Positions 1 through 64,000 of a stretch of 64,000 nt of DNA are shown here, one piece after another (the first letter of the stretch is position 1; each line of letters opens with the position of its first letter). The notes under the pieces were generated by a model, which searched no databases, was not told the origin of the DNA, and was given only the letters and a program-made list of their open reading frames with translations. A program made the position numbers and the translations under genes. This stretch comes from Thermoanaerobaculia bacterium (GTDB lineage Bacteria > Acidobacteriota > Thermoanaerobaculia > Multivoradales > Multivoraceae), in NCBI GenBank assembly GCA_963664405.1, contig OY761158.1, forward strand, positions 4,000,001-4,064,000, read 5' to 3'.

Positions 1-936
1 GAAGACATCGGCGACGTGGAGGAGCTCGCGGCCGCTCTCGACCACGAGCTCGAGGGCCGCGGGCATCGCCAGTGCCCCCTCGACCACGGTGCGGGAGGCG
101 CCGGTCTCGACGTCGATCTCGTAGACGCCGTTCGAAGCCATATTGGTGACGAAGAGGCGGTCGTCGTCAGTGATCGTCATGTTGTCGATCGAGGGCTCGA
201 CCCGCGCGACGACGGTCTTCGTCCCGCTCTCCGGGTCGACGCGGACGACCTCGCCGGTGCCGCTGTCGGCAACGAAGAGTCGGCCCCGGGAGTCGATGGC
301 TGCTGCTACCGGCCAGCGGAAGCCGGAGGCGACGACCTCGACCGCTTTGGAGTCGACGTCGACCCGCACCACCTCGCCGCGGAACCAGAGCGGGCCGTAG
401 AGCCGCCCGTCGTCGGCGAAGGCGAAGGCGTTCAGGCCACCGATGTCACGGAGGATCGGGCGGCTCCCTGTCCCGCCCTCGAGGTCGACTTCGTAGAGAC
501 CATCGCGGCCGAGGACCTCGGTCACGAATAGCCGCCCCGCGGCGTCGAAGCCAATGGCGTTGAGCCCCACGTGGCCTTCAGCGAGCACCTCCGGCGGCTG
601 GCCCGGGACTGCGGCCAGCACCTGGCCGGTCAGTAGGTGGGTCCAGTACAGGCGACCGTCGGGGCCGAACACGAGGTCCTCGGCACACCCCCAGGGAGGC
701 CCGATCGCCGTCTCCTCCGCCCCGGTGTCGGGGTCGACCAAGTGGATGGTCTGGCCGATGATTGACGCCACCCACAGGCCGTCGTCGGAGCTGGTGAGCC
801 CGTGCACGCCGTGGAAGGGGCTCCCCGGCACGACGACCTCGAGCCGGTATTCCTCGGCGACGCCGGGCTCCGACCCGCGGTCGCAGGCGGAAGCGAGCAC
901 GAGACCGAGGAGGATCACTGGTAATGGAGCGCGCAC
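1..936 (-). CDS. Beta-propeller lipoprotein (SMP-30/gluconolactonase/NHL-like), runs off the window start
   Basis: Not in the ORF track. Manual translation from GTG at 936 gives MRAPLPVILLGLVLASAC (lipobox-like) followed by repeated blades such as EDLVFGPDGRLYWT, NAIGFDAAGRLFVT, AIDSRGRLFVAD and DNMTITDDDRLFVT. Open to position 1. Confidence 0.8.
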   Translation of the reverse strand, partial: MRAPLPVILLGLVLASACDRGSEPGVAEEYRLEVVVPGSPFHGVHGLTSSDDGLWVASIIGQTIHLVDPDTGAEETAIGPPWGCAEDLVFGPDGRLYWTHLLTGQVLAAVPGQPPEVLAEGHVGLNAIGFDAAGRLFVTEVLGRDGLYEVDLEGGTGSRPILRDIGGLNAFAFADDGRLYGPLWFRGEVVRVDVDSKAVEVVASGFRWPVAAAIDSRGRLFVADSGTGEVVRVDPESGTKTVVARVEPSIDNMTITDDDRLFVTNMASNGVYEIDVETGASRTVVEGALAMPAALELVVESGRELLHVADVF

Positions 937-984
937 CGTGCGATGTTACAGCGCACCATCCATCCGGTCCTCAAAGGCATGCCG

Positions 985-1045
985 ATCTGTGACATGGAGC
1001 GCGTCGAGGTCCTGCGCGGTCCGCAGGGATCGCTCTTCGGCCGGC
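985..1045 (+). pseudogene. Fragment of a TonB-dependent receptor plug domain
   Basis: Translates DMERVEVLRGPQGSLFGR, matching the plug motif DIERVEVLRGPQGTLFGRN. No barrel domain follows. Confidence 0.6.
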
Positions 1046-1374
1046 GGCCTTTGGCCTCAGAAGGTGCCCGAAACTTCGTGGCACCTGGCTCGCAGAGAGC
1101 GAGCGGGCGTGGGGCGTCGCCTCCCCCCAAATATTCGGCTGGGACCCAAGCAGCGAAGGCTGCGGGGGCGAAAACTATCATGGGGCAATGGGATGAGGAT
1201 CGGCTTGCGACTTCACCTCGTCCAGAACTGGTTCGAAGTCGGGAGAGGGGTCCGACCTGTCCCGAGATCTGGATCCGCACTCTTGTTGTGGTTCAATGCG
1301 TTACGCTCTGTCCTCGTGCGGACAATCAGCATGAAGGACGTAGAGAACCAAGTGAACTTGAAGGGAGACCCACG

Positions 1375-1788
1375 ATGAGCATGACCGAGACCGCCCGCGA
1401 ATTCTTCGAAGCCTGTGAGACCGGCCGCGGCTGGGCTGGATGCGCCCAGTACTGCCATGACGGCGCTACCTTCTCCTGCCAGGCCGACGCTCTGGCCGAG
1501 ATCGGAACGTTGGAGGGCTACTCCGACTGGATGCGGGATCTACTGACCCCGATCCCGGACGGCCACTACGAACTGAAATCGTTCTCGACGGATGAAGGGC
1601 GCGCTGTCGTCACCGCCTTCGCCGTTTTCAAGGGCGCGCAGACCGGCCCCGGCCCCGTGGAGCCGCCGACCGGCAAGTCGATCGCCGCCGACTATGTCTA
1701 CGCGATGGAGTTCGACGGCGACCGGATCCGGCATATGACGAAGATCTGGAACGACGTCCAGTCGCTCAGGGAGCTTGGCTGGGCCTGA
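1375..1788 (+). CDS. SnoaL-like / ester cyclase (NTF2 fold) protein
   Basis: ATG at 1375 after AAGGGAG. MSMTETAREFFEACETGRGW...PTGKSIAADYVYAMEFDGDRIRHMTKIWND is typical of the SnoaL-like fold. Confidence 0.8.
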   Translation: MSMTETAREFFEACETGRGWAGCAQYCHDGATFSCQADALAEIGTLEGYSDWMRDLLTPIPDGHYELKSFSTDEGRAVVTAFAVFKGAQTGPGPVEPPTGKSIAADYVYAMEFDGDRIRHMTKIWNDVQSLRELGWA

Positions 1789-1894
1789 GGGACGCGGGTC
1801 TGAGGGCGCCCCTGGCGGAGAAGTGCGGGTGGCGCGCGCCGGGGATCAACTGGGTCTGGAGGTCCCAGAGCGAAGCGGCCCCCAGCGGGAGCGT

Positions 1895-2275
1895 TTACGG
1901 TGCGGAAATGGGTGTCTCTGTCGGAAGCTCGCCGTTCGAGTGATCCTGGAGATGCTGGCGGAGTAGGGCTTCGCCTTGTTGGAAGAAGTCTGTGAACTCG
2001 GCCCCGACCTCCTGCAGTCCTCCTTCGATGAGCTCGACGTGAATCACTCTCGCCGTGGCGAGAATGAGCTCTTCGCCAACTGCGATGTCGAGCTCGACAA
2101 GGTCGCCTTCCTCTACCTCTGTGCTGACCTGAAGTCGGACACCCGACTCGCTTAGATCGAGCGTCTTGCCGACACAAACAGGCGTACTCACCTGTCCCCG
2201 CCTTCGGCCGGAGTAGGCGGCCAGCTCGACACAGAGGACGCGGGCTTGGCGGCGACGATCTGTTTCAAGTTCCAT
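1895..2275 (-). CDS. PilZ domain protein (c-di-GMP binding)
   Basis: RRRQAR (RxxxR) and DLSESG (DxSxxG) motifs. GGAG RBS before ATG at 2275. Confidence 0.8.
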   Translation of the reverse strand: MELETDRRRQARVLCVELAAYSGRRRGQVSTPVCVGKTLDLSESGVRLQVSTEVEEGDLVELDIAVGEELILATARVIHVELIEGGLQEVGAEFTDFFQQGEALLRQHLQDHSNGELPTETPISAP

Positions 2276-2477
2276 TCTGTTCTCCCCATATAAAGGCATA
2301 GCTGCCCATCGGAAATGCCAAGCTTGCCCGCTCCCTCGGGAAGATGGGCAAGCGTCCGGCAAGGTAACGAGACCTTCGGACGGCGGCTAAAGTCACTAGA
2401 GGCACTACTGCGATGGTTAGATGTACCAGCTCACCATCAGGGAAACGTCAGGACTCTGTAGAATCGCCCCGATTCTC

Positions 2478-3230
2478 ATGGGCCTGACTACCGGCACCCG
2501 CCTCGCTTCGTACGAGATTCTCTCGTTGCTCGGAAAGGGCGGCATGGGTGAGGTCTATCGTGCGCGGGATACGAAGCTGGGGCGGGAGGTGGCGATCAAG
2601 CTGCTTCTCGAGGAGGTCTCCAACGATCCGGATCGGCTCGCCCGCTTCGAGCGTGAGGCCCGAGCTCTCGCCTCTCTGAACCACCCCAACGTCGCGACCC
2701 TGTATGGCCTGGAGACGGAGGGGGACACCAGCTTTCTGGTCATGGAAATGATCGAGGGCGAGACGCTGGCGGATCGAATCGAGCGCGGGCCCATCCCGAT
2801 CGAGGAGGCGATCCGGCTCTTCCGCGAGATCGCGGAGGGCCTCGAGGCGGCACACGAGAAGGGCGTCGTCCATCGAGATCTGAAGCCGGCGAATATCAAG
2901 GTGGGCGGCGATGGCGCGACCTTGAGCGGTGGCTCACGCGTAAAGATCCTCGATTTCGGCTTGGCCAAGGCGATGGCGCCGGACGGCGAATCGGGCCATT
3001 CGTCGATGTCGGAGTCACCCACGATGACGATGGCCGCGACCCAGCGGGGCGAGATTCTCGGCACCGCGGCCTATATGAGCCCAGAGCAAGCTCGGGGCAA
3101 GACGATCGACAAGCGGGCGGACGTTTGGTCGTTTGGTGTCTGCCTCTATGAAGCACTCAGCGGTGAGCGCCCCTTAGCGCGTCGCATCGGCAATCCAGTT
3201 CTCGATGGCGGAACGGTTGGCATGCTCTAG
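2478..3230 (+). pseudogene. Hanks-type Ser/Thr protein kinase, C-terminally truncated
   Basis: GKGGMGEVY, VAIK, HRDLKPAN, DFG, GTAAYMSPE and DVWSFG are present. Similarity stops after YEALSGERP, so subdomains X-XI and any sensor domain are missing. Confidence 0.75.
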
Positions 3231-3329
3231 GGGGTGAATCGAGTGGATCAGGACCACGGCCAGGATCGCCACGCCCTTGAGCGCGTCGACTTCGCCGAAG
3301 CGCGAGACCGCTCTAGAGCGCTCGCCCAT
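3174..3329 (-). pseudogene. N-terminal fragment of an acyltransferase family 3 protein
   Basis: MGERSRAVSRFGEVDALKGVAILAVVLIHS matches the Acyl_transf_3 N-terminal motif (R..xDxLKGxAILxVVxxH). Stops after 51 aa at the kinase breakpoint. Confidence 0.6.
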
Positions 3330-3335
3330 GCCGTC

Positions 3336-3490
3336 GCGCAGCGATTCGTCGAAGGGACGGAACTCGACACCGGTCCCCGCCGGCAGCGAATCCAGCGCTT
3401 CCGGTGACGACGACGGGACCCGGCCTCAGGTATCGGAGCCATATCAGTCTCCTCTGTGTCTCACTTGCCGTGAGGTGAGCGTGGGTTGAA
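3336..3490 (-). pseudogene. Internally deleted, frameshifted paralog of the adjacent epimerase gene
   Basis: Upstream region and MAPIPE...VVVTGSAGF resemble 4700-4790, joined directly to TGVEFRPFDESLRD, which resembles 3745-3780. Confidence 0.7.
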
Positions 3491-3666
3491 GGCGGAACAC
3501 TACACCCGCCAGGTGCGAATGTCCTAAGAGCTGCGTTCGGAGGTCGACAAGTTGGCGACGGGACTGTAGCCTGCCTCGACGTGACGCCCGTGCTCGTTTT
3601 CAGAGATGTCGGGAAACCGGATTCGGAGCTACGAGACCCCCCTCGCACCTCGGCCAGGCGCTCGAG

Positions 3667-4740
3667 TCAGCTCCTCGACTGAAAGCCAGGTCTGAGCTTG
3701 GGCTTCACCCCGGCAACGGAAAGAAGGGACTCGACGCAGTCCCGTAACGAGTCGTCGAAGGGGCGGAACTCGACACCGGTGGCGATGCGCATGCGGTCGT
3801 TGCGCAGTTCGCAGCCCGCCCATATGCCGCGGAGCTCTTGCTCACGAGCTTGGACTCTCTCCGGGAAGGGGTTCACCACCTCGGGAGTGTCGTGACCCAG
3901 CTCAGGCAGCAGGCGGTCGATGCCGGCGCAGATCTCTTCGACGTTGACTGTGTCGGTGGAGAACGCGATGTAACGCTCGCCGTTCTTGACTTCGACGCTT
4001 TCGAGCAATCGGATGTGACACTCGGCGTCGTCGCGGACATCCACCGGCATCCAAGGTCGATAGGCGCGAGATTGCTCGCACTCGCCCAGCAGCATGAGCT
4101 CGATGAGGTGCTGCCACGGCCCCTTGTCTTTCTGATGGGCGGAGAGGATGGGGCCGACGTTGTCACCCGGGCAGCAAGTGACGGCATCCCACATGCCGTT
4201 GCGCTCCGCTGCATCGGAGAAAGCGCGCTCGGCATAGACCTTGCCGATCGAGTAGCCGACCTTGGCGGCGACGCGCTTGGGGTTGTGCTCGTCAGGGTAG
4301 CGATCTTCGTAGAGGACCGGGCGTTTGACGAACTCCTGCATGTCCATCTCATCCATGACCGCCGCGATGCTGGAGGTGACAATGACCCGATTGACTGTGC
4401 CCGACTGATTGACACTCTCGATAATGTGATCACAGACCCTCTTGACGTAGTCGGGGTCGTGATAGTCGCTGATATGAGAGACATGGCTCACGCCGTGGCA
4501 TCCGCGGAAGATCTCGTCGAAGCACCCCGCCTGGTCGAGGTCGGCGGAGTGGAGGGTCAGGCGGCCGGATGCATAGCCTGGCATCTCCTTGAGAAAGGTC
4601 GTTTTCGCCGTGTCCTCGGCATCGCGAACGCAGGCCCTCACTCGGTAGCCCTCGTCGAGCAGCAGCTTGACCACCCACCCGCCAATGAATCCCGCGCTTC
4701 CGGTTACCGCGACAGTGCCGCCCTCTGGTATCGGAGCCAT
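3667..4740 (-). CDS. NAD-dependent epimerase/dehydratase (extended SDR, aldehyde reductase/DFR-like)
   Basis: VTGSAGFIG Rossmann motif, TSSIAA, YSIGK (YxxxK) and VDVRD. Confidence 0.88.
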   Translation of the reverse strand: MAPIPEGGTVAVTGSAGFIGGWVVKLLLDEGYRVRACVRDAEDTAKTTFLKEMPGYASGRLTLHSADLDQAGCFDEIFRGCHGVSHVSHISDYHDPDYVKRVCDHIIESVNQSGTVNRVIVTSSIAAVMDEMDMQEFVKRPVLYEDRYPDEHNPKRVAAKVGYSIGKVYAERAFSDAAERNGMWDAVTCCPGDNVGPILSAHQKDKGPWQHLIELMLLGECEQSRAYRPWMPVDVRDDAECHIRLLESVEVKNGERYIAFSTDTVNVEEICAGIDRLLPELGHDTPEVVNPFPERVQAREQELRGIWAGCELRNDRMRIATGVEFRPFDDSLRDCVESLLSVAGVKPKLRPGFQSRS

Positions 4741-4879
4741 GTCTGTCTCCTCTCTCTCGCTCACGAGCACCGTGAGCTTGGGTGATGAAGGGAAACCCTA
4801 CAACGATGAAGTGCGAATGCCCAGGGGAAGAAACCATCGCCCTCTCGGGAGGAGCCGATCGCCTTCTCGGGAAGGTGAT

Positions 4880-6106
4880 CTAGCCCCCGGAGGGGACGCC
4901 GCAGGGACTCGCCCAGTTTGCCAGCGGAAGAACGGAGCAGGTGGCGCCGGGAGCGAGCTCTTCCGAGCCTGCCGGTACGCGCACCAAGGCGGTCCCACGG
5001 GCGTAGGCGGCGAGATCGTGGGAGCCGAGAGGAGGCGCCGGCTCGACGAGGATCTCGCCTTCTTCGAAGCGCACCCGCGCCGGCAAGAAGCGATCGCGTC
5101 CGCGGGCCCCGGGCAGTGGCGCCTCGAGTCGCCCGGTGAGGGCTCCGTACCAGTAGGAATCTTGCAATCCCATCAGGCGGCGAAGGGCGGGGCGCACCAA
5201 GATCCAGAAGGCGACCATGGCTGAGGCCGGGTTACCGGGTAGGCCGAAGACCAGACCACCGGGTCGCACCGCTACCACCACCGGTTTGCCTGGCTGGATC
5301 GACACGCCGGCGAAGAGGATCTTGCATCCGAGCTTCTCGAGCACACCGGGGACAAAGTCGAACTCACCCATAGAAACGCCGCCGGAGAGGATGAGGACGT
5401 CGCGCTTCATACCCTCTCGGGCTAGCTCCTCGAGAGCCGTAGGCTCATCGGGGGAGATTCCCAGAGAGCAGGCCTGGATGCCCGTAGTAGCGGTTGCGGC
5501 GAGTAGAAAATCGGTGTGCGAGTCGCGCAGTTGACCGGGCTTCGGTGTCTGATCGGGTGAGATGACCTCGTCGCCCGTGCTCAGGACTGCGATCGATGGG
5601 GTCTTGAAAACGGGTACTTCGGTGTAACCATGGGTGGCGAGAAGGCCGAGCGCTCCCGGAGTGAGCAGTGAAGAAGTGTCGAGCATGGTGGCCCCTCGGT
5701 GGAGAATCTCGCCCCTTTTTCGAATGTGCGCGTTGGGCTCAGGTGGCCCCGAGATCGTCACTTCCTCGGCGCCGCCGTTCGTGTCCTCGATCGGCACGAC
5801 GCGGTCGGCGCCGACCGGAACGGGCGCCCCGGTCATGATCCGAAGAGCCCCGTCCGGCTCCAGAGTCGCCCCGGGAGGGTCGCCGGCGGCAACGGTTCCG
5901 GTGACACGGAGCTGAGCCCCGGGGGCGACGGTTGCGCCGAGAGCGTAACCGTCCATCGCGGAAACGTCGCTTGCGGGGACGTCGACTTTGGCCGGCAGTG
6001 CCTGCGAGAGGGTGCTGCCCAGCGCCTCGTTTCGTCGTCGGCTTTCTCTGCCCAGTGGGTTTGTGTGTGGCTGCAGCCGCTTCCAGGCTTCTTCTGGGGA
6101 AATCAT
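4880..6106 (-). CDS. moeA: Molybdopterin molybdotransferase MoeA
   Basis: SAMDGYA, RIMTGAPVP, STGDE, SGGVSMG and GLPGNPAS motifs. Confidence 0.93.
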   Translation of the reverse strand: MISPEEAWKRLQPHTNPLGRESRRRNEALGSTLSQALPAKVDVPASDVSAMDGYALGATVAPGAQLRVTGTVAAGDPPGATLEPDGALRIMTGAPVPVGADRVVPIEDTNGGAEEVTISGPPEPNAHIRKRGEILHRGATMLDTSSLLTPGALGLLATHGYTEVPVFKTPSIAVLSTGDEVISPDQTPKPGQLRDSHTDFLLAATATTGIQACSLGISPDEPTALEELAREGMKRDVLILSGGVSMGEFDFVPGVLEKLGCKILFAGVSIQPGKPVVVAVRPGGLVFGLPGNPASAMVAFWILVRPALRRLMGLQDSYWYGALTGRLEAPLPGARGRDRFLPARVRFEEGEILVEPAPPLGSHDLAAYARGTALVRVPAGSEELAPGATCSVLPLANWASPCGVPSGG

Positions 6107-6175
6107 GACCGGTTTAGGCTACGTCTTGGCACGCCGCGCAATGCTATACTTTTGCGCCGCAGAGGTTGGAGCAAA

Positions 6176-6517
6176 ATGCCACTATACGAGTATGCCTGCG
6201 GAGAATGTGGGGACCGGAGCGAGGCCCTGCAGCGTATGGACGATGCGCCTCTGACCACCTGCTCCAAGTGTGGCGGGCCGCTGAAGAAGCTCTTGTCCGC
6301 CCCGGCCTTTCAGTTCAAGGGCACGGGCTGGTATGTAACGGACTACGCCCGCAAAGGCGAAGGAGATGCCGACAAGACCTCCGGCAGCAGCGACGAGGGA
6401 GGCAGCAAGACCGCCTCAGATTCCTCCGAATCCAAGTCCGACAGCAAGCCGAAGAGCGACGGCGATAGCAAGTCGAAGAGCGACGCCGCATCGACGTCCA
6501 AAGAAAAGTCGGCCTAG
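6176..6517 (+). CDS. FmdB family zinc-ribbon protein
   Basis: MPLYEYACGECG...CSKCGG...FKGTGWYVTDY, followed by an S/D/K-rich tail. Confidence 0.9.
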   Translation: MPLYEYACGECGDRSEALQRMDDAPLTTCSKCGGPLKKLLSAPAFQFKGTGWYVTDYARKGEGDADKTSGSSDEGGSKTASDSSESKSDSKPKSDGDSKSKSDAASTSKEKSA

Positions 6518-6563
6518 GTCGTCGGACCCCGCAGCGCCTCGGGTCGGCCCTTCGGCCTAAGAG

Positions 6564-9392
6564 ATGAGCGTCCCGAACCTGTTGGTCCTCCTCGCCGTGA
6601 TGGCGTTGCTGCAGGTCTTCCTGTTGCTTCTCGCGGGCGGTCTAGGCCGTCGGCTGAACCGGACTCTCGTCATCACCGCCTTCGCCCTGCCTCTGCTCTA
6701 TCTGTCGCCTTGGATCGGGAGCAGCCGTCTCTTGGTACCGAGCGACGAGCTCTCCCGTACCGTTCCCGGCGCACCGCGGTTGGCGGCTCCGGATCCGCAT
6801 GGGGTCCTCAACGACACTCTGTACCAGCTGCTGCCGTGGGAGTTGGAGGTCAGGCACGCGCTGAGTCGGGGTCGCCTTCCTCTGTGGTCGGATAGTCTCG
6901 AGGGAGGCAGCTCGCCGTGGTTGAATCCTCAGAGCGGCGTGTTGTCGGTGGTGGCGGGTTTGAGCCGCCCGCTACCGATCCAACACCATCTGCTCGCCGG
7001 TCTGGTGCTCAAGATGATGGTGGCTCTCGAGGGTGCCTGGCTTCTGGTGCGCGCCCTGGGTGGGTCCAAGGCCGCTGCGTATCTCGCCGGTCTCGCCTTC
7101 TGCTTTGGCGGATCGGTCCAGGCTTGGGCCCTCTTCACACCGAGTACCGCGATTGCGTGGGTCCCCTGGATGACTCTCGCGGCCCTCGGCTTGCTCCGCC
7201 GACCGCGACGTCGGTCGGTGGCAGTGGGTGGCTGCCTGGTGGCGTGCACGGCCCTGGCCGGGCATCCCGAAGTCGCCTTCCTCGGCATTTTTTTCTCTGT
7301 TCTATGGGCCTGGCTCCTGACCGGGTGGCGTCGCGCGGGCCCGAGTGGGGTCCTTGCGATGGCCGCCGCGCTGGTTCTTGGAGGTGCCCTGGCGGCGCCG
7401 GCGCTCCTCCCCTTTCTACAGCGGATCCCCGAGGCGCAGAGAGTTGAAGAATTACGCCATTCTCGCCTGCCACTTGAAGCTATGGATTGGCACCCTCGGA
7501 CTTGGTTCCTACCCTCTTCCGTCGATTTTCTTCGGGCGCCGCTCGGCTCGCAGGTGTACGGGCGTCCGTATCGCGATGTGTTTCGAGGCCCCGGTAACTG
7601 GGCCGAGGCGGAGGCTGGTTATGTGGGGTTGGTGATGCTTCTCGGCGCCTTCCTCGCCTTGCTCCCGCGCGTTCGAAAGCGGACCCTCCCCTTTCTTCTC
7701 ACTTCCGCGGCGTCACTTCTCCTGGTTGCAGGCTTTCTTCCCCTGCGCACCCTTCTGGCGCTGCTTCCCGGCGGAGATCTGCTTGCTTATTCCCGACTGC
7801 TCCTCGTGCACGGGCTGGTGCTGGCGGTGGCGGGCGCTCTCGGCTTCGACGCGCTAGCTCGAGGTCGCCGCCAAGGTGCGGCCTTGGCCTTGTTCCTGCC
7901 GGTCGCGGCGCTCTCGGTGGCTTACGACGCCAGAGTCTGGCCGGTACTTCTTTGGGGAGTGCTCGGAATCGGTCTCGTTCTTGCGCGCCGACGTCGTCGG
8001 GCGGCCTTTGCGCTCATCGGCGCTGTTCTCTTGGCCGATCTGGTTCCCTGGGGGCTGCTTCTGTTGCCGGCCGGGGATACAGCCGCTTTCTATCCAGATA
8101 CGAGAGCGACGCGTATGTTGCAGCGGGAGGCGTCCGTTGGCGGACCCTGGCGATCGGTCGGTGAAGATCTCGCGGTCTACCCCTCCCTATTGACGGTGTA
8201 TGGCCTCGACGAAGTTCGCTCCCACAATCCTCTGGCCCCGCGTTCTTATCTCCGCGTCTTGCGGGAAGTCTTCGACTTCGAGCCTTCGCGTCGCTACTTC
8301 AGCACTTTCTCCAAGGTCGACCACCCGCTGCTGGACTTTCTCAATGTGCGTACGGTGACTTCGTACAGCACACGTACCGGCGCCCCCGGATGGCGACCCG
8401 AGCCGCAGACCCTGCAACGCTTCGACGCCGGCGAGTTCGGCACCTTTCGACTGTTTCGGAATCCCGATGCACTCCCCAGACTATTCGTGCCGGTTGGCGC
8501 CGAAGTGCTCAGCCGGTCGCAGCAGACGGAGTGGTTGGCGCAGCTCCGGGATCCTCGCCGCGTCGCCCTGTTCGCGGACGAGGTCGGTGACTGGAGACCG
8601 GCGGATCGACGCTGGTCTCCCGATGCAGTCGAGATTCTCGAGTGGCAGCCCGGACGAGCACGTTTCCGGGTCGCCGCCGGCGACGGCTCCCTGGTGGCGA
8701 CATCGCTGCCCGGACCGAAGGGCTGGCGAGCGGCGGCGGGTTCCCTCGATCTAGAGGCGGTCACGGTCAATGGTGCCTTTCTCGGAGTGCGGGTGCCCGC
8801 CGGGGTGGAAGAAGTAGAGATTCGCTACAGGCCGCCGGGCTGGGGACCCGGACTTATCCTCGGCATCACGGGCGTTATCGGCTTCGGTCTTTTGTTGGTG
8901 AGCGATCGCTCCCTGTGGCAGGGGCTTCGTTCCCGGCGCGCGCCACGCTTGAGCGCGATCCCGGTTCTAGTCGCGATCTTGCTGTGGCTCGCGCTCTCGC
9001 TCTTGCTCGAGACGCGGCGCAGCCTGCGCCCCTACCTGGTGCGAGGCCCCGGCTCGTTTCCTTACCAGGCGGCGGCTCGGTGGAGACTGGGCAGCCCGCC
9101 CTCCGAAGAGCTCCGACGCTTCTTGACGGCGGCGGGGCAGCGCATTCCACAAGGGAGTACCGTAGCTTTCGTAGCCGACTCGCCTCGGGGGAGCCAGGAA
9201 TCGTACCGCTGGATGTGGGCATCCTATTACTTGCCGCGGCACGAGATCGTGCCCGGCTCGTCGTCGGCCGACTCGGAATGGTGGATCGTCTACAAGACCG
9301 AGATCGAGCGCCCCGATCTGGAGCGGGTGTGGGTAGACGCCAATGGGTCTGTGCTTCGCGAACGAGTGGCGCCGGGCTCCTTCGGACCCTGA
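6564..9392 (+). CDS. YfhO-like (GT-C superfamily) polytopic membrane protein with C-terminal extension
   Basis: GRLPLW...GSSP, many TM segments, AGHPE, GWRA...VNGAFLGVRVPAG...RYRPP. Confidence 0.75.
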   Translation: MSVPNLLVLLAVMALLQVFLLLLAGGLGRRLNRTLVITAFALPLLYLSPWIGSSRLLVPSDELSRTVPGAPRLAAPDPHGVLNDTLYQLLPWELEVRHALSRGRLPLWSDSLEGGSSPWLNPQSGVLSVVAGLSRPLPIQHHLLAGLVLKMMVALEGAWLLVRALGGSKAAAYLAGLAFCFGGSVQAWALFTPSTAIAWVPWMTLAALGLLRRPRRRSVAVGGCLVACTALAGHPEVAFLGIFFSVLWAWLLTGWRRAGPSGVLAMAAALVLGGALAAPALLPFLQRIPEAQRVEELRHSRLPLEAMDWHPRTWFLPSSVDFLRAPLGSQVYGRPYRDVFRGPGNWAEAEAGYVGLVMLLGAFLALLPRVRKRTLPFLLTSAASLLLVAGFLPLRTLLALLPGGDLLAYSRLLLVHGLVLAVAGALGFDALARGRRQGAALALFLPVAALSVAYDARVWPVLLWGVLGIGLVLARRRRRAAFALIGAVLLADLVPWGLLLLPAGDTAAFYPDTRATRMLQREASVGGPWRSVGEDLAVYPSLLTVYGLDEVRSHNPLAPRSYLRVLREVFDFEPSRRYFSTFSKVDHPLLDFLNVRTVTSYSTRTGAPGWRPEPQTLQRFDAGEFGTFRLFRNPDALPRLFVPVGAEVLSRSQQTEWLAQLRDPRRVALFADEVGDWRPADRRWSPDAVEILEWQPGRARFRVAAGDGSLVATSLPGPKGWRAAAGSLDLEAVTVNGAFLGVRVPAGVEEVEIRYRPPGWGPGLILGITGVIGFGLLLVSDRSLWQGLRSRRAPRLSAIPVLVAILLWLALSLLLETRRSLRPYLVRGPGSFPYQAAARWRLGSPPSEELRRFLTAAGQRIPQGSTVAFVADSPRGSQESYRWMWASYYLPRHEIVPGSSSADSEWWIVYKTEIERPDLERVWVDANGSVLRERVAPGSFGP

Positions 9393-9408
9393 GTGGTATC
9401 CTTCGTTG

Positions 9409-10278
9409 GTGAGTCAGAAGGTCTTTCCGCAGGTTTTGAGGGAGGCGGACCGGGCTGTCCAGGGAGGCGGCAGGGTCGCGCTGTGCCAGATCGTGCGCAC
9501 CGAGGGGTCGACTCCGGGAAAGCCTGGGTGGAAGCTTCTGGTTCAACCCCAAGGCGAGACAGTCGGGAATCTCGGCGGCGGTGCCTTCGAGGCCCTGGTC
9601 CTAGCGGACGCTCGCCTGGCACTGGAGGCTGAGGAGCCGAACCCGGTGCTGAAACGCTATTACTTCACCGAGGAAGCCGTGCGGGGAGAGCCCACCGGAA
9701 TGGTCTGCGGAGGCATGGCGGAGGTTTTTCTCGAAGTTATGAAAGCAGCACCTCAGCTCGTGATCTGTGGAGGTGGCCCGGTCGGGCAGGCTCTTGCGGT
9801 GGCCGGTGAGCTGGCCGGTTTCGATCTCCTGGTGGTCGAGGATAGAGCCGAGTTTCGAGCTCCGGAGCTCTTTCCCACTGACGCGGAGATCGTAGCCGTG
9901 GATCGAGGCTACGGGGAAGACTTTCTCGACGACCTGCGTTCGAGGGATCTCTACGTTGCCGTTGTCACCCGCTGTTGGGAAACGGACGTGGCCGCATTCA
10001 AGGCGATCTTGCGGCAAGATCCACCGGGCCTGCGCTATTTAGGACTAATGGGAAGTCAGCGAAAAGTGAAGCGGGTCAAAGAAGAAGTCGAGAAGGTTGG
10101 CTTCGACCTTGCCGGTCTTCCGCTTCGGGCGCCGGTGGGCCTGCCGATAGGCGGCGACAGCCCTGGAGAGATCGCAATCGGCGTGCTGGCGGAGATCATT
10201 GAGCAGCGGCAGGCAAGCTCTGCCCTCGAGGGGAAGGTTACTGGCCCTGCCCGTCTCCGGCTCGAGGACACTGCCTGA
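9409..10278 (+). CDS. XdhC/CoxI family molybdoenzyme maturation protein
   Basis: EGSTPGKPG, GNLGGGAFE, GMVCGG, YLGLMGSQRK and APVGLPIGGDSPGEIA. Start codon is inferred. Confidence 0.88.
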   Translation: MSQKVFPQVLREADRAVQGGGRVALCQIVRTEGSTPGKPGWKLLVQPQGETVGNLGGGAFEALVLADARLALEAEEPNPVLKRYYFTEEAVRGEPTGMVCGGMAEVFLEVMKAAPQLVICGGGPVGQALAVAGELAGFDLLVVEDRAEFRAPELFPTDAEIVAVDRGYGEDFLDDLRSRDLYVAVVTRCWETDVAAFKAILRQDPPGLRYLGLMGSQRKVKRVKEEVEKVGFDLAGLPLRAPVGLPIGGDSPGEIAIGVLAEIIEQRQASSALEGKVTGPARLRLEDTA

Positions 10279-10280
10279 GA

Positions 10281-10446
10281 AGAAGTAAGAAGTAAGAAGT
10301 AAGAAGTAAGGAGTGAAGAGTGAGGAGAGTGTCTGATCGGAGAGTTAAGGTCGCGGAGTCCTCGCCGAATCCCTACCTCCCGGCATTCGAGAGCTAGATC
10401 GAGCACTTCCTTTACTCCTTACTCCTTACTCCTTACTCCCTACTTC
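10281..10446. repeat. Inverted pair of heptamer tandem arrays: (AGAAGTA)x4 plus variants, and (TTACTCC)x4
   Basis: Seen directly at 10281-10329 and 10411-10446, between the convergent xdhC-like and pilR genes. Confidence 0.85.
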
Positions 10447-10449
10447 CCT

Positions 10450-11877
10450 TCACCTCACGGCGTCGGTCTGCGGCTGGAGCTCTTTGCTTTCGTCCTCGGT
10501 CGCTCGGGTGCCGGTGATGCCGGCCTTTTTCGCGTAGTAGCGGAAGGAGCGGAAGCTCATCTGGAGGATCTCGGCAGCCTGGGTTTGCACCCAGTCGCAT
10601 CGCTCCAGCGCCTGGATCATGAGATTGCGGCGAATCTCGTCGAGCAGTCCTTCGAGCTCCACTCCCTCACGTGGCAGCAGGACGGGCGGTGCATCGCCCA
10701 ATCCGCCGGTTCGCAGCTGAGCGGGGAGATCGCCTGCTTCGATCACGGCTCCGGGGCTCAGCGCGAGCGTTCGTTCGATGAGGTTCTCCAGCTCGCGGAC
10801 GTTTCCCGGCCAGTCGTAGCCCTCGAGGATTCTCGCCGCCTGGACACTCATTCGCTTGCGGTCGATCTCCATCTGCGAGCTGTACTTCTCGATGAAGTGG
10901 TCGGCCAAGAGAGGGATGTCCTCACGGCGATGACGCAGCGGCGGCAGCTGGATCGGAATGACGTTGATTCGGTAGTAGAGGTCCTCGCGGAAGCTCCCTT
11001 CCCCGATCATTTCGAGCAGATCTCTGTTGGTGGCGGCGATGATTCGTGCGTCGACCGACTCTTCTTGGTTGCCGCCCACCTTTCGTATCGTTTTCTCCTG
11101 CAGGGCTCGCAGTAGCTTGACCTGCATGCTCGGGCTCATCTCGCCGATCTCGTCGAGGAAGAGGGTCCCGTGGTCTGCCTCTTGGAAGAGGCCACGCTTC
11201 TCTTTGACGGCGCCGGTGAAGGCACCCCGTTCGTGACCGAAGAGCTCACTCTCGAGCAGATTCTCCGGCATCGCGCCGCAGTTGACCGAAAGGAAGCGCT
11301 TGCTCGAGCGCGAGCTGTCGAAGTGGATGGCGCGGGCGATGAGCTCCTTGCCCGTTCCGCTTTCTCCGTGAATGAGCACGGTCGAGCTCGTCTTCGAGAC
11401 GCGCTCGATAAGACTGAAGATCTGTGCCATGCGCTGGCTGCGACCGATGATATTCGAGAAGCCGTATTTGCGCTCTAGCTCTTTTCGCAGGTAGACGTTC
11501 TCGTCGACCAGTTCTGTTTTCTCGAGAGCCTTCTGCACCAGGAGCTTGAGCTCCTCGACCTCGAAGGGCTTGGAGACATAGTCGTACGCTCCGAGCTTCA
11601 TCGCCTCGATGGCCGATTTGGTGGAGCTATAGGCGGTCATCATGATCACCGAGGTGCCCGCATTGGAGGCTTTAAGCTCTCTCAGGATGTCCATCCCGCT
11701 GCCGTCAGGCATCATGATGTCGCAGAGCAGGAGGTCGAAATCTCTTTCCTCGAGGAGCTGGCGCGCGGCGGCCAGCGAGTCCGCGGGGGTGACTCGATAG
11801 CCCTCTTGTTCAAAGAGTAGCTTGAGAAAGTCGAGGAGGTTCGCCTCGTCATCAACAATGAGTAGGCGAGCCTTCAT
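10450..11877 (-). CDS. pilR: Sigma-54-dependent response regulator PilR
   Basis: REC domain, GESGTGKE, GAFTGA and C-terminal Fis-type HTH. Located downstream of pilT-pilC-pilS. Confidence 0.85.
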   Translation of the reverse strand: MKARLLIVDDEANLLDFLKLLFEQEGYRVTPADSLAAARQLLEERDFDLLLCDIMMPDGSGMDILRELKASNAGTSVIMMTAYSSTKSAIEAMKLGAYDYVSKPFEVEELKLLVQKALEKTELVDENVYLRKELERKYGFSNIIGRSQRMAQIFSLIERVSKTSSTVLIHGESGTGKELIARAIHFDSSRSSKRFLSVNCGAMPENLLESELFGHERGAFTGAVKEKRGLFQEADHGTLFLDEIGEMSPSMQVKLLRALQEKTIRKVGGNQEESVDARIIAATNRDLLEMIGEGSFREDLYYRINVIPIQLPPLRHRREDIPLLADHFIEKYSSQMEIDRKRMSVQAARILEGYDWPGNVRELENLIERTLALSPGAVIEAGDLPAQLRTGGLGDAPPVLLPREGVELEGLLDEIRRNLMIQALERCDWVQTQAAEILQMSFRSFRYYAKKAGITGTRATEDESKELQPQTDAVR

Positions 11878-13547
11878 GTCCATGCTCCCATCGGTTCTAA
11901 GACTCCTGATAACGCAAGAGGCAACTCTATTGTGACCGTGGTGCCGAGATTCGGCGCACTCTCCACCGAGAGTTGACCGTGGTGCTCCTCGACGATCTGG
12001 TAGACGATTCCCATGCCCAACCCTGAGCCTTGGTCGAAAGCCGTCTTGAAGGGCTGAAAGAGAGTGCGCCGCTCCTCCTCTGACATCCCTCTCCCGTTAT
12101 CTCTGAACTGGATGCGGTAGGAAAGGTCGGTGAGATCACCGGAGACCAGTAGCCGACCCCCGTCCGGCATGGCTCGTAGCGCATTGCGGGTCAGGTTCCA
12201 GAATATCTGTCCAACCTGGTCGCGATCGGCAACGAGTCTTACGGTCTCCGGCTCGAGGACCACGTCGATGTGATGCTCTGCTGTTACCTCGTCGCTGTTG
12301 CGGAGGAGTTCGACGTTTTCTCGCAGAACCTCCGCGATGTCGAACTCAGTGTCGGTCCTCTTGTGGGGCCTGGCGAAAGTGAGAAAGCCCTTGATGGTGC
12401 GGTCGAGTCGCCGGCTCTCGTTGAGGATGATCTCGAGCAGCTTGCTCGAACTGTCTGTGTCTGGTGTATTTGCAGCCAGAAGCTGTACCGATCCCGAGAT
12501 CGCCGCGAGCGGATTGCCGATCTCGTGGGCAAGGCCCGCGGAGAGCTCGCCGATCGCCGCCATTCGGTCTTTGAGGCGGACTTCCTGCTCCAATTTGTGC
12601 CAGCCGGTGACGTCCTGAAAGATGAGGATGAATCCGCGGCTGCTGCCGTCGTGATAGTGGAGGCGGCTTACTGAGAATCCGAAGTGGATCTCTGTGTCGT
12701 CGCGCACGATGACGCTGCGCTCGCGACCGTGATCCCCGTGGTCCGCCGCCGCAGCTCTCTGCCAGGCGTCGCGATCGAGGAGGCCGATGTCTTCGACGGA
12801 TTGGCCGACGATCTCGTCCTCCGATCTTGCGAGTAGGGTTGCTCCTGCCGGGTTCACAGTTATGACTTTGCCGGCGAGATCGGTGGTGATCAGGCCGCTG
12901 CCTATCGAGCTCGTGACATCGCGGTGGAAGTGCTCGAGCTGTGCTAGATCCTCACTCTTTCGTTCCAGCTCGACCTCAGTGCGGCGTCCTTGCTGGGCGA
13001 GAAAGGAAACGAGGATGGCGACGGCGTTGAAGCCAACCAGGTGGACAAAGAGTCGGTAGGCGAGCAGGCTCGAAGGCACGAAGAGCTGGTCGATTGGGGT
13101 AATGCGTTGAGTTGCGAGGCCAACAGTGAGCGCGGCGTAGGCGACCCAGGCAATATTGGCGAAGGCGAGCGCCGAGCTGCGGTTCAGCAGAGTGGCGGCG
13201 GCGGTGATGACGATCAGGTAGAGAATGGAAAACGCGCTGGTTACGCCACCGAAGTAGTAGACGAGCCCTGTGACGAGTGAAATGTCGCCGAGAAATTGGA
13301 TTCCAGCCTGGACCCCGGGATAGGCCCTTAGTAGCTTCAACAGACCGAGGTAGACCAAGCTGAGAAAATAGCTCGCCCCAGCCAGCAAGTAGAGATGGGC
13401 CTGGTAGGGGGCCGCCGTCTCCTCGGCGGAGATGCTGTAGGCCTCCTGGGTAGAGATGCTGTAGAGCAGATACAGCACCGCCACGCTGGTGATCGCCACA
13501 AGTCGAGTGGCGATGAGCCAGCGGAGTTGCCTCGACTCTACAGCCAT
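11874..13547 (-). CDS. pilS: Sensor histidine kinase PilS
   Basis: About 6 TM segments, PAS, LAHEIGNPL, NLTRNA, DNGRG and GSGLG. Synteny with pilR. Confidence 0.85.
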   Translation of the reverse strand: MAVESRQLRWLIATRLVAITSVAVLYLLYSISTQEAYSISAEETAAPYQAHLYLLAGASYFLSLVYLGLLKLLRAYPGVQAGIQFLGDISLVTGLVYYFGGVTSAFSILYLIVITAAATLLNRSSALAFANIAWVAYAALTVGLATQRITPIDQLFVPSSLLAYRLFVHLVGFNAVAILVSFLAQQGRRTEVELERKSEDLAQLEHFHRDVTSSIGSGLITTDLAGKVITVNPAGATLLARSEDEIVGQSVEDIGLLDRDAWQRAAAADHGDHGRERSVIVRDDTEIHFGFSVSRLHYHDGSSRGFILIFQDVTGWHKLEQEVRLKDRMAAIGELSAGLAHEIGNPLAAISGSVQLLAANTPDTDSSSKLLEIILNESRRLDRTIKGFLTFARPHKRTDTEFDIAEVLRENVELLRNSDEVTAEHHIDVVLEPETVRLVADRDQVGQIFWNLTRNALRAMPDGGRLLVSGDLTDLSYRIQFRDNGRGMSEEERRTLFQPFKTAFDQGSGLGMGIVYQIVEEHHGQLSVESAPNLGTTVTIELPLALSGVLEPMGAWT

Positions 13548-13602
13548 TGATGACGCCTCCTGGGGGGTCTTGCGACTCCCTTTCGGTGCTTCCTAATCGG
13601 TA

Positions 13603-14806
13603 TTAGAAGTACTTGATGATGGTGTACATCGGCAGGTACATAGAAGTGACGATGGTGCCGATAACGACGCCGAGAAAGGATATGAGGATTGGCTCGATGA
13701 GCTTGAGGAGACCGGCAACCGCGGTGTCGACCTCGTCTTCATAGAAATCGGCGATCTTCGAAAGCATCTGGTCGAGCGCTCCGGTCTGTTCACCGACGTT
13801 GATCATCTGTACGACCATCGGCGGAAAGACCTTGGTCTGGCCCAGTGGCTCGCTGATGGTCTTTCCTTCTTCGACCGCTTTGCGGACGGCCATGATGGCG
13901 TCTTCGACGATGGCGTTGCCGGCCGTTCGAGCCGTGATCTCCAGACCCTCGAGGATGGGTACGCCGGAGGCGGTGAGCGTGGCCAGAGTTCGGCAGAAGC
14001 GCGCGGTCGCGATCTTGAGAAGAAGGTTTCCGATAATCGGCGATCGGAGCAGCAATCCGTCGATCACTCGGCGACCACGGTAAGTCTTGTGCGCTCGATT
14101 GATGAGCATGGCCGTGACGCCGAGAAAGATAAAGATGAAGATCGCGTAACGACCGATGAAGTTGCTGGCCCCGATCACCACTCGGGTGAGGAAGGGCAGC
14201 TCGGCGCCTACGCCGGCGAAGAGCTGGCTGAAGACCGGGATGACCTTCCACAAGATGATGAAGACGACAGCGACGGCGATCATGATGACGGTTGCCGGGT
14301 ACATTCATCGCGGTGCGTACCTGCGCCACCAGTCGAACCGACTTCTCGATATAGGTCGAGAGCCGCTGAAGGATGATGTCCAAGATACCGCCGGCCTCAC
14401 CCGCGGCGATCATGGAGACGTAGAGCTCGTCGAAGGCGGACTCGTGCTTGCGCATAGCGTCGGCTAGCGATGCGCCCTGCTCGACGTCCATGCGCACCTG
14501 ACGAATGACTTCGCGAAAGTGGCGGTGGTCCTCCTGGGCGCCGAGGATCTCGAGACACTGAACCAGAGGGAGCCCGGCATCGAGCATGACCGAGAACTGT
14601 CGAGTGAAGATCGCTACGCGCTTGCGAGGAACCCGCACCGGCAGACGCGGCATCAGCGGAATCTGACGGCCCTGCTCGCGAATCGAAGTGATCTGGATCT
14701 GTTGTCGGCGCAGGGTAGCGGCAGCGGCGCTTTTCGAGTTGGCCATGAGGCTTCCCTCTTGAACCTGACCTCCGCGCGCTTTTCCCTTCCAGATGAAGTT
14801 CGGCAT
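13603..14806 (-). pseudogene. pilC: Type IV pilus platform protein PilC, frameshifted
   Basis: N-half (FTRQFSVMLDAGLPLVQCL, AGEAGGILD) and C-half (YPATV..., VGEQTGALD) are in different frames. The junction near 14304 reads ATG A ATG TAC CCG, one extra A. Confidence 0.85.
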
Positions 14807-14825
14807 TGTGAGTCCCCCCCCCGAT

Positions 14826-15956
14826 CTACGCTTGAGCGGTCCTGTTGGGTGGTGTCGGTGCGTTGGCGATGGACAAGCCGACAGAAGACGGCCCACGGTT
14901 GATGAGGTCGTGAAGCTCGTCGATCTGGGACGAGCGTGCTAGAGCGGTGTTGAGGCTGATCATCCTTCGGAAGTAAAGGATGGCCAGAGACTGGTTGAAG
15001 GTCTGCATGCCGTGCTTGGCCTGGCCCGTCTGCATCATGCCGTAGATCTGGTGAATTTTGTCTTCACGGATCAGATTACGGATGGCGGCGTTGGGGAGGA
15101 GAATCTCCATCGCCACCGTCCTACCTCGGCCGCTGAGCCGAGGCAGCAGCGACTGACAGACGATTCCTTCGATAACGAACGAGAGCTGGACCCTGACCTG
15201 GCCCTGTTGGTGAGCCGGAAAAATGTCGATGATGCGATTGATCGTCTGCGCCGCGGAGTTGGTGTGCAGAGTGGCGAGAGTCAAATGGCCGGTCTCAGCG
15301 ATGCGCAGAGCCGCATCCACGGTCTCATGGTCTCTCATCTCACCGACGAGCACGACATCGGGATCCTGCCGCAATGCCGAGCGTAGAGCGTTGTGAAAGC
15401 TGAAGGTGTCAACCAGGAGCTCACGCTGATTGACGATGCAGTTCTGATGGGCGTGAAGATACTCGATCGGATCTTCGATGGTGACGATGTGCTCGCGCCG
15501 CTCGCGATTGATCTTGTCCAGCATCGCGGCCAGGGTGGTGGTCTTGCCGGAGCCGGTCGGTCCGGTGACGAGCACGAGTCCGCGGGGCTTCTCGCAGAGC
15601 TTCTCGATCACCATCGGTAGACCGAGCTCCCTGAAAGTGCGGATCTCGTGCGGGATCATGCGGAACGCGGCTGCAACGGCTCCCCGCGCATGGAAGACAT
15701 TGCAGCGAAAGCGAGACAGGTTCTTGATCCCGAAGGAAAAGTCGATCTCGAGATCTTCCTCCAGGCGATGTTTCTGGGTGTCGGTGAGGATCGAATACAC
15801 CAGCTGCTTGGTCTCGCTCGGCGAGAACGCGTCGTGGTCGAGCTTGTGCAGAGTGCCGTCTATGCGGATCTGCGGTTCCGAGTTAGTGGTGACATGGAGG
15901 TCCGTTCCTCCTCGTTCCACCATGGTTTTGAGTAACGAGTTCAGGCTGATAGCCAT
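14826..15956 (-). CDS. pilT: Type IV pilus retraction ATPase PilT
   Basis: GPTGSGKTTT, TIEDPIE, LRQDPDVVLVGEMRD and AIRNLIRE. Confidence 0.95.
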   Translation of the reverse strand: MAISLNSLLKTMVERGGTDLHVTTNSEPQIRIDGTLHKLDHDAFSPSETKQLVYSILTDTQKHRLEEDLEIDFSFGIKNLSRFRCNVFHARGAVAAAFRMIPHEIRTFRELGLPMVIEKLCEKPRGLVLVTGPTGSGKTTTLAAMLDKINRERREHIVTIEDPIEYLHAHQNCIVNQRELLVDTFSFHNALRSALRQDPDVVLVGEMRDHETVDAALRIAETGHLTLATLHTNSAAQTINRIIDIFPAHQQGQVRVQLSFVIEGIVCQSLLPRLSGRGRTVAMEILLPNAAIRNLIREDKIHQIYGMMQTGQAKHGMQTFNQSLAILYFRRMISLNTALARSSQIDELHDLINRGPSSVGLSIANAPTPPNRTAQA

Positions 15957-16032
15957 TGACAAGCCCCGTTCGGTCTCATGGACAAGTGCACAATAATGTA
16001 TTAGTTTCGTGTCTTGGTCAAGTTTTCAGTAG

Positions 16033-16608
16033 CTACTCCTGTACTGCGTCAACGATCCCGATCGCCTCCACTTCCCCCATCAAGAAGAGTAGGTCGTTGA
16101 GGCGATCTGCCGAGTCGTCGCCGACCGGGTAGCGGTAAAAAATGTGCAGAAGGCGATTTCCTAGCGGATGAATCGTGGTGATGCGGAATTCTTCGGTTCG
16201 GACCCCTCCTTCATCGTCGAACTGCCCGCGGGAGTAGTAGGCGGCGTTTCCGTCCGGCGTTCCCAGCTCTCGGCTGCCGGAGAAGGTGCCGCCGGGGAGG
16301 GCCTCGAAAAGCTCTCGTTGTCCGTTGACCACCTCGACCACATTGATGCCTGCCTGCGCCACCGGCCCGATCTCGATCCAGGACTTGCCCGGGGGCAGTC
16401 CTTCACCACGTCTGAGCTCGAGGCGACTTCCGTCGTTGGTGTCGACCTCGAAACCCTCGGGCATGTCGGCAATGGCGATGCCGAGGTTCTCGTTTTCGAT
16501 CCGGCGAATAACCCCCTCTTCCGGGACCGGCGCCGGAGACTGCTTACAGGACAAGAAAAGAGCGCACACGAGTGCGAGGCGCAAGACCTTGAAAGAGGAT
16601 CGATTCAT
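16033..16608 (-). CDS. Hypothetical lipoprotein
   Basis: MNRSSFKVLRLALVCALFLSC signal peptide with lipobox. Confidence 0.65.
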   Translation of the reverse strand: MNRSSFKVLRLALVCALFLSCKQSPAPVPEEGVIRRIENENLGIAIADMPEGFEVDTNDGSRLELRRGEGLPPGKSWIEIGPVAQAGINVVEVVNGQRELFEALPGGTFSGSRELGTPDGNAAYYSRGQFDDEGGVRTEEFRITTIHPLGNRLLHIFYRYPVGDDSADRLNDLLFLMGEVEAIGIVDAVQE

Positions 16609-16704
16609 GCTGAACAGTCTATTGTACCTTCTGCTTCGCTTCTCACCAGCGGAGCGAGTCCGGGGCGCTGGTGAGAGAGCGGACCGTGGTACTTTGCTGA
16701 GGAT

Positions 16705-17364
16705 ATGGAGCCCCTCTTCATTACCTTCGAGGGTCTCGACGGAAGCGGAAAATCGACCCACTTACAGGCTGCTGCCGGCTGGCTGGAGGAAGCCGGCGTA
16801 CCTCATCGTGTGACCCACGAGCCCGGAGGGACGGTTTTGGGGGAGGGCATTCGCAAGCTCTTTCTCCACTCCGCTGCGAGTGAGCTCGACGGTACTGTCG
16901 AGATACTTCTGGTTTTCGCCAGTCGTCGGCAACACTTGAGCGAGGTGATCGAGCCAGCGCTCGAGTCGGGCTACACCGTCTTATGTGACCGCTTCACCGA
17001 TTCTACCCACGCCTACCAAGGCCACGGTCGTGGCATCTCCTCTGAGCTCATCGATGAGATCGACGCCCTGGCAACCGGAAGTCGATCGCCTGACGCGACA
17101 CTTCTCTTCGACTTGCCGGCGGACGATGCGCGGCGTCGCGGCCAGTCGGGAGAGCGCACCGTAGACCGTTTGGACCGCGAGAGTGTCGACTTCTACGAGC
17201 GTGTGAGGCAAGGCTTCCTCGAGCGCGTGCGCTCCGACGCTGAACGCTTTCGGCTCATCAACTCCGGCGGTAGCGTGGAAGAGACAAGGCTTCAAGTGCA
17301 CGAGGCCCTCCAGAACCTCTTGGCTCTGCCGCGATTGGAATCGCGAGATGGCGCCGGAGCTTGA
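16705..17364 (+). CDS. tmk: Thymidylate kinase
   Basis: FITFEGLDGSGKST, HEPGGT and CDRFTDSTHAYQG. Confidence 0.95.
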   Translation: MEPLFITFEGLDGSGKSTHLQAAAGWLEEAGVPHRVTHEPGGTVLGEGIRKLFLHSAASELDGTVEILLVFASRRQHLSEVIEPALESGYTVLCDRFTDSTHAYQGHGRGISSELIDEIDALATGSRSPDATLLFDLPADDARRRGQSGERTVDRLDRESVDFYERVRQGFLERVRSDAERFRLINSGGSVEETRLQVHEALQNLLALPRLESRDGAGA

Positions 17365-18181
17365 ACAACTGGCCCTGGAGGGCCACCTCTATACCTCGGT
17401 GATCCTTCATGGCGGAAGTGTGGACGCGCGGCTGCACCGGGCGCTCGGCCTGGCCCGGACTCTGCTTTGTGACGCTGCGGATCGCGGCCTGGAGGGCTGC
17501 GAGTGCCGCCACTGCGCCCGTATTCAGGCGCCGTCCGACGAAGATTCTCGCTTTCACCCTGACGCTCATATTCTCTGGCAGGACTTGAAGACGGTTACGT
17601 CCGTCGAGGCGACCCGAAAACTACTCCGAGCCGCTCACCTGAGACCCTTCGAGGCCCGCGGACAGGTCTTCATCGTCCCGACCGCCGAGACCCTTTCGGA
17701 CGAGGCAGCCAATGTGCTCCTCAAGATACTCGAGGAGCCACCGCTCTCCGCCCCCCGCCACTTCTTTCTCCTCTGCCCAGCCGCCGAGCGTCTACTGCCG
17801 ACGATCCGGAGCCGCTCGATGAGTGTTTACATGGGGCCGGTGCAGGCGCCCGATGTGGAGCTCCTTTCTTCGGTGGCTGCTGAGCTCGGCGACCGAATCC
17901 GTGCCTTTGGCGACACCGGTTCGGTTGCCTACATGCTGGCGGTTGCCGATGCCCTTCTTGCCGGATCGTCGTGGGACGATCCCAGAGATTCGCGGCCCTG
18001 GACCCTGGCCGCCTCTGCCGTGCTCGAGGTGTACCGAGGTCTTGCTGCGGACAGCGAGTTGCGACCGTCGCTTTTGGCGTTGGCGGAGGATCTGCTACTG
18101 GCGCCTGAGATGAGCCTGAGAAGAATACAGTCTCGAAGGATCGTCGAGGGTCTCGTCGCGCGCAGGTTGGGCGCCACTTGA
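17348..18181 (+). CDS. holB: DNA polymerase III delta-prime subunit (divergent, short)
   Basis: CECRHC zinc motif, HPD, AANVLLKILEEPP and LLPTIRSR. Follows tmk. Confidence 0.8.
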   Translation: MAPELEQLALEGHLYTSVILHGGSVDARLHRALGLARTLLCDAADRGLEGCECRHCARIQAPSDEDSRFHPDAHILWQDLKTVTSVEATRKLLRAAHLRPFEARGQVFIVPTAETLSDEAANVLLKILEEPPLSAPRHFFLLCPAAERLLPTIRSRSMSVYMGPVQAPDVELLSSVAAELGDRIRAFGDTGSVAYMLAVADALLAGSSWDDPRDSRPWTLAASAVLEVYRGLAADSELRPSLLALAEDLLLAPEMSLRRIQSRRIVEGLVARRLGAT

Positions 18182-18320
18182 GCCGAGGTCCGGCCTCGGG
18201 CTGCAGCGGCCCCGAGGCGGGAATGTTGCTACACTCAATTGGGTTGTTCGAGTGTTCAGGGAGCGGTCTGCGCTCCTGACCTCGGCCCACTACCCGCGCC
18301 TACCTTCAGGAGGAATTCCC

Positions 18321-19418
18321 ATGAATCGTGTGTTGAAGTGGCCGGCTCGAGAGGATGGCTCGAGCTGTTTTCGTGCCCTCGCCCTCGCCCCGCTATTCGC
18401 TGCCTTGCTCGCCTTCTCGCCTTCTTCAGCAGAGGCTGAGGACGCTAAAGAACCTCCGGAGGTTGTTGCTCGTGTCGACGGCGAGGCTCTCGGGCGGGAC
18501 GCCCTGCTCGAAGAGGCCGCTGCTCAGCTAAGCCGCGTCGAGGCGGCTCGCGCACAGTGTCAGCTCGGCGCAGACAAGCAAGAGCACGAGGCTTGGGAAA
18601 ACGGGGTCGAGCGGCTGGTGAGGAAGAGGCTTCTCGATCTCGAGGCGACCAAGAGAGGAATCTCCGAGGCGGGTATCAGGGCAGAGCTGGAGCAGCTGGC
18701 CGGAGTCGTGAGCGATGAGGACGTCGACGCTTTCTACGAGAAGAACAAGAGCCAGATTCGCAAGCAGAAAGAGGCGGTCAGCGATCAGATTCGGACTCAC
18801 CTACTCCAGCAACGACTACAGGTGGCCGAGAACGATTTTATTGCCGGCCTCAAAGAGAGCTACAGCATCGATTACTACCTCGAGCCGATGCGTTCGGTGG
18901 TGGCCGATGCGGGCTTCCCACAGCGAGGCCCGGACTCTTCTCCAATCACTATCGTCGAGTTCTCCGACTTCGAGTGTCCTTACTGCCAGCGGGTGCTTCC
19001 CACGATCGAGCAGATCGAGGAGAAGTACGGCGACAAGATCAAGCTTGTGTTTCGCCAGTATCCTTTGTCGATCCACGCCAACGCTCCAAAGGCCGCTGAG
19101 GCGTCTTTGTGTGCAAGCGATCAGGGGAAGTTCTGGGAGATGCACGATCTGATGTTCGCGGAGCAGGAGAATCTGACGATCGACGACCTCAAGGACAAAG
19201 CGAGTCGCTTGGAGCTCGATGACGCAGCCTTTTCTGAGTGCCTCGACTCTGGCCGCCACGCCGCCGCGGTAACCGCCGATCTCCAGTCCGGCACCGCCGC
19301 CGGGGTGAGCGGGACGCCTGCCTTCTTCGTCAACGGACGCCTGATTTCCGGCGCCGTGCCCTTCGAGACCTTGGCAGAGGTCATCGAAGACGAGCTTCGG
19401 CGCGCGGGAGGAAGTTGA
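18321..19418 (+). CDS. DsbA/thioredoxin-fold protein with N-terminal SurA-like helical region
   Basis: EFSDFECPYC, QGKFWEMHD and GVSGTPAFFVNG, plus an N-terminal signal. Confidence 0.85.
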   Translation: MNRVLKWPAREDGSSCFRALALAPLFAALLAFSPSSAEAEDAKEPPEVVARVDGEALGRDALLEEAAAQLSRVEAARAQCQLGADKQEHEAWENGVERLVRKRLLDLEATKRGISEAGIRAELEQLAGVVSDEDVDAFYEKNKSQIRKQKEAVSDQIRTHLLQQRLQVAENDFIAGLKESYSIDYYLEPMRSVVADAGFPQRGPDSSPITIVEFSDFECPYCQRVLPTIEQIEEKYGDKIKLVFRQYPLSIHANAPKAAEASLCASDQGKFWEMHDLMFAEQENLTIDDLKDKASRLELDDAAFSECLDSGRHAAAVTADLQSGTAAGVSGTPAFFVNGRLISGAVPFETLAEVIEDELRRAGGS

Positions 19419-19429
19419 TCGGCACACAA

Positions 19430-20098
19430 ATGCGGTTCGAGGCCTACAGCCCGAAGCAGCGGCCGGAGGCTGAGATGGAGAGGCGTGCCGAGGACTTCTA
19501 CCGTCTCATGGACGGGCGGCGCAGCGTGCGCCACTTCTCAACCCGGCCGGTGGCTCGGGGTCTGGTCGAGACCGCCATCGTCACCGCCTCGACAGCCCCG
19601 TCCGGCGCCCATCGTCAGCCTTGGCGCTTCGTATGTGTCGACGACGACGAGATCAAGAGGCGTATTCGAGAAGCAGCCGAGGCCGAGGAGAGAAAGAACT
19701 ACGGGGGTCGCATGCCGCAGGAGTGGCGGGAGGCCGTCGAGCCGCTGGGTACCACGGCCGAGAAGCCCCATCTGGAGATCGCGCCGTGGCTTGTGGTCGT
19801 ATTTGAAGAGCTCTACGGCGTGGACGGGGAAGGCAATCGGCGCAAGAACTACTACGTCAAAGAGAGTGTCGGGATCGCTTGCGGGCTCTTCATCGCCGCG
19901 TTGCACAATATAGGGCTGGTGACTCTGACTCACACCCCGAGCCCGATGGGGTTCCTTTCAAAGATCCTGGGGTGCCCCGCGAACGAGCGCCCTTACATTC
20001 TCTTCCCGGTCGGCTATCCGGCTGCGGATGCGCAAGTACCCACGCTTCGCCGCAAGTCTCTTGCCGAGGTCGCGACCTGGAACCCCGGGACGGCCTAG
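19430..20098 (+). CDS. Nitroreductase superfamily, iodotyrosine deiodinase-like
   Basis: RRSVRHFS, TAPSGAHRQPW, EAAEAEERKNY, YVKESVGIACG and LTHTPSPM are characteristic of the IYD subgroup. Confidence 0.85.
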   Translation: MRFEAYSPKQRPEAEMERRAEDFYRLMDGRRSVRHFSTRPVARGLVETAIVTASTAPSGAHRQPWRFVCVDDDEIKRRIREAAEAEERKNYGGRMPQEWREAVEPLGTTAEKPHLEIAPWLVVVFEELYGVDGEGNRRKNYYVKESVGIACGLFIAALHNIGLVTLTHTPSPMGFLSKILGCPANERPYILFPVGYPAADAQVPTLRRKSLAEVATWNPGTA

Positions 20099-20272
20099 AC
20101 CAGCGTTTCCAAAGTCCGTGTACATAGGTCGAGGTCATTCTGTTCGCTGGCCAGGCGCGCCGACGCAGGCATATTGGGCAATATGTCGAGGAGCGCGGGG
20201 GCGCCCAGCCAACGCCGGCAGCGGGCAGAAGGGGCCGAGATATGTGCGCGAACTTTGGAAACGCTGGTCTAA
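20095..20272 (+). mobile_element. MITE-like element, end-family A, copy 1 (178 bp)
   Basis: TIR (C)TAGACCAGCGTTTCCAAAGT...ACTTTGGAAACGCTGGTCTA. Its ends carry the TAG stop codons of both convergent neighbours. A second copy is at 48684. Confidence 0.85.
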
Positions 20273-20994
20273 AGCTCGCTGAGCCAATCTCGGGCCAGGC
20301 GGCAGGACGGATTGAGCTCCAGTGCCCGCTGCCAGTCGGCACGGGCGTCTTCGCTTCGCCCCAGCTCGAAAAGCGCGCGACCTCGTAGAAGGAGAGCAGG
20401 CTCGAGGCTCGAGTCGATCTCCAGCGCGTGGTTCACCAACTCGAGTCCTCGTTCGAGATCCTTGGGACCGCGACCCGGCCGCAGCAGGTCGGGCTTGGCC
20501 GAGCTGACCCAAGCGCGGGCGTTGCTTCGATCGAGCTCGAGGGCGCGGGCCGCTGCGGACTCCATCCTGCTGCGGTACTTCTGTCCTCTGAACTTCGACC
20601 GGATGAGTGTACCGACTAGATCGGCACGGATGCGCTGTGTCTCCGAGGTCTCGCCGAGGTCGGCGAGAAGATCGAGGCCCTCTTGGGCCGCCGCGTCGAT
20701 GCGCTCGCCGATCTCTCTACGCAGTGACTGCTCCTCGGTCGGTGTTTCTTCGAAGTCGATGCGCTCGAGCTCGGCAACGAGGAGGGCCGCTTCGACACGA
20801 ACACGGTCGCCTCGGTCTCCTGAGGCCTGGATGCTCGGTGTGCGGAGAGCCTGAAGAGTGTCCTTCGCAGCCTCGAGGTCGTAGGTCTGACGAGCTGTGT
20901 GAATTCGCTTGGCTTGCTCCTCTAGGAAGTCGGTCGCGCCGGCTCCGAGGCTGCCGGCGCTAAGAAGAGCGGCTCCAAGGAACTGAGCCCTCAT
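20269..20994 (-). CDS. Tetratricopeptide repeat protein, probably exported
   Basis: Signal-like N-terminus, TPR motifs (ALELDRSNARAW; ARADWQRALELNP) and ATGA overlap with the MMPL gene. Confidence 0.7.
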   Translation of the reverse strand: MRAQFLGAALLSAGSLGAGATDFLEEQAKRIHTARQTYDLEAAKDTLQALRTPSIQASGDRGDRVRVEAALLVAELERIDFEETPTEEQSLRREIGERIDAAAQEGLDLLADLGETSETQRIRADLVGTLIRSKFRGQKYRSRMESAAARALELDRSNARAWVSSAKPDLLRPGRGPKDLERGLELVNHALEIDSSLEPALLLRGRALFELGRSEDARADWQRALELNPSCRLARDWLSEL

Positions 20995-23159
20995 GAGCGG
21001 GACCTCGGAGCTGTCCAACGGACGAGCGCGGGAAGAAAGGTGAGGTCGGTCAATAGAGCAGTGACCAGCGCCAGAATCGAAAGCAAGGCGAAGAAGTGAA
21101 TGGGCACGAAGCTGGAGCCGAGGAGAGCGGCAAACCCGGCCGCGGTTGCCACCGTAGTGATGCAGAGAGCTGGGCCTACGGTCTCTGCGGAGCTGAGCAG
21201 AGCGCTCTCCGCCGATGCGCCTTGGCGCAATTCGGTCTGGGCCGCGGTGAGTAGATGGACAATGTCGTCAACGGCGATGCCGAGGGCAACGCCGGCGACC
21301 ATGACTGTGCCTGGATCGAGGGGAATCTGTTTGGCGGCCATATAGGCGAATACCAGGGTGACGGGAAGAAGATTCGGCACGATGGAAAGCGTCGTCAGGC
21401 GCAGCGACCTGAGCCCGAGTAGGATACAGAACAGAATCAGAACTGTCGCCAGAGCGAGGCTCTTGAGCTGCGAGCTGATGATCCGACTCTGTGCCCGGAC
21501 CAGCTGCAGGGTCAATCCGGTAGCGGCGGCGTCGCGCAGCCCGGCTGCCGCGGCCGCCGACTCGGCTTGGTTGGCGAGATCGAGGAAGGGACCGGAGTCC
21601 ATAGTCGTCACTAGCGCGGTCAGGCGAACGAGTCTGCGGTCGTCGCTGACCAGGGCCCGGAGCTGTGCTTCCAGGCTCGGGTCGACATTGTCGAGAAGGG
21701 CCTGAGCCGCTTCTGCACCTTCCGGCAGACCATAGTGGGAGGGGTCGAGGTCGTGGTCCCACTGATTGAGCTTTCGCAGGACATCGAGCGGCGAGAGCAC
21801 GCGGGCTATCTCGGGATGTCTCTCGAGCTCCTCGCGGAGTCGGTCGAGGGCGACCCAGTTGACGGGATCGTGCAGAGGCTCCGCCAGCGGCAGGAGTATC
21901 TCTAAGGTGGACACGCCGGTGAGGCTCTTGCGCAGCTGGTCGTAGTCTTGGACGACACGCTCGTCGGAGTTGAGGAAGCGGAGTGGATTGGAGTCGACTC
22001 GTAACTGGGGAAGTACGGGAAGGCTGAGCAGAATCAGGGCGGCGAAGCTACCCCCAGAGAGGAGCGGGTGACGCAACGACGCGGAGACGAGGTGGCGGCT
22101 GAAACTGCTCGTCAAACGGTGACGGGGACGGTGAGCGGAGGCGGGTCCGAGGCCGATCAGGGCGCGGCCGAGAGTGAAGGTGACGATCAACGAGAGAATG
22201 AGCCCAACCGCTGTCAGGGCGCCGAAATTGCGGATCGGGGCGAAATCAGACGTGACGAGCGAGAGGAAGCCCGCAGCAGTGGTCAGCGCGGACAGGGTGC
22301 AGGGGCGAGCGACCTCGGCGACAGCTCTCCTGGCGGCTTTCTCACGGTCGCTTCCCTGCTGGCGGCCGTACGCGCTGAGAAGGTGGATTGCGCTGGATAG
22401 GGCGAGCACCCAGACCAGAGATGGAGTCGCGGTCGTTACCATCGTTATCGGCACGCCGGCCAGGCTGGCCGTGGCGAGGGTCAGGAGCAGTGTCATGCCG
22501 CCGCAAAGAGATGCGATCGCCACCGGACCCACCGAGTGAAAGAAGAGGAGAAGGGCGGCTGACGAGAGCACAGCCGCGAGCGGTAGCGAGCGAAGGAGCT
22601 CTCTAGAGGAGATACTGTCGAGGGCCGCGTTGAGGACCGGTGCACCGACCATCGAAGCGTCCAAGGAGAGTCGATCCAGCTCGGCGCGGATACTCTCGAC
22701 GATGTCTCTGCGAGCCTCAGGGGAGTCCCCGAGCTCGGTGGAAATAAAGAAGCCGAGGGTGTCGCCATCGTCTGACACCAGGAAGTCATCGTAAAAGGAC
22801 GTGGACTCGACCTCGTCTCTCAGGGCTTCGAGATCCTCACCTCCATAGACATCGCGGTAGAGGGTTGGCAGCGAAGAGACATAGCGAACGCCTCGGATCT
22901 TCTCGAGGCCCGTCACCAGATCGACCAGGCGGTCGAAGATGGGGGGCGAGAAGGGCGGCGAGACGGTGACTGCGGCGAGTACGAACTCGTCGCTACCGAA
23001 GGTCTCCCTCAGCTCTTCATAGGCGGCGGCACCGGGGTCGGAACCGCTGATCCACAGCTCGAATCTATTGTCCGTCTCCAGGTCGCGAAGCCGCGCCAGC
23101 GACAGTGTCGCCAGCGCGACATAGAGAAGGAGAGTCCACTGGCGTTGTCGACGCTTCAT
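20991..23159 (-). CDS. MMPL/RND family transporter
   Basis: ETFGSDE, two TM bundles, LTTAAGFLSL and GVALGIAVDDIVH. Confidence 0.85.
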   Translation of the reverse strand: MKRRQRQWTLLLYVALATLSLARLRDLETDNRFELWISGSDPGAAAYEELRETFGSDEFVLAAVTVSPPFSPPIFDRLVDLVTGLEKIRGVRYVSSLPTLYRDVYGGEDLEALRDEVESTSFYDDFLVSDDGDTLGFFISTELGDSPEARRDIVESIRAELDRLSLDASMVGAPVLNAALDSISSRELLRSLPLAAVLSSAALLLFFHSVGPVAIASLCGGMTLLLTLATASLAGVPITMVTTATPSLVWVLALSSAIHLLSAYGRQQGSDREKAARRAVAEVARPCTLSALTTAAGFLSLVTSDFAPIRNFGALTAVGLILSLIVTFTLGRALIGLGPASAHRPRHRLTSSFSRHLVSASLRHPLLSGGSFAALILLSLPVLPQLRVDSNPLRFLNSDERVVQDYDQLRKSLTGVSTLEILLPLAEPLHDPVNWVALDRLREELERHPEIARVLSPLDVLRKLNQWDHDLDPSHYGLPEGAEAAQALLDNVDPSLEAQLRALVSDDRRLVRLTALVTTMDSGPFLDLANQAESAAAAAGLRDAAATGLTLQLVRAQSRIISSQLKSLALATVLILFCILLGLRSLRLTTLSIVPNLLPVTLVFAYMAAKQIPLDPGTVMVAGVALGIAVDDIVHLLTAAQTELRQGASAESALLSSAETVGPALCITTVATAAGFAALLGSSFVPIHFFALLSILALVTALLTDLTFLPALVRWTAPRSRS

Positions 23160-23240
23160 GATCTTTTGCTCGGGCGATCGAGGCGGAGGAGGGGAGATTA
23201 TCGCGCCTCGTGATACCTTGCGCCGGCGGAGAGAGGTACC

Positions 23241-24287
23241 GTGCAGGCGCTGATTCTTGCAGGCGGCAGAGGAACCCGCTTTTGGCCGGCCAGTCGGAAA
23301 GGGAGACCCAAGCAGCTGCTCCCTCTGGTCGGCAAGGGAACCCTGCTGCGACAGACCTTCGAGCGGATGCAGCCGCTGACATCGGCGGCGAGCACTTGGG
23401 TGTGCACCAACCGCGATCTCGGCGAGCAGGTTCGCCGCGAGCTTCCGGAGATACCGGCGCACCAGATTCTTGCTGAGCCCGTAGGGAGGAACACGGCAGC
23501 GGCAATCGCTTGGAGCCTTGCTTCGATGACCGAGTCGCAGCTCGACGACGTAGTCGTTTCTCTGCATTCGGACAGTTGGATTACTGATGAGGACAGCTTT
23601 CGCGCGAGCCTGACCCTCGCCGTCGAGGCGGTTGAGGAGCGCGACTGCGTGATGGCTCTAGGCGTGCGGCCGCGCTGGGCGGAGATCGGCTACGGTTATA
23701 TAGAGACGGCGGAGACGGTAGATCGCGACAAGGGCCTGCTCCGTGTTTCCAGCTTCAGGGAGAAGCCGGACTCTTCGACCGCGAAGGAGTTCCTCGGCAG
23801 CGGAAGGCACTTTTGGAACTCGGGGATCTTCGTTTTTCGCGGTCGGACCTTGCTAGAGCATTTCAGGCGTTTGATGCCAGAGCTAGCCGCGGGTGTCGAG
23901 AAGGCGGTGGCAGGGACCGAAGACCTCGAAGCGGTCTACTCTTCGCTGCCGGCAGAATCGGTCGACACCGGGGTGATGGAGCGACTTGATGACTTGTACA
24001 CCATCGCTCTCGATTGTGGCTGGAGCGACCTCGGATCCTGGGAGTCGCTGGCGGAAGTGCTCGGCGCCGCCGACAGCGGCAATAGCACCCACGGTCGGGT
24101 CGTTGCGATCGACTCTCGGGACAACCTTCTTTACGGTCAGGGCGGCGCCATCGCGGTGCTGGGGGTCGAAGGCCTCGCCGTCGTGCATGCGGGTGATGCG
24201 GTTCTTGTAGTTCCCAAGTCGCGGTCTCAAGAAGTTCGTCTGATCGTCGAAGAGCTACGCCGCCGCGAGGACGAAGATCTTCTCTGA
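23241..24287 (+). CDS. manC: Mannose-1-phosphate guanylyltransferase
   Basis: ILAGGRGTRFWPASR..PKQ, EPVGRNTA, FREKP and WSDLGSW. Confidence 0.9.
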   Translation: MQALILAGGRGTRFWPASRKGRPKQLLPLVGKGTLLRQTFERMQPLTSAASTWVCTNRDLGEQVRRELPEIPAHQILAEPVGRNTAAAIAWSLASMTESQLDDVVVSLHSDSWITDEDSFRASLTLAVEAVEERDCVMALGVRPRWAEIGYGYIETAETVDRDKGLLRVSSFREKPDSSTAKEFLGSGRHFWNSGIFVFRGRTLLEHFRRLMPELAAGVEKAVAGTEDLEAVYSSLPAESVDTGVMERLDDLYTIALDCGWSDLGSWESLAEVLGAADSGNSTHGRVVAIDSRDNLLYGQGGAIAVLGVEGLAVVHAGDAVLVVPKSRSQEVRLIVEELRRREDEDLL

Positions 24288-24289
24288 TC

Positions 24290-24970
24290 ATGCGCCCGCT
24301 GCTGTTGTGCACCAATGGAAGGGAGACGGATCTGGCCGGCGTGAGCCTGCCGCTCGATTTTGGGCAGCCGAGAGCTCCGCTCGAAGTAGAGATCGGCTTC
24401 GGCAAGGGTCGCTATCTGCTGGCTCGCGCCGCGGCCGATCCGGGGCGCCGCTTTCTCGGCATCGAGTCGGCGGCCTTTTACTACAAGCTGGTCAATCGAA
24501 GGGCCGTTCGTGGTGGGCTCCAAAACCTGACCACCCTCTGCGGTGATGCCTTGTACGTACTCTCGACCTGCCTAGCGCCCGGGAGTGCCGAGGTCGTCCA
24601 TGTCTACTTTCCGGACCCCTGGCCGAAGAGTCGGCATCACAGGAGGCGGCTCTTTGATGACAACAGTGTCGACTTGCTCTTGGGGCTTCTCTCGCCGACA
24701 GGGCGCCTGTTCTTCGCCACCGATCATCGGGAGTACGGGGAGGCTGTGGTGGATCTCCTGGCCAGCGAGCGCGGTGTGGAGGTCGAGTACATTCGGGAGG
24801 CTTGGCCGGACGGCCTGCGAACCAACTATGAGCTCAAGTATGAGGACGAGGGGCGCGACATTCTGCGCCTGGTCGTTCGCAGATCCGCAGGACTCCCTAC
24901 CTTGCTGAGCACGGCCCGAAAAGTTGCGCTCAGCGCCGGCATCTCGGGGGATGGGGCTCGAAATGTTTGA
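24290..24970 (+). CDS. trmB: tRNA (guanine-N7)-methyltransferase
   Basis: EIGFGKG, YFPDPWPKSRHHRRR, ATD and TNYE. Confidence 0.9.
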   Translation: MRPLLLCTNGRETDLAGVSLPLDFGQPRAPLEVEIGFGKGRYLLARAAADPGRRFLGIESAAFYYKLVNRRAVRGGLQNLTTLCGDALYVLSTCLAPGSAEVVHVYFPDPWPKSRHHRRRLFDDNSVDLLLGLLSPTGRLFFATDHREYGEAVVDLLASERGVEVEYIREAWPDGLRTNYELKYEDEGRDILRLVVRRSAGLPTLLSTARKVALSAGISGDGARNV

Positions 24971-25427
24971 GCCGATTCGCCAGGGCGACATTCCGGGTGT
25001 GCAGACGAGGCATCGCTGCCTCTTGAGTGTGGGACCGCTGGAAGCGTGGGATTGGCTGACGGTCGCCGGCCGCCTCGAAGCCTGGCTGGCCCGGCGGGCG
25101 ACCTGCGAGCCCGGTGTCGGTGGGAGCCTGGTCTTAGAGCGGGAACGCGAGTCAGGAGAGGTTGTGGTGGAGACCGGCGTGATCCGTGCTTGGGAGCCCG
25201 GCTCGCTTCTGACCCTCGACTTCCGCTGTGACGATCCCGCCTGGGAGAGCACGACGCGGCTCGAGCTCACCCTGAGTACGACTGAGGAGGGGAGCGAGCT
25301 GATGCTCTTTCACGAGGGTTTTCAGCGACTGAGAATCTCTGCTTGTCTGACCCTCTGGGAGAGCTACCGCCGGCATTGGCCGCTGGCTCTGGCTAGGCTT
25401 GCCCAGGCGATCCGTGACTCCTCCTAG
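24963..25427 (+). CDS. SRPBCC/AHSA1 domain protein
   Basis: AWDWLT...LEAW, GVIRAWEPG, ELMLFHEGF and W..ALARL pattern. Confidence 0.75.
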   Translation: MFEPIRQGDIPGVQTRHRCLLSVGPLEAWDWLTVAGRLEAWLARRATCEPGVGGSLVLERERESGEVVVETGVIRAWEPGSLLTLDFRCDDPAWESTTRLELTLSTTEEGSELMLFHEGFQRLRISACLTLWESYRRHWPLALARLAQAIRDSS

Positions 25428-25514
25428 GAGCGTGTCCGAGAATTCGGACAGGCGAGTAGTTCTCAGGCGGGGATGGGCCGGAAAACGGGCCGAAGGCGCG
25501 TTTTCTGGGGCTAG
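25424..25514 (+). repeat. 87-bp CTAG-bounded repeat unit (family D), single copy
   Basis: CTAGGAGCGTGTCCGAGAATTCGGACAGGC...TTTTCTGGGGCTAG. Nearly identical to the tandem pair at 34219-34396. Confidence 0.9.
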
Positions 25515-26725
25515 GACCGGAACCAGCGTTCCCGGCTCAGCTTCTTGACTTCTTCGACACAGTCTCGGCGAGTGTAGACGCGGAAGCGATCGATACGGGT
25601 GAGGTGTTTGATGAAGTGACTGACGTCCTCCATGGGCTCCAAACCTCCGTCGCGATCTCGTACAAGGACTCGAGTCTCGCCGAGGCGATGGGGGTCTTTG
25701 GCGGAGTTCGATACCAGAAGGTCTCCGGGGGTGAAACGCTCTTCGAGAGTGCAGAGGAGGTCGCCGAAGCGAGCTCTCTCTTCGTTGCTCAGGTGCTCCC
25801 GGGTCTCGAAGGCGAGCAGATAGTGATTCCTATCGAGGATGGCCCGAGCGTGATCGCTCTTCGACTCCCGCATCGCTGACCAGACGGTCACGTCGTCCTC
25901 TTCCAGGAAGAGCATGGGATCTGCGGGCCAACGTATTTCTCTTGTCCTCAGCCACTCGTTTAGGTGGAGCTCGAGCACTTTGCCGGTGACGTTGAAGTAC
26001 ACCTGGGTGAACATGTAATAGCGAGCCAGGACCAAGGCTTCGAGGGCATGGACGCCGCCCTCGTCGATGCCGATATCCCACTCGCCGCTGACAGGGTCGC
26101 GCAGTGGCGTCATCGTCTCGAGGAGGCGGCCGAGGTCATAGCTGCCATAGCGCACGCCGCAATAGAGGCTGTCGCGAAGTAGGTAGTCCATTTTGTCGGC
26201 GTCGAGCTCGCCGGAAACGATCTGTGCCAAGAGGCGCTCAGCTTCGGCTCCACGCCCCGTCAAGATCCTTTTGACGCCGGCGAGGTCGATGCCGTCGGAA
26301 GCCTGCTCGAGCACCGTCGCGATCTCGGAGCTGTGCAGCAGCCTCACTGTCATGTCTTCGTGATTCAAGCCTTCCTCGAAGAGCTCTTCCGCGGAGTGAG
26401 AGAAGGGGGCGTGGCCGATGTCGTGGAGTAACGCGGCGATCCTCACTAAACGACGCTGTGGCGCGCGCTGGTCCGGTTCGAGAAGCTGTGGCTCCTTCTC
26501 CGCGAGGGCGTCGTAAACGCGACCCGCGAGCTCCATCGCTCCCAGGGCGTGGCTGAAGCGGGAGTGCTCGCCGCCAGGGAAGACGAGATGTGTCAGTCCC
26601 AGCTGCCGCACCCAACGCAGCCGCTGCATCGGCCGGGTCTTGACCAGCGCTGCTTCGAGCTCGTCCGCTCGTATATAGACGTGAACCGGGTCTCGTATCG
26701 AGAGGGCCGATCTTAGCTGCGGCAT
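25511..26725 (-). CDS. HD-domain phosphohydrolase (dNTPase/SAMHD1-like)
   Basis: RDPVH, QRLRWVRQLG, HSRFSHALG, LLHDIGHAPFSH and DADKMDYLLRD. Confidence 0.88.
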   Translation of the reverse strand: MPQLRSALSIRDPVHVYIRADELEAALVKTRPMQRLRWVRQLGLTHLVFPGGEHSRFSHALGAMELAGRVYDALAEKEPQLLEPDQRAPQRRLVRIAALLHDIGHAPFSHSAEELFEEGLNHEDMTVRLLHSSEIATVLEQASDGIDLAGVKRILTGRGAEAERLLAQIVSGELDADKMDYLLRDSLYCGVRYGSYDLGRLLETMTPLRDPVSGEWDIGIDEGGVHALEALVLARYYMFTQVYFNVTGKVLELHLNEWLRTREIRWPADPMLFLEEDDVTVWSAMRESKSDHARAILDRNHYLLAFETREHLSNEERARFGDLLCTLEERFTPGDLLVSNSAKDPHRLGETRVLVRDRDGGLEPMEDVSHFIKHLTRIDRFRVYTRRDCVEEVKKLSRERWFRS

Positions 26726-26750
26726 GGATTCCGGGCCCCTGACAAGGGCG

Positions 26751-26918
26751 CTAGTGGACCGTAACACTCGAACGTTTAGTGGCTGAGTGAGTCATTCGTG
26801 GTCGAGATCAAGGCGCGCTGACGCAGGCATATCGGGGACTATGTCGAGGAAGCGTAACGCAGAGATCGGCCGCGAGGGCCGCTCGGGCGCTAAACGTTTG
26901 GGTGTTACGGTCCACTAG
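26751..26918 (+). mobile_element. MITE-like element, end-family B, copy 1 (168 bp)
   Basis: TIR CTAGTGGACCGTAACAC...GTGTTACGGTCCACTAG. Differs from 55908-56075 at one base. Confidence 0.9.
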
Positions 26919-27583
26919 TTCAGGTCCGGGTGGGTACTGAGATCGCGGAAGGGCTGGAGAAGCTCGACGACCCGACGCCGGCTGCGCAGAATGGCCAGGA
27001 TGCGGTGGGTCCTCTCCGGAAGGTCACGGTTGAGTAGGTCGAGTTTGGCCAGGGCTGGAAGGTCGAGGTGGGCGGCTAGGCCATTGACTAGGTCCTCGGT
27101 TGGCAACCTGTCGATCTTGGCACCTCCGAATGCCGGCATGCGTCGGGTCGTCGCCTGGAGGAAGTGAAGCAGCTCGAAGAGATCCTCCCTCCAGCCCGAG
27201 ACCTCGGCCGTGCTTTCGGTCAGGCGGGAGTCCGGCAGCGGATCGACGATTGCGCGTCGATAGGGCTGTGCGCTCAACTCCCGAGTGATGTCGAAGCGGA
27301 ATTGACCCTCCAGTCGGATATTGGACGCACCGTCACGTAGGTGCTCGACATCCGCCAACAGACCCGCCGTACCCCTTTGGTAGATCGGCGGAGATGCCTC
27401 TATGCCGCCGCCGTGGCTGCGGGTCAATACGATGCCGATCAGCGGCTCGCCATGGGCCTGCTCACCGAGGTCGCGCACCAGAGCTCGATACCTTGGCTCG
27501 AAGACGTGCAGGTAGAGGTCCGTACGCGGAAAGTGAACCACGTCGGGTAGAGGGAAGAGGGGGATCGTCCTTTGGCCGGCCAT
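26915..27583 (-). CDS. LON peptidase substrate-binding domain protein
   Basis: IPLFPLPDVVHFP...LHVFEPRYRALV signature. Confidence 0.88.
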   Translation of the reverse strand: MAGQRTIPLFPLPDVVHFPRTDLYLHVFEPRYRALVRDLGEQAHGEPLIGIVLTRSHGGGIEASPPIYQRGTAGLLADVEHLRDGASNIRLEGQFRFDITRELSAQPYRRAIVDPLPDSRLTESTAEVSGWREDLFELLHFLQATTRRMPAFGGAKIDRLPTEDLVNGLAAHLDLPALAKLDLLNRDLPERTHRILAILRSRRRVVELLQPFRDLSTHPDLN

Positions 27584-27632
27584 GGCGACAGCCTGATCCT
27601 AGCAGTCCTCTTCTCGCGGTACTCTAGCCTCG

Positions 27633-28505
27633 ATGTGGATCTCTGTACGAGGACCTCTCTACGCATCGCTCGGCATCCTCGTTCTAGCCCAATCGGGCGC
27701 GGCGCTGGCCGGGCACGCGCTAGCGGCGGCTGATCGAGCTTTTGAGCTGCGCGCAGAGAAGGTGGATGGCGACGTCGCTTCTTCACGGAATATCTGCGAA
27801 GCGATTACTCGTCTCGAGCAGACCCTTGCGCGTGACCAGGGCAATCTCGAAGCGAGCTGGAAGCTTCTGCGCGCCCTCTTCTATCGCGGCCAGTACACCG
27901 GCCTCGGCGAGGAGGAGCGCCAGTCCCTATATCGGGACGCAGTCGTCAGAGTCGAGGAGTCTCTCGACCGACTTCATCGTGGAGGGATGGCGGTTACCAA
28001 GTCGGCTGAGGATCTGGCGGCGGAGGTTCGAGGGCAGCCGGATGCGGTGGCTCTTCACTTCTGGGCGGCGGTCCATTGGGGGCTTTGGGGAGAGACGCAG
28101 GGTGCCCTGCCGGCGGTGCGCAAGGGGGTCGCGAAGCGAGTCCGGCGGCACGCCCAGGTTGCTATCGAGCTCGACGAGCGCTATGAGAACGGCGGCGGCG
28201 CGAGGGCTCTAGGGCGGCTGCATGCAATGGCTCCGAGAGTGCCGTTGATTACCGGCTGGGTGAGTCGAGAGCGAGCGGTCGTTCTACTCGATCGAGCTAT
28301 GGCGGTGGCTCCCGATGATTTTTTCAACCGGCTCTATCTTGGACAGGCCCTGATCGAGCTCTCTTCGGAGAGAGGTGCGGAGGGGGTGCAGATCTTGCGA
28401 CGGCTGGTCGAGGAAAAGCCCCGGCCCGAGAGTTTGTTGGAAGACCGCTTTGCCCAGCGCCAGGCGCGTGCCTTCCTCGATGGCCGCGACCGCCGCAAGA
28501 AGTGA
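27633..28505 (+). CDS. Exported helical/TPR-like protein
   Basis: Signal peptide and TPR-like helices (AIELDERYENGGGARALGRL). Confidence 0.6.
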   Translation: MWISVRGPLYASLGILVLAQSGAALAGHALAAADRAFELRAEKVDGDVASSRNICEAITRLEQTLARDQGNLEASWKLLRALFYRGQYTGLGEEERQSLYRDAVVRVEESLDRLHRGGMAVTKSAEDLAAEVRGQPDAVALHFWAAVHWGLWGETQGALPAVRKGVAKRVRRHAQVAIELDERYENGGGARALGRLHAMAPRVPLITGWVSRERAVVLLDRAMAVAPDDFFNRLYLGQALIELSSERGAEGVQILRRLVEEKPRPESLLEDRFAQRQARAFLDGRDRRKK

Positions 28506-28550
28506 TCGCGATCGATTCTCCCGCCGGACGCAGAGCTCTACCCCGGCAGC

Positions 28551-29060
28551 TCAGTACCTCCAGACCCGCGGTGTCGGTGGCAGCTCGGCGAGCGCCTCAG
28601 CCGCGGTGCGGCCGGTGTGAGGCAGCAGCAGGTTTGGGCGCAGATCAACCAAGGGTTGGAGGACAAAGCGCCGCTGGGTGAGGCGAGGGTGGGGTAGCCG
28701 CAGCTCGGCGTTCTGCGAACGCGTATCGCCGTAGAGAAGAAGGTCGATGTCGAGCGGTCGAGGACCCAACCGGGGACCGGACCGTCGTCCAGCGGCGTAC
28801 TCGAGGCGCTTGGCGATGGCCAGCAGGTCTTCGGCCAGAAGTACGGTGGTGCCCAGGAGAACGGTGTTGAGAAAGAGGCCCTGGGAGATCTCAGACATCG
28901 GCTCGGACCGGTAGAGAGGGGCTACCTCTACGCCAGTCAGATGCCGGGTGAAGGAACAGATTGCGCGCTCGAACCAGACCTCTGGATCACCCTGGTTGCC
29001 TCCCAGCGCCAGAACAGCCAAGGGTCCGGACTTGGTGATTGAGGACTTGGCCAGGGTCAG
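28551..29060 (-). CDS. folK: 2-amino-4-hydroxy-6-hydroxymethyldihydropteridine diphosphokinase (start uncertain)
   Basis: LALGGNQG, FLNTV, GPRPLDIDLLLYG and LPHPRLTQRRFVLQPL. Confidence 0.9.
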   Translation of the reverse strand: MTLAKSSITKSGPLAVLALGGNQGDPEVWFERAICSFTRHLTGVEVAPLYRSEPMSEISQGLFLNTVLLGTTVLLAEDLLAIAKRLEYAAGRRSGPRLGPRPLDIDLLLYGDTRSQNAELRLPHPRLTQRRFVLQPLVDLRPNLLLPHTGRTAAEALAELPPTPRVWRY

Positions 29061-29197
29061 CTTTGGCGGCGTTGCTTCAGCGCGCGCAGTGTGTCGGTTG
29101 GGCGGGGAACGAAGCTCGTGACCGTCCAGCCTACCACGCGACATTGCTCGCTCCGGCTTCGCGAGAGGGTGATCGAGAGGCCTGATACCATCCTCGA

Positions 29198-29920
29198 GTG
29201 AGTGTCTTTTTGCGATCTTTCGCTCTCCTTGTCGCCTTCTTCGGCGTGGCGCTGACGAGTCTTCTGGCCGCCCAGGCGGTGCCGGATCCGAGTGACGCGA
29301 CATTGTCGTCGGTCGAGCGTTTGCGGGCCCTGGTGGAGCGCATGAAGCTGGAACAGGCGGGCTTTGGCACTCTGCAGGCGAAGTTCGAACAGAGTACAGC
29401 GAGCAACCTCTTGCTCGAGCCTGAGGAGTCGACCGGGACCTTCTTCTACCAAGCACCTGACAAGGTGAGATGGGAATACGACTCCCCGACTTCGAAGGTG
29501 ATAATCATCAATGGTGAGCACCTGCTTACGTGGTACCGGGATCTCGGGCGCGCCGAGCGCGTGCGAGTCGGTCGCTATTCAGATGCGGTCTTCAAGTACC
29601 TGGGCGCCAGCGGCTCGCTCGAGGCGCTGATGGAGTACTTCAGTTTGCGGGTCCGATTTCCGGAGACAGCGAAGGATCCGTATCGCCTGAGCTTGGAGCC
29701 TCGCTTTGCACGGGTCGAGAAGCGACTGCGAGGGATGAGCGTGACGATCGATGGTGGCCTCTTTGTTCCTCTTCGACTTGCTTACGAGGAGCCCAGTGGC
29801 GACTCCACCGAATACCGCTTCTCCGACTTCCAGATCAACGGAATTTTGTCCGCCGATCACTTCGAGCTTAGTGTTCCGCCAGAGGTCGAGCTTCGCGTAA
29901 TAGCCGGCAGGGGCGAGTGA
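29198..29920 (+). CDS. lolA: Outer-membrane lipoprotein carrier, LolA-like
   Basis: Signal peptide; LQAKFEQ...STGTFFYQAPDKVRWEY...IIING. Confidence 0.8.
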   Translation: MSVFLRSFALLVAFFGVALTSLLAAQAVPDPSDATLSSVERLRALVERMKLEQAGFGTLQAKFEQSTASNLLLEPEESTGTFFYQAPDKVRWEYDSPTSKVIIINGEHLLTWYRDLGRAERVRVGRYSDAVFKYLGASGSLEALMEYFSLRVRFPETAKDPYRLSLEPRFARVEKRLRGMSVTIDGGLFVPLRLAYEEPSGDSTEYRFSDFQINGILSADHFELSVPPEVELRVIAGRGE

Positions 29921-29948
29921 CGGGGCCCTACCGAGACCCCGAATCGAA

Positions 29949-31064
29949 TTGAGCTTCCGCGTACTGCACTCCGAGGGGAAGGCTCGTCTCGGCGTTCTTA
30001 GCACCGCCCACGGAGATGTTCCGACGCCGGCCTTCATGCCGGTGGGTACGCGAGGCGCGGTCAAAGGAGTCGGCCCGCACGAGCTCGAGGCGGCGGGTGC
30101 CTCGATCATGCTCGCGAATCTCTACCATCTCTCCCTTCGCCCCGGCATCGAGGTGATCGAGGGAGTGGGGGGGCTTCACTCCTTCTGTGGTTGGCCTGGG
30201 CCGATCCTGACCGATAGCGGCGGCTATCAGGTCTTCAGCCTCTCCGATCAGCGTCGCATAGATGCCGAGGGGGTGACTTTCAGGAGTCACCTGGACGGTT
30301 CCCCTGTGCGCCTGACGCCGGCGACCGTCGTGGACATGCAAGAGCGGATGGGCGTTGATGTCGCGATGGTGCTCGACGAATGCCCGCCCTGGCCGGTGGA
30401 CGAGGAGGAGGCGTCTGCGGCCCTCCGGCGAACGACGAATTGGGCGCGACTGGCGCGAGAGAGCTGGCGCGAAGGTCCAACCGAGCTCTTCGGCATTGTC
30501 CAGGGGAGCTTCTATCCGCGACTGCGCGAGAGCGCGCTGGAGCAGACCGTTGCCCTCGATTTCGCCGGCTACGCCGTGGGCGGCATCAGTGTGGGGGAGG
30601 AGAGAAGCCTCGGGCGGGCTACCGTGGAGCTCGTGGCCCCCCTCCTCCCGGCGGACAAACCGCGTTATCTGATGGGTGTCGGCACTCCGGCGGATCTCGT
30701 GCACGGCATTCGCTGGGGAGTAGATCTCTTCGACTGCGTCATGCCGGCCCGCCATGCGCGTCACGGGGTCCTCTTTACTCGTGAGGGTCTGCTGCGGATC
30801 AAGAACGCAACCTTCAGCACCGACGAACGGCCGATTGACGCGCGCTGCTCGTGCCCGGCTTGTGTGCGGTTGAGCCGGGCCTTTCTTCGCCACCTCATTT
30901 GCAGCGGTGAGATCACGGGTCAGGTGTTAGCGACCCTGCATAACCTGCGCTTCTATCTTGACTTTGTAGCAGATCTCAGACAAGCTCTCGCGTCCGGATC
31001 GTTCGAGGATTCGGCTGCCGAAATCGCCCGCTACTACCTCGAGGCGGAGGCCAAGACCGACTAA
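29949..31064 (+). CDS. tgt: tRNA-guanine transglycosylase
   Basis: TPAFMPVGT, LTDSGGYQVFS, PRYLMGVG and CSCPAC...H zinc site. Confidence 0.95.
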   Translation: MSFRVLHSEGKARLGVLSTAHGDVPTPAFMPVGTRGAVKGVGPHELEAAGASIMLANLYHLSLRPGIEVIEGVGGLHSFCGWPGPILTDSGGYQVFSLSDQRRIDAEGVTFRSHLDGSPVRLTPATVVDMQERMGVDVAMVLDECPPWPVDEEEASAALRRTTNWARLARESWREGPTELFGIVQGSFYPRLRESALEQTVALDFAGYAVGGISVGEERSLGRATVELVAPLLPADKPRYLMGVGTPADLVHGIRWGVDLFDCVMPARHARHGVLFTREGLLRIKNATFSTDERPIDARCSCPACVRLSRAFLRHLICSGEITGQVLATLHNLRFYLDFVADLRQALASGSFEDSAAEIARYYLEAEAKTD

Positions 31065-31166
31065 GAGCGGACGAGGTCGGATCCCCCCTCTCAGCGAGTT
31101 CTCCACGAGATGTTGCGTAGGGATGCGGCGTGATCTCGTACTCGGAAAGCGAACTCGGAGTTGCAC

Positions 31167-31496
31167 ATGATGGGTAGCCTAGCCTCGATGTTGGTCGTTA
31201 TGCAGAGCCAAGCCGCGCCGTCGGTGCTCGTCCAGCTCTTTCCAATCATCCTCATCTTCGGCATTTTCTATCTATTGGTGATCGCGCCCTCCCGCAAGCG
31301 CCAGAAGGCCCTGCAGGAGACGATCGACGCGTTGAAGAAGGGGGATCGAGTAATAACTACCGGGGGCATCTATGGAGACGTCGTCTCTGTCGACGGCTCT
31401 GTCGTCATTCTGCGCATCGCTGAGAACGTGCGCGTCAAGTTGGCAAAGTCGGCCATCACCGGGCTCGAGAAGGATGCCGGGAAGGAGAAAGCTTGA
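31167..31496 (+). CDS. yajC: Preprotein translocase subunit YajC
   Basis: TM helix followed by LKKGDRVITTGGIYG. Lies between tgt and secD. Confidence 0.93.
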   Translation: MMGSLASMLVVMQSQAAPSVLVQLFPIILIFGIFYLLVIAPSRKRQKALQETIDALKKGDRVITTGGIYGDVVSVDGSVVILRIAENVRVKLAKSAITGLEKDAGKEKA

Positions 31497-33067
31497 ATCG
31501 CAGCCTCATAGGGCGGGGGATCGTTATCTTGGCGGTCGTCGTGGGCGCGGGCCTGCTGGCCTATCCCCCTAAAGAGAAGATCAATCTGGGTCTCGATCTG
31601 CGCGGCGGCATTCACCTGGTCTTAGAGGTGCAAGCGGAAGACGCACTGCGTGCCGAAACCGAAAAGGACCTCGATACCTTTGTTCGCCAGATCGACGAGG
31701 ACGGCACAGGAGGTGTCAGCGCCACACGGGTCGATGACAACTCCTTCCGTGTGACTGGAGTGGCCCCGGGTCGTGACAATGAGGTTCAGGAAGTGGTCGA
31801 CGACTTCCTTCCTTTCTGGAGCCATCGCCGCGATGGCGAGGCGCTGCTCTTTCAGCGGCGCATCGAGGAAGAGTCCGACATCAAGGAGCAGGCGGTACGA
31901 CAGGCGCTCCAGACAATCCGGAATCGCATCGACGCGTTCGGTGTAACGGAGCCGGTGATTCAGCGCCAGGGCCTAGGCACCAACCGAATCGTGCTGCAAC
32001 TTCCAGGGGTCGACGATCCCGAGCGCGTCAAGGAGCTGATCAAGAACACCGCGTTCCTCGAGTTCCGATTCGTCGACTACCCGTCGCAGGGTGGCGCGGC
32101 GGCTTCCGAGGCCGAGATCTTGGCCCAGTACGGAGGCTCCCTGCCGGAGAACATCGAGATCTTTCCGCAAGATCAGAAGGCGGAGGACGGTAGTGTCATC
32201 GCTACCGGATACCTTGGCTTGGAGCGCCGACAGATCATCACCGGGCGCGACCTCAAGACCGCGCGCTCCGGCCTGGGCCAGTTCAACGAGCCGGTGGTCC
32301 GCTTCTACCTGAGTCAAGAGGGTGGGCGACTTTTCGGTGAGGCGACCGGTGCCAACATCGGTCGCCGGCTTGCCATCGTTCTCGACAGCCGGGTGCAATC
32401 GGCGCCGGTGGTGCAGTCGAGGATCAATGACGAGGGCGTTATCGAGGGCGGGTTCAGTCAGACCGAGGTCGAGGACCTGGTCACAGTGCTCCGCTCCGGC
32501 GCTCTGCCGGCCGGAATCGTATACCTCGAGGAGAGGGCGGTCGGGCCGTCGTTGGGGCAGGACTCGATCGACCAGGGGCTGCGGGCATTTACCGTCGGCG
32601 TCGCTCTGGTGGTTTTGACGATGCTGCTGGTCTATCGGCGGAGCGGAGTCAATGCGATAGTAGCCTTGGCCTTCAATGTAGTTATCGTCTTCGGCATGCT
32701 CTCCTACTTCGGAGCCACGCTCACCCTCCCCGGTATTGCCGGCATCGTCCTGACGATCGGTATGGCGGTCGACGCGAACGTGCTCATCTTCGAGCGCATC
32801 AAGGAAGAGCTTCGTTCGGGCAGGACGGTCAAATCGGCGGTTTCGGCCGGCTTCGCCAAGGCCTGGACCTCGATCTTCGACGCCAACCTTACGACCCTCA
32901 TTGCAGCGCTCTTTCTTTTTCAATTCGGTACCGGGCCGATCCGGGGCTTCGCGGTGACTCTTTCCGTCGGCATTCTCGCGTCGGTTTTCACCGCAGTCTT
33001 CAACAGTCGATGGATCTTCGATCTCCTTCTCTCGCGCAGCGATCGCGTCGAGCGACTGTCGATCTGA
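31493..33067 (+). CDS. secD: Protein translocase subunit SecD
   Basis: LGLDLRGG, RNRIDAFGVTEP, VGPSLG and GMAVDANVLIFERIKEE. Confidence 0.96.
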   Translation: MNRSLIGRGIVILAVVVGAGLLAYPPKEKINLGLDLRGGIHLVLEVQAEDALRAETEKDLDTFVRQIDEDGTGGVSATRVDDNSFRVTGVAPGRDNEVQEVVDDFLPFWSHRRDGEALLFQRRIEEESDIKEQAVRQALQTIRNRIDAFGVTEPVIQRQGLGTNRIVLQLPGVDDPERVKELIKNTAFLEFRFVDYPSQGGAAASEAEILAQYGGSLPENIEIFPQDQKAEDGSVIATGYLGLERRQIITGRDLKTARSGLGQFNEPVVRFYLSQEGGRLFGEATGANIGRRLAIVLDSRVQSAPVVQSRINDEGVIEGGFSQTEVEDLVTVLRSGALPAGIVYLEERAVGPSLGQDSIDQGLRAFTVGVALVVLTMLLVYRRSGVNAIVALAFNVVIVFGMLSYFGATLTLPGIAGIVLTIGMAVDANVLIFERIKEELRSGRTVKSAVSAGFAKAWTSIFDANLTTLIAALFLFQFGTGPIRGFAVTLSVGILASVFTAVFNSRWIFDLLLSRSDRVERLSI

Positions 33068-33079
33068 TTGGGAGTAGCG

Positions 33080-34222
33080 ATGAATTTGTTTCGCGACTCG
33101 AGCATCGACTTCATGAAGTATCGCCGTTTCATGGTGCCGCTGTCGGTGCTGTTGGTGATCGGCTCGATTGCGGCCCTTCTCCTCGGCCGTCTGAATATTG
33201 GGATCGACTTTGCCGGCGGAACCCAGCTGGTGGTCCGCTTCCAGCAGACACCGCAGGTGGACGAGCTTCGTGACCTCCTGGCCAGCAGCGGGATCGACCC
33301 GCAGATCCAACGCTTCGGCCAGGAGATCGACAATGAGGTGATCATCAAGACTCCGCTGGTCGAGGGAGCTGACGAGGGCAGCCGTGAGGCAATAGTTCGA
33401 GTCCTCGATGGCCGGTTCAACAGTGGCGCCAGCGGGCTGGACCTCAACCAGCAGGGTGGCTCGGCGATAGCGAACCTGCTCTTCGAGGCCGATCCTGATG
33501 ACCAGCGGCGACTTGGAGACGAGGCGGAGTCCTACTACGACGGCATCGCTGAGAAGGTCATGGTGGTCCGTCGCCAACATGGCCTGATCTCCGGTTGGGA
33601 GCAGATCGAGGGGCTGGAAGGCGTCAGTGGCGAAGTCGTCGCGTCGCTGAAGGGGCGAGCCCGGCTCGGTGCCTTCGCAGTTTTGAGCGCTGAGAATGTG
33701 GGCCCTCAGATCGGTTCCGAGCTGCGCCAGAAAGGCGTGCTGGCGGTGGTCTTTTCCCTGGTCGGGATGATGGCCTTCATCTGGTACCGCTTCGAGCTAC
33801 GTTTTGGTCTCGGCGCGCTGGTGGCTCTGCTGCACGATGTCATCATCGCGCTGGGCCTCTACACCGTTCTCGGGTACGAGTTCGATCTCACGACCATTGC
33901 CGCTTTTCTGACACTCGTGGGCTACTCCGTGAACGACTCGGTCGTCATCTTCGATCGGGTGCGGGAAAACCTTCGCCGGAGTCGGCGCGACAGCCTGAGC
34001 GAGATCATCAACCGTAGTCTCAACCAGACCTTATCGCGCACGATCCTCACGTCGGGGACGACACTACTGGCGGTGGGAACACTCTTCGCCTTTGGTGGAG
34101 ACGTGTTGAGAGGCTTCTCTTTCGTCCTCACCATCGGGGTTGTCGTTGGTACCTATTCCTCGATCTTCATCGCCAGCCCGGTGATGCTGCTCTGGGAACG
34201 CCTGTCCACTCGACGGCGCTAG
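33080..34222 (+). CDS. secF: Protein translocase subunit SecF
   Basis: GIDFAGG, GYSVNDSVVIFDRVREN and GTYSSIFIA. Confidence 0.96.
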   Translation: MNLFRDSSIDFMKYRRFMVPLSVLLVIGSIAALLLGRLNIGIDFAGGTQLVVRFQQTPQVDELRDLLASSGIDPQIQRFGQEIDNEVIIKTPLVEGADEGSREAIVRVLDGRFNSGASGLDLNQQGGSAIANLLFEADPDDQRRLGDEAESYYDGIAEKVMVVRRQHGLISGWEQIEGLEGVSGEVVASLKGRARLGAFAVLSAENVGPQIGSELRQKGVLAVVFSLVGMMAFIWYRFELRFGLGALVALLHDVIIALGLYTVLGYEFDLTTIAAFLTLVGYSVNDSVVIFDRVRENLRRSRRDSLSEIINRSLNQTLSRTILTSGTTLLAVGTLFAFGGDVLRGFSFVLTIGVVVGTYSSIFIASPVMLLWERLSTRRR

Positions 34223-34396
34223 GAGCGTGTCCGAGAATTCGGACAGGCGAGTAGTTCTCAGGCGGGGATGGGCCGGAAAACGGGCCGGAGGCGCGTTTTC
34301 TGGGGCTAGGAGCGTGTCCGAGAATTCGGACAGGCGAGTAGTTCTCAGGCGGGGATGGGCCGGAAAACGGGCCGGAGGCGCGTTTTCTGGGGCTAG
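34219..34396 (+). repeat. Two head-to-tail copies of the 87-bp family D unit
   Basis: CTAG at 34219, 34306 and 34393 delimits two identical units. The first CTAG contains the secF stop codon. Confidence 0.92.
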
Positions 34397-34495
34397 CGTC
34401 GAGGTTGTCGGTCGCGGGCTCTCGAGAGCTCCGGGGCGCCGGTCTGGCACCTTCCGCTTATAATTCCCTCCCCCCGGAGAGGGGAGCCAGACGAC

Positions 34496-36733
34496 ATGTC
34501 GCCGACGACTTTTTTCAGGGGACGAGTGCAGCCCCCAAGTGTTCCTCGCGGGAATGTGAGCCTCGACGATGTCCTGGCTCGTCTTTCTGAGGACGGTCGC
34601 GACTTCGACGAGGACTGGCTGCGCCGTGTCTTCGACTATGCCGCCAAAGCGCACGAGGGTCAGAAGCGCATGTCGGGCGAGCCCTACGTTTCACATCCTT
34701 TGCACGTGGCGTGGATTCTTGCCGACTTGAAACTCGATCCCACCTGTGTTGCCGTTGCCCTGCTCCACGACGTGCTCGAGGACACCGGCGCGACTCGAGA
34801 GAACCTTGCCGAGGCCTTTGGCAGCGAGCTCGCGGGCATGGTCGATGGCGTCTCCAAGATCGGCCGGCATGAATATGTCCGCCGCGATCAGGCCCAGGCT
34901 GAGACCTTCCGCAAACTGATCCTGGCTTCGGCCCGCGATATTCGGGTGATCCTGGTGAAGCTTGCCGATCGGTTGCACAACATGCAAACCCTCGATCATC
35001 TGGAACCGGATGCGCGGCGGCGCATTGCCCAGGAAACGCTCGAGATCTATGGCCCACTGTCTCATCGTCTCGGTATGTCCAGGGTGAGGACTGAGCTCGA
35101 AGATCTTTCTTTCTACTTTCTCTATCCCCATCAGTACAAGGAGCTGCAGTCTCGGTTGCGAGAGAAGGTCAAACTGGGACGAGGTACCACGAAACGCCTC
35201 AGTGAGCGGTTGAAGGCGGAGCTGGCAGGGGCGGAGGTCGAGGCCGAGATCAGTTCGCGAGCCAAGGGCTACTACTCCATCTACCGAAAGCTACGTGATC
35301 GAAAAATCGACCTCGACCAGCTCTACGACTATCTCGCCTTCCGAATCGTCACCGGCAACGTCCGCGATACCTATGCGGCGCTGGGTGTCGTCCATCAAGC
35401 TTGGCGGCCGATTCCAGGACGCTTCAAGGACTACATCGCTGTTCCGAAGCCCAACCTCTATCAGTCTCTGCACACCACTGTTCTGCAGCAGCGGGGCCAG
35501 CCCTTCGAGGTTCAGATTCGCACTCGAGAGATGGACGTGGTTGCGGAGGAGGGGATCGCAGCGCACTGGCGTTACAAAGAGGGACGAATTACCACCGAGG
35601 CGAATGACTCGAATATTCGCTGGCTGCGTCGGCTGCTCGAGTGGCAGCGTGCGGAGCATGAGCCGCGCGCCTTCATGGAGAATCTGCGGATCGATCTCTA
35701 CCCGGAAGAGGTCTACGTCTTCAGTCCCAAGGGCGACGTCTACTCCTTCCCCAGGGGAGCTACGCCCCTCGATTTTGCGTACAGGGTCCATACCGATCTG
35801 GGTCATCGATGTTCTGGATCGCGAGTCAACGGGCGCCTCGTTCCGTTGCGCACCGCCTTACGCAACGGTGACATCGTCGAGATCCAGACCGATGCCAAGC
35901 GGGGCCCGAGTCGGGATTGGCTGACTATGGTGAAGACTTCGCGGGCGAGGACGAAGATACGCCAGTGGCTCAACACCAGGCAGAAGCTCGAAGCGGTGGA
36001 GATCGGCAGGCGAAGCTTCGAACAAGAGATCAAGAAGCTCAAGCTCTCGCTTCGCTCCGTACTCGCTGCGCCACAGCTCGAGGCCCTGTTGGAGGTGGAG
36101 GGGTTGTCGCGAATCGAGGATCTCTACAGCCGCATCGGCTTCGGCAAGACCTCGGTAAGGCACGTTGCCCGCCGTCTCGCCTCAGGCGTGGCGGTCGACG
36201 ATGAGCGAGAGCCCGGCAGACTCCGGCGAGCCGTCGGTCGCTTGTTCACTTCTGACGATGCGGCCGTTCGCGTTCGTGGCGAGGGAGATCTGTTGGCCAC
36301 GATCGCGCGCTGTTGCAACCCGGTACCGGGGGAGGCCATTGTCGGCTATATCACTCGGGGGCGCGGGATCTCGGTTCACTCGGAAGATTGCTCGAACGTC
36401 AAGAATCTTCTCTATCACCCAGAGCGCGAGATCGATGTCGAGTGGGACGACGAGAAGGGCCGTGTTTACCCCGTTGTTCTGCGGGTCGAGACCGAGGACC
36501 AGACAGGTGCCCTAGCCCGCCTCACCGAGGTCATCGCCAAGAGGGGCAACAACATCCGCAACATCGAGGCCGAGACCACCGGTGGCGATAGCGCCATGGT
36601 CGAGATCGTGGTCGAGGTATCAGACCAGAGCCAGCTGGCCAAGCTCGAGGAGGCCATCCTAGCTCTGCCCCAAGTTGTCGAGGTCGTGCGTCTGCGCGAG
36701 AGCCAGAAGGGCCAAAGCAAGATCGGGGAATAG
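34496..36733 (+). CDS. rel: Bifunctional (p)ppGpp synthetase/hydrolase (long RSH)
   Basis: HDVLED hydrolase site, KLADRLHNM, YQSLHT, EVQIRT, TGS domain, RCCNPVPG and ACT domain. Confidence 0.95.
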   Translation: MSPTTFFRGRVQPPSVPRGNVSLDDVLARLSEDGRDFDEDWLRRVFDYAAKAHEGQKRMSGEPYVSHPLHVAWILADLKLDPTCVAVALLHDVLEDTGATRENLAEAFGSELAGMVDGVSKIGRHEYVRRDQAQAETFRKLILASARDIRVILVKLADRLHNMQTLDHLEPDARRRIAQETLEIYGPLSHRLGMSRVRTELEDLSFYFLYPHQYKELQSRLREKVKLGRGTTKRLSERLKAELAGAEVEAEISSRAKGYYSIYRKLRDRKIDLDQLYDYLAFRIVTGNVRDTYAALGVVHQAWRPIPGRFKDYIAVPKPNLYQSLHTTVLQQRGQPFEVQIRTREMDVVAEEGIAAHWRYKEGRITTEANDSNIRWLRRLLEWQRAEHEPRAFMENLRIDLYPEEVYVFSPKGDVYSFPRGATPLDFAYRVHTDLGHRCSGSRVNGRLVPLRTALRNGDIVEIQTDAKRGPSRDWLTMVKTSRARTKIRQWLNTRQKLEAVEIGRRSFEQEIKKLKLSLRSVLAAPQLEALLEVEGLSRIEDLYSRIGFGKTSVRHVARRLASGVAVDDEREPGRLRRAVGRLFTSDDAAVRVRGEGDLLATIARCCNPVPGEAIVGYITRGRGISVHSEDCSNVKNLLYHPEREIDVEWDDEKGRVYPVVLRVETEDQTGALARLTEVIAKRGNNIRNIEAETTGGDSAMVEIVVEVSDQSQLAKLEEAILALPQVVEVVRLRESQKGQSKIGE

Positions 36734-36821
36734 GGCCCTCCGAACGGGCGCCAGGGAGTCACCGATAGCGGGGGGCTTCCCCATGGGTCAATTTATTGAT
36801 ATATTGATGTCTGTTCATGTG

Positions 36822-36851
36822 TTGACACATCTCTTTCTTTGTTGTTACCCT
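36822..36851 (+). promoter_or_regulatory. Putative sigma-70 promoter of pilMNOPQ
   Basis: TTGACA, 18-nt spacer, then TACCCT with an extended TG, in an AT-rich intergenic region. Confidence 0.5.
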
Positions 36852-36916
36852 CGAGCAATGCTTTAAAGGCTCGTGTGTAACTAGGGATTAGCATGGGGTT
36901 TACGGGGGACTAGCAA

Positions 36917-37978
36917 TTGGCCTTTTTTTCGCGATCGAAAAGCGTAGTTGGTCTGGATATAGGCAGTTTCGCCTTGAAGCTGGTTGAATTGAGTCAGCAC
37001 AAGAGCGGCGAATTCTCGCTGCAGTGCCTCGGAGTCGAACCCCTCTCGCCTGAGGCAATCGTCGATGGATCGATCATGGACTCCTCGCTCGTGGTGGAGG
37101 CCATCGAGAAGCTGAACCAGGAAACTCGGGTCAAGAATTCGAACTTCGCCACCTCGCTCTCGGGCCACTCAGTGATCATCAAGAAGATCGAGCTTCCTCC
37201 GATGAGCCCCGAAGAGTTGGCTGAGTCGATCCAGTGGGAGGCGGAGCAATACATTCCCTTCGACATCAACGATGTGCGCATGGACTACGTTCTCCTTTCG
37301 GAGGACACCACCGGCTCCGATCAGATGGATGTTCTGTTGGTGGCAGTGAAGCGAGACAAGGTCAACGACTACGTCTCGGTGATTGGTCAAGCAGGCCGGA
37401 CGCCGTCGCTGGTTGATGTCGACGTCTTTGCCATCCAGAACGCCTATGAGCTGAACTACGATATCGATCCCACAAAGATCGTGGCGCTGGTCAACATGGG
37501 TGCTGGTGTTACCAACATCAACGTACTGGCCCGTGGACAGACAGTCTTCTGGAGAGACATCGCCTTCGGAGGGAATCAGTTCACCGAGGCGCTTCAGCGG
37601 GAGTTCAACCTCTCCTTCGAGAATGCCGAAGCGCTCAAGCGGGGTCGTGAGGTCGAAGGCTACTCAATCGCCGATGGAGCCTCCGTTCTCGAGTCCGTAG
37701 GGACCGAGTTGGCAGCTGAGATCCAGAAGACCTTCGACTTTTTCTCGACGACTGCAAGCGAAGGGAACGTCGACTCAGTCGTACTGTCAGGAGGCTGCGC
37801 TCTCACGCCAGGGCTGCAGGACACACTCGGAGCCCGGCTTGGCTGCGAACTGGAGGTAATGAACCCTCTGCGCCGAGTGCAGTACCGCGAGAGCGATTTC
37901 AACAAAGAGTGGATCCAGTCGATTGCGCCGATGATGGCGGTCTCGGTTGGACTGGCCCTTCGCCGCCAGGGAGATTGA
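36917..37978 (+). CDS. pilM: Type IV pilus assembly protein PilM
   Basis: VGLDIGS, WEAEQYIPF, FGGNQFT and LSGGCA (actin-like fold). Confidence 0.95.
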   Translation: MAFFSRSKSVVGLDIGSFALKLVELSQHKSGEFSLQCLGVEPLSPEAIVDGSIMDSSLVVEAIEKLNQETRVKNSNFATSLSGHSVIIKKIELPPMSPEELAESIQWEAEQYIPFDINDVRMDYVLLSEDTTGSDQMDVLLVAVKRDKVNDYVSVIGQAGRTPSLVDVDVFAIQNAYELNYDIDPTKIVALVNMGAGVTNINVLARGQTVFWRDIAFGGNQFTEALQREFNLSFENAEALKRGREVEGYSIADGASVLESVGTELAAEIQKTFDFFSTTASEGNVDSVVLSGGCALTPGLQDTLGARLGCELEVMNPLRRVQYRESDFNKEWIQSIAPMMAVSVGLALRRQGD

Positions 37979-37982
37979 GATC

Positions 37983-38612
37983 GTGCTGCGCATCAATCTC
38001 ATTTCAGAAGGCAAGAAGGTCGCTGGTGCGCGGTCCGCGCGCCTGCGCTCGCTCAACCTCGGGCCTGACAACATTGCCGTGTTCGCGCTCGTGGTGGCGT
38101 TCGCAATCGGCGCTCTGGGATACGGCATCTATTGGCTCACCGTGGACCGGCAGCTCGCCAGCCAGCGCGGCGAGATCGCCGATCTCCAAGCAACGGTGAA
38201 AGAGCTCGAGGAGATCATCCGCGAAGTCGAGTACTTCGAGGTCCGGAAGGCTGAGCTCGAGAAAAAGATCGAAGTGATCAGCGGTCTGAGAACCAGTCAA
38301 CGGGGTCCGGTCCGCATCATGGACCAGGTTTCCAAGGCGCTCCCTGAGTTTCTCTGGCTCGACAGCCTGACTATGTCGGCCGCGGCCGTGAGGCTGCAGG
38401 GGAAGGCCTACACCACCAGCTCGGTGGCGAACTTCATAGAGAACTTGGATCTCGTGGAGGAGTTCCAGGAGCCGGTGTTGCGCAACGCCACCTGGCGTTC
38501 AAACGTCTACGACTTCGAGGTGAGCTTCAACTTCACGCCGGTCCCCGTGAATCCGCCAGTAGGCGAGGGGCTTGACGAGCTGGAAGGGGCTGCCCAAGAG
38601 GCGGCTCGTTAG
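37983..38612 (+). CDS. pilN: Type IV pilus assembly protein PilN
   Basis: RINLI motif, one TM segment, coiled coil and PEFLWLDSL. Confidence 0.9.
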   Translation: MLRINLISEGKKVAGARSARLRSLNLGPDNIAVFALVVAFAIGALGYGIYWLTVDRQLASQRGEIADLQATVKELEEIIREVEYFEVRKAELEKKIEVISGLRTSQRGPVRIMDQVSKALPEFLWLDSLTMSAAAVRLQGKAYTTSSVANFIENLDLVEEFQEPVLRNATWRSNVYDFEVSFNFTPVPVNPPVGEGLDELEGAAQEAAR

Positions 38613-38623
38613 GAGGTTGCGAC

Positions 38624-39223
38624 GTGGCTTTCGAGACTGGACTTGAAGGAAAGCCGTGGTGGGCTGGGGCCCTCCTCGGAGTCGCGCTCTCCGTCGCCGG
38701 GGTTCTCCTTGGCTTCCAACTACAGCTCAAGGAGATGCACCTGACTCGCGAGACGCAGGACGGACAGATCGCGCAGCTGCAGGCCAAGATCAGTCGGGGT
38801 CTGGCTGCCAAGGCGAAGCTACCCCAGTTCCGCGAAGACGTCGCACTGCTCGAGGTACAGCTGACGAAGTTGTTGAGAATCCTTCCGCCACGACGGGACG
38901 TGCAGGACGTGCTTCGCCGCTTCCGGGTCCTTGCCGAGCAGGAAGACTTTGTTCTCAGCGAGTTCCGACCGTCAGCGGAGATCGAGAAGGACTTCTTCAA
39001 CGAGTGGCCCATCGCGGTAAAGATCGAAGGGACTTACCACAACCTCGCGCGTTTCTTCGACAGGATGAGTCGGTTCTCGAGGATCTTCAATATCGACAAC
39101 CTTCGCATCCTCGCAAGACCAGATGGTCAGCACACGATCAACGCATCTTTCACCGCGAAGACCTTCGTCTACAAGGATGTCCCGCCGCCAGTGCCACCGA
39201 CAGAAGGTGGGGTTGCGCAGTGA
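38624..39223 (+). CDS. pilO: Type IV pilus assembly protein PilO
   Basis: ILPPRRDV, EWPIAVKIEGTYHNLARFFD and RIFNI. Confidence 0.92.
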   Translation: MAFETGLEGKPWWAGALLGVALSVAGVLLGFQLQLKEMHLTRETQDGQIAQLQAKISRGLAAKAKLPQFREDVALLEVQLTKLLRILPPRRDVQDVLRRFRVLAEQEDFVLSEFRPSAEIEKDFFNEWPIAVKIEGTYHNLARFFDRMSRFSRIFNIDNLRILARPDGQHTINASFTAKTFVYKDVPPPVPPTEGGVAQ

Positions 39224-39792
39224 GATCTACGATTCTGTTTCTTCTGTTGGCTCTACTTTCTCTGCCCGCGTTGGCTGTTGCGCAGGAGCCGGAAACTAGC
39301 GGAGGGGCCGAGGCTCCTGCCGGCGAGGACGAGGCGGGTGATGAATCGGCAGCGGCGCCGCCTGAAGAAGACGGCCCTTCGCTGGACGCCATCGAGCGGA
39401 TGTTGCTGGAAGATGAGGCGGTGCTAGAGGGATCGGGTTACACCTACAACTCGGGAGACCGCCGTGATCCGTTCCGTTCGTTGCTGCGAGTTGTCGAGGA
39501 GCCGGACATACTTGGGGTTCGCCCTGACGGCGTGCCGGGGTTACTCATCGACGAGATTGAAGTTACCGGCGTTTTCGTAACGGGTGACGGTCCGGTTGCG
39601 CAGGTGCAGTCTTCGAGCAAGGACAAGAGTTACCTCGTGCACATCGGGGATGCATTCTATGACGGCGAGATCGCTGAAATTCGGTTCGAGCGCAGTTCCA
39701 CCGCCGAGGTGGTCTTTAAACAGGATGTAAGGGACCCGACGGCGACCAAGCCCTTCCGTGAGGTCGTCAAGCAGCTCAACCCCGATGACTAG
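39220..39792 (+). CDS. pilP: Type IV pilus assembly protein PilP-like
   Basis: GTG overlapping the pilO stop, signal peptide, RRDPFRSL motif and operon position. Confidence 0.8.
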   Translation: MRSTILFLLLALLSLPALAVAQEPETSGGAEAPAGEDEAGDESAAAPPEEDGPSLDAIERMLLEDEAVLEGSGYTYNSGDRRDPFRSLLRVVEEPDILGVRPDGVPGLLIDEIEVTGVFVTGDGPVAQVQSSSKDKSYLVHIGDAFYDGEIAEIRFERSSTAEVVFKQDVRDPTATKPFREVVKQLNPDD

Positions 39793-39816
39793 AGAAGGGG
39801 CGGAGGCGAGAGAGAT

Positions 39817-40449
39817 ATGGGGGACAAAGTGACAGCTGATAGTAGATCGGCTTGTTTTTTCGAAGGCGTTCATTGGCGGACGCTGACCTTTGTGTGCCTG
39901 CTAGCGTCGATGCTGCCATGGGCGGCATTCGCCGGTGACAGCTCGCTGTCTAGGATCCCAATAGCGACGCCTGAGGACCCCTTTGTCGCCCCCCTCCCAG
40001 CGGGGAATCGGGCAACTCGGCTCGAAGGGGTGGAGGTCGTGGACCGAGGTTCGGAAACTTTGGTACGGATCGTCGGTAACGGCGAGTTCGCGTACTCCAG
40101 TTTTCAGCTGGAGGACCCGCCGCGATTTGTAGTTGACCTCGAGGGCGCTCAAAAGACCAGCGGCGACTCGAATCTCCTGGTCGCCTCGGCGACGGTGGAA
40201 CGGGTGCGACTGGCTCAGTTCCGATCGGCTCCCGAGCCGGACTCACGAGTCGTCTTCGACCTTCATGAGTCGGCCCAACCCTGGGTGGCTCGAGACGCAG
40301 ACGGTCTGCTGGTGCTCTTCGCGGCCGGCAGTCCGGAGATTAGCGACGGCGGGCCGGCAGCATTGGAGCTTCCTTTGGACCTGCCAGAGCCGGTTGAGCT
40401 TCCTTTGGAGGCCACCGGGGAAGTGGCGATCGATCCGGAACCCTCGAGG
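39817..40449 (+). pseudogene. pilQ: pilQ segment 1 (signal peptide and AMIN domain)
   Basis: FQLEDPPRFVVDL...RVVFDL AMIN motif. Interrupted at 40450 by an inverted-repeat element. Confidence 0.85.
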
Positions 40450-40928
40450 TTGAGAGTGAGCACGATAATCGATGGGAATGTTGGCCATTCTGAGCACGGT
40501 AGGTGAGGGAAGGGTGTTTGGTCCCTCAAGTAGTGTGCTCAAGACTAGGTCCGTCGGCATCATCCCCGCCGAAGGCGGGCCGTCGGGGCCTGACGCGCAG
40601 TCCATACTTGTTCTTTCGCTGATCACGCTGAACGAGGGCTGACACGCAGCGATGGGATGAACGGCACGCTATCTGATGGGCGATCGAGGCGGTTCGCCGA
40701 GCTTCCATCGCGCTTGGGCCCCTGGTTGCGCCCTCAGATACCTTGAACGGAACACCCATTCCCACCAGACAACGTGATCGGGTTTCCTCGAATCGCCATC
40801 AAATACTGTGAACAAGACCGTCTGAGGCAAGTGGCAGCGAAACGCAGCTTCGGCTAAGTCCTTCAAAAGGCTACGCGACCATCACTTATCGTGATCGGAC
40901 CGCCATCGATTATCGTGCTCACTCTCAA
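40450..40928. mobile_element. ~480-bp non-autonomous element (probably IS21-type MITE) inserted in pilQ
   Basis: Perfect 26-bp TIR TTGAGAGTGAGCACGATAATCGATGG / CCATCGATTATCGTGCTCACTCTCAA, with subterminal repeats. Removing 481 bp restores the pilQ frame (EPSRVTEAEPARVA). Confidence 0.88.
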
Positions 40929-40930
40929 GG

Positions 40931-41581
40931 GTCACAGAAGCGGAACCCGCCAGGGTTGCCAAAGACCGGGCCATCGAGGAGCCGGATGGGAATCTCTCGC
41001 CTATCCTGCCGGTGGTATCCGCTGAGCCCGACCTCGATGAGATGGTGGTGGCTCGACTGGAAGCGCCGCCCATCGTCGTAGCCGGCCCGGGGCTTATCAC
41101 TTTGCCTGAGGGCGCTGTTGTATTGCCGCAGCCGGTCGCAGCTAGAACCGAGCCGATGCGCCAGGAGGCTGTCTTTGTGAGCACGGCTGTAGTAGAGCGA
41201 GAGACTGAGCCGGCTGCACAGCCTGTCCCTGCCTTCGAAGACCGTACCGAAACGCTCCTTGCTTCGATCGGTGCCGGTACCGAGGCGGAGCAAGAGCTCC
41301 CTGACGAAGCCCCTGCCCTAGCGCCACCGCAACCGTCGCCACAGCCGCAACCGTCGGCACAGCCAGAGCCGGTGCTTGCTATCGCGGAGTTCGCACAGGC
41401 GCCTGAAGTCGAAGCCCCGGTCGCAGAGACGGCCGTGGTGCCAGAGTTTCAGGCTCCTGCTCCGGAGCCGGTGACCATCACTCAAGCCGGGCTTGGCGGT
41501 GTGCCGTTCATCGCGGTTGCGCAGCAAGAGTCCGTCGCGCCGAGCATCGAGGCGGCTGAAGAGGGTAGTGGCGGTGCCGGT
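40931..41581 (+). pseudogene. pilQ: pilQ segment 2 (Pro/Glu/Ala-rich linker)
   Basis: Open frame that is continuous with segments 1 and 3 once both insertions are removed. Confidence 0.8.
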
Positions 41582-41590
41582 TGTTACCGG

Positions 41591-41947
41591 CTACGAGAAA
41601 GCGCACTTAGTTGGCTGCGAGTCGGTTTTTTGTCCCCGCGAGGCGTGACTCAGGGTGTGGCGCAGATAGTCGAGGTACCCCTCGGGGGGTGGCGTCGTGG
41701 GGAGTTCTCGGAGGATGGGGAGAAAGTAGGCGAGGGATCGGATGGGCTGGAGCTTTGGTAGGCGCGGATCTCGGCATGCGCGTCGGGCGGAGCCGAGGAG
41801 GAGGGCGGCCTGGAGGACGGTGAGAGGCAGGTCTTGGTCGAAGAGCTGGTCGACGATGACGCGGTCGCCGTGGTGGAAGCGGTGCGGGGTGTCGGGAAGG
41901 AGTCGATAGAGGCGGAGGAGCTGGCGCCGATAGTGGCTTCGGGTCAT
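41591..41947 (-). CDS. IS-borne hypothetical protein downstream of istB (118 aa)
   Basis: ATGA overlap with the istB stop. Helical protein with PIRSLAYFLP motif; its stop codon lies inside the terminal repeat. Confidence 0.7.
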   Translation of the reverse strand: MTRSHYRRQLLRLYRLLPDTPHRFHHGDRVIVDQLFDQDLPLTVLQAALLLGSARRACRDPRLPKLQPIRSLAYFLPILRELPTTPPPEGYLDYLRHTLSHASRGQKTDSQPTKCAFS

Positions 41948-42738
41948 GAGCGTCGTCGTGCTGCGCTCCGCCTTTTGGCGCGGTCCTTGGCCTTTTTTTC
42001 AGCAGCCTCCTTGGCCTCCTTGCGGCGATAGGAGTTAGCCTCGATCTTGACGATCTCGGCGTGGTGGGTGAGTCGATCGACGAGAGTGACGACGCAGGAG
42101 GCGTTGGGAAAGACCTCGGCCCATTCGGCGAAGGGCTTGTTGGTGGTGAGAAGAATGGGCTTGTTGCCGTATCTCCTGGAGACGACCTCGAAGAGGAGAT
42201 CCGCGTGGCGGTGGTCGTAGGAGAGATAGCCGAGCTCATCGATTGCCAAAAGCGAGGGTCGGGTGTATTTGGAGAGCCTTCTCTGGAGCGCCGAGGGGGT
42301 TTCCTGGACGGCGAGATCGTTGAGCATGTCGGAGGCGGTGACGAAGCTGGCGGTGGCCCCTCGTTGCAGCGCCTGGTAGAGGAGGTTCTTGGCAATCATG
42401 GTCTTGCCGACACCGTTGGGTCCGAGGAGGATGACGTTGGTGATGTCGTCGAGGAATTGGAGGGTGAGCAGATCCTGGATCTGCTCGCGGTCGATGCGCT
42501 GGGGCCAGGAGAAGTCGAAGTCGGCGATGCTCTTGAAGAGCCCGACGCGGCTGGTGCGGATGCGCCGTTCGAGGCTGCGCCGTTTGCGCTCGGCCTCTTC
42601 TTTGCGCAGCAGCTGTTCGAGCCAGGGCTGTTCTCGGTAGGTGCCCCAGTCGTCGACGAGGGCGTAGAAGCCGAGGGATCGGGCGAGCTCTCGTAGTGGT
42701 TCGTCAGGGATCGTTGGACTCTTCCTGGGTCGGGCCAT
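41944..42738 (-). CDS. istB: IS21 helper AAA+ ATPase IstB
   Basis: DFDFSW, GPNGVGKT, LLAIDELGY, TTNKPF and DRLTHHA. Confidence 0.95.
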   Translation of the reverse strand: MARPRKSPTIPDEPLRELARSLGFYALVDDWGTYREQPWLEQLLRKEEAERKRRSLERRIRTSRVGLFKSIADFDFSWPQRIDREQIQDLLTLQFLDDITNVILLGPNGVGKTMIAKNLLYQALQRGATASFVTASDMLNDLAVQETPSALQRRLSKYTRPSLLAIDELGYLSYDHRHADLLFEVVSRRYGNKPILLTTNKPFAEWAEVFPNASCVVTLVDRLTHHAEIVKIEANSYRRKEAKEAAEKKAKDRAKRRSAARRRS

Positions 42739-44212
42739 CGTCGTTGCCTCCAAGTTGGTCGTAGTCCTCGAGGTTGTGCGGTCTCACGGAGAGATCTCGC
42801 TGTTGGAGCTCCTGGCTGAGCGGCACCGGTAAAGCCGGGGGCTGACCGAGGCCGCGCTGGTGCCGTTCGAGTAGGAGCCGGACGGACTGGAATCGCGGTG
42901 CGTGGTTCAGGAGCGCTTCGCGCACGGCTTTGTCGAGTCGCTGGGGGCCGTACTGGCGCAGGAGTCGGAGCAGGCCGGCGGTCTGCGTTCCGAGGTTCTC
43001 GCCTCGCTCGGCGAGCTGCTGCATCAGCTCTTCGCATCGAGGCACAGCGGAAAACAGCCGATGGAAGCCCCGGTGTCGTCGGGCCCTGCGTTTGTGAGCG
43101 AGGAGCTCCTCGAGGTGTTGAGGATCGAGGATCTGCTCGCCCCGGGAGTACGAGCGAGGGTGCTCGGCGAGGAGCTCCTGGCCATCGAGGATCCGCACCC
43201 GATGCTCGCTGGCGAGGAGCGTGACGGTCCTCTGCACATGACTGTGCGGCACCGAGTAGTCGTTGAGGTCGAAGCGCACGATCGGCGTCTTTCTGACCTT
43301 GATCTCCAGTCGCAGGTCGGTTTCGAAGTCGTCTCCGGGAAGCTCAAGCAGTCGAGGTCGTTCCTGGGCCAGGGCGCTTTTCACGGTTCGCTGTCGGTCC
43401 TGCGGCCAGGGTCTGCGCTGCGACCTCTGGCACCATTCCAGGACCTGCCGATTCAGACGATCCAAATCGCTCACCGTTCGGGCGCCGAAGAACGAGCTTC
43501 GCAGGAAGCGGATTGCGCGCTCGACGCGGCCTTTCTCATTTCCCCGAGCCACCGCGGCGACGGTGGGAAGGAAGCCGTAGTGGCTGGCGAAATCGAGCAG
43601 CACGGGATGGAAGCGCACCGCGGTTCCCTGCCGCTCGATCACCGCGGTTCGCAGGTTGTCGTACAGAACGGTCCTGACGACGCCGTCGACGTAGTGGAAG
43701 GCCAGCTGGTGAGCGTGCAAGAAGGTTTCGAGACGAGTGTCGAGGGTGAAGTGCACGAAGACCGTGCGCGAGAACGACAGCACGAAGACGAAGGCATAGA
43801 GCCGACGATGTGCCCGGCCGACGCGGAGCCGACCGAAGTGGCCCCAGTCGACCTGCGCCTGCTCTCCTGGCAGCATGCGCAGCGAGAGAAACGCCTCGCG
43901 CTGGGGCTTCGGTCGCATCGAGGCCACCAGGTGGCGAAACTGATCCGGGCCTCCTGGATAGCCGCGCTCCACCACCATGGTGTAGAGACGGCTCGCCGGC
44001 AGTCGTGGGTAGGTCCCGAGCACCTGCTCGATGAACGGCAGGTAAGGATCGATCATCCTCCCTCGTCGCTGCTGGGGTAGCACGCCGGACTTCTCCAGCG
44101 CCCGGCGCACGGTTGAGGGGTGCAGCTGTAGCTGTCGAGCGATCGTGCCGACTTTCCACTTCTCGACCAGGAACAGACGACGGATCTCCCCGCGCAGCTG
44201 TGCGTCGATCAC
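42704..44212 (-). CDS. istA: IS21 transposase IstA
   Basis: N-terminal HTH, PGEQAQVDWG, VLYDN, KGRVERAIRF and NDYSVP. Confidence 0.95.
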   Translation of the reverse strand: MIDAQLRGEIRRLFLVEKWKVGTIARQLQLHPSTVRRALEKSGVLPQQRRGRMIDPYLPFIEQVLGTYPRLPASRLYTMVVERGYPGGPDQFRHLVASMRPKPQREAFLSLRMLPGEQAQVDWGHFGRLRVGRAHRRLYAFVFVLSFSRTVFVHFTLDTRLETFLHAHQLAFHYVDGVVRTVLYDNLRTAVIERQGTAVRFHPVLLDFASHYGFLPTVAAVARGNEKGRVERAIRFLRSSFFGARTVSDLDRLNRQVLEWCQRSQRRPWPQDRQRTVKSALAQERPRLLELPGDDFETDLRLEIKVRKTPIVRFDLNDYSVPHSHVQRTVTLLASEHRVRILDGQELLAEHPRSYSRGEQILDPQHLEELLAHKRRARRHRGFHRLFSAVPRCEELMQQLAERGENLGTQTAGLLRLLRQYGPQRLDKAVREALLNHAPRFQSVRLLLERHQRGLGQPPALPVPLSQELQQRDLSVRPHNLEDYDQLGGNDDGPTQEESNDP

Positions 44213-44216
44213 GCCC

Positions 44217-44612
44217 CTATCTCCGTCGGCAACGACGAAAGCTCGTTCGCACAAACTCTCGGCAGGCCTCTCCACACTGCATGCATCGCGGATTCCTCGG
44301 GTCGTAGCGCACTTCGCGCCTCGGAGTCTCGATCCGACACAGTGTCCTCCCCGAAGTACCGCCTGGGGTACCCTGATGCGTCACTTTCTCTGCCCGCTCG
44401 CGCTGGCGCCGACGGTAGCGGGCCTGACGGGCGGCATGACAATGCCGACCTCGGAGGCTTCGCTGGTACCGATGGCCGGCCGCCCGAGTCGATTCCCGAC
44501 GAGCCACCAGAGCACAAGCCCGGCAGTAACGCTGGCCACGGTCACAGTGCGAGCACAGCGAGATACGCCGACGGCATCGAGCACAGTCGAAGAGTCGGTA
44601 GTCCGGTCGCAT
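44217..44612 (-). CDS. IS-borne Cys-rich basic protein upstream of istA (131 aa)
   Basis: GGGAGG RBS; CARC...CSHCDRGQRYC..C and CMQCG motifs. Ends 4 nt before the istA start. Confidence 0.72.
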   Translation of the reverse strand: MRPDYRLFDCARCRRRISLCSHCDRGQRYCRACALVARRESTRAAGHRYQRSLRGRHCHAARQARYRRRQRERAEKVTHQGTPGGTSGRTLCRIETPRREVRYDPRNPRCMQCGEACREFVRTSFRRCRRR

Positions 44613-44976
44613 CGTCGCCTCCCATTCGACGACGACCCCGACTCTCTGCCATACTGCAAGCGCAGCTAATGCTGCGGTTTGGGGCAGAGCCCGGGGCGTT
44701 TTCTACTTCGCTTTCCCGGGCTCTCGCCGTCTCTGGTCGGCCTGCTCTATCAGAGCAGAGCCCGCACTGCAAAGCCCTACACCGACTCACGCATCTCTTC
44801 CGACCGCAAACACGCCGCCGGGACCACGCACCCGGACCGCCGTTCCGGCGGGATGATGCCGCCCTTCCTGAAGAAGGCCTAGCTTTCCCGCGGTCGCGAA
44901 GCCCTCAGCTCACTCCATCCCGGAAACTGCGCTCGCAGCCAACGGGATGCGCTTTCTCGCAGCCATCAACACCGGT

Positions 44977-46248
44977 GGCGTGCCCGGTTTCGGCGTCACT
45001 AATGTGAGCGGTCAGAAGCAGTATTTCGGCGACCCCATCAGCATGAGTCTGAAGGACGCCGACATCACGGAGGTTCTCCGCTCGATCGCTCGGATCAGCG
45101 CTCTCAACATCGTTATTCAGCCAGGAGTGTCGGGCCCTGTCACTGTCGAGCTCGACAGCGTTCCATGGGATCAAGCACTTGAGCAGATCCTCAAGATCAA
45201 TCAGCTTGGAATGGAGCTCGATGGCAACATCTTGCGCATCGCGCCTGTAGCCCGGCTGGCGCAGGAGGCTGTAGAACAGCAGAGGTTGATAGCCGCGAAG
45301 GCACTTTCGATACCGCTGACAACGGTGATGCGCCGAATCAGCTACGCGACCGCCGCCGAGCTCGCCTCGATACTCCAATCGGGTGGAGGTGGCGGAGGCG
45401 GAATCCTGAGCCAGCGTGGAAGTGTGATCGTCGATGCACGCACCAACACTCTGATTATTCAGGAGCTGCCTGGCTACATGGATCAGGTGATCCAGATCAT
45501 CGAGAACCTGGATATCCCCGAGGACCAGGTGATGATCGAGGCCCGCATCGTCGAGACCACCAAGAACTGGAACCGCTCCCTGGGTTTCAATTGGAGCTAC
45601 GACTTTATTGCTGATGCCCAACACGGCAACACGACCGGCCTCGAGTTCCCCAACAACATCGATACAGATGGCGGCGTATCGCTTCTGACCGGCGGCGCGA
45701 ACGGGTTCTTGAACATCGGCCTAGGGAACGTGCTCAACACCTTCGAGCTCGACGTCATCCTTCAGGCCGCTGAGTCGGAGGGCCTGGTCAACGTGATTTC
45801 GGCTCCGAAGGTGGCAACCCTCAACAACGAACGGGCGACGATCCAAAGTGGTTTGCAGATCCCGGTTCAGACGGTCGCGAACAACACCGTAACGGTTCAG
45901 TTCGTCAACGCCACTCTGCGCCTGGACGTGACGCCGCACATTACGGCAGAGGGGACTGTTCTGCTCGAGATCAACATTCAAAAGAGAGAACCGCTGCTCG
46001 TATTCGCCGTGGTGGGTGCGACTAACGCACCGATCGCCACACGAGAAGCGCGAACCCGGGTTCTCGTAAGAGACGGAGGCACTGCAGTGATTGGAGGCAT
46101 CTACCAAGTGAGCACCGACGAGAGTGAAGATAGGGTGCCAGGGCTCTCCAACATTCCGATCTTGGGACATCTGTTTAGGAACAAGAGCCGCGCCAACACC
46201 AACGAGGAGTTGATCATATTCATTACCCCCAGGATCATTCAGCTCTAG
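44977..46248 (+). pseudogene. pilQ: pilQ segment 3 (STN/N domains and secretin domain)
   Basis: ISMSLKDADI, VPWDQAL, DARTNTLII, QVMIEARIVE and VPGLSNIPILGHLF...ELIIFITPRI. Confidence 0.92.
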
Positions 46249-46266
46249 TTGGTAGGAAGGAAGGAC

Positions 46267-46824
46267 ATGAGAAGCCTGAGCAAGAAACTGCTTCCCTTTG
46301 TACTCGCACTCTTGTTGGTTGCCTGTGACGGCCGCGTAGAGAGGACTGACGGGGGCGGCGTGCTCCTGACGGTCAGCGATTTCGATGGCGTGCCATTGCA
46401 AGTGAGCGTCGACCTCGCTCGCCTCGACGGTTTCGTAGCGATTGATTCAATCACCATCACGAGCGTCATCAAGGATCTCGACTCGCAGGGGTCGGCTTTG
46501 ATGGACGTCGAAATGAGCTCTTACGAGGTTACCTTCAGCCGTGCGGGCTCTGGCACGCTGCTGCCGCCTCCGTTGGTCGCCAATATCTTCGGAAACACGC
46601 CGGCGGGCGGTACCAATGCTTACGAGAATCTCCCTATCCTAACGCTCGATCAGATCAACTCCCGGCCCTTGTCGGATCTCTTTTTTGAGAATGGCGGTTT
46701 TGACAAAGAGACGGGCTTGATCTCGATCCCGTTGAACATCACCATCCGGTTCTTTGGCCGCACTATCGCCGGTGAGGCGGTAGACACCGCCCCGGTCTCT
46801 TTTACCGTGCAGTTCGTGGCCTAG
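46267..46824 (+). CDS. Hypothetical beta-rich lipoprotein
   Basis: AAGGA RBS; MRSLSKKLLPFVLALLLVAC lipobox. Confidence 0.75.
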   Translation: MRSLSKKLLPFVLALLLVACDGRVERTDGGGVLLTVSDFDGVPLQVSVDLARLDGFVAIDSITITSVIKDLDSQGSALMDVEMSSYEVTFSRAGSGTLLPPPLVANIFGNTPAGGTNAYENLPILTLDQINSRPLSDLFFENGGFDKETGLISIPLNITIRFFGRTIAGEAVDTAPVSFTVQFVA

Positions 46825-46840
46825 ACGAGGAGAGCTTGCG

Positions 46841-48556
46841 ATGAAGCCCAGCAATCGGACAAGAATTTTCAGCCTCGCCCTAACTCTACTGGTTGGTGGG
46901 CTCGCGTGTTCGACGGATTCGCCTACGGAACCGGTCCAGACCCCGGCTCCGGGTGCCCCGGGTGGCGGTACACCTAGTGGCACGTGGAATATAAGCATTA
47001 CTTCGAACCGTTCTCAGCTTGAGGTTGACGGTCTGAATGCACGCATTAGCATTCGCGTTACCGATGCCGAGTCGGGCGCCCTCCCGCCTAACGGCGCGAG
47101 TATTTCGCTCGGTACGAGCCTTGGCGACTTCGAATCTGAGGGCAGCGGCATCCAGTCAGGCATCCTCGAGCTCTTCACAGGCAATGTTCAGGTTGCGCTT
47201 TTCCCCGGCAGCGAGGAGGGTACTGCGAGGCTGCAGGCTCAGCTCGAGGGCAGCGTCGGACAGCTGAACTTGCCGATCACGGCCGCCGGCGGCGACGAGC
47301 CCATTCCCACGGCCCTCTTCGTAGATCGGGTGGATCCAAGCTTCGGCAGTCCCGATGGCGGCGAGACGGTGAGAATCCTCGGCCAGGCTTTCGAGGAGCC
47401 GGTGCGCGTCTTCTTTGGCGGGGCTCCTGCTCAGGTTCAGTCGGTCAACTCTGGAACTATCCGTGTGATCACGCCGCGCAACGACACCGTGGACCTGGGC
47501 GATGTCCTTTCGGTCGACGTCGAGGTCCAAGTGAATGTCAACGAGGCGGAGCAGAGCTCCGATACCCTGGTTTCTGGCTTTACCTACACTCGCGGCGCCC
47601 TCGATCTCCAACCCGTGATCTTCTCCATCACACCGAACTCCGGGCCGAACGAGGGTGGCACGCGTGTCACCATCAACGGTGATGGCTTCTTGGCTCCGGT
47701 TCAGGTGCTCTTCGAGTCTCTCGAGGCTACGGTCGAGTCCGTTAGTCGGACCCAGATCGTGGTCTTGACTCCGGCAGCGACTGGCTTCGGGCAGGCGCTC
47801 CGGAACAGTCAGGTCAACGTGGTCGTGAGGAATCTCGAAAACGGGCTCACCTCCGATCCAGGTCTGTTCACGTACGGAGTGAGTCTCCTGGTCACCGCGG
47901 TAGACCCCAATACAGGCCCCTACTTCGGCGGGACCAACGTCACCATCTTTGGCCAGGGCTTTGACGAGCCTCTGGTTGTCGACTTCGGTACCGTGCGCCA
48001 GCAGGTGATCTCGGTCACTGGCACTGAGATTCTGGTGCGCACTGTCGGGTTGCTGGGTAGCGGAAGCTGCTCCAACTCGTCGCTGGGCTCTAACGTTACG
48101 AATCTGGAGACAGGTGAGACCGCTTCCGGGCCTCCGTTTATCTACCAGGAGATCCAGCTGAGTCCGTCCATTTCCGGAGTCTCGCCCTCACCGCTGAGGC
48201 AAGCGGGCGGGGTCGTGACCATCAGTGGGCGGAACTTCTTGGAGCCGATCGAGGTTACTTTCAACGATCGACCGGTGGAGATCACCAGCCTGTCCGAGAC
48301 ATCCATCACGGCCACGCTCCCTGAGATTCCCAACAGCGATCTCGACGCCGAAGATTGCAACGACAACGGCGACTCACAGGACGGCGAACGCTACATCACG
48401 ACGCCCTTCGATCTGGTTGTGGCGAACTCAGACACGGGTTGCTCCGACACCTTCTTGGTCAACGTGACCCCGAACAACACCAGCTGTCGGGATGACGTAG
48501 CGCCTGTCGAGGACGAGCCGACTCCGGTTCCGACTCCGACGACGGAGGCGCCCTAG
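46841..48556 (+). CDS. Lipoprotein with an Ig-like domain and about four IPT/TIG repeats
   Basis: GGLAC lipobox. Repeats VDPSFGSPDGGETVRILG, ITPNSGPNEGGTRVTING, VDPNTGPYFGGTNVTIFG and VSPSPLRQAGGVVTISG. Confidence 0.85.
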   Translation: MKPSNRTRIFSLALTLLVGGLACSTDSPTEPVQTPAPGAPGGGTPSGTWNISITSNRSQLEVDGLNARISIRVTDAESGALPPNGASISLGTSLGDFESEGSGIQSGILELFTGNVQVALFPGSEEGTARLQAQLEGSVGQLNLPITAAGGDEPIPTALFVDRVDPSFGSPDGGETVRILGQAFEEPVRVFFGGAPAQVQSVNSGTIRVITPRNDTVDLGDVLSVDVEVQVNVNEAEQSSDTLVSGFTYTRGALDLQPVIFSITPNSGPNEGGTRVTINGDGFLAPVQVLFESLEATVESVSRTQIVVLTPAATGFGQALRNSQVNVVVRNLENGLTSDPGLFTYGVSLLVTAVDPNTGPYFGGTNVTIFGQGFDEPLVVDFGTVRQQVISVTGTEILVRTVGLLGSGSCSNSSLGSNVTNLETGETASGPPFIYQEIQLSPSISGVSPSPLRQAGGVVTISGRNFLEPIEVTFNDRPVEITSLSETSITATLPEIPNSDLDAEDCNDNGDSQDGERYITTPFDLVVANSDTGCSDTFLVNVTPNNTSCRDDVAPVEDEPTPVPTPTTEAP

Positions 48557-48683
48557 GCTAGGGAAGTGTTGGAATAGTGATCTCGGCGCCCCGTGCGAGG
48601 ATGACTTCTCGTCCTCGAGCGGGGCGTCTCTCTTCGAGAGCGGATGGTTCCTTTTCGAACCCGTGATACACCGCGATCTTTGC

Positions 48684-48849
48684 CTAGACCAGCGTTTCCA
48701 AAGTTCGCGTACACATCTCGGCCCCTTCTGCCCGCTGGCGGTGTTACGCCTCCTCGATATATTGCCCAATATGCCTGCGTCGGCGCGCCTAGCCAGCGAA
48801 CAGAATGACCTCGAGCTATGCAGCCCGAACTTTGGAAACGCTGGTCTAG
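48684..48849 (-). mobile_element. MITE-like element, end-family A, copy 2 (166 bp, inverted relative to copy 1)
   Basis: Same TIR CTAGACCAGCGTTTCCAAAGT. The interior is a diverged reverse complement of 20095-20272. Confidence 0.87.
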
Positions 48850-48901
48850 AGTCATCTTCCCGCTAGACGCTCGTGGCAGTCGCTGCGTATACTCCAGTTG
48901 A

Positions 48902-49816
48902 ATGCGCAAGGGACTTCTAGCGTGCCTCCTTGTGCTCGCGCTCTTTGGTTGCGACAGCACGAGTCCAGTGGCGCCCGAGGGTGCCCTCGTCGACATTTCG
49001 GTGAGCCCTGACCGCATCACCTCTGATGGCGAGGCGGCAGTTACCGTTCTTGCTCGGAAGTCCACGGGCTTTCCCGTCAACCCCGGCACTGTCGTCTTCC
49101 TGAGTACTACCCGTGGCCTCATCGCCGAGCGCGGCGAGACGGATGAGACGGGCCGGGTACGGGCGACTCTCTACGGTAATGGCGCCGTCGGTACCGCAAC
49201 GGTGAAGGCGACTACAGGCGCGGCCGAAGACGCCGAAGTCGAGGTTCAGATCGGCATCTTCGCCGGATCGGTCACATTGCAGACCACGCCGTCGACAGTG
49301 GCTGAGACCGGCGGCACTATAGATCTTCTGGCCTTGGTTCGAGACGACTTGGGCGAGCCCCTCCCAGACGTGCTGGTCAATTTCACCAGCCAGATAGGTG
49401 TTCTCGAAACCGGGGGGGATTTTGTACGGACTGATGGAGGGGGTAGGGCGACAGATGTCCTCACCGTCGAGGAGGGAGAGCTCGACACTGTAAACGGCGA
49501 CACCTTCATGGTCGGAGTGGAGGTGTCGGGGAACGACGGAGCTCTACTCATTCGTGAGCAGACCGTCACCGTCCAGCGGCGGCCGATGGCCGACTTCACC
49601 ACCAGTGTCAGCGGCCTGACGGTGGTCTTCGACGACACCTCGACGGGACGCCCGACGAGCTGGAGATGGGAGTTCGGCGACGGCAACAGCAGTACGCTGC
49701 AGAATCCTTCCCACACTTATGCCGTGCCCGGCACCTACACAGTGACTCTGACTGCGCGCAATAGCCTGGGCGAGGACACGCGCAGCAAGATCGTCGCCGT
49801 CACCGGCAATAACTAG
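48902..49816 (+). CDS. Lipoprotein with invasin/Big_1-like domains and a C-terminal PKD domain
   Basis: LFGC lipobox, TDETGRVRATL, and WRWEFGDGNSSTLQNPSHTYAVPGTYTVTLT (PKD). Confidence 0.87.
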   Translation: MRKGLLACLLVLALFGCDSTSPVAPEGALVDISVSPDRITSDGEAAVTVLARKSTGFPVNPGTVVFLSTTRGLIAERGETDETGRVRATLYGNGAVGTATVKATTGAAEDAEVEVQIGIFAGSVTLQTTPSTVAETGGTIDLLALVRDDLGEPLPDVLVNFTSQIGVLETGGDFVRTDGGGRATDVLTVEEGELDTVNGDTFMVGVEVSGNDGALLIREQTVTVQRRPMADFTTSVSGLTVVFDDTSTGRPTSWRWEFGDGNSSTLQNPSHTYAVPGTYTVTLTARNSLGEDTRSKIVAVTGNN

Positions 49817-49979
49817 TACACGCGGCCATAAATACGGACACGTTTGGAGCGACGCTGCATCCTCTCCAGCAGCGTTGCGCTCCCTGCGGCGTACTGCCAG
49901 GTACGCCTCAGTCACGCGCCTTGCTGGCGAGGCGCTTCGTCGCTCGAAACGTACCCGTACTTATGGCCGCATGTACTAG
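49813..49979 (-). mobile_element. MITE-like element, end-family C (167 bp)
   Basis: Imperfect TIR CTAGTACACGCGGCCATAAATACGG / CCGTACTTATGGCCGCATGTACTAG. Begins on the stop codon of the PKD gene and shares its core with families A and B. Confidence 0.8.
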
Positions 49980-50053
49980 CCTTTCCGGACTCTCTCCTCG
50001 GGCGGGGGAGAGGTGGTGCAAACACGCCTGCTATAGTGAGCGGCCCCTTGCGG

Positions 50054-50713
50054 ATGGACAGCTCAGAAGAGGCGCTCGCCCACCTTCGTCGCCAGGTGCA
50101 GCGGCGTCCGGAGTCACCGGCAATGTTGCGGCTCGCAGAGCTGCTGCTGCGTCGTGGCGAGGCTGAGGACGCTCTCGCAACCTTGACGCGGGGTCTCGAG
50201 AATCGCCCGGGCCACGTTGCGGCGCTGGTTCTCAGGGGCAGATGCCTGCTGGCGCTCGAGCGACTCGACGAAGCCGGCGCCGAGCTCGAGTCTGTGCTCG
50301 CCGTGGATCCTACTCAACTCGTTGCCGCCAAACTTCTGGCGCAAGTCTGGCTTCGAGCGTCTGCAGTGGAGCGGGCGGGTGTGGCGGTCTCGAGATACGC
50401 TCACTTGCAGCCACTGGATCCGGACTTAGCGGCGTTCCAGCGGCAGCTAACGGCTTTGCGCAGGGATGCTCCTCCGAGCTCTGAGGAGGATCTCGGCGAC
50501 GGCCGTGCCGAAGAGCAAGGCGGCAGCAATGAACCGGGCTCGGCTTCCGGCGCGGGGCTGAAGACGGTGACGCTTGCGGAGCTCTATCTGCAGCAGGGCC
50601 ATGCCCGAGATGCCGCAGCCATGCTTCTCGAGATCCTGGACTCGGACCCGGCCAATGCCGCGGCCCAGGAGGCACTGATGCGCGCCCGAGGTGCACGACC
50701 CTACGCCGGCTGA
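50054..50713 (+). CDS. Tetratricopeptide repeat protein
   Basis: TPR helices and C-terminal TVTLAELYLQQGH motif. Confidence 0.75.
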   Translation: MDSSEEALAHLRRQVQRRPESPAMLRLAELLLRRGEAEDALATLTRGLENRPGHVAALVLRGRCLLALERLDEAGAELESVLAVDPTQLVAAKLLAQVWLRASAVERAGVAVSRYAHLQPLDPDLAAFQRQLTALRRDAPPSSEEDLGDGRAEEQGGSNEPGSASGAGLKTVTLAELYLQQGHARDAAAMLLEILDSDPANAAAQEALMRARGARPYAG

Positions 50714-50859
50714 CACTCGCCGCGATATAGTCCTGAGGTTCGCGCGCGCGCCGTTCTTGGCCGCTCTCCCAGCGGGAGTCGTCGCGGACAATACGAACCA
50801 GAACCCATCGCCGAGAGGCGTATTCAGAAGTTCCCGGAGACTTTGGAGGTAGCGACGTC

Positions 50860-51321
50860 GTGTTGACATTCGACCAGATGAAAGAGCTGATTCAGCTAGT
50901 AGGCGGGAACAAACTCGGTGGGGTGGAGGTACGCCAAGGCGACTTTCACTTTCGAGTCAGCGCACGCGGTGAGGGTGCTGCGCCGCTGGCAGGGACTGTC
51001 GCCTCAGAGGGTGCTGCGCCGCCAGTGACGACGGACGATGCCGCGATCGCGGCCGAAACTCCGGTCGATCAAGAGGAAACGGGGCATGTGCTGAAGTCCC
51101 CGATCGTCGGCACTTTCTATTCCTCCCCCAGCCCAGACGCTGAGCCCTACGTTCGGGTTGGAGATCGGGTGGAGAAGGGCCAGGTTGTTTGCATTGTCGA
51201 GGCGATGAAGCTCATGAACGAGATTGAAGCGGACGCGAGCGGGGTCGTATCGAGAATACTTCCCGAGAACGCACAGCCCGTGGAGTTTGGCGCGCCTCTG
51301 TTCAGGATCGAGACCGACTGA
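50860..51321 (+). CDS. accB: Acetyl-CoA carboxylase biotin carboxyl carrier protein
   Basis: SPIVGTFY and EAMKLMNEI biotinylation motif. Confidence 0.95.
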
Positions 51322-51339
51322 TTCCGCCTCGTCCAAACT

Positions 51340-52674
51340 ATGTTCGACAAGATCCTGATCGCGAATCGCGGTGAGATCGCTCTCCGGATCATACTGGCGT
51401 GTCGGGAGCTCGGCATTCACACCGTGGCCGTCCACAGCACGGCTGACGAGAATAGTCTGCACGTTACTTTCGCCGACGAGGACGTCTGCATCGGCCCCCC
51501 GCCAGCTCAGGAGAGTTATCTCAACATTTCTTCTTTGATCTCGGCGGCGGAGATAACGGGAGTAGAAGCGGTTCATCCGGGCTACGGCTTCCTCGCGGAG
51601 AATGCTCACTTCGCCGAGGTGCTCGAAGAGTGCCGACTCACCTGGATCGGTCCTCGGCCTGAGACCATCCGGCAGATGGGAGACAAGGCTCGCGCGAGGC
51701 GGACGGCGGCGGCCGCAGGTGTCCCGATCCTGCCCGGCTCAGCGGAGCCACTCACCGGTCCCGAGGAGGCGCGAGCCGTAGCAGAAGAGATCGGATACCC
51801 GGTCATTCTCAAAGCTTCAGCGGGTGGAGGTGGACGCGGCATGCGCATCGTCACCTCTGCCGTGCAGTTGGAGGCGCAATTTGGGACCGCCCAGGTCGAG
51901 GCGGCGAGGGCTTTCGGCGACGGCTCTCTGTATATGGAGAAGTACCTTGTCGAGCCGCGACACATCGAGGTGCAGGTCCTCGCCGATCAGCATGGAAACC
52001 AGATTCATCTCGGAGAGCGCGAATGCTCGATTCAGCGCCGCCATCAGAAGCTGATCGAGGAGTCTCCCGCACCTCGACTCGATCCTGCTGTTCGCTCTCA
52101 AATCACCGAGGCGGCCCTTCGCCTGGTCTCGGAGGTCGACTATCAGAACGCGGGCACGGTCGAGTTCCTTCTGGATGTCGACGGCAAGTTCTATTTCATG
52201 GAGATGAACACGCGAATTCAGGTGGAGCATCCGGTAACCGAGATGGTCACGGGTATCGACCTGGTGAAGGAGCAGATTCGCATTGCCGCCGGTGAGAAGC
52301 TGAGCATGACCTCGAGCCCTGAGCTACGCGGTCATGCGATCGAGTGCCGGATCAACGCCGAGCATCCTCGTACTTTCGTTCCCAGCGCGGGTCGTCTAGA
52401 GACCTTCCACACGCCTGGCGGCCCCGGTATACGGGTGGACACCCACAGCTACGAGGGCTATGACTTCCCTCCCTACTACGATTCCCTGATCGCCAAGGTC
52501 ATCGCTTTTGGTGGCGATAGGGCCGAGGCCATCGCGCGGATGAGCCGGGCGCTCGAATTCTTCGAGATCCAGGGTGTGCACACATCGCTGCCGCTGCATC
52601 GCACCGTTCTCGACAATCCGGACTTCGTCGCCGGGGCGTTGTCGACTCGTCTCATGGAGCGCATCCTAGGGTGA
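51340..52674 (+). CDS. accC: Acetyl-CoA carboxylase biotin carboxylase
   Basis: [24 protein letters not shown] and [10 protein letters not shown]. Confidence 0.96.
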
Positions 52675-53846
52675 GTAGGGCGGCGGCGCGCCTCGATCGG
52701 GCGCAGGTCCCCGATCTCTACGCGATCGCGGACGCGGGGGTGCTTGGTGTCCCAGGCTTGCCCTCGGCGGTGGGCACGATGGCGGACTCCGGAGTCCGCT
52801 GGATCCAGTTGCGCGCCAAGGAAGCCGGCGACGCTGACCTATGCGTCGCGATCGAGGGCTGCCTCGAGCGAGCCGAGGCAAGCGGCGCCACCATCTGGCT
52901 CAACGACCGTCCAGACCTGGCGGCTCTCTATTCGGTCCAAGGAGTGCATCTCGGTCAAGATGACCTACCTCCCGAGGCGGCGCGGAAGGTTGTTGGTGAG
53001 TCGACCTGGATCGGGCTCTCGACTCACGATCTCGATCAGGTGAGAGCTGCCGATGCCGACCCGGCCGTGGATCTGGTTGCTCTCGGACCGATCTTTGCCA
53101 CCACCAGCAAGGCGAATCCGGACCCTGTGGTCGGGCTGGAGGCGCTGTCAGCGGCGCGTGAGCTCACGGAGAAGCCTCTGGTCGCAATCGGGGGTGTCGA
53201 GCTCGGTAATCTGTGCCTGACGTTGGCCTCAGGAGCCGATTCTGCAGTCGTGCTCGGTGCGATATGCAAGGGCGATATCGCGAGCAATTCCCGACGGCTG
53301 CTGCGGGCCCTTGGCAGCACACACTTCCGCTCCGACCGGCTGATCTACCTTACCGGCTTCATGGGCGCCGGCAAGAGCTCTGTAGGGCGTTCTCTGAGCG
53401 ATCGGCTCGGTGTTCCGCTGCTGGATCTCGACGACGAGATCGAGCAGCGTGGAGGAGCCTCGATCTCGGCTCTTTTTCGTCGTCTTGGCGAAGACGGGTT
53501 TCGGGAGCTTGAGGCGGCGGTACTGGAGTCCTGCAGCGCTCTCGAGGTCTGTGTCGTCGCCACCGGCGGCGGCATCGTCGAGCGCGCGCCAAACATCGAC
53601 CTGATGCTGAGATCCGGGACTGTCGTCTGGCTCGATCCCGACTTCTCGACCCTGGTGGGACGCCTCCTAGCTGCACCCGAGGGCCGACCCCTATTCGTCA
53701 GTACGGAACAGGCGCTCTCGCTTTACGAGTCGCGCCTGGCGGGCTATCGACGCTGTCACCTGCGAGTCTCCGTGGGGGCGGACGACACCGCCGAGGACGT
53801 TAGCGATCGTCTCGTGGACCGCCTGGAGACCTCGTGCGCTACTTGA
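52671..53846 (+). CDS. Fused thiamine-phosphate synthase (ThiE) and shikimate kinase (AroK)
   Basis: N-half: [33 protein letters not shown]-half: [30 protein letters not shown]. Single open frame. Confidence 0.85.
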
Positions 53847-54574
53847 TCCTTTCGGATATCCACGGCAACCTGGACGCGCTTCTTGCCGTGCTTCGGCGGG
53901 TTCGAAGAAAGCGATTCGATTCGATCGTCCTGCTCGGGGACCTCGTTGGCTACGGAGCCGCGCCGAACCAAGTTCTCGACACCGTGCGGGAGCTCAAAGG
54001 AGAAGTTCACGTCTTGCGAGGCAACCACGACAAGGTAGCTGCGGGGCTCGAGGAGGGTCTCGGCTTCAACGTCATCGCGCTGACCTCGGCTCGTTGGACC
54101 CAAGAACATTTGAGCGCGACGAATCGCCGCTTTCTCGAGCGGCTTCCTGTCGGGCCGCTCCACTTCGACGGCTTCCTCGCGTGTCACGGCTCTCCACAGA
54201 ACGAGGACACCTATGTATTCACCGAGAGAGAGGCGGTCGACGTTTTCCGCGGTTCCGATTTCCCGCTTTGCTTCTTTGGACACACCCACATCGCCTGTTG
54301 CTTCAGCTACGAGGGAGCTCACGTAGAAGCCAGGCTGCTGCAGGGTAAGCAAGGAGTCCTTGATCTCGTTCCTGGAGTGCGCTACTTCATCAACCCTGGA
54401 GCGATCGGCCAACCTAGAGATCGAGATCCACGAGCGGCTTTTGCGATCTATGACAGTGACAAAAGGCAGGTGAGCTGGGCTCGTACCTCTTACCCCATAA
54501 CTAAGGCACAGAAGAGAATTGTGCGTGCCGGTCTGCCAGTTGTCCTGGCCGAGCGGCTGGCACTCGGCAGGTAA
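53834..54574 (+). CDS. Metallophosphoesterase family protein
   Basis: SDIHGN, GDLVGYG, GNHD, GHTH and NPGAIGQPRD. Confidence 0.9.
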   Translation: MRYLILSDIHGNLDALLAVLRRVRRKRFDSIVLLGDLVGYGAAPNQVLDTVRELKGEVHVLRGNHDKVAAGLEEGLGFNVIALTSARWTQEHLSATNRRFLERLPVGPLHFDGFLACHGSPQNEDTYVFTEREAVDVFRGSDFPLCFFGHTHIACCFSYEGAHVEARLLQGKQGVLDLVPGVRYFINPGAIGQPRDRDPRAAFAIYDSDKRQVSWARTSYPITKAQKRIVRAGLPVVLAERLALGR

Positions 54575-54600
54575 GAGGCGCCCGGCGCCTTTCGGGCCCC

Positions 54601-55908
54601 CTATCCGCCGGGTGCTAGAAGCAGCGAGACGGAGTCGCCGTCCGAGACTTCTGCCTCGGCAGCGAGGTCCTCGACGTCTGTAGTGGAGGCGCTGCCATCG
54701 CTATCGAGTCGCGCCGAGAGCAGACCGCTGGTCGGCAGCGGTCTGCCCAACATTGAGTCGCGCTGGTCCAGGTGCACATCGAGCGGAAAAGCTGGCGAAT
54801 CGATTCTCCTTACCGCCGCGGGTGGGCCTGGTTCGGGGGTGCGCAGGAAGACGAAGAGCACGGCTCCGGAGGGGATCGCCGCCGCCGAGGGGACTTCGAT
54901 CCGAGCACTGAACTCGGGGCCGCTAACGGCCGCGGTGCTCAACTGCGGCGGCGGAGAAGACAGAATCTCGTCGGCGTCTGCCCCGGCCTCCGCCATCGAC
55001 ACGAGCTGCTGCAAGCCGGGGTGGGCGCCCCCGGAGGCTTCGAGACCCACTCGCCAATCCTCGATGGCGGCTTCTCTGTCCCCCTCACGCATCTTGGCTA
55101 TGCCGCGCACCAGACGCGCGCTGATGAAGCGAGGCTCCTGGGCGAGAGCTTGGTCGAGTAACTCGATAGCTTGTTCCATATCCCCCATCGTCAGGCGGAC
55201 CAGACCCTGAAAGTAGAGACCGTCGACATCGCCGGGACGCTGCTCGAGAAGAATCTCGCTCTGGGTGTACGCTTCAAAGAAGAGGCCTTCGAGAACATAG
55301 ACCTCGGTAAGCGCCTTGCGAGCGTCGATGTCGCCGGGATTCTGCTCCAGCCGCGCCAGGAGCGAGGTTGCCCTCGCCCGAGCCTGAAGAGAGAGCTGTT
55401 CGATGGCCGGGTGATTAGTCTCTCCGAGGTTGCTATTTCCGGCCATTGGCGGGGTCTCGACGGGTGCCGGTGTCGCGTCGCGACCGGCCCAGAAGACGAG
55501 AGCGCCGATGAGAGCGGCACTAGCGACACCCATGGCGAATCCGAGGAGCGCCGACTTCCTGCCTGCTGGCCGAGGCTCGTCGGTGCTCGGTTTGTGCTTG
55601 CTCTCTCGTGACCCCGTCAGTGGAGATTTGACCCCGATCTCGTCCAACTGTTTGAGGACCCGCGCGGCGGCGAGCTCCAACTCGCCCCTGTCGACGTCGT
55701 CGAGCTCTTCATCGCTCGCTCCCTGCAGCCGCTTGTAGATGTCGTCTCGGCGAAGCTCGAGGTCGGTCGCGAGCAGGCGAAGATCTGCAGAGCCTTTCCC
55801 CTCTGAGCGTTTGCGGCTCGCCGCGCTGCGAAGTCTCAGCGCGGCGATGGCACCGACGGCGAGACCGATGGCGAGGATGACGATCCCGGGAAGAAAGGAT
55901 GTGCCCAC
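54601..55908 (-). CDS. ccmI: Cytochrome c biogenesis TPR protein (CcmI/CycH-like)
   Basis: Two TM segments, TPRs and a C-terminal GPPAAVRR...FPL...ARLDSDG domain. Last gene of the ccm operon. Confidence 0.75.
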   Translation of the reverse strand: MGTSFLPGIVILAIGLAVGAIAALRLRSAASRKRSEGKGSADLRLLATDLELRRDDIYKRLQGASDEELDDVDRGELELAAARVLKQLDEIGVKSPLTGSRESKHKPSTDEPRPAGRKSALLGFAMGVASAALIGALVFWAGRDATPAPVETPPMAGNSNLGETNHPAIEQLSLQARARATSLLARLEQNPGDIDARKALTEVYVLEGLFFEAYTQSEILLEQRPGDVDGLYFQGLVRLTMGDMEQAIELLDQALAQEPRFISARLVRGIAKMREGDREAAIEDWRVGLEASGGAHPGLQQLVSMAEAGADADEILSSPPPQLSTAAVSGPEFSARIEVPSAAAIPSGAVLFVFLRTPEPGPPAAVRRIDSPAFPLDVHLDQRDSMLGRPLPTSGLLSARLDSDGSASTTDVEDLAAEAEVSDGDSVSLLLAPGG

Positions 55909-56075
55909 TAGTGGACCGTAACACTCGAACGTTTAGTGGCTGAGTGAGTCATTCGTGGTCGAGATCAAGGCGCGCTGACGCAGGCATATCGGGGACTATG
56001 TCGAGGAAGCGTAACGCAGAGATCGGCCGCGAGGGCCGCTCAGGCGCTAAACGTTTGGGTGTTACGGTCCACTAG
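55908..56075 (+). mobile_element. MITE-like element, end-family B, copy 2 (168 bp)
   Basis: Near-identical to 26751-26918. Sits between the ccmH stop and the ccmI start. Confidence 0.9.
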
Positions 56076-56587
56076 GAGTCCACCTCCGAGCGAACTCGCT
56101 GCAAGTACTCATCGAGGTCCGGGTCGTGGCTCGGCGATGAGTCGGATGCCACTGCCAGACGTCTACGGATCAGGTAGAGACCGAGTGCAACGACCAGCAC
56201 CGGGGCAAGCCAGACCAGCAGGTTGAAGCCCTTCGCCTTGGGTTGCAGAAGCACGAACTCACCGTAGGAGCGCTCGAAGTAGTCGAGAATCTGGCTCTGT
56301 GTGTAGCCTTCGGCCAGGAGATCCCGCACCTGCGAGAGCATGGTGATGGCCGACGCACTAGGCGAGTCGGAAATCGGGAGTCCTTGACACACCGGGCAGC
56401 GCATGAGGCTTCCGACCTCGAGAGTTCGGCGAGTGAGCTCCTCGCCCTCGACAGGAGATCCGGCGGGCTGGCCCAGCAGCGCGGCGACATCAATGCTCGG
56501 TGTCTCTTCCTGGGCCACAGCCGTGGTCGGCGTCGACAGGAGCTCCAGAATCAGCAGAGCCAGCGCCACCGATGCCTTCGGAGTCAC
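56072..56587 (-). CDS. ccmH: Cytochrome c biogenesis protein CcmH
   Basis: MRCPVCQG and YGEFVLLQP. Confidence 0.9.
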   Translation of the reverse strand: MTPKASVALALLILELLSTPTTAVAQEETPSIDVAALLGQPAGSPVEGEELTRRTLEVGSLMRCPVCQGLPISDSPSASAITMLSQVRDLLAEGYTQSQILDYFERSYGEFVLLQPKAKGFNLLVWLAPVLVVALGLYLIRRRLAVASDSSPSHDPDLDEYLQRVRSEVDS

Positions 56588-57099
56588 AGCAGCCCTTCCA
56601 GGGTCTCGCTGATCGTTACCGGATCGAGCGGCCCGGCGTGCTTGTATCGGATCGTTCCCTCGGCGTCGATGAAGTAGGTCTCTGGGAGCTTGAAGACGCC
56701 GTAGGCAATGGATACCTTCCCATCACTGTCGTGGTAGGCCGGGCCCCACGAGCCGAAGCGCGAGTAGAACTGGTTCACCGCTTCTTCGCGGTCCTCGGAA
56801 GGCACCACTCCGATGAAGCTCACTTTTCCTTCGTACTGCTTCGCGGCACGAAGGAGATAAGGGTGCTCGATGACGCAGGGCTGACACCAGCTTGCCCAGA
56901 AGTTGAGGACCACGGGCTTGCCGAGCATCGCGGCCAGCTCGAGCGGGTTTCCGTCGAAATCCCTGAGCGCGAAGGCGGGGGCCTCCTTACCGATCAAGGG
57001 TGAGGCGATGACGTTGGGGTCGTGGCCGAAGCCGAGGCCGAGAAAGACGAGAAGTGGGATGGCGATGATTCCGCCGACGACCAGGGCAACTCGGTTCAA
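56584..57099 (-). CDS. ccmG: Thiol:disulfide oxidoreductase CcmG/DsbE
   Basis: LNFWASWCQPC and PETYFID. Confidence 0.9.
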   Translation of the reverse strand: MNRVALVVGGIIAIPLLVFLGLGFGHDPNVIASPLIGKEAPAFALRDFDGNPLELAAMLGKPVVLNFWASWCQPCVIEHPYLLRAAKQYEGKVSFIGVVPSEDREEAVNQFYSRFGSWGPAYHDSDGKVSIAYGVFKLPETYFIDAEGTIRYKHAGPLDPVTISETLEGLL

Positions 57100-57110
57100 G
57101 CCAGGTACCC

Positions 57111-59090
57111 CTAGGCGGCCGGCGCTGGGCGGAGGGTCGCTGCCGCTGCGATTGTTCGCGGAGGAAGGACACAGAGAAGAGTGCCGACGACCATGATCGA
57201 GACGCCTATCCAGATCCAGACCACCGCCGGTGTGACGATCGCTCGCAGGCCGATAGTCCCGTCGGTTCCGACGTTCATCAGCGTCAGATAAAGATCGTGG
57301 GTCGCGCTGGTTTTCACCGCCGGTGTCGCCAGCGGCTGCATCTGGGTTGGGTAAGTGTTGATGGCGGGCTCCAGGAGGCCTCTCTCGCGATCGCCCTTGA
57401 GCACGCGTATGGTCGCTCGCTGCTGGAAGAGGTGAGGCTGCTGCTCCCCTTCGGCTCCTTCGAAAACGAGCTTGTAATCGCCCACGCTAAGGGCCTCACC
57501 GGGTGCAAGAGTGGCTTCCTTCTCTACCTGGAACGACGACGACACGGCGATAGCCACGAAAGTCATGATCACACCGAAGTGAACGATGTAGGCGCCTGCG
57601 CGGCGCGGGGAGCGCAGCAGCGACATCTTCAGCGCTTGCGGTGACGATTCCCCTTTCTTGGCCCTCTGTCGCGCCGGCCGTAGCCCCTGGTCCAGGGTCA
57701 CCCACAGTGCGTATCCGGCGAAGGCGGCAGTTGCGAGCAGTCCCCCGGCGCGGGCGCCGAGCAAGAGCGCAAGCCCGACGCCGACCGCCGCCGCCGGCAG
57801 TGGACGCAGCAGCGCCCTTCTGGCGAGACGGGAGTCGCCGCGACCCCAGGGGAGGGCCGGGCCGACACCCATCAGGAGGAGCAAGGAGAGGAAGATGGGT
57901 ATTGCCATTCGGTTGAAGTAGGGCTCACCCACGCTCACCTTCACGCCTCGAACGGACTCAGCGAAGATAGGGAAAACGGTGCCGATCAGGACGGTGAACA
58001 TCAAAGCAACGAAGAGAAGATTATTGAGGAGGAAGGCTCCTTCCCGGGCGAGCAGACGGTCGCGTCCGGGCTCGCCGACCAGGGTATCGATGCGCAAGGT
58101 CAAAAGAGCAATGACGAAGACGAGAAGGCAGCCGAGAAATACGAGAAAAGCGGGTCCGATTGGGCTCTGGGTGAAGGAGTGGACCGAGTTGACGACTCCG
58201 GAACGGGTCAAGAAGGTGCCGAGGATGGTGAGTATGAAGCTCATCAGAACGAGCACAACGGTCCATGCCTTGAGCGTTCCGCGTCGCTGAAGAACGATGG
58301 CCGAGTGGAGTGCTGCGATCGCCGTGAGCCACGGCAGGAAGGATGCATTCTCGACGGGGTCCCAGGCCCAGTAGCCTCCCCAGCCGAGAACTTCGTAGGA
58401 CCACCATCCGCCCAGCATGACACCTGCCGAAAGAAAGGCTGTTGGGATCAGGAGCCAGTTGCGAAGCGGCACTAGCCAGGTCGGTCCGAGTTGACCACGC
58501 AGCAGCGCTGCAACCGCCATCGCAAAGGGCACGGTCATTCCCACGTAGCCTAGATAGAGCATGGGCGGATGAATGATCATCAAGAGGTGGTTCTGGAGCA
58601 GGGGGTTGGGCCCCGGACCGTCCAAGGGGATTTGCCCAATGGTGGGAGCGAAGGGGTTGGCGGGCCCGGCGATGAGGAAGGTGAAGAAAGCCCCCACCGC
58701 CAGCATGGTGGCTAGGGTGTAGGCCAGATAGTCTTCGTGGCCGCGCCGCTGCAGCACGCTGACGCCGATCGTGTAGAGCCCGAGGATGAGACCCCAGAAG
58801 AGGATGGATCCTTCCAAGGAGGACCACAGGGAGACGATGGTGATGACCGTCGGAGTGCTCCGAGAACCTACATTGGCGACGTAGGAGACGGAGAAGTCGT
58901 GGCGGAGCAAAGCGACTTCCATCACCAAATTGGCGAGGATCATCGAAGCCGCGAAGGCCAGGCTCAGTCGCCGTGTCCAGCGTAATCCGACCTCGGACCG
59001 TTGGGCGCCGGCGACAAAGCCGATGGGTGAGCCCACGGCACACAGGAGAAGAGCCAGGAGCACCAGCCCCTGCCCCAAGTAGGAGATCAT
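57111..59090 (-). CDS. ccmF: Heme lyase CcmF
   Basis: HPPMLYLGY, WSYEVLGWGGYWAWDPVENAS and SVHSF. Confidence 0.96.
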   Translation of the reverse strand: MISYLGQGLVLLALLLCAVGSPIGFVAGAQRSEVGLRWTRRLSLAFAASMILANLVMEVALLRHDFSVSYVANVGSRSTPTVITIVSLWSSLEGSILFWGLILGLYTIGVSVLQRRGHEDYLAYTLATMLAVGAFFTFLIAGPANPFAPTIGQIPLDGPGPNPLLQNHLLMIIHPPMLYLGYVGMTVPFAMAVAALLRGQLGPTWLVPLRNWLLIPTAFLSAGVMLGGWWSYEVLGWGGYWAWDPVENASFLPWLTAIAALHSAIVLQRRGTLKAWTVVLVLMSFILTILGTFLTRSGVVNSVHSFTQSPIGPAFLVFLGCLLVFVIALLTLRIDTLVGEPGRDRLLAREGAFLLNNLLFVALMFTVLIGTVFPIFAESVRGVKVSVGEPYFNRMAIPIFLSLLLLMGVGPALPWGRGDSRLARRALLRPLPAAAVGVGLALLLGARAGGLLATAAFAGYALWVTLDQGLRPARQRAKKGESSPQALKMSLLRSPRRAGAYIVHFGVIMTFVAIAVSSSFQVEKEATLAPGEALSVGDYKLVFEGAEGEQQPHLFQQRATIRVLKGDRERGLLEPAINTYPTQMQPLATPAVKTSATHDLYLTLMNVGTDGTIGLRAIVTPAVVWIWIGVSIMVVGTLLCVLPPRTIAAAATLRPAPAA

Positions 59091-59569
59091 CTTCCGGTAG
59101 CCTCGAACTGCAGGCTCTTCATGAGCTCACGCATGTCCTTCGGCTCGTCCTCGCCTGGCGCTTGGTATTCGTTGTCGTGCTTGACCATGAGGCGCTGTGA
59201 GTGAAAGACACCGTCGGCTCCGGCCGTACCTTCGATCACCACGCCGATGCCGGCTCGGAACATCGCCGGCGGAACTGTGCTTGCGTGCACTGGCACCTGG
59301 ATCTCACCATCCGTAACCTCGAAGCTGAGCTCGAGGCCGTCCATGCCGCGCTCGATAGACCCCGGCACCACGAGCCCGCCGAGGCGGATTGTTGCCCCAA
59401 TAGCCTCGTCCCCGGCCTCACGAAGCTCGGAGGGGCTCCAGTAGTACACCAGGTTGCCGCCGATGTTCCCGTAGGCGACCAAGCCCAGAATCACCACCAC
59501 GACAGCGATGGCAGCCGCCGTAAACATCCGCCGCTTGGCAAGGTCGCTACTCGGTGCGCTCGTCATCAT
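59087..59569 (-). CDS. ccmE: Heme chaperone CcmE
   Basis: IRLGGLVVPGS and KHDNEY (HxxxY). Confidence 0.93.
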   Translation of the reverse strand: MMTSAPSSDLAKRRMFTAAAIAVVVVILGLVAYGNIGGNLVYYWSPSELREAGDEAIGATIRLGGLVVPGSIERGMDGLELSFEVTDGEIQVPVHASTVPPAMFRAGIGVVIEGTAGADGVFHSQRLMVKHDNEYQAPGEDEPKDMRELMKSLQFEATGR

Positions 59570-59696
59570 TTTTGTCTTCTGCCTTCTTCAGGCGCGATCG
59601 TAGGCTCCATGCATAGAGTAGGAACATCGCGCTGGTGATCGCATAGGCGGCTATCACGAAGTTCCAACCGCCAACTATAACGCCTTCTGGGGCCAT
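59547..59696 (-). CDS. ccmD: Heme exporter protein CcmD (49 aa, not in the ORF track)
   Basis: MAPEGVIVGGWNFVIAAYAITSAMFLLYAWSLRSRLKK... has a single TM with the AY motif and a charged tail. Lies between ccmC and ccmE. Confidence 0.75.
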   Translation of the reverse strand: MAPEGVIVGGWNFVIAAYAITSAMFLLYAWSLRSRLKKAEDKNDDERTE

Positions 59697-60395
59697 TTAG
59701 GTTCCCTCCTGCATGGCGAGGAGTGGAGGCTCCGCTACGTCAATCGCCGTGCGGCGCCGCCTCTCTACGGCGGCCCGGGCGGCGATGAACCAGACGCTGA
59801 GGAAGAGGACCGCAAAGGCGTTGATGCGCATCGGTAGAGCCATACTCGAGGCGACGGTCTCTGGAGTCGATTGGATCTGATGAAGGCTGCGCCACCAGCG
59901 CACACAGAAATAGACCAAAGGTACATCGACCCAGGCCACGATGGTAGCGATGGCGGTCCAGGTCGCTCGCCGGGTCGGATCGTCGGAGAAAGAGCGCAAC
60001 GCCAAGACCCCGGCGAAGAGGAGGAGCATGACGAACGAAAAGATGAGGCGCACATCGCCCCAGGTCCACCAGATTCCCCAGGTTGGTTTCGCCCAGAGCA
60101 TGCCAAGCCCTAGCAGGAGGCTATTGAGCATGACTCCAGTCTCGACCGCCCCGATCGTGTAGTTGTCCCAACGCGAGCGACCGGTCCAAAGCGAGGCGAC
60201 GGCGAAGACGAAGGCGGCGCAGAAGCAGACCAGCGAGTTCCAGGCGGCGGGAACATGGACGTAGAGCATGCGCTGCACGTCTCCCATATGCTTTTCGGCC
60301 GGAGCCACGAAGAGGCCGATATAGCTACCGACGATGAAGAGCACCGCGCCGGCGAGACCGGCCGCAGTAGCCACACGGGGTATACCCTTCATCAC
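59697..60395 (-). CDS. ccmC: Heme exporter CcmC
   Basis: YVHVP, WAKPTWGIWWTWGDVRL (WWD domain) and WWRSLHQ. Confidence 0.93.
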   Translation of the reverse strand: MMKGIPRVATAAGLAGAVLFIVGSYIGLFVAPAEKHMGDVQRMLYVHVPAAWNSLVCFCAAFVFAVASLWTGRSRWDNYTIGAVETGVMLNSLLLGLGMLWAKPTWGIWWTWGDVRLIFSFVMLLLFAGVLALRSFSDDPTRRATWTAIATIVAWVDVPLVYFCVRWWRSLHQIQSTPETVASSMALPMRINAFAVLFLSVWFIAARAAVERRRRTAIDVAEPPLLAMQEGT

Positions 60396-61076
60396 CTACT
60401 CCTCGATTGCGTATGGAAAGAGGACACCGCACAGGCACCAGTAGATTGCCGCGAACGCGGCAAGTAAAGTCGTCCAAGAGCCGAGTTGGCCCATCGGGTC
60501 GCCGCTGAGGATGAGGTCGATGGCCTTGACCGAGGCGAGGAGCACTGGAATAACCAGAGGGTAGTGAACGAGTGGGAGTAGTACATCCTGGCTGCGCACT
60601 TGAGAAGTCATGGCCGCGTAGAGGGTGCCGGGGGCTGCCAGTCCGGCCGCCGCCAGCGTCCAAAGGAGCACAAACTTTGCGAGTGCTCCTGGGCTGAGAT
60701 CCACAGCATAGAACACCACGGAGGCGACAGCCAGCACGGGTCCGAGGAGCGCCAGGAAGAGGGTGTTTCCGATCGCCTTCCCGTAGAAGAGGGCAACCGG
60801 TGAGACCGGCAGCAAGAGCAGGCCTTCCATTGCGCGGTCTTGGTTCTCCACCCGAAAGCTTTCGGTCAGAGCGAGCGTCGAGCTGAGTAAGAGAGCGAGA
60901 ACGAGAAAGCCGGCGGCGGTGGTCCGAAGCACGGTACTGTCGGCGCCGGCGGCGAACGAGAAGAGAGTCAGAGCGACGATGCCGAAGAGGAACACCGCGA
61001 GCATTCGCGCGCGACCCCGCCACTCGAGCAGGAGATCTTTGGCGAGGACAGCGAGAATCTCTTCCAGGATCCTCAT
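60396..61076 (-). CDS. ccmB: Heme exporter permease CcmB
   Basis: KDLLLEWR, FRVENQDRAMEGLLL and LLPLVHYPLVIP. Confidence 0.9.
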   Translation of the reverse strand: MRILEEILAVLAKDLLLEWRGRARMLAVFLFGIVALTLFSFAAGADSTVLRTTAAGFLVLALLLSSTLALTESFRVENQDRAMEGLLLLPVSPVALFYGKAIGNTLFLALLGPVLAVASVVFYAVDLSPGALAKFVLLWTLAAAGLAAPGTLYAAMTSQVRSQDVLLPLVHYPLVIPVLLASVKAIDLILSGDPMGQLGSWTTLLAAFAAIYWCLCGVLFPYAIEE

Positions 61077-61771
61077 TGGGAGCTCTCGATTACGGCCGGT
61101 AAGTCCGCGGCCTCGCCGTTCCAGAGGCGTTGGCCGCTGGTGAGGAGGACGGCCCGGCGGCACAACGACGCCGCGCGCTCGATCTGGTGCGAAGCGAGGA
61201 CTACCGTGACTCCTTTGGCGCGGCTCTGCCGGATCCAGTTCTCGATCAGCGCCTGGCCGTCGACGTCCAGGGCAGCGAAGGGCTCGTCGAGGAGCAGTAG
61301 ATCAGGCTCTTCGAGTCGACTACGGGCGAGGGACAGCCGCTTGCGCATGCCGGCCGAGAAAGCCGAGACGACGCTGTTGCCACGGGCGCCCAGACCCGCC
61401 TCTTCGAGAAGAGAGGCGAGGCGGGAGTCGTCTGCCCCGTTGCGGAGGATCTTGGCCCACAGCCGCATAGACTCCTTGGCGGTGAGCTGGTCGTAGAGGA
61501 AGCTGTTGTGGGAGACGAGAGAAAGCCGACGACGGCACGCCATCCGCGCCCTTCCGGGATCGTGCCCGAGTACTTCGAGACTTCCAGTCGTCGGTTTCAG
61601 GATACCGGCGATAAGCTGGAGCAGAGTCGTCTTGCCGCAGCCGTTGGGTCCGGCGATGAGAAGCGAGTCGCCGTTGGCGACAGCGAGATCGAGATGAGCG
61701 AGGGCCCATTGTCTACCGAATCGGCGACCCAGGCGCTTGGCCTCGATCGCCAGTCCTTCGCTAGCGGCCAT
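61073..61771 (-). CDS. ccmA: Heme ABC exporter ATPase CcmA
   Basis: GPNGCGKT, FSAGMRKR and LLLDEP. Confidence 0.9.
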   Translation of the reverse strand: MAASEGLAIEAKRLGRRFGRQWALAHLDLAVANGDSLLIAGPNGCGKTTLLQLIAGILKPTTGSLEVLGHDPGRARMACRRRLSLVSHNSFLYDQLTAKESMRLWAKILRNGADDSRLASLLEEAGLGARGNSVVSAFSAGMRKRLSLARSRLEEPDLLLLDEPFAALDVDGQALIENWIRQSRAKGVTVVLASHQIERAASLCRRAVLLTSGQRLWNGEAADLPAVIESSQ

Positions 61772-61803
61772 GACGTTGGGGCAAGTTAGCACAGAGGCCC
61801 TCG

Positions 61804-63933
61804 ATGCCCAAGATCAGCTCATGTTTTGGTGACACGCCGAGGCGCCGTTGTCGTCCTTCGTCGGCTCCCCAGCGTCCCTCGCCTTGCTCAGCCGCTAAAC
61901 GCTCGGTTGGCTTCATCGTCACAACCCTCTTGGTACTGGCGGGCTGCACTCTGTCTCGGGCGCCGGACCTGAGCGGTGGCGAAGCCGCTCCGGATCCGGA
62001 CCTGACGGTGCCCAATTTCACCGAGATGGCTCTGCTTCTACTCCTCGCTGATCGACTGACCTACGAGCCCTTCTCCCTCGATCGAGCAGCAGCGGGGGGT
62101 CCAGAGGCTCGGCGCTTACTCGCCGATACGCTAGCGCGACTGGGCGACCCGCGAGCGGTCCCGCTCCTCGAAGCCCTTCTGCTCGACGAGGATGCCGAGG
62201 TTCGGCGTCGAGCCGTTTTCGCCCTCGGGAGGGTTGACGGCGACGCTGCCGCCCTCCTCCTCCTTCGGCAGCAGGCACTAGGGGAGAGTAGCGCCCGGGC
62301 AACGTTGGCCGTACAAGGACTAGCGATACAGGGCCTCGATGCCGCCGCCGTCGAGTCGGCGCTGCGCGGGCTCCCGGCGCAAGAGCTTTGGGTGCGACTG
62401 TTGCCCGATCTTCATCTTTTCCCCGCCGATCGGACTCGAGAGCTGCTTGCGATCGGGGGTCTTGCCGCCGAAGAAGGCTGGCTGCGGCGCCGTGCGGCCT
62501 TTGTTCTGGGTCGGACCGCGCAGCCTCGGCATCGGCAGATCCTGTTATCTCTTCTCGACGATGAGGATCCAGGAGTAAGAGTCCTGGCGACGGCGGCCCT
62601 GAGTGAGGTCGGCATCGCCTCCGATCTCGATCGTCTGCTGCAGCTCTGTGCTGAGAGTGACACTTCGCTGGTAGCCGAGTCTCTACGCACTGCGGCGCGA
62701 ATCATCCGCTCGGGCCGGGCCGCTGCGCCTCCAAGCTGGAGAGCTCTTCTCCTCCAACTGTTGGAGGATCCGCGCCCCGCCGTGGGTGTTGCAGCCCTCG
62801 AGGCGGCCTCCGCCTGGCTGCTCGACGATGAGATCGGGGCCGAGCTCGCTCGGTTGGCCGTTTCGGGGAGTGTGCTCGAGCGCCGTCTTGCTTTACGAGG
62901 GCTCGCCCGTGCGCGGGACCCTCGTGCTGCCGATCTCATGGTGGCGGCTTTCAAGAGTGGTGATCCGGACCTCCGAGCAGAAGCCGCCCGGGCAGCGGGC
63001 GCTCTGGGAGGCGAAGAGATCCTTGTGCGCTTGGTAGGGGACGAGGCTGCTTCGGTTCGGCAGGCTGCATTTCTCGCTCGGCTCGCATCGGGGGGGCCAC
63101 GACAGCCCATCCTCTCCGCGTTCCTTGCGGATGCTGACGCCGGGGTTCGGGCTGCCGCTCTCCGCGAGCTTGTTTCGACGCCGGTACTTCCTTACGAGGA
63201 AATCGTTCATGCGGTCGTCAGAATGGACCCCCAGGTTCCAGCGCCTCTGCTGGAGGGGGTTGGCGCTCTCGAGGCTCGAGCTCTGGCGGCGATCTCTGAG
63301 CGAGGCGCCATCGTCGGAGCGCTCGAGACTCTCGCGCAGGTTTCAACCCATCCGACTCGTGTTGCCGCAGCGACGGTCCTCGCCGAGCTTGGGCGAGCGC
63401 AGCCGCCCCCCGGGCCCGCGACGACGGCGCGGTCGCCGGGTGACTACCGAAGTATCCTCACTCGAACGCGTGCGGTGCGCTGGCTCAAGATGGAGACAGA
63501 GCGCGGCGATGTTGTCTTCAAGGTCGACTGTCCTGACGTTCCCTTGAGCTGCCTGAGCTTTATGCAGCTGGCGAATCAGGGCTTCTTCGACGGTACACGC
63601 TTTCATCACGCTGTTCCTGGACGACTCCTCGAGGGCGGAGATCCGAGAGGAGACGGCTGGGGGGGGCCTGGCTTCACTCTTCGCGACGAGATCGGCGCCC
63701 ACCGGCTGGCCAGTGGCTCTCTGATTCTGGCCAAGTCCGCGCCGCACTCGAGTGGCAGTCGCTTTCTCATTCTTCTCGCCGACGCTCCCGCTCTCGAGGT
63801 CACTCATACTCGGCTCGGCGAAGCGGTGAGCGGCGCCGCGCTGCTCACCGACCTGATCGAGGACGATCTGATACTTCGGCTGCGAGAGACAGGCGAGCCT
63901 GGCCGTCCTCGGGCGGCGCACGATCGGCCCTAG
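61804..63933 (+). CDS. HEAT-repeat lipoprotein with C-terminal cyclophilin-type PPIase domain (start uncertain)
   Basis: LAGC lipobox, repeated D.D..VR..A..AL HEAT motifs, and GFFDGTRFH...GGDPRGDGWGGPGFTLRDE. Confidence 0.85.
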   Translation: MPKISSCFGDTPRRRCRPSSAPQRPSPCSAAKRSVGFIVTTLLVLAGCTLSRAPDLSGGEAAPDPDLTVPNFTEMALLLLLADRLTYEPFSLDRAAAGGPEARRLLADTLARLGDPRAVPLLEALLLDEDAEVRRRAVFALGRVDGDAAALLLLRQQALGESSARATLAVQGLAIQGLDAAAVESALRGLPAQELWVRLLPDLHLFPADRTRELLAIGGLAAEEGWLRRRAAFVLGRTAQPRHRQILLSLLDDEDPGVRVLATAALSEVGIASDLDRLLQLCAESDTSLVAESLRTAARIIRSGRAAAPPSWRALLLQLLEDPRPAVGVAALEAASAWLLDDEIGAELARLAVSGSVLERRLALRGLARARDPRAADLMVAAFKSGDPDLRAEAARAAGALGGEEILVRLVGDEAASVRQAAFLARLASGGPRQPILSAFLADADAGVRAAALRELVSTPVLPYEEIVHAVVRMDPQVPAPLLEGVGALEARALAAISERGAIVGALETLAQVSTHPTRVAAATVLAELGRAQPPPGPATTARSPGDYRSILTRTRAVRWLKMETERGDVVFKVDCPDVPLSCLSFMQLANQGFFDGTRFHHAVPGRLLEGGDPRGDGWGGPGFTLRDEIGAHRLASGSLILAKSAPHSSGSRFLILLADAPALEVTHTRLGEAVSGAALLTDLIEDDLILRLRETGEPGRPRAAHDRP

Positions 63934-64000
63934 GGTAGACTCGACTCGGCTCCGTAATGATGATGCAGAATCTTGCATGGACCCTCCAGGTACTGGCGTT

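What the first reader, a model, noticed from the sequence alone, without database searches (positions are those of the whole stretch)
20095..56075. Three unrelated CTAG-ended MITE families carry the same structured core, with strand-specific G-U pairing
Seen in sequence: five elements of 166-178 bp (A at 20095 and 48684, B at 26751 and 55908, C at 49813) have three different terminal repeats but one shared central module. A: CCAGGCGCGCCGACGCAGGCATATTGGGCAATATGTCGAGGAG. B: CAAGGCGCGCTGACGCAGGCATATCGGGGACTATGTCGAGGAAGCGTAACGC. C (minus strand): CAAGGCGCGTGACTGAGGCGTACCTGGCAGTACGCCGCAGGGAGCGCAACGC. The apical stem covaries (GCATA/TATGT versus GCGTAC/GTACGC). Each element can fold as a long rod. 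The arm mismatches I checked by hand are G-T on the core strand and A-C on the other strand (4 of 4 in the C outer arm, 3 in B, 2 in A). Inference: the single-stranded fold of one polarity is under selection, which an ordinary dsDNA cut-and-paste MITE would not require. This suggests a structured RNA or ssDNA module spread with interchangeable transposon-like ends. I do not recognise a named family, but cannot exclude one.
Basis: partly seen in the sequence, partly recalled or inferred. Interest (0 to 1): 0.8.

Follow-up and report, generated by a model that had tools for sequence, protein, structure and literature searches.

The report
Shared folded core in IS630-type MITEs
Hundreds of small jumping-DNA elements in this genome, and many in other bacterial phyla, carry different transposon ends around one conserved, base-pair-covarying hairpin core that folds well on only one strand, so a single-stranded form of the element seems to matter for how it spreads.

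Summary
The five elements are TA-duplicating, CTAG-targeting MITEs of IS630/Tc1-mariner type. The genome (6.78 Mb) holds 275 core copies, and 220 of them are clean elements in 7 families plus 2 singletons, nearly all about 164 bp. Between families the core is 80% identical; the TIRs are 56-59% identical, against about 51% for shuffled sequence.

The core is an irregular hairpin: P2, a purine-rich internal loop, then P3. Covariation is strong (score 0.472 against 0.135 in shuffles, 0 of 500 reaching it) and was reproduced in an independent sample.

Arm mismatches on the core strand are G-U, G-A or G-G; A-C and pyrimidine-pyrimidine mismatches are rare. The core strand is more stable than its complement in 8 of 8 families, with RNA or DNA parameters.

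The core occurs in 53 of 151 sampled genomes of the phylum and in records labelled as several other phyla. There is no Rfam match and I found no paper on it.

TIRs of 5 of 8 families resemble ends of IS630-family insertion sequences, so "unrelated" is overstated.

Function is unresolved. Copies show no sense bias to neighbouring genes and no extra conservation of the core, which favours a role in the element's own propagation.

The parts
20096..20271 (+). Element A1 (family F0, 173-nt subtype with an extra small hairpin in the 3' half of the core), including both TA copies. The element proper is 20098-20269.
   Evidence: the flanks CTAG and CTAA show that only TA is duplicated
20145..20209 (+). 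Core of A1 (model R1 match, 39.6 bits). The core starts with CCAGG at 20151.
26752..26917 (+). Element B1 (family F1), including both TA copies. The element proper is 26754-26915.
26803..26867 (+). Core of B1 (R1 match, 69.4 bits)
48685..48848 (-). Element A2 (family F0), including both TA copies. The element proper is 48687-48846, with the core strand on the minus strand.
48734..48798 (-). Core of A2 (R1 match, 61.9 bits). It starts with CTAGG, a variant that itself creates a CTAG target.
49814..49978 (-). Element C (family F4), including both TA copies. The element proper is 49816-49976. Its TIR matches the ends of the genome's own IS630-family IS at 22 and 21 of 34 positions.
49865..49929 (-). 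Core of C (R1 match, 52.6 bits). Its P3 is GGCGUAC/GUACGCC, with G-C in place of the usual G-U.
55909..56074 (+). Element B2 (family F1), including both TA copies. The element proper is 55911-56072.
55960..56024 (+). Core of B2 (R1 match, 69.4 bits)

Best explanation
The five elements belong to a large superfamily of IS630/Tc1-mariner-type MITEs. They duplicate TA, prefer CTAG targets, and have 25-35-nt TIRs that are diverged relatives of the ends of DDE_3-transposase insertion sequences.

The constant part is a roughly 55-nt central module on one strand. From the outside in it consists of:
- a short helix P1b with a 3' AAC bulge;
- a 5-bp helix P2 of free sequence;
- a purine-rich internal loop, 5' GA(C/G)GCA opposite 3' GA(G/C)GA, with tandem G-A next to P2 and a covarying C-G/G-C pair;
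- a 7-bp helix P3, usually with G-U as its second pair, closed by a G-rich loop.

Shown here: base pairing of the module and of the arms is selected on that one strand.

Inferred: the selection acts on the copies that propagate, not on each insertion. I read the module as a cis-acting part of the element's own life cycle, working as a folded single strand. The most likely form is a fold-back of single-stranded DNA, or a transcript, that brings the two TIRs together and offers a conserved recognition surface to a host or transposase factor. That would make these MITEs good substrates for whichever IS630 transposase matches their ends. The ends are swapped or drift to follow different transposases, while the core is kept.
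For: MITE and IS630 identity:
- 220 of 275 core copies have TA plus a TIR matching at >=11 of 14 positions. They fall into families of 115, 32, 21, 20, 13, 9 and 8 copies plus 2 singletons, nearly all about 164 bp.
- Where a flank is not CTAG, only TA is repeated.
- TIRs of 5 of 8 families match IS630-family IS ends at 21-24 of 34 positions. Shuffles gave a mean of 10.7 and a maximum of 20 in 9,600 trials.
- Those ISs encode an HTH ORF plus a DDE_3 ORF.

Structure under selection:
- A1 alignment, 81 cores: 85.6% of cells paired against 64.9% in shuffles; covariation 0.472 against 0.135 (0 of 500 as high); slid partners at most 0.111.
- P3 is 95.6% paired, with 6 of 7 pairs showing double changes. 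P2 has 4 of 5 such pairs. The loop pair reads C-G 65, G-C 13, unpaired 3.
- An independent sample (A2, 40 hits from 28 genomes) gave 80.4% paired and 0.442 against 0.145.

One strand only:
- The core strand is 8-37 kcal/mol more stable with RNA parameters and 4-15 kcal/mol with DNA parameters, in 8 of 8 families.
- Family-level arm mismatches. Own genome: G-U 35, G-A/A-G 22, G-G 4, against A-C 4, U-C 1, C-C 1. Other genomes: G-U 40, G-A/A-G 44, G-G 12, against A-C 12, U-C 5, C-C 2.

The core is the constrained part:
- Identity between families is 0.80 for the core, 0.59-0.61 for the arms and 0.56-0.59 for the TIRs; shuffled sequence gives about 0.51.
- The same core sits between other TIRs in 13 of 41 relatives, in 53 of 151 genomes of the phylum sample, and in records labelled Acidobacteriota, Gemmatimonadota, Myxococcota, Bdellovibrio, Geobacteraceae, Brocadiaceae, Planctomycetia and Omnitrophota.

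Selection on propagating copies rather than on each insertion:
- Singleton substitutions are equally dense in TIR (0.0065), arms (0.0058) and core (0.0052 per site).
- There is no sense bias to genes: 55 sense against 68 antisense between tandem genes, and 26 against 43 where the element abuts a stop codon.

Other support:
- Elements of 274-280 bp in other genera carry two cores, always pointing towards each other, so each strand has one sense core. For the 3 such elements folded, the two strands are equally stable. Two cores were seen in 12 of 28 loci.
- A 2,704-bp F0 element with cargo sits at two different CTAG sites, so F0 ends were used after the cargo arrived.
Against: - No step of IS630/Tc1-mariner transposition is known to need a single strand. 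This is established knowledge of the family, not tested here.
- None of the 11 IS630-type loci examined carries the core (0 of 2 own; 0 of 9 others). The transposase therefore does not need it for its own element.
- 26 of 53 core-bearing genomes in the sample show no DDE_3 gene, and the association is only modest (odds ratio 2.2, related genomes not independent).
- Families A, B and F5 have no matching IS among the three IS types I compared.
- The singleton test has little power (210 singletons) and does show a mild excess of changes to G-U (48 against 29, p=0.04). Some selection on individual copies is therefore not excluded.
- Most of the A1 alignment was gathered with a pattern that fixed the conserved loop letters and the G and U of the P3 wobble pair. 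Conservation of those letters is partly built in; P2, the rest of P3 and the arms were free.
- No transcript or ssDNA intermediate was observed.
Confidence: 0.45

Rival explanations
1. Host-level cis-acting RNA. The MITEs are co-transcribed with neighbouring genes. The rod and its core act as an mRNA 3'-end stabiliser or as an RNase III/E processing site, as proposed for Correia and ERIC elements. In this reading the core is kept because the host benefits.
For: - 244 of 275 copies lie between my crude ORF calls, and they are enriched between convergent genes (88) over divergent ones (33).
- 77 of 220 elements sit directly on a called gene's TAG stop codon, so many must lie in 3' UTRs.
- Two-core elements give a sense core whichever way they are transcribed.
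- Precedents are described in the Delihas review (PMC2229807; passages read).
Against: - There is no sense bias, and if anything the reverse: 55 sense against 68 antisense between tandem genes, and 26 against 43 at stop codons (p=0.05).
- The core is not more conserved than the TIRs among copies.
- No intrinsic-terminator-like site was found in the 3 elements scanned.
- A host benefit does not explain why the same core travels with many different ends across phyla.
Confidence: 0.2
2. Self-expressed small structured RNA. The element has its own promoter and makes a sense-core RNA that acts in trans, for example as a ribozyme, a protein sponge or a regulator. The MITE ends serve only as its vehicle.
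For: - Conserved unpaired purines, tandem G-A motifs and a mostly conserved G-U pair are typical of RNAs that bind a partner.
- Strand specificity without co-orientation to host genes would fit transcription from the element itself.
Against: - No sigma-70-like promoter was found in the three elements scanned. This scan is weak and does not cover other promoter types.
- Any promoter in one arm would be mirrored in the other arm.
- There is no match to any Rfam ribozyme or sRNA family.
Confidence: 0.12
3. No function. The shared core is common descent of one young MITE lineage, or homogenisation between copies, and the strand asymmetry is a mutational bias such as C-to-T changes on one strand.
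For: - The families in this genome share partly homologous inner arms.
- Cores of A, B and F8 are nearly identical within the genome, as recombination between families would produce.
- C-to-T changes on one strand would produce G-U.
Against: - Compensatory double changes occur in 16 of 22 pairs, including free-sequence P2, in cores from several phyla. Two cores of a single element have different but paired P2 sequences.
- The core is 80% identical where the TIRs are at background level.
- The excess of G-A and G-G over U-C and C-C would need a second, opposite mutational bias.
- The asymmetric bulge and loops are kept, which arm-to-arm conversion would erase.
Confidence: 0.08
4. REP/REPIN-like element. 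The core is a single-stranded DNA hairpin recognised and moved by a Y1 (HUH) transposase of the RAYT kind, and the two-core forms correspond to REPINs.
For: - The genome has 13 Y1_Tnp matches, 12 over Pfam's cut-off.
- The features fit: a strand-specific hairpin, hundreds of copies, and inverted doublets in other genera.
- REPINs also show hairpin-preserving changes (PMC3116915; I saw only the search listing and the start of the abstract).
Against: - Only 1 of 10 Y1_Tnp loci has a core within 1.5 kb, about what chance gives (expected 1.3).
- The elements have TA duplications and long TIRs that match IS630-family IS ends, which REPs lack.
Confidence: 0.03

Closest known systems
RUP of Streptococcus pneumoniae (MITE thought to be moved by IS630-Spn1)
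   Same: It is a small non-coding element with TA target sites and TIRs like those of an IS630-family IS, present in about a hundred or more copies (review PMC2229807, passages read). Here there is a TA duplication and IS630-like TIRs in 5 of 8 families.
   Different: RUP is one family with one kind of end in one species. Here many kinds of end surround one covarying core that is found across phyla.
Correia/NEMIS and ERIC elements (MITEs whose RNA hairpins affect neighbouring transcripts)
   Same: They are rod-like folds of the whole element when transcribed, located in intergenic regions (PMC2229807).
   Different: For ERIC the orientation to the gene decides the effect. Here I see no sense bias. 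I also know of no report for those elements of a discrete conserved apical module shared between families; that statement is from recall, not from a search.
REP/REPIN elements with RAYT transposases
   Same: They are strand-specific hairpins with structure-preserving changes and inverted doublets, and are thought to act as single strands (PMC3116915, listing only).
   Different: REPs have no TIRs and no TA duplication, and they flank their RAYT gene. Here the cores do not flank the Y1 genes.
'Solibacter-1' and 'Soil-1' motifs of Weinberg et al. 2010
   Same: Table 1 of PMC2864571 (passages read) lists them as candidate structures of doubtful RNA status from an acidobacterium and from soil. Neither was sent to Rfam. 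Either could be this element.
   Different: I cannot tell.
Integron attC sites
   Same: They are single-stranded DNA hairpins in which the fold, extrahelical bases and one strand matter, rather than the sequence (discussed in PMC5737381).
   Different: By inspection, there are no RYYYAAC/GTTRRRY boxes and no cassette arrays, and the elements have TIRs and a TA duplication.

Membership tests
IS630/Tc1-mariner-derived MITE | TA target-site duplication | tested here: met
   220 of 275 copies have TA on both sides of a TIR matching at >=11 of 14 positions. Where one flank is not CTAG (for example A1, with CTAG and CTAA), only TA is shared.
IS630/Tc1-mariner-derived MITE | TIRs like those of an IS630-family insertion sequence encoding a DDE_3 transposase | tested here: met
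   Met for 5 of 8 families, at 21-24 of 34 positions against a shuffle maximum of 20. It holds for family C, but not for families A, B and F5 against the 3 IS types compared. The ISs encode HTH and DDE_3 ORFs.
IS630/Tc1-mariner-derived MITE | Small, non-coding, multicopy | tested here: met
   Elements are about 164 bp. The genome has 275 core copies. Loop lengths vary by 1-3 nt between families.
IS630/Tc1-mariner-derived MITE | Mobilised in trans by the transposase | not testable with these tools
   Only indirect evidence exists: nested insertions, and a 2,704-bp F0 composite present at two different sites. No empty site was found in the laid contigs.
Any Rfam 15 family | Score at or above the family's gathering threshold | tested here: not met
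   There were 0 matches in the window at gathering level. In E-value mode the only hits were far sub-threshold plant MIR918 and MIR1437 hairpins on element C, and nothing on A or B.
REP/REPIN with RAYT | The repeats flank the Y1 transposase gene; no TIR and no target duplication | tested here: not met
   1 of 10 Y1_Tnp loci has a core within 1.5 kb, at chance level. TIRs and a TA duplication are present.
Kink-turn RNA motif | A helix, then a 3-nt bulge, then tandem G-A/A-G | tested here: not met
   The tandem G-A lies directly on P2 without a bulge. The third loop letter pairs across the loop, reading C-G 65, G-C 13 and unpaired 3 of 81. The consensus of the motif is recalled, not taken from a call.
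Correia/ERIC-type RNA-acting MITE | An orientation-dependent effect on the neighbouring transcript, or RNase III/E cleavage | not testable with these tools
   No RNA run holds the stretch. Orientation counts show no sense preference.

The most novel reading that the evidence does not exclude
A DDE (IS630-type) MITE superfamily multiplies through a strand-specific fold-back of single-stranded DNA at the replication fork, or of ssDNA entering the cell. The hairpin rebuilds a double-stranded TIR pair with both element ends side by side. The conserved core is the recognition and nucleation module for that fold, and it has been passed between different IS630 lineages and across phyla as a mobile structured module. 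This would be a single-strand pathway for a transposase family thought to work only on duplex DNA.
Probability: 0.15. Interest if true: 0.9.

Novelty: new variant of a known kind. Interest (0 to 1): 0.7.

Why it matters
In MITEs the ends are normally the conserved part and the interior drifts. Here the reverse holds. One covarying, strand-specific module is kept while the ends change, in hundreds of copies per genome and in at least a third of the sampled genomes of a major soil phylum.

This gives a concrete, testable case for an old open question: why MITEs outnumber their parent elements, and whether a single-stranded fold-back takes part in their amplification.

It also adds a widespread structured motif that is missing from Rfam. 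Such a motif will otherwise confuse RNA-motif and repeat annotation in Acidobacteriota and neighbouring phyla.

Tried and rejected
- RNA evidence: no RNA holder was listed for window 47000-56900. The four runs laid are DNA-like contigs that simply break at the three MITEs. They show no contig joining across an element, so there is no empty site and no strand information.
- Pattern scan of viral contigs: 0 hits.
- blastn of a core against plasmids: only a 31-nt chance-like match.
- Sigma-70 promoter and terminator scans of three elements: 0 sites.
- Taking the outermost pair of an MFE fold to delimit elements in foreign loci was too noisy. I replaced it with a search for flanking inverted repeats, which found them for 96 of 102 cores not at a contig edge.
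- A fuzzy-regex TIR scan timed out and was replaced by blastn-short.
- Core inside IS630 elements: 0 of 11 loci.
- Core as the REP of the Y1 genes: rejected.
- Kink-turn, attC, hammerhead and CsrA-site readings were rejected by inspecting the alignment.
- A resemblance of the 5' half of the core to a stretch of 16S rRNA was noticed from memory only and was not tested.
- Papers: searches found no description of this core. One search was run only to locate PMC5737381.
Full report
**Observation.** Each is bounded by TA within CTAG, or CTAA at the right end of A1. Each has terminal inverted repeats and measures 160-172 bp between the TA copies. The three quoted core strings are present exactly. 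A covariance model of the core built later finds these five places in the window at E<=1.2e-8, and otherwise only two weak hits at E~0.03.

**Census in the genome.**
- The window is positions 4,000,001-4,064,000 of a single 6.78-Mb contig with 62.6% G+C.
- A profile of the core finds 275 copies, 141 on the plus strand and 134 on the minus strand.
- 220 of them have TA plus a TIR matching at 11 or more of 14 positions.
- These cluster into families of 115, 32, 21, 20, 13, 9 and 8 copies plus two singletons. All are about 164 bp except one 195-bp family and one 211-bp singleton.
- The other 55 copies are mostly truncated elements, elements carrying nested insertions, or a short sixth type without clear ends.

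**Anatomy.** Every family folds as a rod with the core at its tip. On an alignment of 81 non-redundant cores from this genome, its relatives and other phyla, the structure reads from the outside in:
- a short helix P1b, followed on the 3' side by an AAC bulge;
- P2, 5 bp of essentially free sequence;
- an internal loop, 5' GA(C/G)GCA opposite 3' GA(G/C)GA;
- P3, 7 bp, closed by a G-rich loop.

The counts:
- 85.6% of cells are paired, against 64.9% in shuffles.
- The covariation score is 0.472 against 0.135 (0 of 500 shuffles as high), and at most 0.111 when partners are slid.
- P3 is 95.6% paired, with double changes in 6 of 7 pairs. P2 has double changes in 4 of 5 pairs.
- The third letters of the two loop strands flip together: C-G in 65 rows, G-C in 13, unpaired in 3.
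- Next to P2 the loop can form tandem G-A pairs. The same 5'-GA/3'-AG motif recurs in the proximal arms of several families. This explains most of the unpaired cells in P1: 35 and 44 of 81 rows in the two middle pairs.

One caution. About three quarters of A1 came from a pattern scan that fixed the loop letters and the G and U of the second P3 pair. Their conservation (G-U in 77 of 81) is therefore partly built in.

An independent set confirms the structure. It consists of 40 model hits from 28 genomes of an evenly drawn phylum sample, and the alignment was fitted to the model:
- 80.4% of cells paired; covariation 0.442 against 0.145.
- Loop pair: C-G 29, G-C 8, U-A 1, none unpaired.
- Second P3 pair: G-U in 20 of 38, with 10 not paired.

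**One strand.**
- The core strand is more stable than its complement in 8 of 8 family representatives. The difference is 8-37 kcal/mol with RNA parameters and 4-15 kcal/mol with DNA parameters.
- In the arms outside the core, family-level mismatches read on the core strand are as follows. Seven families of this genome: G-U 35, G-A or A-G 22, G-G 4, against A-C 4, U-C 1, C-C 1. Fourteen families from other genomes: G-U 40, G-A or A-G 44, G-G 12, against A-C 12, U-C 5, C-C 2.
- Some of these positions are inherited between related families, so the counts overstate the number of independent events. The bias is nevertheless also present in arms that are not alike.
- A single mutational bias could explain the G-U excess but not the purine-purine excess as well.

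**Relation to IS630.**
- The genome has two copies of a 1.24-kb IS with CTAG/TA ends and split HTH and DDE_3 ORFs.
- Another genome of the phylum, G108, has two further IS630-family types.
- Over the first 34 nt, MITE family C matches the resident IS at 22 and 21 positions. F3 and F6 match one G108 IS at 21-24. F2 and F8 match the other at 22. The shuffle mean is 10.7 and the shuffle maximum 20.
- Families A, B and F5 found no partner among these three IS types.
- The ends are therefore diverged IS630-type TIRs, not unrelated sequences, and different families probably answer to different transposase lineages.
- None of the 11 IS loci contains the core.
- In the phylum sample, 27 genomes have both the core and DDE_3, 26 the core only, 31 DDE_3 only, and 67 neither. 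The odds ratio is 2.2 and p=0.02, but related genomes are not independent. These tallies include the unpublished genome G088.

**What is conserved, and where.**
- Between the family consensuses of this genome, the core is 80% identical, the arms 59-61% and the TIRs 56-59%. Shuffled sequence gives about 51%.
- BLAST with element A finds only its interior, in multiple copies, in 13 of 41 related genomes including the window's own genome.
The records are labelled Acidobacteriota (several classes), Gemmatimonadota, Myxococcota, Bdellovibrio, Geobacteraceae, Brocadiaceae, Planctomycetia and Omnitrophota. Most are metagenome bins, so single records could be mis-binned, but several bins carry the core on several contigs.
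- 96 of 102 of those cores that are not at a contig edge are flanked by inverted repeats. Element sizes peak near 160 and 260-280 bp. Many have TA/CTAG ends with TIRs like those seen here.
- In 12 of 28 loci of the phylum sample there are two cores about 110 nt apart, always pointing towards each other.
- I folded three such elements. They are TA-flanked, 274-280 bp and Y-shaped, with one sense core per strand. Their two strands are equally stable: -211.5/-209.9, -195.1/-188.1 and -188.1/-190.7 kcal/mol. The two cores of one element have different but paired P2 sequences.

**Tests bearing on function.** Gene positions come from my own crude ORF and GC3 caller, which gave 4,775 ORFs covering 81% of the genome.
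- Relative to the core strand, copies lie between convergent genes 88 times, between tandem genes in sense 55 times and in antisense 68 times, between divergent genes 33 times, and inside called ORFs 31 times.
- 77 of 220 elements sit directly on a called TAG stop codon, whereas only 10% of all CTAG sites do. Of the 69 that abut one gene, 26 are sense and 43 antisense (p=0.05).
- The core strand has the sequence of the lagging strand in 164 copies and of the leading strand in 111 (p=0.002).
- Both mild biases go against exposing the well-folding strand, in host mRNA or on the lagging-strand template. I read them as orientation-dependent loss, not as function.
- Singleton substitutions among copies are equally dense in TIR, arms and core (0.0065, 0.0058 and 0.0052 per site). 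Changes to G-U slightly outnumber changes to A-C, 48 to 29.
- No RNA run was listed and the laid contigs gave no strand information (see Tried and rejected).

**Reading.**
- Shown: an IS630-type MITE superfamily, and a covarying core and arms selected to pair on one strand. The core is the constant part across families and phyla.
- Inferred: because individual copies decay evenly and ignore gene orientation, the constraint acts on the copies that go on to multiply. The module therefore serves the element's own propagation as a folded single strand.
- A fold-back model of MITE amplification from single-stranded DNA has been proposed for eukaryotic MITEs. It would fit, but no single-strand step is known for IS630-family transposases.
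- The rivals are weighed in their own section: host-acting RNA, a self-expressed RNA, a REP/RAYT-like system, and neutral descent.

**Literature and databases.**
- Rfam 15 gives nothing at gathering level. In E-value mode it gives only far sub-threshold matches of element C to plant MITE-derived miRNA hairpins.
- Searches found no description of this core. One search only located PMC5737381.
- Read as passages: the Delihas review on bacterial MITEs (PMC2229807), the MITE census PMC11602168, Weinberg 2010 (PMC2864571) and Weinberg 2017 (PMC5737381).
- Weinberg 2010 lists 'Solibacter-1' and 'Soil-1' as doubtful motifs that were never sent to Rfam. Their description is in a supplement I could not open, so a partial precedent cannot be excluded.

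**Verdict.** The kind of element is known. The shared covarying single-strand core, its spread across ends and phyla, and the two-core forms are, as far as I could check, undescribed.

Noticed in passing
window 41944-44275 (minus strand), with repeat ends near 41.3 and 45.0 kb: This is an IS21-family element, with IstB (269 aa) and IstA (523 aa; rve plus the Mu transposase C-terminal domain). Window 44000-44976 is 100% identical to three places in an otherwise distant 4.6-Mb genome (G188). In that genome, other matched stretches of the window are only 64-68% identical. The region also has 20-60 times the depth of its surroundings in four metagenome runs.
   Followed up: partly
G000:C1:6272418-6275121 and 6758845-6761548 (loci L003, L004): Two copies of a 2,704-bp family-A element carry a cargo in the apical loop of the core: an IS91-family Y2 transposase (398 aa) and a tyrosine recombinase (299 aa). 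The flanks differ at the two sites, so the composite seems to have moved using the MITE ends.
   Followed up: partly
whole genome G000: CTAG is strongly depleted: 7,502 sites against about 23,200 expected from base composition. 35% of the clean MITEs sit exactly on a called TAG stop codon, and the element's first G restores that stop.
   Followed up: partly
start of the family-A core, e.g. window 48792-48796 (minus strand), and about 30 copies elsewhere in G000: The first letters of the core vary between CCAGG, CTAGG and CAAGG (minor-allele share 0.47). The CTAGG form creates a new CTAG target. A cluster of 30 family-A copies includes several with an extra insert of about 80 nt at exactly that place. 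C-to-T change within CCAGG resembles deamination at a Dcm-type site; that link is recalled, not tested.
   Followed up: no
G000, 13 places (loci L184-L193 and three more): There are thirteen matches to the Y1 (IS200-like/RAYT-like) transposase domain inside unusually long open frames of 303-443 aa. They are not associated with the core, and their own repeats were not sought.
   Followed up: partly
whole genome G000: The core strand has the sequence of the lagging strand in 164 copies and of the leading strand in 111 copies (p=0.002). The GC-skew extremes are at 2.75 and 6.77 Mb, giving unequal replichores.
   Followed up: partly
loci L145, L147-L150, L156, L159, L161, L162, L164, L166 (other genera of the phylum): Two cores lie about 110 nt apart and point towards each other. 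The three elements that were delimited and folded (L149, L150, L156) are TA-flanked, 274-280 bp and Y-shaped, with one sense core per strand and equal predicted stability of both strands.
   Followed up: partly
window 20190-20216 (element A1), and family F5 in G000: A subtype of family A (173 nt between the TA copies in at least 10 copies) and the 195-bp family F5 carry an extra small G+C-rich hairpin between the loop and the 3' strand of P2. This turns the core into a three-way junction.
   Followed up: no
window 49803-49988: Element C gives far sub-threshold Rfam matches to the plant miRNA precursor families MIR918 and MIR1437: 51.6 and 42 bits against cut-offs of 268 and 168. I believe these families are themselves MITE-derived hairpins (recalled). 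The match reflects the long rod, not kinship.
   Followed up: no
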